Made by a program: the position numbers and the translations under genes. From Candidatus Thorarchaeota archaeon (GTDB lineage Archaea; Asgardarchaeota; Thorarchaeia; Thorarchaeales; Thorarchaeaceae), in the NCBI GenBank assembly GCA_016840855.1, contig JAEORO010000055.1:1-15992 (forward strand): a stretch of 15,992 bases of DNA, in the 5' to 3' direction. Below the pieces are notes generated by a model. The model saw only the letters and a list, made by a program, of their open reading frames with translations, searched no databases and had not been told where the DNA came from. How positions within the stretch are numbered: position 1 is the stretch's first letter; every line of letters begins with the position of its first letter. Below, piece after piece: positions 1 through 15,992 of this stretch.

Positions 1-2
1 CC

Positions 3-104
3 AAGAATTGGGGAATAAGAATAGAAGATACTATTGTGGTTGGAAAGAAGGCGCCTTTAGTTTTGACTAACTATTCACATGAATTAACACATGACTCTCA
101 CTGA
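3..104 (+). CDS. 3' end of M24 family (Xaa-Pro amino/dipeptidase) metallopeptidase, partial
   Basis: Manual translation from position 3 gives KNWGIRIEDTIVVGKKAPLVLTNYSHELTHDSH*. G-I-R-I-E-D-x-I-V-V...LT is the conserved C-terminal metal-ligand motif of M24B peptidases. Not in the ORF track. Confidence 0.85.
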   Translation, partial: KNWGIRIEDTIVVGKKAPLVLTNYSHELTHDSH

Positions 105-181
105 AACAATCGCTGAAAGAAACTCAGACACAGAATCTCAAAGAATAGGTGGACTTTTCTTTGCCATGTCAGATAGTTAAA

Positions 182-229
182 AAGTAGAAACTGACAGGAT
201 TTGGTGTCCATTGTGTTCGTTTCATTTTT
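182..229 (+). repeat. Degenerate, internally deleted copy (copy 0) of the dispersed intergenic repeat
   Basis: aagtagaaactgacaggatttggtg matches copy 3 (aagtagaggctgacggggtcgggtg) at 19/25 positions. It then runs directly into cattgt...tttcattttt, like the repeat 3' tail. The central hairpin is missing. Confidence 0.5.
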
Positions 230-305
230 ATCCGGAGGATTTTTTTCTAATCATCATTACAGTCATTGTATGCAAGAAGTGAGAATTGATATTCATTACT
301 AAGAC

Positions 306-470
306 TCATGAATCTTCAAGCATATCCCCAGTCTGAACTGCTACTTTCTCTGCGATGCTATCAACAAGTAACCAAACTCCAAGCAAGGGAACTGCAGCTA
401 GCAGATAATTCATAAATCCATATTCACTATAGTTAAGCAGCTTCTGTGGATAAGCCCATAGAGAATTTGT
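306..470 (-). pseudogene. Possible 3' remnant of a membrane-protein gene
   Basis: Minus-strand frame ...LWAYPQKLLNYSEYGFMNYLLAAVPLLGVWLLVDSIAEKVAVQTGDMLEDS* has one TM-like segment and a natural-looking C-terminus. The nominal start lies antisense inside the neighbouring gene, so there is no credible start. Confidence 0.3.
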
Positions 471-495
471 ATTACTATTTCGAAAAGAGGAGATA

Positions 496-1095
496 GTGAA
501 TAATTTGAGAAAAATTATCGTTTTGTCATTCATAACGCTTGATGGTGTCATTCAAGCGCCCGGCGGCCCTCAAGAAGACACCTCTGGTGATTTCAAATAC
601 GGTGGCTGGTTAGCTCCTTATTTTGATGATTTTCTAGGCAAAGTGATGTCTGAACAGATGGGTAGACCCTTCGATTTGTTGTTAGGGCGAAAAACATTTG
701 AGATATTCGCGTCATATTGGCCTAATCAAGAGAGTCCAATAAATGAAGCAACAAAGTATGTTGTTTCGAATACGCTCATGAAGCATGAATGGAATAAGTC
801 GGTCTTTTTGAAGGGCGATATCGTGAAGAAAATCAGAGAGCTCAAGTCACAAGATGGCCCTGAACTGCAAGTTCATGGCAGCGGCAATCTCATCCAAACA
901 CTATTGAAACATGATCTGGTTGATGAGTTGTGGCTCAAGATTTTCCCCGTCACTCTTGGTGCGGGAAAGCGCTTATTTGTGGAAGGTACTATTCCTGCTG
1001 CGCTCACGCTAAAGGATTTCAAAATCTCGCCAAAAGGAGTCATCGTTGCCTCCTATGAACGTGCAGGAGATGTGAAAACCAGCTCCGTCGCCTAA
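496..1095 (+). CDS. Dihydrofolate reductase-like / RibD C-terminal domain protein
   Basis: Motifs (L)RKIIV..FITLDGVIQAPGGP.ED..G.F.YGGW, LLLGRKTFEIFA.YWP, KYVVS, VHGSGNLIQTLL..DLVDEL.L...PV.LG.GKRLF. GAGGAG RBS before the GTG start. Confidence 0.92.
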   Translation: MNNLRKIIVLSFITLDGVIQAPGGPQEDTSGDFKYGGWLAPYFDDFLGKVMSEQMGRPFDLLLGRKTFEIFASYWPNQESPINEATKYVVSNTLMKHEWNKSVFLKGDIVKKIRELKSQDGPELQVHGSGNLIQTLLKHDLVDELWLKIFPVTLGAGKRLFVEGTIPAALTLKDFKISPKGVIVASYERAGDVKTSSVA

Positions 1096-1096
1096 G

Positions 1097-1219
1097 AGAA
1101 GGCACATCAAGATGCTCCCAGCAATATCCAATCCCCAAAAACGATTCTCTCTAACAGAAGAGGGTGAAAAATTTCTGAAGGAGAACACAGAGTTCATAAT
1201 AAGTCCCCGCAAAGTTTGA
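1097..1219 (+). pseudogene. Possible 3' remnant of a winged helix-turn-helix protein gene
   Basis: Frame RRHIKMLPAISNPQKRFSLTEEGEKFLKENTEFIISPRKV* starts immediately after the RibD-like stop. FSLTEEGEKFL resembles the wing motif (Y/F)xLTxxG of PadR/ArsR-type wHTH proteins. Confidence 0.4.
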
Positions 1220-1448
1220 AATTCTCGATTCGTCCGTTACTGGACTGCAGTTCTTCTCTTTTTGTCCGATGGAATCCTAGCCAGACGCGCATGTTGAATC
1301 TGCTGATTGACTGACGCGATTACACTTCGAAACTCATTGTGTATTAGATAAGTTTCGAAATGGCTAATATGTCAAAGCACTCACAAAGATATTTGATGAA
1401 TTGTCTGACTGGCCAGACTCTCTACTGGAAAATAAAGATGATGAAGAA

Positions 1449-1553
1449 AGCTTACTCTATCCTCGAGCAGAGAGAGGTGCAGGCTATGGGCGGGGTTGGC
1501 TAACGGGACCTTTCCCTTTGCTGTTCACTGTTGAGCACCCTTTCTCTTTTGCA
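1449..1553 (+). repeat. Dispersed structured repeat, copy 1 (long variant)
   Basis: agcttactctatcctcgagcagagagaggtgcaggctatgggcggggttggctaacgggacctttccctttgctgttcactgttgagcaccctttctcttttgca. About 13 differences over ~105 bp against copy 2 by manual alignment. Confidence 0.92.
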
Positions 1554-1633
1554 CAAGTCAGCTATCTAAGAGGCGATACTTACGGAGTAGTATATTTTGG
1601 TGAGTCATTCTGCTGCTCACATTTAGTCTTGGT

Positions 1634-2200
1634 TCAGCAGCCAGAAGTATTGTAAGAGATTATGACATCTCGGAAGTGACCTCTTTTGGTATCGCTTTCA
1701 ACTTGAGTTGCATGCCATTGGCGTAAACCTATAATCTTGGCAACAATCCTTCCTGCAAAGAAGCCAATAACAAAGCCATACAGTACAACCATGCCCAAAG
1801 TCAAGGATAATCCACCGCTTCCACCGAGTGCGATAGTGAGAAGCGCCCCACCAGGTGCAGCCAGAATTACAAATGGTGGGGCATATAGAAGCAACGCACG
1901 TGTGAAAGAAACACGAACTGATCCCTCTGTTCTTACTCGCCTATTAATAAACAAAGTCAGAATTATGTTCGTCACAAAGCCAAAAAAGCTGAGTGCTAAG
2001 TAGATCAGAGCCATACTCACATTTTCAAGTCCAGGAACCCAGTTTGATTCTTGTGGAGCATAAAACGTGTAAAAACCGACAAAGAACAAACTAATCAAAG
2101 TCACTGACGCCTCCTCGAAATTAAGCAGGTAATATCCTAGGAAACGTGTGAACTCGTATGTTTTCTGGACCGATTGTTGCTCTTCCGTGGATATGGTCAT
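1634..2200 (-). CDS. Hypothetical integral membrane protein (about 4 TM helices)
   Basis: 188 aa ORF with four long hydrophobic segments, 22 bp downstream of and co-oriented with the 308 aa gene. Confidence 0.75.
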   Translation of the reverse strand: MTISTEEQQSVQKTYEFTRFLGYYLLNFEEASVTLISLFFVGFYTFYAPQESNWVPGLENVSMALIYLALSFFGFVTNIILTLFINRRVRTEGSVRVSFTRALLLYAPPFVILAAPGGALLTIALGGSGGLSLTLGMVVLYGFVIGFFAGRIVAKIIGLRQWHATQVESDTKRGHFRDVIISYNTSGC

Positions 2201-2222
2201 GAGTTTCTCACACTGCTGTTGA

Positions 2223-3149
2223 TTACACAGAACCTTCTAAAGAGTATGATCGAATCCAGAGATCCTTCCATCCTCCGTAGGAGCATGATACCCATAAGTC
2301 TGGCCAGAAATATGAGTAGGAAAATCCATCACCTTGTTCAGCTTGGAGTACCGCACCAAGCCACCATACCAAGAAGAATTGATAAATCCCCAAGACCAGT
2401 AAAGTAGCTGATATGACAGCAGCTGCAAAAACAGCTAGTACTGCCGCAGCAGGTATAAAACCAGCGAAAAGTGCGAAACCCCCTGTAATAGAAAACAAGA
2501 TTACTCTCCACAAGCTTGCTTCATCTATAGCTGCATTAACCTCGCTTTGTGAGTGATGAGTTAGCATATAGCGCGATCCACCAGCTCTGTAATACCAACC
2601 GAGGTTCCACTGCTCTGGATGATACAGAGAGTAGTAGTAGTTGTCCGGATGTTCGTAGTCGACCGATCGTTGTGTGCTGCCAGGCGCCTTAATCATCTTG
2701 AATCCATTCCACCAATAGTACGTGAATGTTCCCCAATCCGATGAAGGTATAGCCTGTTTAACTGGTTTAATAACATCCTCCGGGGTGTCCTTTAACATCA
2801 CCACGTCTGATAGCTTGTCCACCATTTCTGAGGTTTCACTGGTCAACACGTTATTATTTTCATCAAATGTAAGATACTCCTGAGTATATCTTACCATCAA
2901 CTCAGCTTGTTCAATGTATGTTTCCCCTGAAACAACAATTTTCATCTTTGTTCCTTCGTATTCAAAGGAACATTCTCTCTCAAAAGGTCCAATCTTAGGA
3001 CTATGTCCTTCCAATATTGGAACTTTGGAGAAAGCCTCTATTCGTTCTGATTCAGAAGCAACTGGTATTGGGGCTATAAACGCTGCAAACATTAGCAAAA
3101 CCAATACAGTGACTACTGGAATCCTAACTATATTACGAAATCCCATCAA
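2223..3149 (-). CDS. Hypothetical secreted protein with C-terminal hydrophobic Ala/Gly-rich hairpin
   Basis: 308 aa. N-terminal basic plus hydrophobic signal-like segment (RNIVRIPVVTVLVLLMFAAFIAPIPVA), Tyr/Trp-rich middle region, and a ~50 aa hydrophobic stretch near the C-terminus. GAGGG RBS upstream. Confidence 0.78.
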   Translation of the reverse strand: MMGFRNIVRIPVVTVLVLLMFAAFIAPIPVASESERIEAFSKVPILEGHSPKIGPFERECSFEYEGTKMKIVVSGETYIEQAELMVRYTQEYLTFDENNNVLTSETSEMVDKLSDVVMLKDTPEDVIKPVKQAIPSSDWGTFTYYWWNGFKMIKAPGSTQRSVDYEHPDNYYYSLYHPEQWNLGWYYRAGGSRYMLTHHSQSEVNAAIDEASLWRVILFSITGGFALFAGFIPAAAVLAVFAAAVISATLLVLGIYQFFLVWWLGAVLQAEQGDGFSYSYFWPDLWVSCSYGGWKDLWIRSYSLEGSV

Positions 3150-3222
3150 AGTCCCTCATCATATATTAACACCAAATGGATTTAAAGACAATGGTTGGAT
3201 TTTCACGATTAAATTGTGAAAC

Positions 3223-3327
3223 AGCTTGCTCTGCTTTCGAGCAGAGAGAGGTGCAGGCTGACGAGCGGGGTTGGCTAACGGGACCTTTCCCTAGCCGCTC
3301 ACTGTTGAGCACCCTTCCTCTTTTGCA
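3223..3327 (+). repeat. Dispersed structured repeat, copy 2 (long variant)
   Basis: Direct repeat of copy 1. Stems: ctctgct-ttcg-agcagag, gagcgg/ccgctc, ggcta/tagcc, ggga-cctt-tccc, ggtgc/gcacc. Confidence 0.92.
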
Positions 3328-3472
3328 GTTGTAATTTGCTTGTTCGAGATAAAACTAGAATCACTTGGTCATGTCTGTCCATGTTCAAATTTATAATGCT
3401 AATTCCTTCCTCATACTTTCAATATAGAATTGACCCACAAGGGTAGAGGTGGTTTAACTGCAATATCTAAAA

Positions 3473-4462
3473 TTGAGTGGTGCATACTATGATATTGGTA
3501 AAAATTTTGGAAAATTCAGGAGGGGTTTCGATTACTACGCGACTCCAGATGAGAGGCGGCTTGAATTAGCCCTCAAGTGTGAGGATTTGTTGAAGGAACA
3601 TGCAAGCGATCTACACGATGAACTCTTGGGATTCTCCACGGGAATCAGACTGCCTTATGAATCAGTTCTAGCAAAGCAGCTTCTCCCTCACGAGATATCT
3701 GGTTGCAATCTCTTCTTTGTGAAAGGTGAATATACCGATAATGGACATCCAATCTTTGTCAGACACATGGACTGGATTGAGGATGACCTGCAACGTCTTA
3801 CCATGCTTGAAACAAGACAACTAGGAAAGAATGTTGCTCTTGGTCTTAGTTTTGCTGAATTGGGCTGCTTTGACGGAATAAACACAACAGGTCTGGCAGT
3901 AGGCACCGCATCAGTTCCATTCTTCATGGGTAAACAAAGTGTAGGTCTTCTCGACAGATACGTTGCCAGATGGGCTCTTGATAACTTCTCCTCAGTTGAG
4001 GAATCAGTAGACTATCTATATTCTGTTCCTCATGCTGAAGCAATCATTTTTCTTGTCGCAGATAGGAAAGGGACATCAGCCCGTATAGAGGTTTCACCCA
4101 CCAAGGTCCGAGCTGAAGTGTCAGATGAAGGAATTAATGTTGCTAACAACTTCTTCATTCTACAGGATATGCGTGAGCTAGATAGTATGCCTAAGGATGA
4201 TAGGTCTTGGACATATCATAGGAGAATCCATGATTGGTTCCTAAATACAAAACACAAGATTGGACTGAAACAGGTCAAGGAGATATGCAGGAATCATGAA
4301 ACGGGTATCTGTGAGCACCTGCAAGATCCTCCAGGAGGTACGATTTATTCTTGGATTTCAGAACTAGGAAGCGGCACCATCCATCTTTCAGTTGGATATC
4401 CATGTTCTAATCACTATGTTTCTTACGATATAGTTGAATCATCTCAGATGGGTAAGAAGTAG
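3473..4462 (+). CDS. C45 family autoproteolytic acyltransferase/hydrolase (Ntn hydrolase, AAT-like)
   Basis: SG.YYDIG N-terminus, G|C self-cleavage site (SGCNLFFV...G.PIFVRHMDW), DGINTTGLAVG, FLVAD..G...RIE and VANNF. The true start may be CTG at 3458, behind GAGGTGG at 3446-3452. Confidence 0.85.
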   Translation: MSGAYYDIGKNFGKFRRGFDYYATPDERRLELALKCEDLLKEHASDLHDELLGFSTGIRLPYESVLAKQLLPHEISGCNLFFVKGEYTDNGHPIFVRHMDWIEDDLQRLTMLETRQLGKNVALGLSFAELGCFDGINTTGLAVGTASVPFFMGKQSVGLLDRYVARWALDNFSSVEESVDYLYSVPHAEAIIFLVADRKGTSARIEVSPTKVRAEVSDEGINVANNFFILQDMRELDSMPKDDRSWTYHRRIHDWFLNTKHKIGLKQVKEICRNHETGICEHLQDPPGGTIYSWISELGSGTIHLSVGYPCSNHYVSYDIVESSQMGKK

Positions 4463-4530
4463 AGGCTGACGGGGTCGGGTGAACAGGGAACTTTCCCCTT
4501 TCTGACATTGTCGAACACCCCCACCATTTT
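4453..4530 (+). repeat. Dispersed structured repeat, copy 3 (overlaps stop codon of the C45 gene)
   Basis: taagaagtagaggctgacggggtcgggtgaacagggaactttcccctttctgacattgtcgaacacccccaccatttt. The first 44 bp match copy 4 at 43 positions. Confidence 0.92.
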
Positions 4531-4625
4531 GTTTCTTATTTCTTCTCTATTCTTGATTATTTGGTACAGTCTCAAGTCAGTACTAACTTTATGCATGATA
4601 TAGCTTCAAGAAATCATACAAAAAC

Positions 4626-5012
4626 TTGGAGTATCGAATTATGATAGAAGAAATGGAACAGATTCGAGAAACGGTAAATACCTACCTGGAAGCAGTGACC
4701 CACAAGGACTGGAACAAGTTTCAAGAATCATGGCATTCTGAAGCAAGGATGAATTTTGTAAGAGATGGGGAGGTACATTCTGTTTCTCGTTCATTCTGGA
4801 AAGATTGGTGTGAAAACCCGTTAGACCCTGAAGAGAAGAGAACCAGTATGATTACGTCGATTGATGTAACTGGTAACATCGCTGCGGCCAAAGTAGTTGT
4901 ACTCCGAGAAACACCTATTGAAAGGATGCTACTCACAGACTATCTGACTCTTCTTCAAGAAGATAATAACTGGCTAATTATTAGCAAATCTTACACATCC
5001 AGCATGGTCTAG
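4626..5012 (+). CDS. NTF2-like / putative lumazine-binding (Lumazine_bd_2) protein
   Basis: Pattern I...V..Y.EA....D...F...WH.EA.M, IDV.GNIAAAKV, TDYLTLL....W.IISK.Y. The start may be ATG at 4641. Confidence 0.85.
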   Translation: MEYRIMIEEMEQIRETVNTYLEAVTHKDWNKFQESWHSEARMNFVRDGEVHSVSRSFWKDWCENPLDPEEKRTSMITSIDVTGNIAAAKVVVLRETPIERMLLTDYLTLLQEDNNWLIISKSYTSSMV

Positions 5013-5049
5013 AACAACTAAGTAAAGTCACATAGTACACTGCTTCTAA

Positions 5050-5787
5050 TCAGATCTCTTCAGCAATACTCTCTTCAAGAGGAGCTGGATGTGTTCCTCT
5101 TTTTCCGGAGAAATGATGCCAGGTGTGAAGATGAGGCATTAAAGCTTGCATAATCTTACTCTCTGCTTTTCTTAGGTGTTCTTGGAATGTTGTTCTTCTG
5201 ACTCCTATATTATTTGATATTGTCTTGACATCAGCAGCTCTTGGTATTCTGTAGTACCCTTGAGAATGTGCAGTGAGAACCGCATCTGTCTGTAGATCTG
5301 TTAGGCTCTCAAACAATGATTCTGTTCGTATTGTCATTGACCCTCCAGAGAACCCACTGAACGGAACCTTGCGAAGAATCCATGGCATGTAACTGCAATC
5401 CTGAAACTCTTCTATTAGCTTGGTTATGTCTTTCTGCCTGAAAGCAATCACTCTGTGATATTCCCATCCGCCGTAGTAACTAATAGGGGCTAGGTGAAGA
5501 ATATCAAGTTTTGATGGACAATCTTCAATGATGCTTTCCACTCCACAAGGAATGGATTTAGAGATGAGATGACTCTGATACTCATCTCCGACATGATTGA
5601 TAACACCATCAAGTGAGCATGCATCCTTAATGGAATCTGAATTTTCAGTTCCATCTCGAGAAAAGACTTCGATGATTTCGTGATTCTTAATCCTCCACTT
5701 GTGGACTCCAGCCAAGGGATTTCTAATTGTGAAATCTGCCAATCTGCAATTGTGTCTTATCTTGAATTCTAATTCGAATATTGCCAT
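5050..5787 (-). CDS. Archaeal HTH_10 (bacterio-opsin activator-type HTH) transcriptional regulator
   Basis: C-terminal LTD.Q..A...A...GYY.IPR......I....G....TF.EHLRKAE.KI is the HTH_10 signature. GGTGA RBS upstream on the minus strand. Confidence 0.9.
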   Translation of the reverse strand: MAIFELEFKIRHNCRLADFTIRNPLAGVHKWRIKNHEIIEVFSRDGTENSDSIKDACSLDGVINHVGDEYQSHLISKSIPCGVESIIEDCPSKLDILHLAPISYYGGWEYHRVIAFRQKDITKLIEEFQDCSYMPWILRKVPFSGFSGGSMTIRTESLFESLTDLQTDAVLTAHSQGYYRIPRAADVKTISNNIGVRRTTFQEHLRKAESKIMQALMPHLHTWHHFSGKRGTHPAPLEESIAEEI

Positions 5788-5810
5788 GAATAACCCTCAC
5801 CGAATTGAGT

Positions 5811-5849
5811 AATGTATTGAGTACTGTCATATGACAGTATCTATACATT
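5811..5849. promoter_or_regulatory. Palindromic operator candidate upstream of the HTH_10 gene
   Basis: Perfect 18 bp palindrome TACTGTCATATGACAGTA (5822-5839) with outer arms AATGTAT/ATACATT. It lies between a minus-strand TATAA (about 5854-5858) and the start codon at 5787. Confidence 0.65.
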
Positions 5850-5884
5850 GGCTTATAGATTGAAAATCGTCTGATTCATTGTTC

Positions 5885-5961
5885 TAAGAAGTAGAGGTTG
5901 ACGGGGTCGGGTGAACAGGGAACTTTCCTTCTCTGACACTGTTGAGCACCCTCTCACTTTT
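5885..5961 (+). repeat. Dispersed structured repeat, copy 4
   Basis: taagaagtagaggttgacggggtcgggtgaacagggaactttccttctctgacactgttgagcaccctctcactttt. Confidence 0.92.
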
Positions 5962-6067
5962 CACCTATCTAGTCATGTAAGTGGATTTTCTGTTTGCTAT
6001 CTTGTGGGATTCTATCTAATTTACTACCTGGATAGAATTCCATAGAATCTTTCGTTATCTTCTACAC

Positions 6068-7267
6068 TCACTTCACACCTTCACCAGATGTCCTTACTTT
6101 TTTCAACCACAAGTATATGACAACAATGGCTGCTAATCCTCCAGTGAGAAAGATTAGTTCTAGACTTATGGTGAGCTCACCATTGTTTCCAATCTCCAGA
6201 ATGACGAATCCATTCTCTTGATCCGTCATATAGATTAGATTACCAATCACTTCAACCCGGTTAGGCTTGCCGTTGTCAAAGTAACGGGTCACTTCAGTAA
6301 GTTCAGCTGGATTGTGAATATCTAGTAGTAGTAACCCTAATTCAAGGTCGCAAAGAAAGGCAAGACTACGCTCAGTGTCAATGTGAACAGAAAAAGCGTT
6401 CAAACTCTCATTGAATTCACCTATGACTTCGATGTTTGACAGATTGCTAATGCTCAATACCTTAAAGCTCTTACCCCAATAACTTAGAAAAGCCAAATCT
6501 CCAACGATTTCAAGATCGCCTAAGTCCGCATCGCTAGTCGATGGTCCTATGTACTGCACAAGTTGTGTTGGATTAGTGAGGTTGCTAACATCAAAAACAG
6601 TGAACCCTGCGTAACTTGTTGTCACAAACGCCAAATTATCCACAACTTCAATATCCGTTGCATCTCCAATTGTTATGAAACTGCTCAGTAGTGCAGGTGT
6701 GGAAGGGTCAGTCACATTTACAATCGTCAGTTTATCGCCACTGCCTTGGAATCCGTTGGCGACAAAAGCCACATTTCCTACCACTTCTACATCCCATGCA
6801 TAATCACCAGTGAACTGACTCAGAGTAACAGGACTAGATATGTTTTCCAAGTCAATTATTTTGAGTCCACCTTGACCTTCACCTATGTACATTAGATCAT
6901 CACGCATATCGAACTGGTGGGCATAACCGCTTGAGGAAGAAGGTATGTTTGCCATATTCGTTGGCTCTCGAGGGTCACTTATACCAAAGACCTTTACTCC
7001 GGAGTAACCACAACTAACATAGGCAATATCATCATCGGTGTCGACCCATACATCATAAGCATCACCAGTTTCAACCTGTCCGATTTTCATTAGTTCTATT
7101 TGATTCGCATATGTTTTAGGAAGGAAACAACATAGTATTGAGTTTAGAATGAAGACTAAAATCAAGACACGAGTAGTTTTGTTGAGGCCCCTCGTTAATT
7201 CACTCACTCTCCTACTTGACTTGTGTCTATGATTGCTCTGATTTTGAAGGCGTAAAGACAGCTTCAA
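6068..7267 (-). CDS. LVIVD-repeat (beta-propeller) membrane-anchored surface protein
   Basis: Repeats of A.DV.V.G..A(Y/F)V.....G(L/F)..(I/F)D(I/V)S.P..P, an N-terminal hydrophobic segment and a C-terminal TM anchor followed by KK. The true start is probably ~20 codons downstream of the ORF start. Confidence 0.85.
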   Translation of the reverse strand: MKLSLRLQNQSNHRHKSSRRVSELTRGLNKTTRVLILVFILNSILCCFLPKTYANQIELMKIGQVETGDAYDVWVDTDDDIAYVSCGYSGVKVFGISDPREPTNMANIPSSSSGYAHQFDMRDDLMYIGEGQGGLKIIDLENISSPVTLSQFTGDYAWDVEVVGNVAFVANGFQGSGDKLTIVNVTDPSTPALLSSFITIGDATDIEVVDNLAFVTTSYAGFTVFDVSNLTNPTQLVQYIGPSTSDADLGDLEIVGDLAFLSYWGKSFKVLSISNLSNIEVIGEFNESLNAFSVHIDTERSLAFLCDLELGLLLLDIHNPAELTEVTRYFDNGKPNRVEVIGNLIYMTDQENGFVILEIGNNGELTISLELIFLTGGLAAIVVIYLWLKKVRTSGEGVK

Positions 7268-7367
7268 GCATCATTGAATTAAGTAGTCCATTTAATTAAA
7301 AACACCTTTCAAAGCAAGTTATTTGAATTATTGAAAACAATCAATCACCTGAAAACGATGTGTATAT

Positions 7368-7429
7368 GGCTGGATCGAGTTAACAGGGAACTTTCCTCTT
7401 TCTGAAACTATTGAGCACTCTTTTCATTT
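7368..7429 (+). repeat. Dispersed structured repeat, copy 5
   Basis: ggctggatcgagttaacagggaactttcctctttctgaaactattgagcactcttttcattt. Shares aacagggaactttcc and ttgagcac with copy 4. Confidence 0.85.
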
Positions 7430-7437
7430 CAAATCAG

Positions 7438-9813
7438 TCAATTCACAGATTTCCGAAATCTCCCAATAATTTCATCTTGAACTTCTTTTCCCAAGTCCAC
7501 GTAATATGCACTGTAGCCCGCTACTCTTACAAGTATATTCCTGTATGAGTGGGGATTTGCTTGTGCTTTAAGAAGAACTTCTGGGTCAATCATGTTGAAT
7601 TGAATGTGCATTCCACCAAGTTCTACGTAGGAGGTCAGAATGGAAACAAGAGATTCCAACCCACTTTCCCCCTCTACAAAACTAGGATCCAGCGCGAGCG
7701 TGAAGGCAACTCCATTGGGATAGAGTGTATAATCAATACTTGTGACTGAATTAAGAACTGCAGTCAGACCCTTTGAAGGTGCTGATATTGCAGGTGAAAC
7801 ACCATTACTTAGAGGAGTTGATGGCAGTCGCCCACTAGGCAAAGCACCTGTGAACAGACCAAATGCTATGTGCGTGGTCACAGAGTACATGCCAGAGATG
7901 AATGATCCACCTCTGATGTTCCTATGTTTTTCTACCTCTTCACTATATATGCGCGCCACGAGCTGAGCATAGTCGTCCACAAATTTCTCATCATTACCAT
8001 ACTTAGGCGCCTTATTTTGCATCAATTGCCTGAGTGGTTCATGATTTTCGAAACCATCTCTCAGAGCAGTTATGAGCTCATTCATACTTACTTTCTTTTC
8101 CCTGAAGACAATCTGGTCTATTGCTGCGAGAGAGTCAGCAACATCAGCTAAACCAACTCCCTGAACCCCGGTGAAGTTATACCTTGCAGAACCAGTTGTG
8201 ATGTCTCGACCGTTTTCAAAACAGTCTTCTACGCAAAGTGAGAGTAGAGGGGTTGGTATCATCTCCATATTCAATTGTTCAAAAGAGTTTGAGCCCTCTG
8301 TCATGAGTCCCACCAAATACGAAACCTGTTTTCGAAATGCTTGAATAACTTCATCCATTGAGTGCCACCTTGTAGGGTCACCTGTCTTGAGACCAAGTTC
8401 TGCTCCCAGTAGTAGAGTTTCACCGTTATTCAACGCAAGCTCTAAGCACATTGCGAGATTGAAGAGGGCGGCATCTGATGAGGTGAAACTGCAACCAAAT
8501 GGAGCTAACTCCACGCACCCAACAGTAGCGTAGTTTCTTGCCTCATCCTTTGGTACTCCTTGTCTTTCCCATGATTTGACAATTGTTTCATCGCTGAAGA
8601 TTGCAATATTATTAGCCCCTGAGGCAATAACTGCCGCAATCTCTTTCATGAGATGTGACGGACTTTTTTGATGAATCCTGACATGGACATTGGGTAGGGG
8701 AAGTCCAACATTCTTTGTTGCTTCTAGGATCAAGTAGGTCATGTCGTTTGTTGCATCAAATCCTTCTTTATCGACTCCTCCAATTGTTACTGCTTGGGTT
8801 GTCAATAATCCCTCAAAATACATCCCAGTAAAGTTATCAAATGCTGGGACGTGCTCATTTGTCTTAAACCAGAGCATTTCAACAAGCTCAAGTGCTTCTT
8901 CCCTCGTCAGGTTTCCAGATTCAATATCATTTTTATAGAATGGTTGAAGATACTGGTCAATCCTTCCCATAGAGATTGCTTGACCATCATAAGTTTCGAT
9001 GGTGAGAGCAAGATGAGTGAATCTAATGAACTGAATGGCTTCATGAAGGTTTCTTGGTGGTTTCGCGGGAACCCATTGACATATCGCAGCAATTCTTTCT
9101 AGCTCTTCCTTTCTCTTGATATCACTCTCCTCCTTAGCCAACTTCGCTGCTCGCTCAGAATATCGATTTGCAAATTGGATTATTGCATTGGCCACGATTC
9201 TTGCGGCCTTGTAGAAGTTTATTTTGTCGAAAAACTCCGTATCTTTTACTTCACCGTACTCTCCAATTCGTTTCTCTGCCAATTTACTAAATTCTTCAAA
9301 GCCCATCGAAAGAAGCATCGGGTAATTTATACTCAGATGGCCAAACCCAGCGACCTCTGTGAGAATAAAAACTGAGCCAGCGTACAAAGTTTCTAATATC
9401 TTCTCAGGAGTCTTCTTATCCGCCTGTGCTATCAAGGACATATCAGTCCAATATGAAGCAATTTCATCTTGTACAGCTCTGATGTCTTCTTGTGTGACTT
9501 CTATCACTCTGCAATCTCTTGCGCTTAGCTCTTCAAGCTCTGGAACTATTCTTGAACCATGAGCTTCTGGATACACCATTGCACCCCGAATCTTATCCGA
9601 AACACTACCCACAACCAGCTCATCGGAGAATATCTTCACAGGGATGCCTTTCAGTATGTTTGCAAGAGACTTTGCTTGCCTGATTATTTGAGGCTCTCCC
9701 TCAGTTGATCTCATTGAATCAGTATGCAACCTGGTCCTTTCAATACTCAAATGTGTCTTAGATTCAAGAATACGATCCCGCATTATTTGACTTCTAGAGG
9801 TCACGTCTCTCAC
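7438..9813 (-). CDS. Glycyl radical enzyme, PFL2/PflD (dehydratase/eliminase-like) class
   Basis: 791 aa. Gly-radical motif RVAGYS, single-Cys loop GCVEL, SMGRIDQYL.PFY..D, APKYGND, GALPSGR and HIQFN. Confidence 0.93.
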   Translation of the reverse strand: MRDVTSRSQIMRDRILESKTHLSIERTRLHTDSMRSTEGEPQIIRQAKSLANILKGIPVKIFSDELVVGSVSDKIRGAMVYPEAHGSRIVPELEELSARDCRVIEVTQEDIRAVQDEIASYWTDMSLIAQADKKTPEKILETLYAGSVFILTEVAGFGHLSINYPMLLSMGFEEFSKLAEKRIGEYGEVKDTEFFDKINFYKAARIVANAIIQFANRYSERAAKLAKEESDIKRKEELERIAAICQWVPAKPPRNLHEAIQFIRFTHLALTIETYDGQAISMGRIDQYLQPFYKNDIESGNLTREEALELVEMLWFKTNEHVPAFDNFTGMYFEGLLTTQAVTIGGVDKEGFDATNDMTYLILEATKNVGLPLPNVHVRIHQKSPSHLMKEIAAVIASGANNIAIFSDETIVKSWERQGVPKDEARNYATVGCVELAPFGCSFTSSDAALFNLAMCLELALNNGETLLLGAELGLKTGDPTRWHSMDEVIQAFRKQVSYLVGLMTEGSNSFEQLNMEMIPTPLLSLCVEDCFENGRDITTGSARYNFTGVQGVGLADVADSLAAIDQIVFREKKVSMNELITALRDGFENHEPLRQLMQNKAPKYGNDEKFVDDYAQLVARIYSEEVEKHRNIRGGSFISGMYSVTTHIAFGLFTGALPSGRLPSTPLSNGVSPAISAPSKGLTAVLNSVTSIDYTLYPNGVAFTLALDPSFVEGESGLESLVSILTSYVELGGMHIQFNMIDPEVLLKAQANPHSYRNILVRVAGYSAYYVDLGKEVQDEIIGRFRKSVN

Positions 9814-10197
9814 TCCTAATCTCGTTCAACACTCATCCATATATCTCATGCCAATCTGTCTGCTATTTCATTTAAGGAACTCGGACTCATAATGGAATCC
9901 ATAGATGGGTACGAAGTAGAGAGCAGAAATATGAAGAAATGCTGGCTCATCTATCAGATTAACTGTTTCTTATTGAACATCCTCTCATTTGTCTTTGATT
10001 TATTCTCTTTAATTAAGCGTATCATAGAGTCTGTTTTCATTTTTTCTCGAAATGTCTTTCATGAGTTTCTTCATATCATCAATTACCTCATTGAACTCTC
10101 TAATCTTTCAATTATTGAATACATAACACTCCCTCGAACGGTCATAAGTAAGTGTGATATTGATGAAACTGTCACCTGGAATATAACAAGTGAAGGA

Positions 10198-10785
10198 TCA
10201 AACTAACCGTGGAATATCACCTTTCGCAAGAACACCATAGTGTTGAATGAAGTCATTTTTTGTGAAGTCCATGATGGCAATATCATCTCGTTGTCCGTTG
10301 ATATATGCCCCTTCTCTAATGAATCCCACCATTTGAAATCCAATCTTCTCATAGAAATTAATTGCATGTTGATTGAATTTGTAGACAAAGAGATAGATAT
10401 TGTGCAATCCTAGAATATTGAAGGTGAAATCGAGTAGAACCAATATCGCATCTTTTCCATAACCCTTTCGTCTATTGTTTTTGTCAAAGATTGCTAGGTT
10501 ATCAATCATACCTGTGCCGCTGATCCAGTTGATGTTAGAAACATCAATGAATCCCACAATTCTCCCTGTTTCTTTTTCTTCAATACCGAATGTGAAGATA
10601 TATCGACCTGCAAATCCTTCATTTCTGGATGAAATGAATTCTTGAACCTCCTTGTATGTCTTTGGGAAAGGATTTGGGAAATATTGTCTAAGTTCGAAGT
10701 TATTCCACTGTTCAAAGATAACATCTGCATCTTCAATCTCTAAGCGCCTTAGTCGTATTAATTCTCCTTGGTACATGGATATCAT
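10198..10785 (-). CDS. GNAT N-acetyltransferase, RimJ/RimL family
   Basis: GE.IRLR.LE..D, R.KGYGKDA...LLDF.F..LGLH.I.L.V...N..AI.FYEKIGF...G..RE. Confidence 0.92.
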   Translation of the reverse strand: MISMYQGELIRLRRLEIEDADVIFEQWNNFELRQYFPNPFPKTYKEVQEFISSRNEGFAGRYIFTFGIEEKETGRIVGFIDVSNINWISGTGMIDNLAIFDKNNRRKGYGKDAILVLLDFTFNILGLHNIYLFVYKFNQHAINFYEKIGFQMVGFIREGAYINGQRDDIAIMDFTKNDFIQHYGVLAKGDIPRLV

Positions 10786-10926
10786 GTATTTTGATTCCTC
10801 CCTAATTTTAACTATTTAGAACTACGCGAGTGGATATTGGCGATAGATCTCACTTTATCAAGAATATATGTTCGAAAACTCAAATCTAGAGTCTTCTATC
10901 ATACATCTCAAACACATAATGGGTAT

Positions 10927-10992
10927 AGGCTGACGGGGCAGGTATTCGGGGAACTTACTCCTTCCTCACCTGTTGAGTCACCCTTTCATTTT
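10927..10992 (+). repeat. Dispersed structured repeat, copy 6
   Basis: aggctgacggggcaggtattcggggaacttactccttcctcacctgttgagtcaccctttcatttt. Confidence 0.85.
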
Positions 10993-11008
10993 GATCTCAC
11001 AATATTCT

Positions 11009-11815
11009 CTACTTAGTGGCTTTTACAATAAAGAACCTCTGAGGTAGATTTGGTTTGGATTTGATTCTAATCTTGTATCGTTTAAAATAACCCTCAATTG
11101 GTACGACACCTGAAACAACGTCTAATGTAAATCCATAGGTTTCCAAAATTGTCGCAAACTCTTCTCCTGTGAAGGGGGTATGCGTTTCCTGCATCTCTTC
11201 CTGTTCGAGGGGTGTATCAAATGCCCATAATTTGGTGATGAACTCATAGAGATCGCGCATGGAAATCCTGACTCGCTCATCATCAAGAACTACGAAGCTG
11301 AACGGACGGTATTCAAACGAATTCTGAAAACGTTCAAGCTGTAGAAGCATCTTGTCATTGAAACTGACATCTACCAATTCATCACCAGGATTTTGATGGT
11401 CCATTATAACGAATGCGCCACCTTCACGAAGAAGTGTGCCAATCTCCTCTATTGTGCTCAACAGAACGTCCCTACCGGAAAAACACAACACCTCACTAAG
11501 AGATTGTACAGCCACTACTGCATCGAAAGAACCTGATTTGAAAGGAAATTTAGGTATTAGCGCTTGAATGCGAGAAACAAGCTGCTCAATTAGATCCTTC
11601 AACTGATGAGTTAACATATACTTGGAGAGATCGAGTTCAACTACTTGGGTTGAAGACATCCGTTGATTGATCAATGTTGTAAGAGCACCAACCCCACAGC
11701 CAGCATCAAGAACCAATGATGCATCTCGCGGAATTAGTGCTGCTATCTCATGAAGATAACCTTGGCGAGATCTATGGCTCATTACCCGAGCCATCTCCTT
11801 TTCTGAAGATGTCAT
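11009..11815 (-). CDS. Class I SAM-dependent methyltransferase
   Basis: Motif I VLDAGCGVG, LDLS..ML, PF..GSFDAVV, LREGG.FVI.D. Confidence 0.88.
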   Translation of the reverse strand: MTSSEKEMARVMSHRSRQGYLHEIAALIPRDASLVLDAGCGVGALTTLINQRMSSTQVVELDLSKYMLTHQLKDLIEQLVSRIQALIPKFPFKSGSFDAVVAVQSLSEVLCFSGRDVLLSTIEEIGTLLREGGAFVIMDHQNPGDELVDVSFNDKMLLQLERFQNSFEYRPFSFVVLDDERVRISMRDLYEFITKLWAFDTPLEQEEMQETHTPFTGEEFATILETYGFTLDVVSGVVPIEGYFKRYKIRIKSKPNLPQRFFIVKATK

Positions 11816-11893
11816 TCTAAAAACTGTGTTATTGGTTGTTTGATATGAATATATGTAAGCAAGTAAGAATCAAATTGAATATCTATAGAGAAT

Positions 11894-11969
11894 AAGTTGA
11901 AGCTGACGGGGTCAGATGAACAAAGAACTTCTCCGTTCCTCGAACTGTTAAACGATTTCTCCATCTTTT
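11894..11969 (+). repeat. Dispersed structured repeat, copy 7 (diverged)
   Basis: aagttgaagctgacggggtcagatgaacaaagaacttctccgttcctcgaactgttaaacgatttctccatctttt. The 5' half aligns ungapped with copies 3 and 4. Confidence 0.8.
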
Positions 11970-12102
11970 ATTAAAAGAACTCTTTGTTAAGATAAGCTCT
12001 GAGAAATTCTCTATGGACCAAGAATTGTTTGTAGCGTCATAGTAGTTTCTCGCTGGTGTGGTTTCACACCCTCTCGACTGAGAAGTGTTACGCTTCCTCA
12101 GA

Positions 12103-12201
12103 TCAATGGTTTTCATATCCTGTCGGTATCTTTTCGAGAATCGGACGGGGTTCTTCGCTTGAATTGGCAATGTAAGAATCAACGTCTTTTGGCTTTGATA
12201 T
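12103..12201 (-). pseudogene. Truncated DUF1801/YdhG-like gene remnant with non-ATG (ATA) first codon
   Basis: AGGAG RBS (12211-12215), then ATA-SKPKDVDSYIANSSEEPRPILEKI, typical of the DUF1801 N-terminus (..VD.YIA......R..LE.(L/I)R). Similarity is then lost and a stop follows at 12103. Confidence 0.65.
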
Positions 12202-12220
12202 TTTATTTTTCTCCTATTGA

Positions 12221-12808
12221 TTAATCATTTAATCCCTTTCCATTGAGAATTTGCTGCATGCATTTTTCAACCCTTGACTCCCGAGTTTTGGATTGTTTGG
12301 GTGCAGAAAAATAAAGAATGTATGCTCTTTGCCGCCCCGGGGTCAAGGCATCAAAAGCAGTCTTCAAGGCTGGGTTTTCATCTAATTTAGTCTGAAATTC
12401 TTCAGGAATTGTGTATTCTGTAGTCTTTTTGAAATCCACTTTCAAGCCGGCTTTTTCCACTTCAATGGCTTCATGAATATAGGCTTTCAAGACGGGTTCC
12501 ATCTCAATTATTTCTCGAGCACTTGTAAACCGAATCTGGCGCCCAGCCTGTGTATTCTCCGTTTGTCTGATTAGAATGCCCTTGGTGTCTTTTAATAAGA
12601 CACCTTTGACGAACAGAATCGCACAGTATTCTTTGAATCCGTGTATCAAAACCACGTTACTTTTCTGATACGTATAACAAGGAACACCCCACTTCAATTC
12701 CTCGGTCAGCCCACATTCGAGAATGATCATTCTCAATTTCTTAAATTCTTCCTGCCATTTTTTGGCTTTGCTTAGAAATGCATCAACCTTAGGATTCATT
12801 ATATTCAT
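12221..12808 (-). CDS. ydeI: YdeI family protein (DUF1801 plus YdeI/OmpD-associated domain)
   Basis: MNPKVD.FL..AKKWQEE..KLR.I.L.C.LTEELKWG.PCY, QTEN.QA.RQIRF, AF.ALTPGRQRAY..YFS.PKQSKTR.SRVEK....IL.GKGLND closely follow bacterial YdeI. Confidence 0.92.
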   Translation of the reverse strand: MNIMNPKVDAFLSKAKKWQEEFKKLRMIILECGLTEELKWGVPCYTYQKSNVVLIHGFKEYCAILFVKGVLLKDTKGILIRQTENTQAGRQIRFTSAREIIEMEPVLKAYIHEAIEVEKAGLKVDFKKTTEYTIPEEFQTKLDENPALKTAFDALTPGRQRAYILYFSAPKQSKTRESRVEKCMQQILNGKGLND

Positions 12809-12930
12809 TTATTGTTCCTCTGAAATAGAGTGAGCTTATATCTGCCTACAGTTTCTTTTCTTCTTTAACAAAGTATCCGTAGCGGAAGCTGCGAATGGAA
12901 TACCTCCTATGCTTTATCAGTTCTTAAACT

Positions 12931-13009
12931 GGTAAGAAATATGGGCTGATAGGGTGGGGTAAACAGGGGACTTGTCCTAGCCTATATTGTTGAGCACCCT
13001 TTTCATTTT
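12931..13009 (+). repeat. Dispersed structured repeat, copy 8
   Basis: ggtaagaaatatgggctgatagggtggggtaaacaggggacttgtcctagcctatattgttgagcacccttttcatttt. Confidence 0.88.
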
Positions 13010-13255
13010 ATATATCGTAATTCTATAACATGTGCGTCCATTTTTAATCCATGAATATTCTTTTGATTCTTAATGATCCTGTATTCGGTATAACAAACCA
13101 AGTTTAGCAATATCACTGAAAATGAGAATCCTGATGCAATAGTGGATATTTTCATAATAAGTGATACAGTTTTCTGTGTTGTTTAGAATAGTGAGTTGTA
13201 GAGTAAACGTTTCCTACACAAACGATTTTATAAGCTCAAGATATTAACTATAGTT

Positions 13256-13843
13256 ATGTCAAAGTCGTCATTTACTGCAGTCAAAAAAGAGTTGTCTCCA
13301 GAACAACGTGAAGAACTACTCAGAGCACTGAAAATCCGTTTTGAGGAAAGCATGAACCGACATAAAGGTCTTGAATGGGCTAAAGTGCAAGCAAGGCTGG
13401 AAGCCAATACTGAAAAATTGTGGTCGCTTGATGAAATGGAAAGATCTGGCGGTGAACCTGATGTTGTCGATCATGACAAAAAGACGGGCGAATACATTTT
13501 TTATGATTGTTCAGCGCAAAGTCCCAAAGGCCGCAGAAATGTTTGTTACGACCTTATAGGACAGGAAGAGAGGGAAAAGAAAGGGATTCATCCAAGAGGC
13601 AACGCTATTGATATGGCAGCTGCCATGGGTATTGATCTTTTAACAGAAGAACAATATCGAGCGCTACAGAAGCTTGGAGAATTCGATACGACGACATCTA
13701 GTTGGGTGAAAACACCTTCTGATATTAGAAAACTTGGTGGCGCCATCTTTATGGATCGCCGCTATGACACTGTCTTCGTGTATCATAACAGTGCGCCTTC
13801 TTTCTATAGTGCTAGAGCCTTCCGTGGCTCGCTAAGGGTCTAA
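13256..13843 (+). CDS. DUF4256 family protein
   Basis: LK.RFE..M.RH.GLEW.KV...L, L.EME..GGEPDVV, F.DCSA.SPKGRR..CYD, LQKLGEFD..TSSW.KTP..IR.LGGAIF.DRRY..VFVYHN.A.S(F/Y)Y..R.FRG.LRV. Confidence 0.88.
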   Translation: MSKSSFTAVKKELSPEQREELLRALKIRFEESMNRHKGLEWAKVQARLEANTEKLWSLDEMERSGGEPDVVDHDKKTGEYIFYDCSAQSPKGRRNVCYDLIGQEEREKKGIHPRGNAIDMAAAMGIDLLTEEQYRALQKLGEFDTTTSSWVKTPSDIRKLGGAIFMDRRYDTVFVYHNSAPSFYSARAFRGSLRV

Positions 13844-13921
13844 ACTATAATGCAGCTGGTTTGATAACAATTGAAGAGTGAAAGAATTCCATATAGAGAT
13901 ATGACGGGGTGGGAATAATCA

Positions 13922-14076
13922 ATGAAAGTCAAATATTTTGATTGTGATGAGGTGATTGAATCAGGAAGCCTAGAAACACTTGCGGATGTTTTTGTGGCAC
14001 ATGCACAATACGCGGATTCCAACCAGTTGTTGTTCGAGAACGTGATGCCGTGATGCGTCTGCAAGTACTCCATTGA
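13922..14076 (+). pseudogene. Probable internally deleted GNAT-type gene (N- and C-terminal stubs joined out of frame)
   Basis: GGGGTG RBS, then MKVKYFDCDEVIESGSLETLADVFVAHAQ from 13922. A second frame from 14011 gives RGFQPVVVRERDAVMRLQVLH*, resembling a GNAT C-terminus (GF..V......VMR). The family assignment is from recall and unverified. Confidence 0.45.
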
Positions 14077-14248
14077 ACAGACCAAGAAACAGCAGAGTGT
14101 ATTCTATTCAATAGTGGTGTTTGTTTCATCCTATGAGCTCAAGAATTTCATCCAGAATCTTGTGCCTTTACTTCTCCTTTATGTTCGGGAATGACCAGTC
14201 TGCATGTGGTTAATAATAACAGCTCAAGGAAATCTTTGTCATATTAAA

Positions 14249-14293
14249 AACCGGATCTTTTCATGCAACTCATTGTCGAGTGCTTTTTCTTTT
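14249..14293 (+). repeat. Degenerate 3' half of the dispersed repeat (copy 9)
   Basis: aaccggatcttttcatgcaactcattgtcgagtgctttttctttt aligns to copy 2 aacgggacctttccctagccgctcactgttgagcacccttcctctttt. Confidence 0.5.
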
Positions 14294-14366
14294 GATACTC
14301 TTTTTTTTAAAAGATGAATTTATTAGCCGGCAATTGCCTAGCTTGTTAATGTGAGGTGTCGCGTGC

Positions 14367-15008
14367 ATGGATGTTCAAAAGAATCTAAAGCAGGCGATTG
14401 TTGAGGGAGATCCAGACTTAGCTGAGCAGCTAGCAAAGGAAATTCTAGACTCAGGAGCTGACATCCTGAAGGCAATCGACAATGCTGTTGTTCCTGGTAT
14501 TAACCAGGCTGGAGAATTATGGAAACAGAATGAGTACTTCCTTTCCGATGTAGTGATGTGTGCAGAGGCTTTCAAATCTGCTATGAGTGTCTTGGAGAAA
14601 GACCCTCAAATCCAAAATCGCGAAAAGATTGGAAAGTTCTTGATATGTACTGTCGAGGGAGACATGCATGACCTTGGTAAATCGATTGTTGTGACAATGC
14701 TAAAGGGTGCTGGTTTTGAGGTCTATGACCTTGGTGTAAATGTGCCAATCTCCACGTTCGTTGAGAAGGCAAAGGAGGTGAACCCTGACATAGTGGGGAT
14801 AGGAGCCTATATGAGCACAACTGCTGCGATTATGAAAGACTATGTCCAAGCTTTGGTAGATAATGGTTTGAGGACTGGATTGAAGGTGATGATTGGTGGG
14901 GTCCGCACAAGCGAGGAGTACGCGAAAAAGCAAGGTGCAGATGCTTGGGGTAGAGATGGAGTAGACACTGCTGAGAAAGCGCTAAAGCTAATGGGGGTGA
15001 AGAAATGA
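14367..15008 (+). CDS. Cobalamin-binding corrinoid protein (MtaC/MttC/MtbC-like)
   Basis: B12-binding motif EGDMHDLGK.IV..ML...GF.V.DLG, cap domain PG....GE.W...EYFL.D, KVMIGG and GAD. GAGGTG RBS. Confidence 0.95.
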   Translation: MDVQKNLKQAIVEGDPDLAEQLAKEILDSGADILKAIDNAVVPGINQAGELWKQNEYFLSDVVMCAEAFKSAMSVLEKDPQIQNREKIGKFLICTVEGDMHDLGKSIVVTMLKGAGFEVYDLGVNVPISTFVEKAKEVNPDIVGIGAYMSTTAAIMKDYVQALVDNGLRTGLKVMIGGVRTSEEYAKKQGADAWGRDGVDTAEKALKLMGVKK

Positions 15009-15992
15009 GTTTCATAGCCCCATCTACTGGTGATGCATTGAAAGGATTGCTCTATGCTAAAGGGTTACGGTTCATAAAATTGAATCCAGGTAGTAGATCG
15101 GTTGCGGCGATGCTGGGAACAGCTGACTACGCACCTGTTGCATCTGCCCAGATTCATGTTCATGCTATGACCGTGGCGCAAGCTGATACTCAGAGATTTC
15201 ACCAAACAGACGGAGCCTACTGTACTGACGTGCAAATTAATGTCATGAAATGGTATGGATTTGAAACACCGTTGGCAATATCCCCAGAAGCGTACAACTA
15301 CGAGATTGAAGCTCTTGGAGGGAAGATGATTAGAAGTAAAGCCCACATGTCAACAATTGATCAAAGTGATCCCTTAATCAAGGAGCCAGAAGACATTGAC
15401 AAAATCAAGGTACCAATCGAAAATGACTGGGGAAGAGTTCCGTTCGTCATAGATAGTATCAAGAGAAGTAAGCATTACTCCAAGAGTTGCAGTGGGGCAT
15501 TCTGCGCACCATTCAGTTTTCTCTGTGGAGTCCACTCATATCCTAGAGTTATTAGGAATATTAAGAAAAATCCTGATTTCATTCATCGACTCTATAAATG
15601 GTCTATTAATGAGGTTTTGATACCCTATTTGCAGATGCTTAAGGATGAAACAGGAGCAAAATCATTCTTTGGCGCAGACGCATGGGCTGTAATACCTAAT
15701 GTTACTACAAAGATACTAGAGGAGTTCATCTTCCCGTACAACAAGTATTTCGTACAGCAGGCTAAAAAACAGGGATTGAAAGCAACTCCAGCAGTCACAG
15801 CAGACTATTGTGAAGAGGATCCCGAGAAGTTTGATCCTAAGCTCATGAAATGGTGCTGGTCAAAAATGGGTGAAGAGATGATGGGTATGCCATTCTTAAT
15901 GATGGGAATGGGAAAACCTGAACTATGGCCTATGGAAGTGATGCATGAATTTATTGAAGAGAACAAGGCTAAGGGCAAAACCCCGCCAGTAG
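15005..15992 (+). CDS. Uroporphyrinogen decarboxylase family protein (MtaA/CmuA-like corrinoid methyltransferase), partial
   Basis: Manually translated; open from ATG 15005 (ATGA overlap with the corrinoid gene stop) to the window end. Motifs YNYEIEALG, PLIK..ED..K, GRVPFV, APFS, KNPDF.H.L, ADAWA and EEF.FPY. Not in the ORF track. Confidence 0.85.
   Translation, partial: MSFIAPSTGDALKGLLYAKGLRFIKLNPGSRSVAAMLGTADYAPVASAQIHVHAMTVAQADTQRFHQTDGAYCTDVQINVMKWYGFETPLAISPEAYNYEIEALGGKMIRSKAHMSTIDQSDPLIKEPEDIDKIKVPIENDWGRVPFVIDSIKRSKHYSKSCSGAFCAPFSFLCGVHSYPRVIRNIKKNPDFIHRLYKWSINEVLIPYLQMLKDETGAKSFFGADAWAVIPNVTTKILEEFIFPYNKYFVQQAKKQGLKATPAVTADYCEEDPEKFDPKLMKWCWSKMGEEMMGMPFLMMGMGKPELWPMEVMHEFIEENKAKGKTPPV

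What the first reader, a model, noticed from the sequence alone, without database searches (positions are those of the whole stretch)
182..14293. Array of gene modules separated by a co-oriented structured repeat: candidate novel cassette/gene-capture system
Seen in sequence: eight clear copies (1449, 3223, 4453, 5885, 7368, 10927, 11894, 12931) and two degenerate edge copies (182, 14249) of one repeat family. All are on the + strand and all are intergenic, apart from copy 3 overlapping a stop codon. Measured at the conserved GT(T/C)RARY-like heptamer, the spacings are 1774, 1206, 1431, 1469, 3562, 975, 1042 and 1286 bp. Each interval holds one or two functionally unrelated genes in either orientation. 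The array is bounded by an M24 peptidase gene and a corrinoid operon. Established knowledge: integron arrays have this logic and similar cargo (GNATs, methyltransferases, NTF2-like and DUF1801 proteins). Differences here: the 5' arm is GGCTGAC rather than RYYYAAC, the GGCTGAC-to-GTTGAGC span is only about 52 bp, homology continues about 20 bp beyond GTT, cargo lies on both strands, and no integrase is in the window. Inference: these are recombination or capture sites of an undescribed archaeal cassette system whose enzyme is encoded elsewhere.
Basis: partly seen in the sequence, partly recalled or inferred. Interest (0 to 1): 0.92.

Follow-up and report, generated by a model that had tools for sequence, protein, structure and literature searches.

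The report
16S rRNA trailer repeats flank cassettes
The repeat is a reiterated copy of the short stretch that follows the 16S ribosomal RNA gene, and in Thorarchaeota (Asgard archaea) it separates swappable accessory-gene modules, so the locus behaves like an integron built on a ribosomal-RNA flank instead of on an integrase.

Summary
The repeat family is real: 8 strong copies and 2 weak relics in the window, all on the + strand. It is not bounded by the M24 peptidase and the corrinoid operon. The array continues on contig C54 (4 copies) and C238 (1 copy).

The unit is not an attC-like hairpin. It is a paralogue of the 3' trailer of the 16S rRNA gene, the strand that pairs with the 16S 5' leader. 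In 14 of 15 related genomes with at least 150 nt after the 16S, plus G006 and G017, the first copy lies directly behind the 16S, on the same strand. Fifteen mid-array copies still carry 7-72 nt of the 16S 3' end, including window 12866-12908.

Arrays occur in 34 of 36 other family genomes searched. Modules are shuffled between species with orientation kept. One module is 94.5% identical between species whose rpoB region is 83% identical. Breakpoints fall at scattered positions inside the repeats.

No tyrosine, serine or Y1 recombinase is consistently present. My best reading is an rDNA-anchored cassette island run by homologous recombination. The mechanism is inferred, not shown.

The parts
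170..207 (+). weak relic of the repeat (5' part, model positions 3-40)
   Evidence: R1 with filters off, E 0.0088, 9th best hit. The neighbouring stretch 203-362 is 78% identical to G006:C24 7499-7657, which lies beside a weak copy there.
1463..1558 (+). repeat copy, type A (trailer type resembling the native trailers of other genera)
   Evidence: R1 61.6 bits. Its 3' part aligns best to the native trailer of G029.
3236..3332 (+). repeat copy, type A
   Evidence: R1 60.7 bits. Best reference is the native trailer of G029, 88%.
4444..4536 (+). repeat copy, type B (genus-type trailer); overlaps the stop of ORF 3473-4462
   Evidence: R1 82 bits. 87% identical to the native 16S trailer of G006, positions +11 to +104 after the 16S end.
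5880..5965 (+). repeat copy, type B
   Evidence: R1 77.5 bits. 89% to the G006 native trailer.
7349..7438 (+). repeat copy, type B
   Evidence: R1 60.6 bits. A contig of a run from another study (X12 record 13, 6586-7594) bridges it with 0 differences.
10909..10997 (+). repeat copy, type B
   Evidence: R1 58.7 bits. Bridged by X11 record 6 (10606-11839, 3 differences).
11882..11974 (+). repeat copy, type B, the most diverged
   Evidence: R1 59.5 bits. Bridged by X13 record 23 (11040-12338, 4 differences).
12866..12908 (+). fragment of the 16S rRNA gene 3' end (43 nt ending in ...CACCTCCT), directly ahead of the next repeat copy
   Evidence: blastn-short against the last 120 nt of native 16S genes: 91% to G006. 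The stretch 12866-13009 aligns to G006 and G017 '16S end + trailer'. Contigs of other runs that align from 12866 onward continue upstream as 16S sequence (loose ends).
12924..13015 (+). repeat copy, type B, contiguous with the 16S fragment
   Evidence: R1 68.6 bits. Together with the fragment it covers -42 to +103 of the G006 native unit at 82%. Bridged by X12 record 15.
14253..14296 (+). weak relic of the repeat (3' half, model positions 44-91)
   Evidence: R1 with filters off, E 0.058, 10th best hit.
3..104 (+). C-terminal end of an M24 peptidase gene that starts on contig C54
   Evidence: 5'-open ORF. C54 ends in a 3'-open Peptidase_M24 ORF. Window 1-85 matches G004:C57 at the end of a full-length M24 gene.
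496..1095 (+). module: RibD_C-like reductase
   Evidence: Pfam PF01872 4.7e-23. The same gene sits between two repeats in G006 at another array position.
1634..3149 (-). module of two ORFs without a Pfam family (188 and 308 aa); recently exchanged between species
   Evidence: No Pfam match. Window 1489-3228 is 94.5% identical to G027:C206 with different neighbours, while the rpoB region is 83% identical.
3473..4462 (+). module: AAT-family (acyl-CoA:6-APA acyltransferase-like) hydrolase
   Evidence: Pfam PF03417 1.3e-17.
4626..5787 (.). module: SnoaL/lumazine-binding-like protein (+, 4626-5012) and HTH_10 regulator (-, 5050-5787)
   Evidence: Pfam. The same pair lies at a different array position in G004:C57.
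6068..7267 (-). module: LVIVD-repeat protein
   Evidence: Pfam PF08309 3.4e-29. Homologues lie in the arrays of G017, G006, G012 and G001.
7438..10785 (.). module: glycyl-radical enzyme (-, 7438-9813), small ORF (+, 9892-10206), GNAT acetyltransferase (-, 10198-10785)
   Evidence: Pfam PF02901, PF01228 and GNAT families. The glycyl-radical enzyme and the GNAT lie apart in G004:C57.
11009..11815 (-). module: class I SAM methyltransferase
   Evidence: Pfam PF08241.
12221..12808 (-). module: DUF1801/OmdA protein
   Evidence: Pfam. Its order relative to the DUF4256 module is swapped in G017, with orientation kept.
13256..13843 (+). module: DUF4256 protein
   Evidence: Pfam PF14066 4.9e-83. See the row above for the order swap.
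14367..15991 (+). module: corrinoid operon (B12-binding protein and URO-D/MtaA-like methyltransferase; continues into RACo on C238, followed by another repeat)
   Evidence: Pfam. The exact 127-nt overlap joins the window to C238. The trio c12-c13-c14 is flanked by repeats in G009, G021 and G022 as well.

Best explanation
The organism is a Thorarchaeota (Asgard) archaeon.

Shown: the repeat is a paralogue of the native 3' trailer of the single 16S rRNA gene. The native trailer is about 100-170 nt. Its sequence (...GAAGTAGAGGC...ACGGGG...CTGTTGAGC-ACCC, then T-runs) pairs with the 16S 5' leader to form the pre-16S processing stem.

Shown: the array starts at the 16S 3' end and runs downstream in the 16S direction, inside the 16S-23S gap. 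Some copies keep 7-72 nt of the 16S gene itself.

Inferred: each unit is the scar of an insertion. DNA carrying a copy of '16S 3' end + trailer' plus cargo recombines with the chromosomal unit, either by a Campbell-type single crossover or by repair of a break there. This places the cargo behind the 16S and leaves the unit duplicated in direct orientation. Repeating this builds the array.

Shown: modules flanked by these units are reordered with orientation kept and are exchanged between species. Junctions lie inside the units at varying positions. The copies within a genome are homogenised towards that genome's own native trailer.

Inferred: the engine is the host's homologous recombination acting on the repeats as portable homology arms, not a dedicated integrase. 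Recombination between two direct units would release a circle with one unit plus cargo, which could re-enter at any unit of any relative. In some lineages a homing endonuclease may start the event.
For: 1. Position. In G017 the 16S (RF01959) lies at L004 17706-19207 (-) and the first repeat at 17599-17680 (-). In G006 the 16S lies at L007 4252-5753 (+) and the first repeat at 5768-5863 (+). Of the 15 loci fetched that hold at least 150 nt after the 16S, 14 have an R1 hit directly behind it on the same strand. The miss is L137/G063. G070 has one copy in its whole genome, and it is the native one.

2. Leader pairing. Weak R1 hits on the opposite strand lie just upstream of the 16S in 5 loci. Leader GCTCAACAG pairs with trailer CTGTTGAGC, with compensatory changes: AGCAG:CTGCT in G077, G030 and G078, and GCTCGACA:TGTCGAGC in G080. 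Leader-trailer duplex energies have z <= -2.3 in 16 of 17 genomes.

3. 16S fragments. Fifteen of the 138 array copies that could be aligned start inside the 16S (-72 to -7), including window 12866-12908. In genus genomes some fragments are of a 16S type with an insertion. That type is native to other genera but not to G006 or G017.

4. Distribution. In the own genome the repeat occurs only on C230, C54, C238 and, weakly, C234. It is found in 34 of 36 other family genomes and in 0 of 24 genomes outside the family. Of 162 nhmmer hits in 49 loci, 161 are co-oriented within their contig. The exception is a leader complement.

5. Module behaviour. Order is shuffled with orientation kept (G000 against G017 and G004). 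Window 1489-3228 is 94.5% identical to G027, while rpoB is 83% identical. Six further blocks of at least 90% identity between species have one or both ends in flanking repeats. Their ends fall at left model positions of about 29, 40, 46, 68, 70 and 98, and at right positions of <1, 18, 27, 27, 53 and 85.

6. Homogenisation. Four G017 copies are 94-96% identical to G017's own trailer, and three G030 copies are 92.5-93.7% identical to G030's. Orthologous cargo between G000 and G017 is 73-85% identical.

7. No enzyme. PF00589 is found in 8 of 27 genus genomes and 14 of 36 family genomes, and no listed match lies on a contig that searches list with arrays. PF00239 and PF01797 are found in 0 of 5 genomes. 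G017 also lacks any TnpB TNB-domain hit.

8. Not an assembly chimera at 4 junctions. Contigs from runs of other studies bridge the copies at 7349, 10909, 11882 and 12924.
Against: No insertion or excision event was observed. The joints in public-run contigs have only 22-23 nt on one side and link repeat copies, so they are cross-mapping.

All genomes are metagenome bins. G000 has no 16S contig, so in the window's own genome the link to the 16S rests on the 16S fragment at 12866-12908 and on relatives.

Blast-hit ends are only rough breakpoints, and some shuffling could reflect misjoins at repeats in other bins.

Homologous recombination explains spread and shuffling but not how cargo from outside the family first acquires a trailer.

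The TGTTGAGC core and the right edge (...TTTT(G)CA) look very well kept, with the most frequent base in at least 0.93 of copies at each core position among 124 copies. This could point to a recognition site, although that count was anchored on the motif itself and so is biased.

In another Asgard family the copies start at -12, -14 and -20 of the 16S. That looks more site-specific, and there a LAGLIDADG endonuclease gene lies beside the unit.

Absence of recombinase families in 71-97% complete bins is not proof of absence.
Confidence: 0.55

Rival explanations
1. This is a true site-specific cassette system, integron-like. An as yet unrecognised recombinase acts on the conserved core of the trailer copy (around CTGTTGAGC-ACCC-TTTT). 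The native 16S trailer plays the part of attI and the array copies the part of attC.
For: The array logic, co-orientation, module size (median interval 1401 bp; 54 of 122 intervals hold one ORF and 34 hold two) and cargo types (GNAT, methyltransferases, toxin-antitoxin pairs, DUF1801) resemble integron arrays. The core and the right edge are well kept. Many copies retain only the 3' half, model positions 43-95.
Against: The copies do not fold by themselves. The R'' position does not fit RYYYAAC. No IntI or any PF00589 protein is found in 19 of 27 genus genomes, and none lies on the array contigs listed. No resolvase or Y1 transposase is found in 5 of 5 genomes. Among the cargo clusters sent to Pfam (20 of the clusters), none is a recombinase. 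The ends of recently exchanged blocks are spread over model positions <1 to 98. ORFs run 160 with and 98 against the repeat direction.
Confidence: 0.2
2. Nuclease-triggered homing. A homing endonuclease (LAGLIDADG or HNH) or a TnpB-type RNA-guided nuclease cuts the 16S 3' end or trailer of a naive allele. Break repair then copies the cargo from an allele that carries it, leaving duplicated flanks.
For: In G094 (family f5) a free-standing LAGLIDADG gene lies right after the duplicated unit, beside an LRR-protein insert. This fits the published description of an element between the 16S and a tRNA gene in Heimdallarchaeum (PMC8813620, passages). In G017 an HNH endonuclease gene ends at a 16S fragment plus trailer unit. 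In at least 7 genomes a TnpB-like gene (cluster c5) lies near the 16S. Its conserved 3' non-coding tail is followed by GGATCACCTCCT, the 16S terminus, in 3 of 6 copies aligned.
Against: In the Thorarchaeota loci held, homologues of that LAGLIDADG protein occur only inside 16S introns, and the HNH gene occurs only in G017 (tblastn). The c5 family is multi-copy and riddled with stops, like an insertion sequence. It is not found (E <= 1e-10) in 11 of 27 genus genomes, including G006 and G017, which have full arrays. The 12-mer after c5 is degenerate in 2 of 6 copies and missing in 1 of 6, as expected of a decaying relic. The only TnpB gene in G000 is a secondary insertion into a ParE module.
Confidence: 0.15
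3. The copies are kept for a function of their own at gene borders. They could be transcription terminators or insulators taken from the end of the 16S unit, or RNA decoys for the 16S leader. On this reading, module mobility is a by-product.
For: Every unit ends in T-runs (CCCTTT(T)CATTTT), as an archaeal terminator would. The link between T-runs and archaeal termination is established knowledge, recalled. The leader-pairing core is the best-kept part. Sixty-two percent of ORFs run with the repeat.
Against: The T-runs can terminate in one direction only, yet 98 of 258 ORFs face the other way. Copies range from full units with 16S fragments to half units and relics, as scars would. The high core conservation can come from gene conversion by the selected native copy and from how the copies were found. 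No RNA run holds the locus (0 of 20 rows), so this reading is untested.
Confidence: 0.07
4. It is an ordinary dispersed repeat (MITE or REP), or an artefact of metagenome assembly and binning.
For: All genomes are bins, and contigs often break at or near the 16S and the repeats.
Against: In the own genome the copies lie only on contigs C230, C54, C238 and, weakly, C234. C230 and C238 overlap exactly, and C54 probably precedes C230. 161 of 162 hits are co-oriented. The arrays lie inside long contigs such as the 243-kb contig of G017. The same architecture recurs in 34 of 36 family genomes. Four window junctions are bridged by contigs of runs from other studies.
Confidence: 0.03

Closest known systems
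Integron cassette arrays and CALINs, including the archaeal integrons reported as enriched in Asgard archaea (PMC9668308; I saw the abstract start and passages)
   Same: Tandem, co-oriented repeats separate small, functionally unrelated modules. Cargo types are similar. [quoted passage not shown] Most arrays have no integrase nearby. The 3' arm happens to read GTTRRRY in 6 of 8 window copies.
   Different: The unit is homologous to the 16S rRNA trailer and the 16S 3' end. It does not fold alone and lacks an RYYYAAC partner. The array is anchored on the 16S gene, not on intI/attI. Cargo runs both ways (160 against 98). Breakpoints are not fixed. Whether any published Asgard CALINs are in fact these arrays could not be checked, because IntegronFinder was not available and the paper's supplementary data were closed.
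Direct att repeats left by elements that integrate into the 3' end of tRNA or tmRNA genes, and tandem accretion of such islands (general knowledge, recalled; the archaeal tyrosine-recombinase review PMC8371274 was seen only as a search listing)
   Same: The repeats are copies of the 3' part of a stable-RNA gene plus its flank. They are in direct orientation, with the intact gene at one end. Several generations are piled up.
   Different: The target is the 16S rRNA gene and its processing-stem trailer. The modules are mostly 1-2 ordinary genes without an integrase. No integrase family is consistently present in the genomes. There are up to 15-18 units per genome.
HeimM2 (8 kb) and HeimV2 (44 kb) of Candidatus Heimdallarchaeum, described as inserted exactly between the only 16S rRNA gene and a tRNA-Arg gene (PMC8813620; passages)
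   Same: In another Asgard lineage, mobile DNA enters directly behind the single 16S gene. In family f5 genomes I found the matching signature: 1-2 duplicated '16S end + trailer' units, an LRR-protein insert and a LAGLIDADG gene.
   Different: The passages I read do not mention duplicated 16S trailers or arrays. In Thorarchaeota the site has grown into arrays of a dozen or more units with single-gene modules and no endonuclease gene.
Flexible genomic islands and integration hotspots turned over by homologous recombination at conserved flanks (PMC4033161, seen only as a search listing and abstract start)
   Same: It is a hypervariable accessory region at a fixed chromosomal address, exchanged between relatives by recombination in conserved sequence.
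   Different: Here the conserved anchor is reiterated inside the island, so every module has its own pair of homology arms.
Archaeal pre-rRNA processing stems, and the unlinked 16S and 23S genes of Asgard archaea (PMC8997704; passages)
   Same: The native first copy is the 3' strand of the 16S leader-trailer helix. The 16S and 23S genes are unlinked, as that paper reports for Thorarchaeota.
   Different: Reiteration of the trailer is not described in the passages I read. A bulge-helix-bulge motif was not identified here. In G017 the array fills the first 9 kb of a 69-kb co-oriented gap between the 16S and the 23S.

Membership tests
Integron attC site / CALIN | Inverted core sites R'' (RYYYAAC) and R' (GTTRRRY) at the two ends | tested here: not met
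   Read from alignments A2 and A3. The R' position fits GTTRRRY in 6 of 8 window copies; the misses are GTCGAAC at 4444 and ATTGAGC at 7349. The matching 5' position reads GGTGAAC or GGCTAAC, which does not fit RYYYAAC. The consensus motifs themselves are recalled.
Integron attC site / CALIN | The single strand folds by itself into an imperfect hairpin | tested here: not met
   Ten ssDNA folds (5 copies, both strands). The eight type-B folds give z from -0.30 to +0.65. The type-A copy gives -1.85 and -2.22. The consensus RNA fold is worth -0.47 kcal/mol.
Integron attC site / CALIN | An IntI-type tyrosine recombinase beside the array or elsewhere in the genome | tested here: not met
   PF00589 gives 0 matches in G000 (92% complete). 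Among the other genus genomes it is found in 8 of 27, and in 14 of 36 family genomes. No listed match lies on a contig that searches list with arrays.
Integron attC site / CALIN | Crossover at one fixed point (G|TT of R') | tested here: inconclusive
   The ends of blocks of at least 90% identity between species fall at model positions from <1 to 98. Blast-hit ends are only approximate.
Pre-16S rRNA 3' trailer (processing-stem strand) | Lies directly 3' of the 16S rRNA gene on the same strand | tested here: met
   True for the first copy in G006 and G017 and in 14 of 15 further loci with at least 150 nt after the 16S. The window copies are paralogues of it, 80-89% identical to the G006 or G017 native trailers.
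Pre-16S rRNA 3' trailer (processing-stem strand) | Complementary to the 5' leader, with compensatory changes | tested here: met
   Opposite-strand model hits lie upstream of the 16S in 5 loci. Three kinds of compensatory change are seen in the GCTCAACAG:CTGTTGAGC helix. Duplex z <= -2.3 in 16 of 17 genomes.
Pre-16S rRNA 3' trailer (processing-stem strand) | Bulge-helix-bulge cleavage motif in the stem | tested here: inconclusive
   Reading the G006 leader and trailer by eye shows a 4-bp helix flanked by small internal loops, but no canonical 3-4-3 motif could be assigned.
att repeats of an element integrated into the 3' end of a stable-RNA gene | Direct repeats contain the 3' end of the target gene | tested here: met
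   Fifteen of 138 aligned array copies start 7-72 nt inside the 16S. In family f5 the copies start at -146, -20, -14 and -12.
att repeats of an element integrated into the 3' end of a stable-RNA gene | An integrase is encoded by the inserted element | tested here: not met
   No recombinase family appears among the window, C54 and C238 genes or among the 20 cargo clusters sent to Pfam out of those. Unannotated ORFs remain.
MITE / REP element | Dispersed over the genome in both orientations, next to unrelated core genes | tested here: not met
   In the own genome the hits lie only on 4 contigs; C230 and C238 overlap exactly and C54 probably joins C230. 161 of 162 hits in 49 loci are co-oriented.
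IS200/IS605 end or TnpB guide-RNA region | The repeat lies at the 3' end of a tnpB gene or at the ends of the element | tested here: not met
   G000 has one TNB-domain gene (C54 2872-4095). It is a 1365-bp insertion relative to G017, lying inside a ParE module and not at a repeat. G017 has arrays and no TNB hit.

The most novel reading that the evidence does not exclude
Asgard archaea, and Thorarchaeota above all, use the 3' end and processing-stem trailer of their single 16S rRNA gene as a universal docking site for gene modules, without a dedicated integrase. Each insertion reiterates the trailer. This creates a self-propagating set of homology arms that lets single genes circulate among species and genera, an 'integron without an integrase'. 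Stepwise accretion at this site could also be what pushed the 16S and 23S genes apart in these lineages. Some clusters of 'attC sites without integrase' reported in Asgard genomes may be these arrays.
Probability: 0.3. Interest if true: 0.9.

Novelty: new variant of a known kind. Interest (0 to 1): 0.75.

Why it matters
If the reading holds, it describes a route of gene acquisition and exchange in the archaeal group closest to eukaryotes that needs no mobile-element enzyme. The route relies only on a conserved ribosomal-RNA flank and the cell's own recombination.

It gives a concrete, testable address for the accessory genome of Thorarchaeota. Arrays were found in 34 of 36 family genomes searched, with up to 15-18 units each.

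It links three observations that have been treated separately: mobile elements docking behind the 16S gene in Heimdallarchaeum, 'integrase-less integrons' reported in Asgard genomes, and the unlinked rRNA genes of Asgard archaea.

It also has a practical side. The repeats help explain why 16S contigs break in these bins. In one search, 11 of the 20 fetched stretches were cut by a contig end within 3.3 kb after the 16S.

Finally, a GTTRRRY-like motif in a co-oriented repeat is not enough to call an attC site.

Tried and rejected
Rfam search of the window at E <= 1: no family. tRNA scan of 8 loci: only one unrelated tRNA-Ala. So the repeat is neither a known RNA family nor a tRNA-derived att site.

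attC reading: rejected on fold, on the R'' motif and on the absence of an integrase.

The 429-aa ORF next to the 16S in G017 and in C54 was considered as a recombinase candidate. Its sequence reads as a signal-peptide, membrane-anchored protein, and its only Pfam match is far below the family cut-off. I dropped it.

TnpB-like cluster c5 as the engine: not supported. No 16S fragment lies on its upstream side.

The giant ORF next to the 16S in G040 compared with the Thorarchaeota giant ORF c1: no similarity by BLASTP, best E 1.3.

Public runs. The stretch is held by 20 rows from 6 studies, none on record as RNA. I laid 4 of the 20 runs (X11, X12, X13, X15). The eight joints listed have sides of 22-26 nt. 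Seven link repeat copies and the eighth skips 166 nt inside the DUF4256 gene. I read them as cross-mapping of other copies or organisms, not as excision products. Parts of the window without cover in some runs are not used as evidence.

I used only the taxon name in the titles of the archaeal rows.

The following were not used: structure prediction, fold search, complex prediction, the search for homologous proteins, the search of protein representatives, the protein-atlas search, the listing of cluster members, search_dna_similar.

Literature. Searches found no paper describing reiterated 16S trailers or a 16S-anchored cassette array. This covers only the library searched. Supplementary data of PMC9668308 (the list of archaeal integron contigs) and of PMC8997704 (processing stems) could bear on this and were closed.

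Full report
**1. The observation.**
The repeat finder recovers the family. A profile built from the 8 window copies hits the own genome (3.36 Mb, 259 contigs, 92% complete) only on C230 (the window, 8 copies), C54 (4 copies), C238 (1 copy) and, weakly, C234. All hits are on the + strand of their contigs. A sequence-only covariance model of 13 copies (R1) scores the window copies at 58.7-82 bits. Both are on + and both are partial. There is no Rfam match at E <= 1. The genes between copies are unrelated: RibD_C, two ORFs without a family, AAT, SnoaL-like plus HTH_10, LVIVD, a glycyl-radical enzyme plus GNAT, a methyltransferase, DUF1801/OmdA, DUF4256, and then a corrinoid operon.

**2. The array is larger than the window.**
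C54 ends in a 3'-open M24 peptidase gene, and the window starts with the last 33 codons of such a gene. The two contigs do not overlap, so a short gap is inferred. C54 carries, in order: M3 peptidase, repeat, a 429-aa membrane protein, repeat, a TnpB gene plus ParE, repeat, four genes, repeat, M24. The last 127 nt of the window equal the first 127 nt of C238. C238 continues the URO-D gene and RACo, then has another repeat followed by a nucleotidyltransferase-like gene. So the M24 gene and the corrinoid operon are modules inside the array, not its bounds. G000 holds at least 13 clear copies over at least 28 kb.

**3. What the repeat is.**
Record titles of the archaeal hits of a motif scan name the group as Candidatus Thorarchaeota. 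R1 finds the repeat in 34 of 36 other genomes of the family (27 of 27 in the genus) and in 0 of 24 genomes of other families of the phylum. The hits form co-oriented clusters.

In the 243-kb contig of G017 the array (8 copies, 9 kb) ends 26 nt from the 3' end of the 16S rRNA gene, on the same strand. In G006 the first copy starts 15 nt after the 16S. I fetched the 16S neighbourhood of 20 more family genomes. Fifteen hold at least 150 nt after the 16S, and 14 of those have an R1 hit right behind it on the same strand. The miss is G063, whose flank looks different. G070 has a single copy in its genome, and it is this native one.

Upstream of the 16S, 5 loci show weak R1 hits on the opposite strand, meaning the leader is complementary to the repeat. 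There are compensatory changes in G077, G030, G078 and G080, and further helices nearer the gene. Leader-trailer duplex energies beat shuffled trailers in 16 of 17 genomes, with z from -2.3 to -6.8; G063 gives -1.1.

By themselves the copies do not fold better than shuffles. The unit is therefore the 3' strand of the pre-16S processing stem, ending in T-runs. Its resemblance to an attC arm is coincidental.

**4. Copies carry pieces of the 16S gene.**
Searching the last 120 nt of native 16S genes against all Thorarchaeota loci finds fragments of about 20 to 75 nt, nearly all ending in ...CACCTCCT, ahead of mid-array copies. They occur in G017, G027 (4 copies), G082, G076, G004, G012, G001, G022, G077 and G029, and in the window at 12866-12908.

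I aligned 145 non-native copies to native '16S end + trailer' references, and 138 aligned. Fifteen start inside the 16S (-72 to -7). The others start at various points of the trailer. The right ends cluster at the end of the T-rich tail, about +94 to +114 on the G006 reference. About a third of the copies extend into a further conserved block also present in native flanks (read by eye).

Some fragments in genus genomes belong to a 16S type with an insertion before the terminal CACCTCCT. That type is native to G028, G029, G080 and G082 but not to G006 or G017. The window's type-A copies (1463, 3236, and C54 868) match the trailer type of G029. These units therefore came from other genera.

**5. 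Module behaviour.**
Across 49 loci (0.52 Mb) there are 162 hits, of which 161 are co-oriented within their contig. The 122 intervals have a median length of 1401 bp; 54 hold one ORF and 34 hold two. ORFs run 160 with and 98 against the repeat direction.

Cargo includes GNATs, methyltransferases, PIN/VapB and ParE toxin-antitoxin pairs, transporters, radical-SAM enzymes, a restriction-modification pair and the corrinoid operon. None of the 20 clusters sent to Pfam is a recombinase.

The same modules appear in different orders with orientation kept. G017 has DUF4256 then DUF1801, while the window has the reverse. G004 has GNAT, DUF1801, SnoaL+HTH_10, then the glycyl-radical enzyme.

Window 1489-3228 is 94.5% identical to G027, with entirely different neighbours. 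The block starts inside the left repeat and ends inside the left part of the right unit. The rpoB region of the same two genomes is 83% identical. This is a recent transfer.

Six more blocks of at least 90% identity between species have one or both ends in flanking repeats, at model positions spread from <1 to 98.

Within a genome the copies resemble that genome's own native trailer: 94-96% in G017 and 92.5-93.7% in G030. Orthologous cargo between G000 and G017 is 73-85% identical. This indicates gene conversion.

Contigs of runs from other studies bridge four of the window's repeats with 0-4 differences, so these junctions are not assembly chimeras.

**6. The search for an enzyme.**
PF00589 gives 0 matches in G000. 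It is found in 8 of 27 other genus genomes and 14 of 36 family genomes. No listed match lies on a contig that searches list with arrays. Resolvase and Y1 transposase are found in 0 of 5 genomes (G000, G017, G006, G027, G012). The TnpB TNB domain is found in 4 of 5, but not in G017.

The TnpB gene in C54 is a 1365-bp insertion relative to G017.

A pair of genes lies just behind the 16S in at least 7 genomes of several genera: a 1700-aa ORF without a Pfam family and a 580-610-aa TnpB-like gene, c5. The conserved 3' tail of c5 is followed by GGATCACCTCCT in 3 of 6 copies. However, the family is multi-copy, often broken by stops, and not found in 11 of 27 genus genomes, including G006 and G017. 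I therefore read the 12-mer as a relic of another unit.

An HNH gene abuts a unit in G017 only.

**7. Beyond Thorarchaeota.**
Using each genome's own '16S end + trailer' as the query, 6 of 22 other Asgard genomes have co-oriented extra copies within 20 kb after the 16S:
- G040: -146 to +198 at 97.4%, 14.2 kb downstream, and -12 to +140 about 1.5 kb further on.
- G162: two copies, one of them -14 to +84.
- G094: -20 to +113.
- G126: several partial copies.
- G050: one copy.
- G048: one weak copy.

Four of these six belong to one family, f5, where 4 of 6 genomes tested are positive. The one genome tested from the sister family (G037) has none in 18 kb.

The inserts carry defence-type genes (SIR2-STAND, HEPN, AbiV) and, in G094, an LRR protein. 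A LAGLIDADG gene lies just beyond the duplicated unit there. This fits the published note that an 8-kb element with an LRR protein and a homing-endonuclease homologue, and a 44-kb virus-like element, sit exactly between the 16S and a tRNA gene in Heimdallarchaeum (PMC8813620, passages).

In G017 the 16S, the array and the 23S lie on one strand of one contig, 69 kb apart. In G035 and G084 the array and the 23S share a contig and a strand. Unlinked rRNA genes in Thorarchaeota are on record (PMC8997704, passages).

**8. Reading.**
Shown:
- The identity of the unit.
- Its anchoring at the 16S.
- Its family-wide reiteration.
- Module shuffling and inter-species transfer with junctions in the units.
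- Homogenisation of copies within a genome.
- No consistent recombinase.

Inferred:
- Units arise when DNA carrying '16S end + trailer' recombines with the chromosomal unit.
- Host homologous recombination then runs the array.

Site-specific or nuclease-triggered variants remain possible, and in family f5 they look more likely.

The paper on archaeal integrons reports mostly integrase-less attC clusters enriched in Asgard genomes and does not mention rRNA (PMC9668308, passages). Whether those overlap with the arrays found here is open.

I found no description of this architecture in the library searched.

Noticed in passing
L146 (G015:C131) 11932-19017; also L134, L135, L139, L143, L144, L162: A conserved gene pair lies directly behind the 16S trailer in several genera. 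One is a roughly 1700-aa ORF with no Pfam family, on the opposite strand. The other is a 580-610-aa TnpB-like gene (TNB domain; RuvC-like and zinc-finger motifs read by eye). Its conserved 3' non-coding tail is followed by the 16S terminal 12-mer in 3 of 6 copies. The TnpB-like family is multi-copy, with up to 22 matches per genome.
   Followed up: partly
L001 (G000:C54) 2843-4207: A 1365-bp TnpB-only insertion sequence sits inside a ParE toxin module. G017 has the uninterrupted version. This is the only TNB-domain gene found in G000.
   Followed up: yes
window 13909-14244: Three short non-coding blocks upstream of the corrinoid operon (13909-14003, 14001-14076, 14126-14244) are 76-87% conserved in many genus genomes, often on other contigs than the operon. 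They have no Rfam match. They may be regulatory elements or small genes.
   Followed up: no
L140 (G035), L144 (G080), L145 (G014): The 16S genes here are 2.3-2.4 kb long and carry an intron-like insert. The insert encodes a LAGLIDADG protein 44-50% identical to the free-standing one beside the 16S-flank duplication in G094.
   Followed up: partly
native 16S 3' ends of G028, G029, G080, G082 (L139, L143, L144, L132): These genera have an extra hairpin-like insertion of about 30 nt just before the terminal CACCTCCT of the 16S. G006 and G017 lack it. Fragments of the insertion type survive in the arrays of genus genomes.
   Followed up: partly
family-wide: Strong XerA-like PF00589 hits (E 1e-39 to 1e-48) occur in several other Asgard families. 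Among the Thorarchaeota family genomes searched, 22 of 36 have no hit at all and the best is 1.5e-30. The family may lack a canonical Xer recombinase.
   Followed up: no
L169 (G040:C23) 3937-18183: A 14.2-kb insert between the native 16S unit and its 97.4% identical duplicate carries a 1625-aa ORF without a Pfam family abutting the trailer, a HEPN protein, four ORFs without a family and a SIR2-STAND NTPase. It looks like a recently docked defence island.
   Followed up: partly
L004 (G017:C205) 14952-15500: An HNH endonuclease gene ends where a 65-nt 16S fragment plus trailer unit begins. No homologue was found in the other Thorarchaeota loci held or in G000.
   Followed up: partly
window 9969-9990: A very weak + strand match to the repeat core (E 0.13, model positions 65-86) lies between the glycyl-radical enzyme gene and the GNAT gene. 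It could be a decayed unit that once split this 3.5-kb interval.
   Followed up: no

Follow-up and report, generated by a model that had tools for sequence, protein, structure and literature searches.

Integrative elements and 'additive' islands accrete in tandem at the 3′ ends of tRNA and tmRNA genes, and archaeal pre-16S rRNA is processed from a stem formed by leader and trailer as inverted repeats, with the splicing endonuclease cutting at a bulge-helix-bulge motif. Concerning gene-capture systems, archaeal integrons are enriched in Asgard archaea according to the available part of Ghaly et al. 2022 (PMC9668308), and WHO homing elements have been described at the FBA1 gene of Torulaspora and Lachancea yeasts in the available part of Coughlan et al. 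2020 (PMC7282813). Other Asgard elements are the subject of PMC8813620, in whose available part trailer-bounded cassette arrays are not among the elements described. Our literature searches found no description of such arrays, and by that search the locus studied here, a 16S-anchored, integron-like row of cassettes without an integrase, appears new to the literature.

The window, i.e., the whole stretch of DNA analyzed (15,992 nt), is an entire contig (C230) of a Candidatus Thorarchaeota assembly of 3.36 Mb that is 92% complete. It contains eight strong copies of a repeat, every one on the + strand, plus three decayed copies. The 105-nt stretch 3223–3327, in which an earlier note made from the sequence alone had recognized a strand-specific fold, is one of the eight well-kept copies. 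In our judgment, it is probable that the repeat is a duplicated 3′ trailer of 16S rRNA and that its copies are the joints of swappable cassettes, exchanged most simply by homologous recombination.

Compared with the archaeal pre-16S stem, the likeness is that the first copy behind the 16S gene pairs, by prediction, with the leader, with changes matched between genera, and that the trailer strand bears a conserved bulge of 4–5 nt; the difference is that here the trailer half recurs downstream among protein genes, in up to 12 or more copies. With the islands at tRNA and tmRNA genes, the locus shares the direct repeats, which duplicate a conserved RNA gene's 3′ end and are stacked one way with variable cargo between them, but the target is the 16S rRNA flank, the units are of one to three genes without an integrase, and the breakpoints are not fixed. 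The resemblance to the integrons and CALINs covered by the available text of PMC9668308 lies in the structured repeats of one orientation between diverse, shuffled, often single-gene cassettes, in a cargo where toxin-antitoxin and GNAT genes are common, and in the lack of an integrase beside the array. Unlike integrons, the repeat would be here a piece of the rRNA operon and fails the tests for attC sites, the array is anchored at the 16S gene and not at intI/attI, and the gene orientation is only 60:40. As in the WHO elements, insofar as the available text of PMC7282813 describes them, insertions recur behind one conserved gene, with a trail of old 3′ ends between inserts; however, each WHO unit encodes its homing endonuclease, whereas here nucleases are rare and the target is an RNA gene.

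The features of the window are collected in Table 1. The eight strong copies are spaced by about 1.0–3.6 kb. The copy under study, c2, consists in this order of AGCTTG, a hairpin named B (CTCTGCT-TTCG-AGCAGAG; fold energy −15.8 kcal/mol, z −3.7), the main fold, the box GTTGAGC and a T-rich tail. Hairpin B is the element with which copies of the long type begin, and its stems vary widely, with TTCG (16) or CTCG (3) loops; the UUCG loop is exceptionally stable in RNA. Two + strand ORFs of 84 and 52 codons (1401–1655 and 3176–3334) cross c1 and c2 and are most likely spurious. In the decayed copy between c5 and c6, the GATGGGTACGAAGTAGAG linker and an ATTGAAC...TCATTT tail are still legible, and the corresponding joint holds an intact copy in relatives (L050, L072). 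The joint of the decayed last copy is likewise occupied by an intact copy in two relatives (G021 = L074 and G009 = L049). The stretch directly upstream of c8 is 91% identical over 45 nt to the 16S 3′ end of G012, and metagenome contigs pass into it from true 16S sequence (loose ends at 12866).

Table 1. Repeat copies and associated features of the window.
Feature	Coordinates	Strand	Remarks
c0, decayed short copy	187–235	+	Behind the end of a + strand ORF; 5′ CTGAC box and T-rich tail kept; weak nhmmer match 188–210, E 1.5
c1, long type	1449–1553, core 1480–1553	+	Remnant of upstream hairpin, main fold, T-rich tail; family D4; 34.2 bits
c2, stretch under study, long type	3205–3327, core 3254–3327	+	34.6 bits
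c3	4440–4533, core 4462–4533	+	89.3 bits; immediately after the stop codon of a + strand acyltransferase-like gene (3473–4462)
c4	5872–5964, core 5894–5964	+	83.5 bits
c5	7362–7433	+	69.3 bits
Decayed copy	9900–9995	+	Between the glycyl-radical-enzyme and GNAT cassettes; nhmmer E 4.9
c6	10904–10995, core 10926–10995	+	63.2 bits
c7	11877–11970, core 11899–11970	+	63.3 bits
Worn copy of the last 45 nt of 16S rRNA (helix 45 and CCTCCT end)	12865–12909	+	Directly upstream of c8
c8	12910–13012, core 12942–13012	+	Remnant of trailer hairpin A, main fold, tail; 71.3 bits
Decayed last copy	14240–14295	+	Only CATTGTCGAG and T-rich tail left; precedes corrinoid methyltransferase genes
Cassettes between copies	1554–12864	either	One to three unrelated accessory genes each; Pfam scan

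Elsewhere in the genome of the window the repeat was found on C54 (four copies), C238 (one copy) and C234 (a weak match). As it is confined to three or four contigs in all, it is an array repeat and not a dispersed one. An M24 peptidase gene truncated at the 3′ end of C54 (L001, 8354–9334) probably resumes at positions 1–179 of the window; if this gene is continuous, C54 and C230 would belong to a single array with at least 13 copies, as far as gene content can tell.

The covariance model of the repeat matched all 27 genomes of the genus, 33 of the 36 in the family, and one of the 24 other genomes in the phylum sample, the last one weakly. A total of 198 copies were mapped by nhmmer in the fetched loci and, with the exception of contig C81 of G012, all copies of a contig have a single orientation. 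A 19-nt core pattern was found in 16 stretches of the genome collection, for which about four chance matches are expected by our estimate: ten lie in MAGs titled Thorarchaeota or Promethearchaeota and six in unrelated bacteria. The same pattern had no match in viral contigs.

Concerning the origin of the repeat, the 1.7 kb upstream of the first copy are 94–96% identical among the relatives G012, G017 and G006, against about 76% for the adjoining peptidase gene. This stretch holds no long ORF, and Rfam assigns it to SSU_rRNA_archaea (L048, 871–2432, 1246 bits). In six relatives of two genera (G012, G017, G006, G029, G015 and G014), the 16S gene is followed after about 100 nt by the first copy of the array, which has the same strand; the window's own genome has no assembled 16S gene, and the adjacency of array and 16S is seen in relatives only. 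One plan is common to the native trailers of eight more genomes of the family: the end of 16S is followed by a hairpin A, often by hairpin B, by the fold region ending in CTGTTGAGC, by ACCC and by a T-rich run. Extra copies of the trailer occur downstream in G082, G077 and G030, and none occur within the 6–16 kb examined in G028, G070 and G080. A motif like the 16S 3′ end was found within 230 nt upstream of 31 of 194 copies; about six of these motifs are true 16S ends and about 25 precede internal copies (some 13% of the approximately 188 internal ones), where they are worn relics of the last 25–48 nt of 16S, exemplified in the window by 12865–12909.

Two cases are contrary to this simple arrangement. 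In G035 an array with 16S-end fragments is on a contig other than that of the 16S gene, and in G012 there are two oppositely oriented copies at a distance of 12 kb upstream of 16S. This last pair (L065, contig C81, at about 53898 and 54442, − strand) brackets one small ORF, faces away from the main array, and looks like a second mini-array beside PolX.

Some peculiarities of the 16S genes of the family were also observed. Several of them span 2.3–2.4 kb and not about 1.5 kb (G035:C2 589938–592348, G080:C10 124412–126689 and G014:C73 13812–16104), which suggests that they contain insertions or introns. At the 3′ end of 16S, an extra hairpin of about 30–40 nt is present between GGATGGA and TCACCTCCT in several genera (G029, G015, G014, G028, G080 and G082), and G070 has a longer insertion, of about 90 nt, inside helix 45.

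By prediction, the preferred partner of the native trailer is the 16S leader and not the trailer itself. The energy of the predicted leader-trailer cofold beat the sum of the separate folds in 12 of 12 genomes (3/3 and 9/9), by 18–44 kcal/mol; in these predictions the whole fold region pairs with the leader, and hairpins A and B remain local. The predicted pairing of the first copy with the leader extends over about 70–200 nt, and the helix segments that vary between genera have matching changes in the leader, e.g., pairs of the GGTGGATAGC/CGATAGGTGA type. The duplex energy strongly beat that of shuffled trailers in six of nine genera, but not in G028, G030 and G029, the trailers of which carry a large internal hairpin. 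Seven of the eight array copies of G017 are predicted to pair with the leader at −63.5 to −70.5 kcal/mol, as compared to −36 to −44 kcal/mol with shuffled sequences and −20 to −26 kcal/mol for self-folding. The AAC that the earlier note had described as unpaired is the 4–5-nt bulge on the trailer strand of the predicted helix; a few pairs beyond it the leader strand has a bulge of 1–3 nt, with a helix of 4–6 bp between both, in minimum-energy predictions that deviate from the canonical 3-4-3 form of the bulge-helix-bulge. The position of these bulges is presumably that where archaeal 16S stems carry the bulge-helix-bulge site. Because the trailer is quasi-palindromic, it can also fold on itself.

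It was this self-folding that the earlier note had proposed, with compensatory changes, as the conserved feature of the repeat. The middle stems that it listed are present in the sequence, namely GAGCGG/CCGCTC in copy 2, GGGCGG/CTGTTC in copy 1, GTCGG/CTGAC in copies 3 and 4, and ATAGG/CCTAT in copy 8. The apical GGGA-NNNN-TCCC and the AAC can be found as well, together with the T-rich tail, which is among the best-kept parts of the repeat. In the + strand fold, only one mismatch lies between the outer stem and the middle stem, and the 5′ arm has 5–6 extra bases (GTGAAC). A covariance model was built with the structure of that note, and 107 copies from 24 sources were aligned to it, the alignment leaning therefore towards the structure. 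In these 107 copies, 85.4% of the cells were pairing, against 41–63% with slid partners. The cells changed on both sides numbered 51, versus 24 ± 4 in shuffles, and the covariation score was 0.223, versus 0.184, neither value being reached by any of 500 shuffles, in a test that overstates significance because the copies are related by descent. In the ten closest copies, covariation was equal to the shuffle mean (0.193 in both cases; 240/500). RNAalifold, which had been suggested as a check, did not recover the proposed fold on ten copies; with six and with ten copies it gave weak, differing consensus folds of −4.6 and −3.1 kcal/mol. Given that double changes are more numerous than in shuffles, an intramolecular fold of the repeat's own may also exist.

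The strand bias claimed for the pairing was borne out by the 107 copies: 85.6% of the cells were paired on the + strand versus 68.4% on the − strand, with the + strand pairing better in 95 copies, equally in nine and worse in three. The same is true of the G-T wobbles that hold only on the + strand, as 311 G-T cells were counted versus 73 A-C or C-A cells. The folding energies gave a divided answer, the + strand being the more stable one in 145 of 196 copies with RNA parameters but in only 104 of 196 with DNA parameters. The corresponding folding z values of the 196 copies were −1.07 (+ strand) and −0.52 (− strand) with RNA parameters, and −0.42 and −0.29, respectively, with DNA parameters. 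The fold energy is near chance: the pairing pattern holds, while a strong free hairpin does not, least of all in DNA. Selection on a single-stranded form of the + strand, as the earlier note had it, fits these results, although the molecule concerned would be the pre-16S rRNA and not a separate RNA. The free-standing small RNA gene that the note had offered as one possibility has to be abandoned, since the repeat is to all appearances a copy of the 16S 3′ trailer, with its T-rich tail where the rRNA transcript should end; a scan of the window with Rfam 15 gave no matches at E values up to 1. The G-U pairs, the UUCG loops and the T-rich tail fit a pre-rRNA origin.

The cargo of the window comprises, according to a Pfam scan, two membrane or unknown genes, RibD_C, an AAT-family acyltransferase, SnoaL-like and HTH_10 genes, LVIVD, a PFL-like glycyl radical enzyme, GNAT, a methyltransferase and DUF1801/OmdA, and a DUF4256 gene follows c8. 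Across the fetched loci, the arrays carry ParE, PIN/VapB and HicA modules, GNATs, methyltransferases, transporters and redox enzymes; the 314 array ORFs sort into 207 clusters, a cargo typical of accessory genes. With respect to the repeat, 186 array ORFs are on the same strand and 125 on the opposite one, and the upstream neighbor of a copy is on the strand of the repeat in 122 of 187 cases and the other way in 65. Complete arrays are flanked by conserved housekeeping genes (Peptidase_M1, a class I tRNA synthetase and PolX). The PFL-like glycyl radical enzyme is a full-length cassette gene (7438–9813, − strand), and no activating enzyme gene lies beside it in the window. On C54, a TnpB gene (OrfB_IS605 plus Cas12f-like TNB; L001, 2872–4095, − strand) is the one cassette between two copies, and no TnpA was found in the window's genome. 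The DUF4256 gene (13351–13884) reached a summed contig depth of 90–280 in four metagenomes, versus about 2–15 for most other bins, and the neighboring DUF1801 stretch (12283–12816) was also raised, to 8–114; since many variant contigs cover the DUF4256 gene, it is common to many members of the community.

The cassettes of the window recur in relatives with changed order and neighbors. Among all copies, 189 pairs share an abutting flank (144 the left one and 49 the right one), and four of them share both. Cassettes are reshuffled between genomes, with the joints inside the repeats. In single pairs, the flank homology ends anywhere from −50 to +35 around the repeat, and the curves of identity averaged over 21 left-only and over 16 right-only pairs intersect at about +15 to +30, so that no fixed crossover point emerged. 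No RNA run holding the sequence was among 20 listed sequencing runs. In contigs of four metagenome DNA runs, joints between different copies were seen, e.g., from 4503 to 12988 (two runs of two studies) and from 3328 to 4482 (two runs), which were not counted as evidence because they had only 22–23 nt on one side. No excised circle or empty site was seen in our material.

No known recombinase accompanies the arrays. PF00589, PF01797 and PF00239 had no match in the window's genome (92% complete); among 28 genomes of the genus they were found in nine, one and eight, respectively, and none of these genes was on an array contig. At the 15 loci fetched for recombinase or transposase genes, none had the repeat beside it. 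There was no integrase among the 107 of 207 cluster representatives of cassette proteins that were scanned, and part of the remaining 100 was covered by other scans. Nineteen of the 28 genomes showed no tyrosine recombinase of any kind, the Xer type included, which is unusual for archaea, in assemblies that are incomplete.

The following mechanism can be proposed. The trailer would be the 3′ strand of a long leader-trailer stem flanking 16S in the pre-rRNA, and would carry local hairpins, one of them often UUCG-looped, and a T-rich stretch where the rRNA transcript should stop. Its copies, some of which keep the last 25–48 nt of 16S, would be direct repeats between small groups of accessory genes, in an array that in relatives begins right behind the real 16S gene. 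The G-U pairs, the compensatory changes and the bias towards the + strand may have been shaped on the working pre-rRNA trailer and then passed on to its duplicates. These would be, within the array, stretches of homology where cassettes are cut out, inserted and swapped by recombination anywhere within 100–200 bp of trailer homology. Ordinary homologous recombination, with Campbell-type entry and the loss of circles with one trailer copy, is favored because breakpoints scatter over the repeat and no recombinase accompanies the arrays; an enzyme acting in trans, or a nuclease-driven homing step, may alternatively move the cassettes.

Other explanations have to be weighed against the trailer origin and homologous exchange. 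The earlier note had drawn an analogy to attC sites, and the array could be a CALIN, a canonical integron cassette array lacking an integrase, whose repeats fold as attC sites in ssDNA and are served by IntI from elsewhere. In agreement with this, unrelated accessory and toxin-antitoxin cassettes are arranged in one orientation 1–3.5 kb apart, and the array has at least two sites less than 4 kb apart in one orientation, as CALINs are defined in the available text of PMC9668308, which also reports integrons and CALINs in Asgard archaea. The 3′ box GTTGAGC fits GTTRRRY, and better folding goes with the strand that has more G-T pairs, a property also reported of attC bottom strands in the available part of PMC5027507. 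The analogy breaks down in the details: the 5′ box is GGCTGAC, and the AAC triplet of the definition in that part of PMC5027507 is absent from most copies, its first A being G in 84 of 107 copies and A in 14; no unpaired central spacer of 5–6 nt exists between the boxes on either arm; and the extra bases are on the would-be AAC arm, whereas attC sites have them on the opposite one (same part of PMC5027507). Moreover, the ssDNA fold is at chance (mean −5.96 kcal/mol, z −0.42; 196 copies, DNA parameters), conservation reaches about 30–75 nt upstream, about 15 nt past the GTT box and into 16S, breakpoints scatter from −50 to +35, and ORF orientation is mixed (186 versus 125). No IntI was found, PF00589 being absent from the window's genome and, where present (9/28), never on the array contig. 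In the available supplementary material of PMC9668308, Data S1 has only two Thorarchaeia genomes with two attCs each, and neither of two core motifs of the repeat is present in the tables. A CALIN is therefore very improbable. The analogy to HUH targets, also drawn in the earlier note, fared still worse, as no Y1 transposase accompanies the arrays. REP-like or IS200/IS605-type hairpins, handled as ssDNA by a Y1 (HUH) transposase, would account for an imperfect palindrome with GTAG-like letters before many copies and for the one TnpB gene within an array; but Y1_Tnp (PF01797) is found in one of 28 genomes of the genus and not in that of the window, the copies are clustered in one-orientation arrays and not dispersed, and the DNA fold is at chance, so that this reading is close to refuted and hardly deserves any weight. 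So, of the recombination-substrate idea of the earlier note, what stood is position, as the copies coincide exactly with the places of cassette exchange between genomes, and what failed is the kinship to attC or HUH targets.

A different possibility is homing in the manner of WHO elements: an endonuclease would cut the naive 16S 3′ end or trailer, and repair from the donor would install a new 3′ end, trailer and cargo, the old 16S 3′ end being pushed downstream as a relic. Internal copies do carry 16S 3′-end relics that differ in length, which is the trace that WHO elements leave at FBA1 according to the available text of PMC7282813; an HNH endonuclease gene lies beside a 16S-end relic in the array of G017, and a TnpB gene lies in the array of C54. 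Nevertheless, nuclease genes are rare, as Pfam scans of the array ORFs gave only that HNH gene and that TnpB gene; G017, G012 and G006 have unrelated genes in the first position after 16S; and a 16S fragment is kept by only about 25 of about 188 internal copies. All of this makes homing unlikely. Slightly less doubtful, yet still improbable, is that each copy works as RNA in the array, either as a one-way terminator or insulator between cassettes or as an alternative partner of the 16S leader in transcripts that read through from the rRNA promoter. This would be consistent with the good preservation of the T-rich tail, with the strong predicted complementarity to the leader that most copies keep, and with the leaning of the upstream neighbors (122/187) and array ORFs (186/311) to the strand of the repeat. 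Against it, three of the 11 copies of the window are decayed, 65 of the 187 upstream neighbors face the opposite way, and the retained complementarity may merely reflect recent copying.

With a duplicated 16S trailer as the preferred origin of the repeat, the strand-specific, RNA-like pairing is best read as an inheritance from pre-rRNA, and the interesting part is the 16S-anchored, integron-like array without an integrase. Its repeats could be mistaken for attC sites or for new small RNAs. Several contigs of relatives end within a few hundred bases past the 16S gene, and this may help to explain the frequent failure of 16S in assembly and binning, although rRNA genes also break assemblies by themselves. 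A bolder idea, to which we assign little probability, is that the 16S flank of Thorarchaeota is a new kind of gene-capture platform without an integrase, in which the spare trailers are active as RNA. Cassettes would enter and leave via trailer homology or via an undescribed enzyme that reads the leader-trailer-like structure, and in transcripts that start at the rRNA promoter and read through the array, the one 16S leader would be able to pair with any of the trailers downstream. If this were true, cassette expression or RNA processing would be coupled to the rRNA operon. The 16S-trailer site is a natural candidate for gene insertion once Asgard genetics exists. In the closest archaeal relatives of eukaryotes, accessory genes would have a common landing pad in the most conserved gene of the cell, and this offers a concrete and testable route for the exchange of genes between species without an element-borne integrase.
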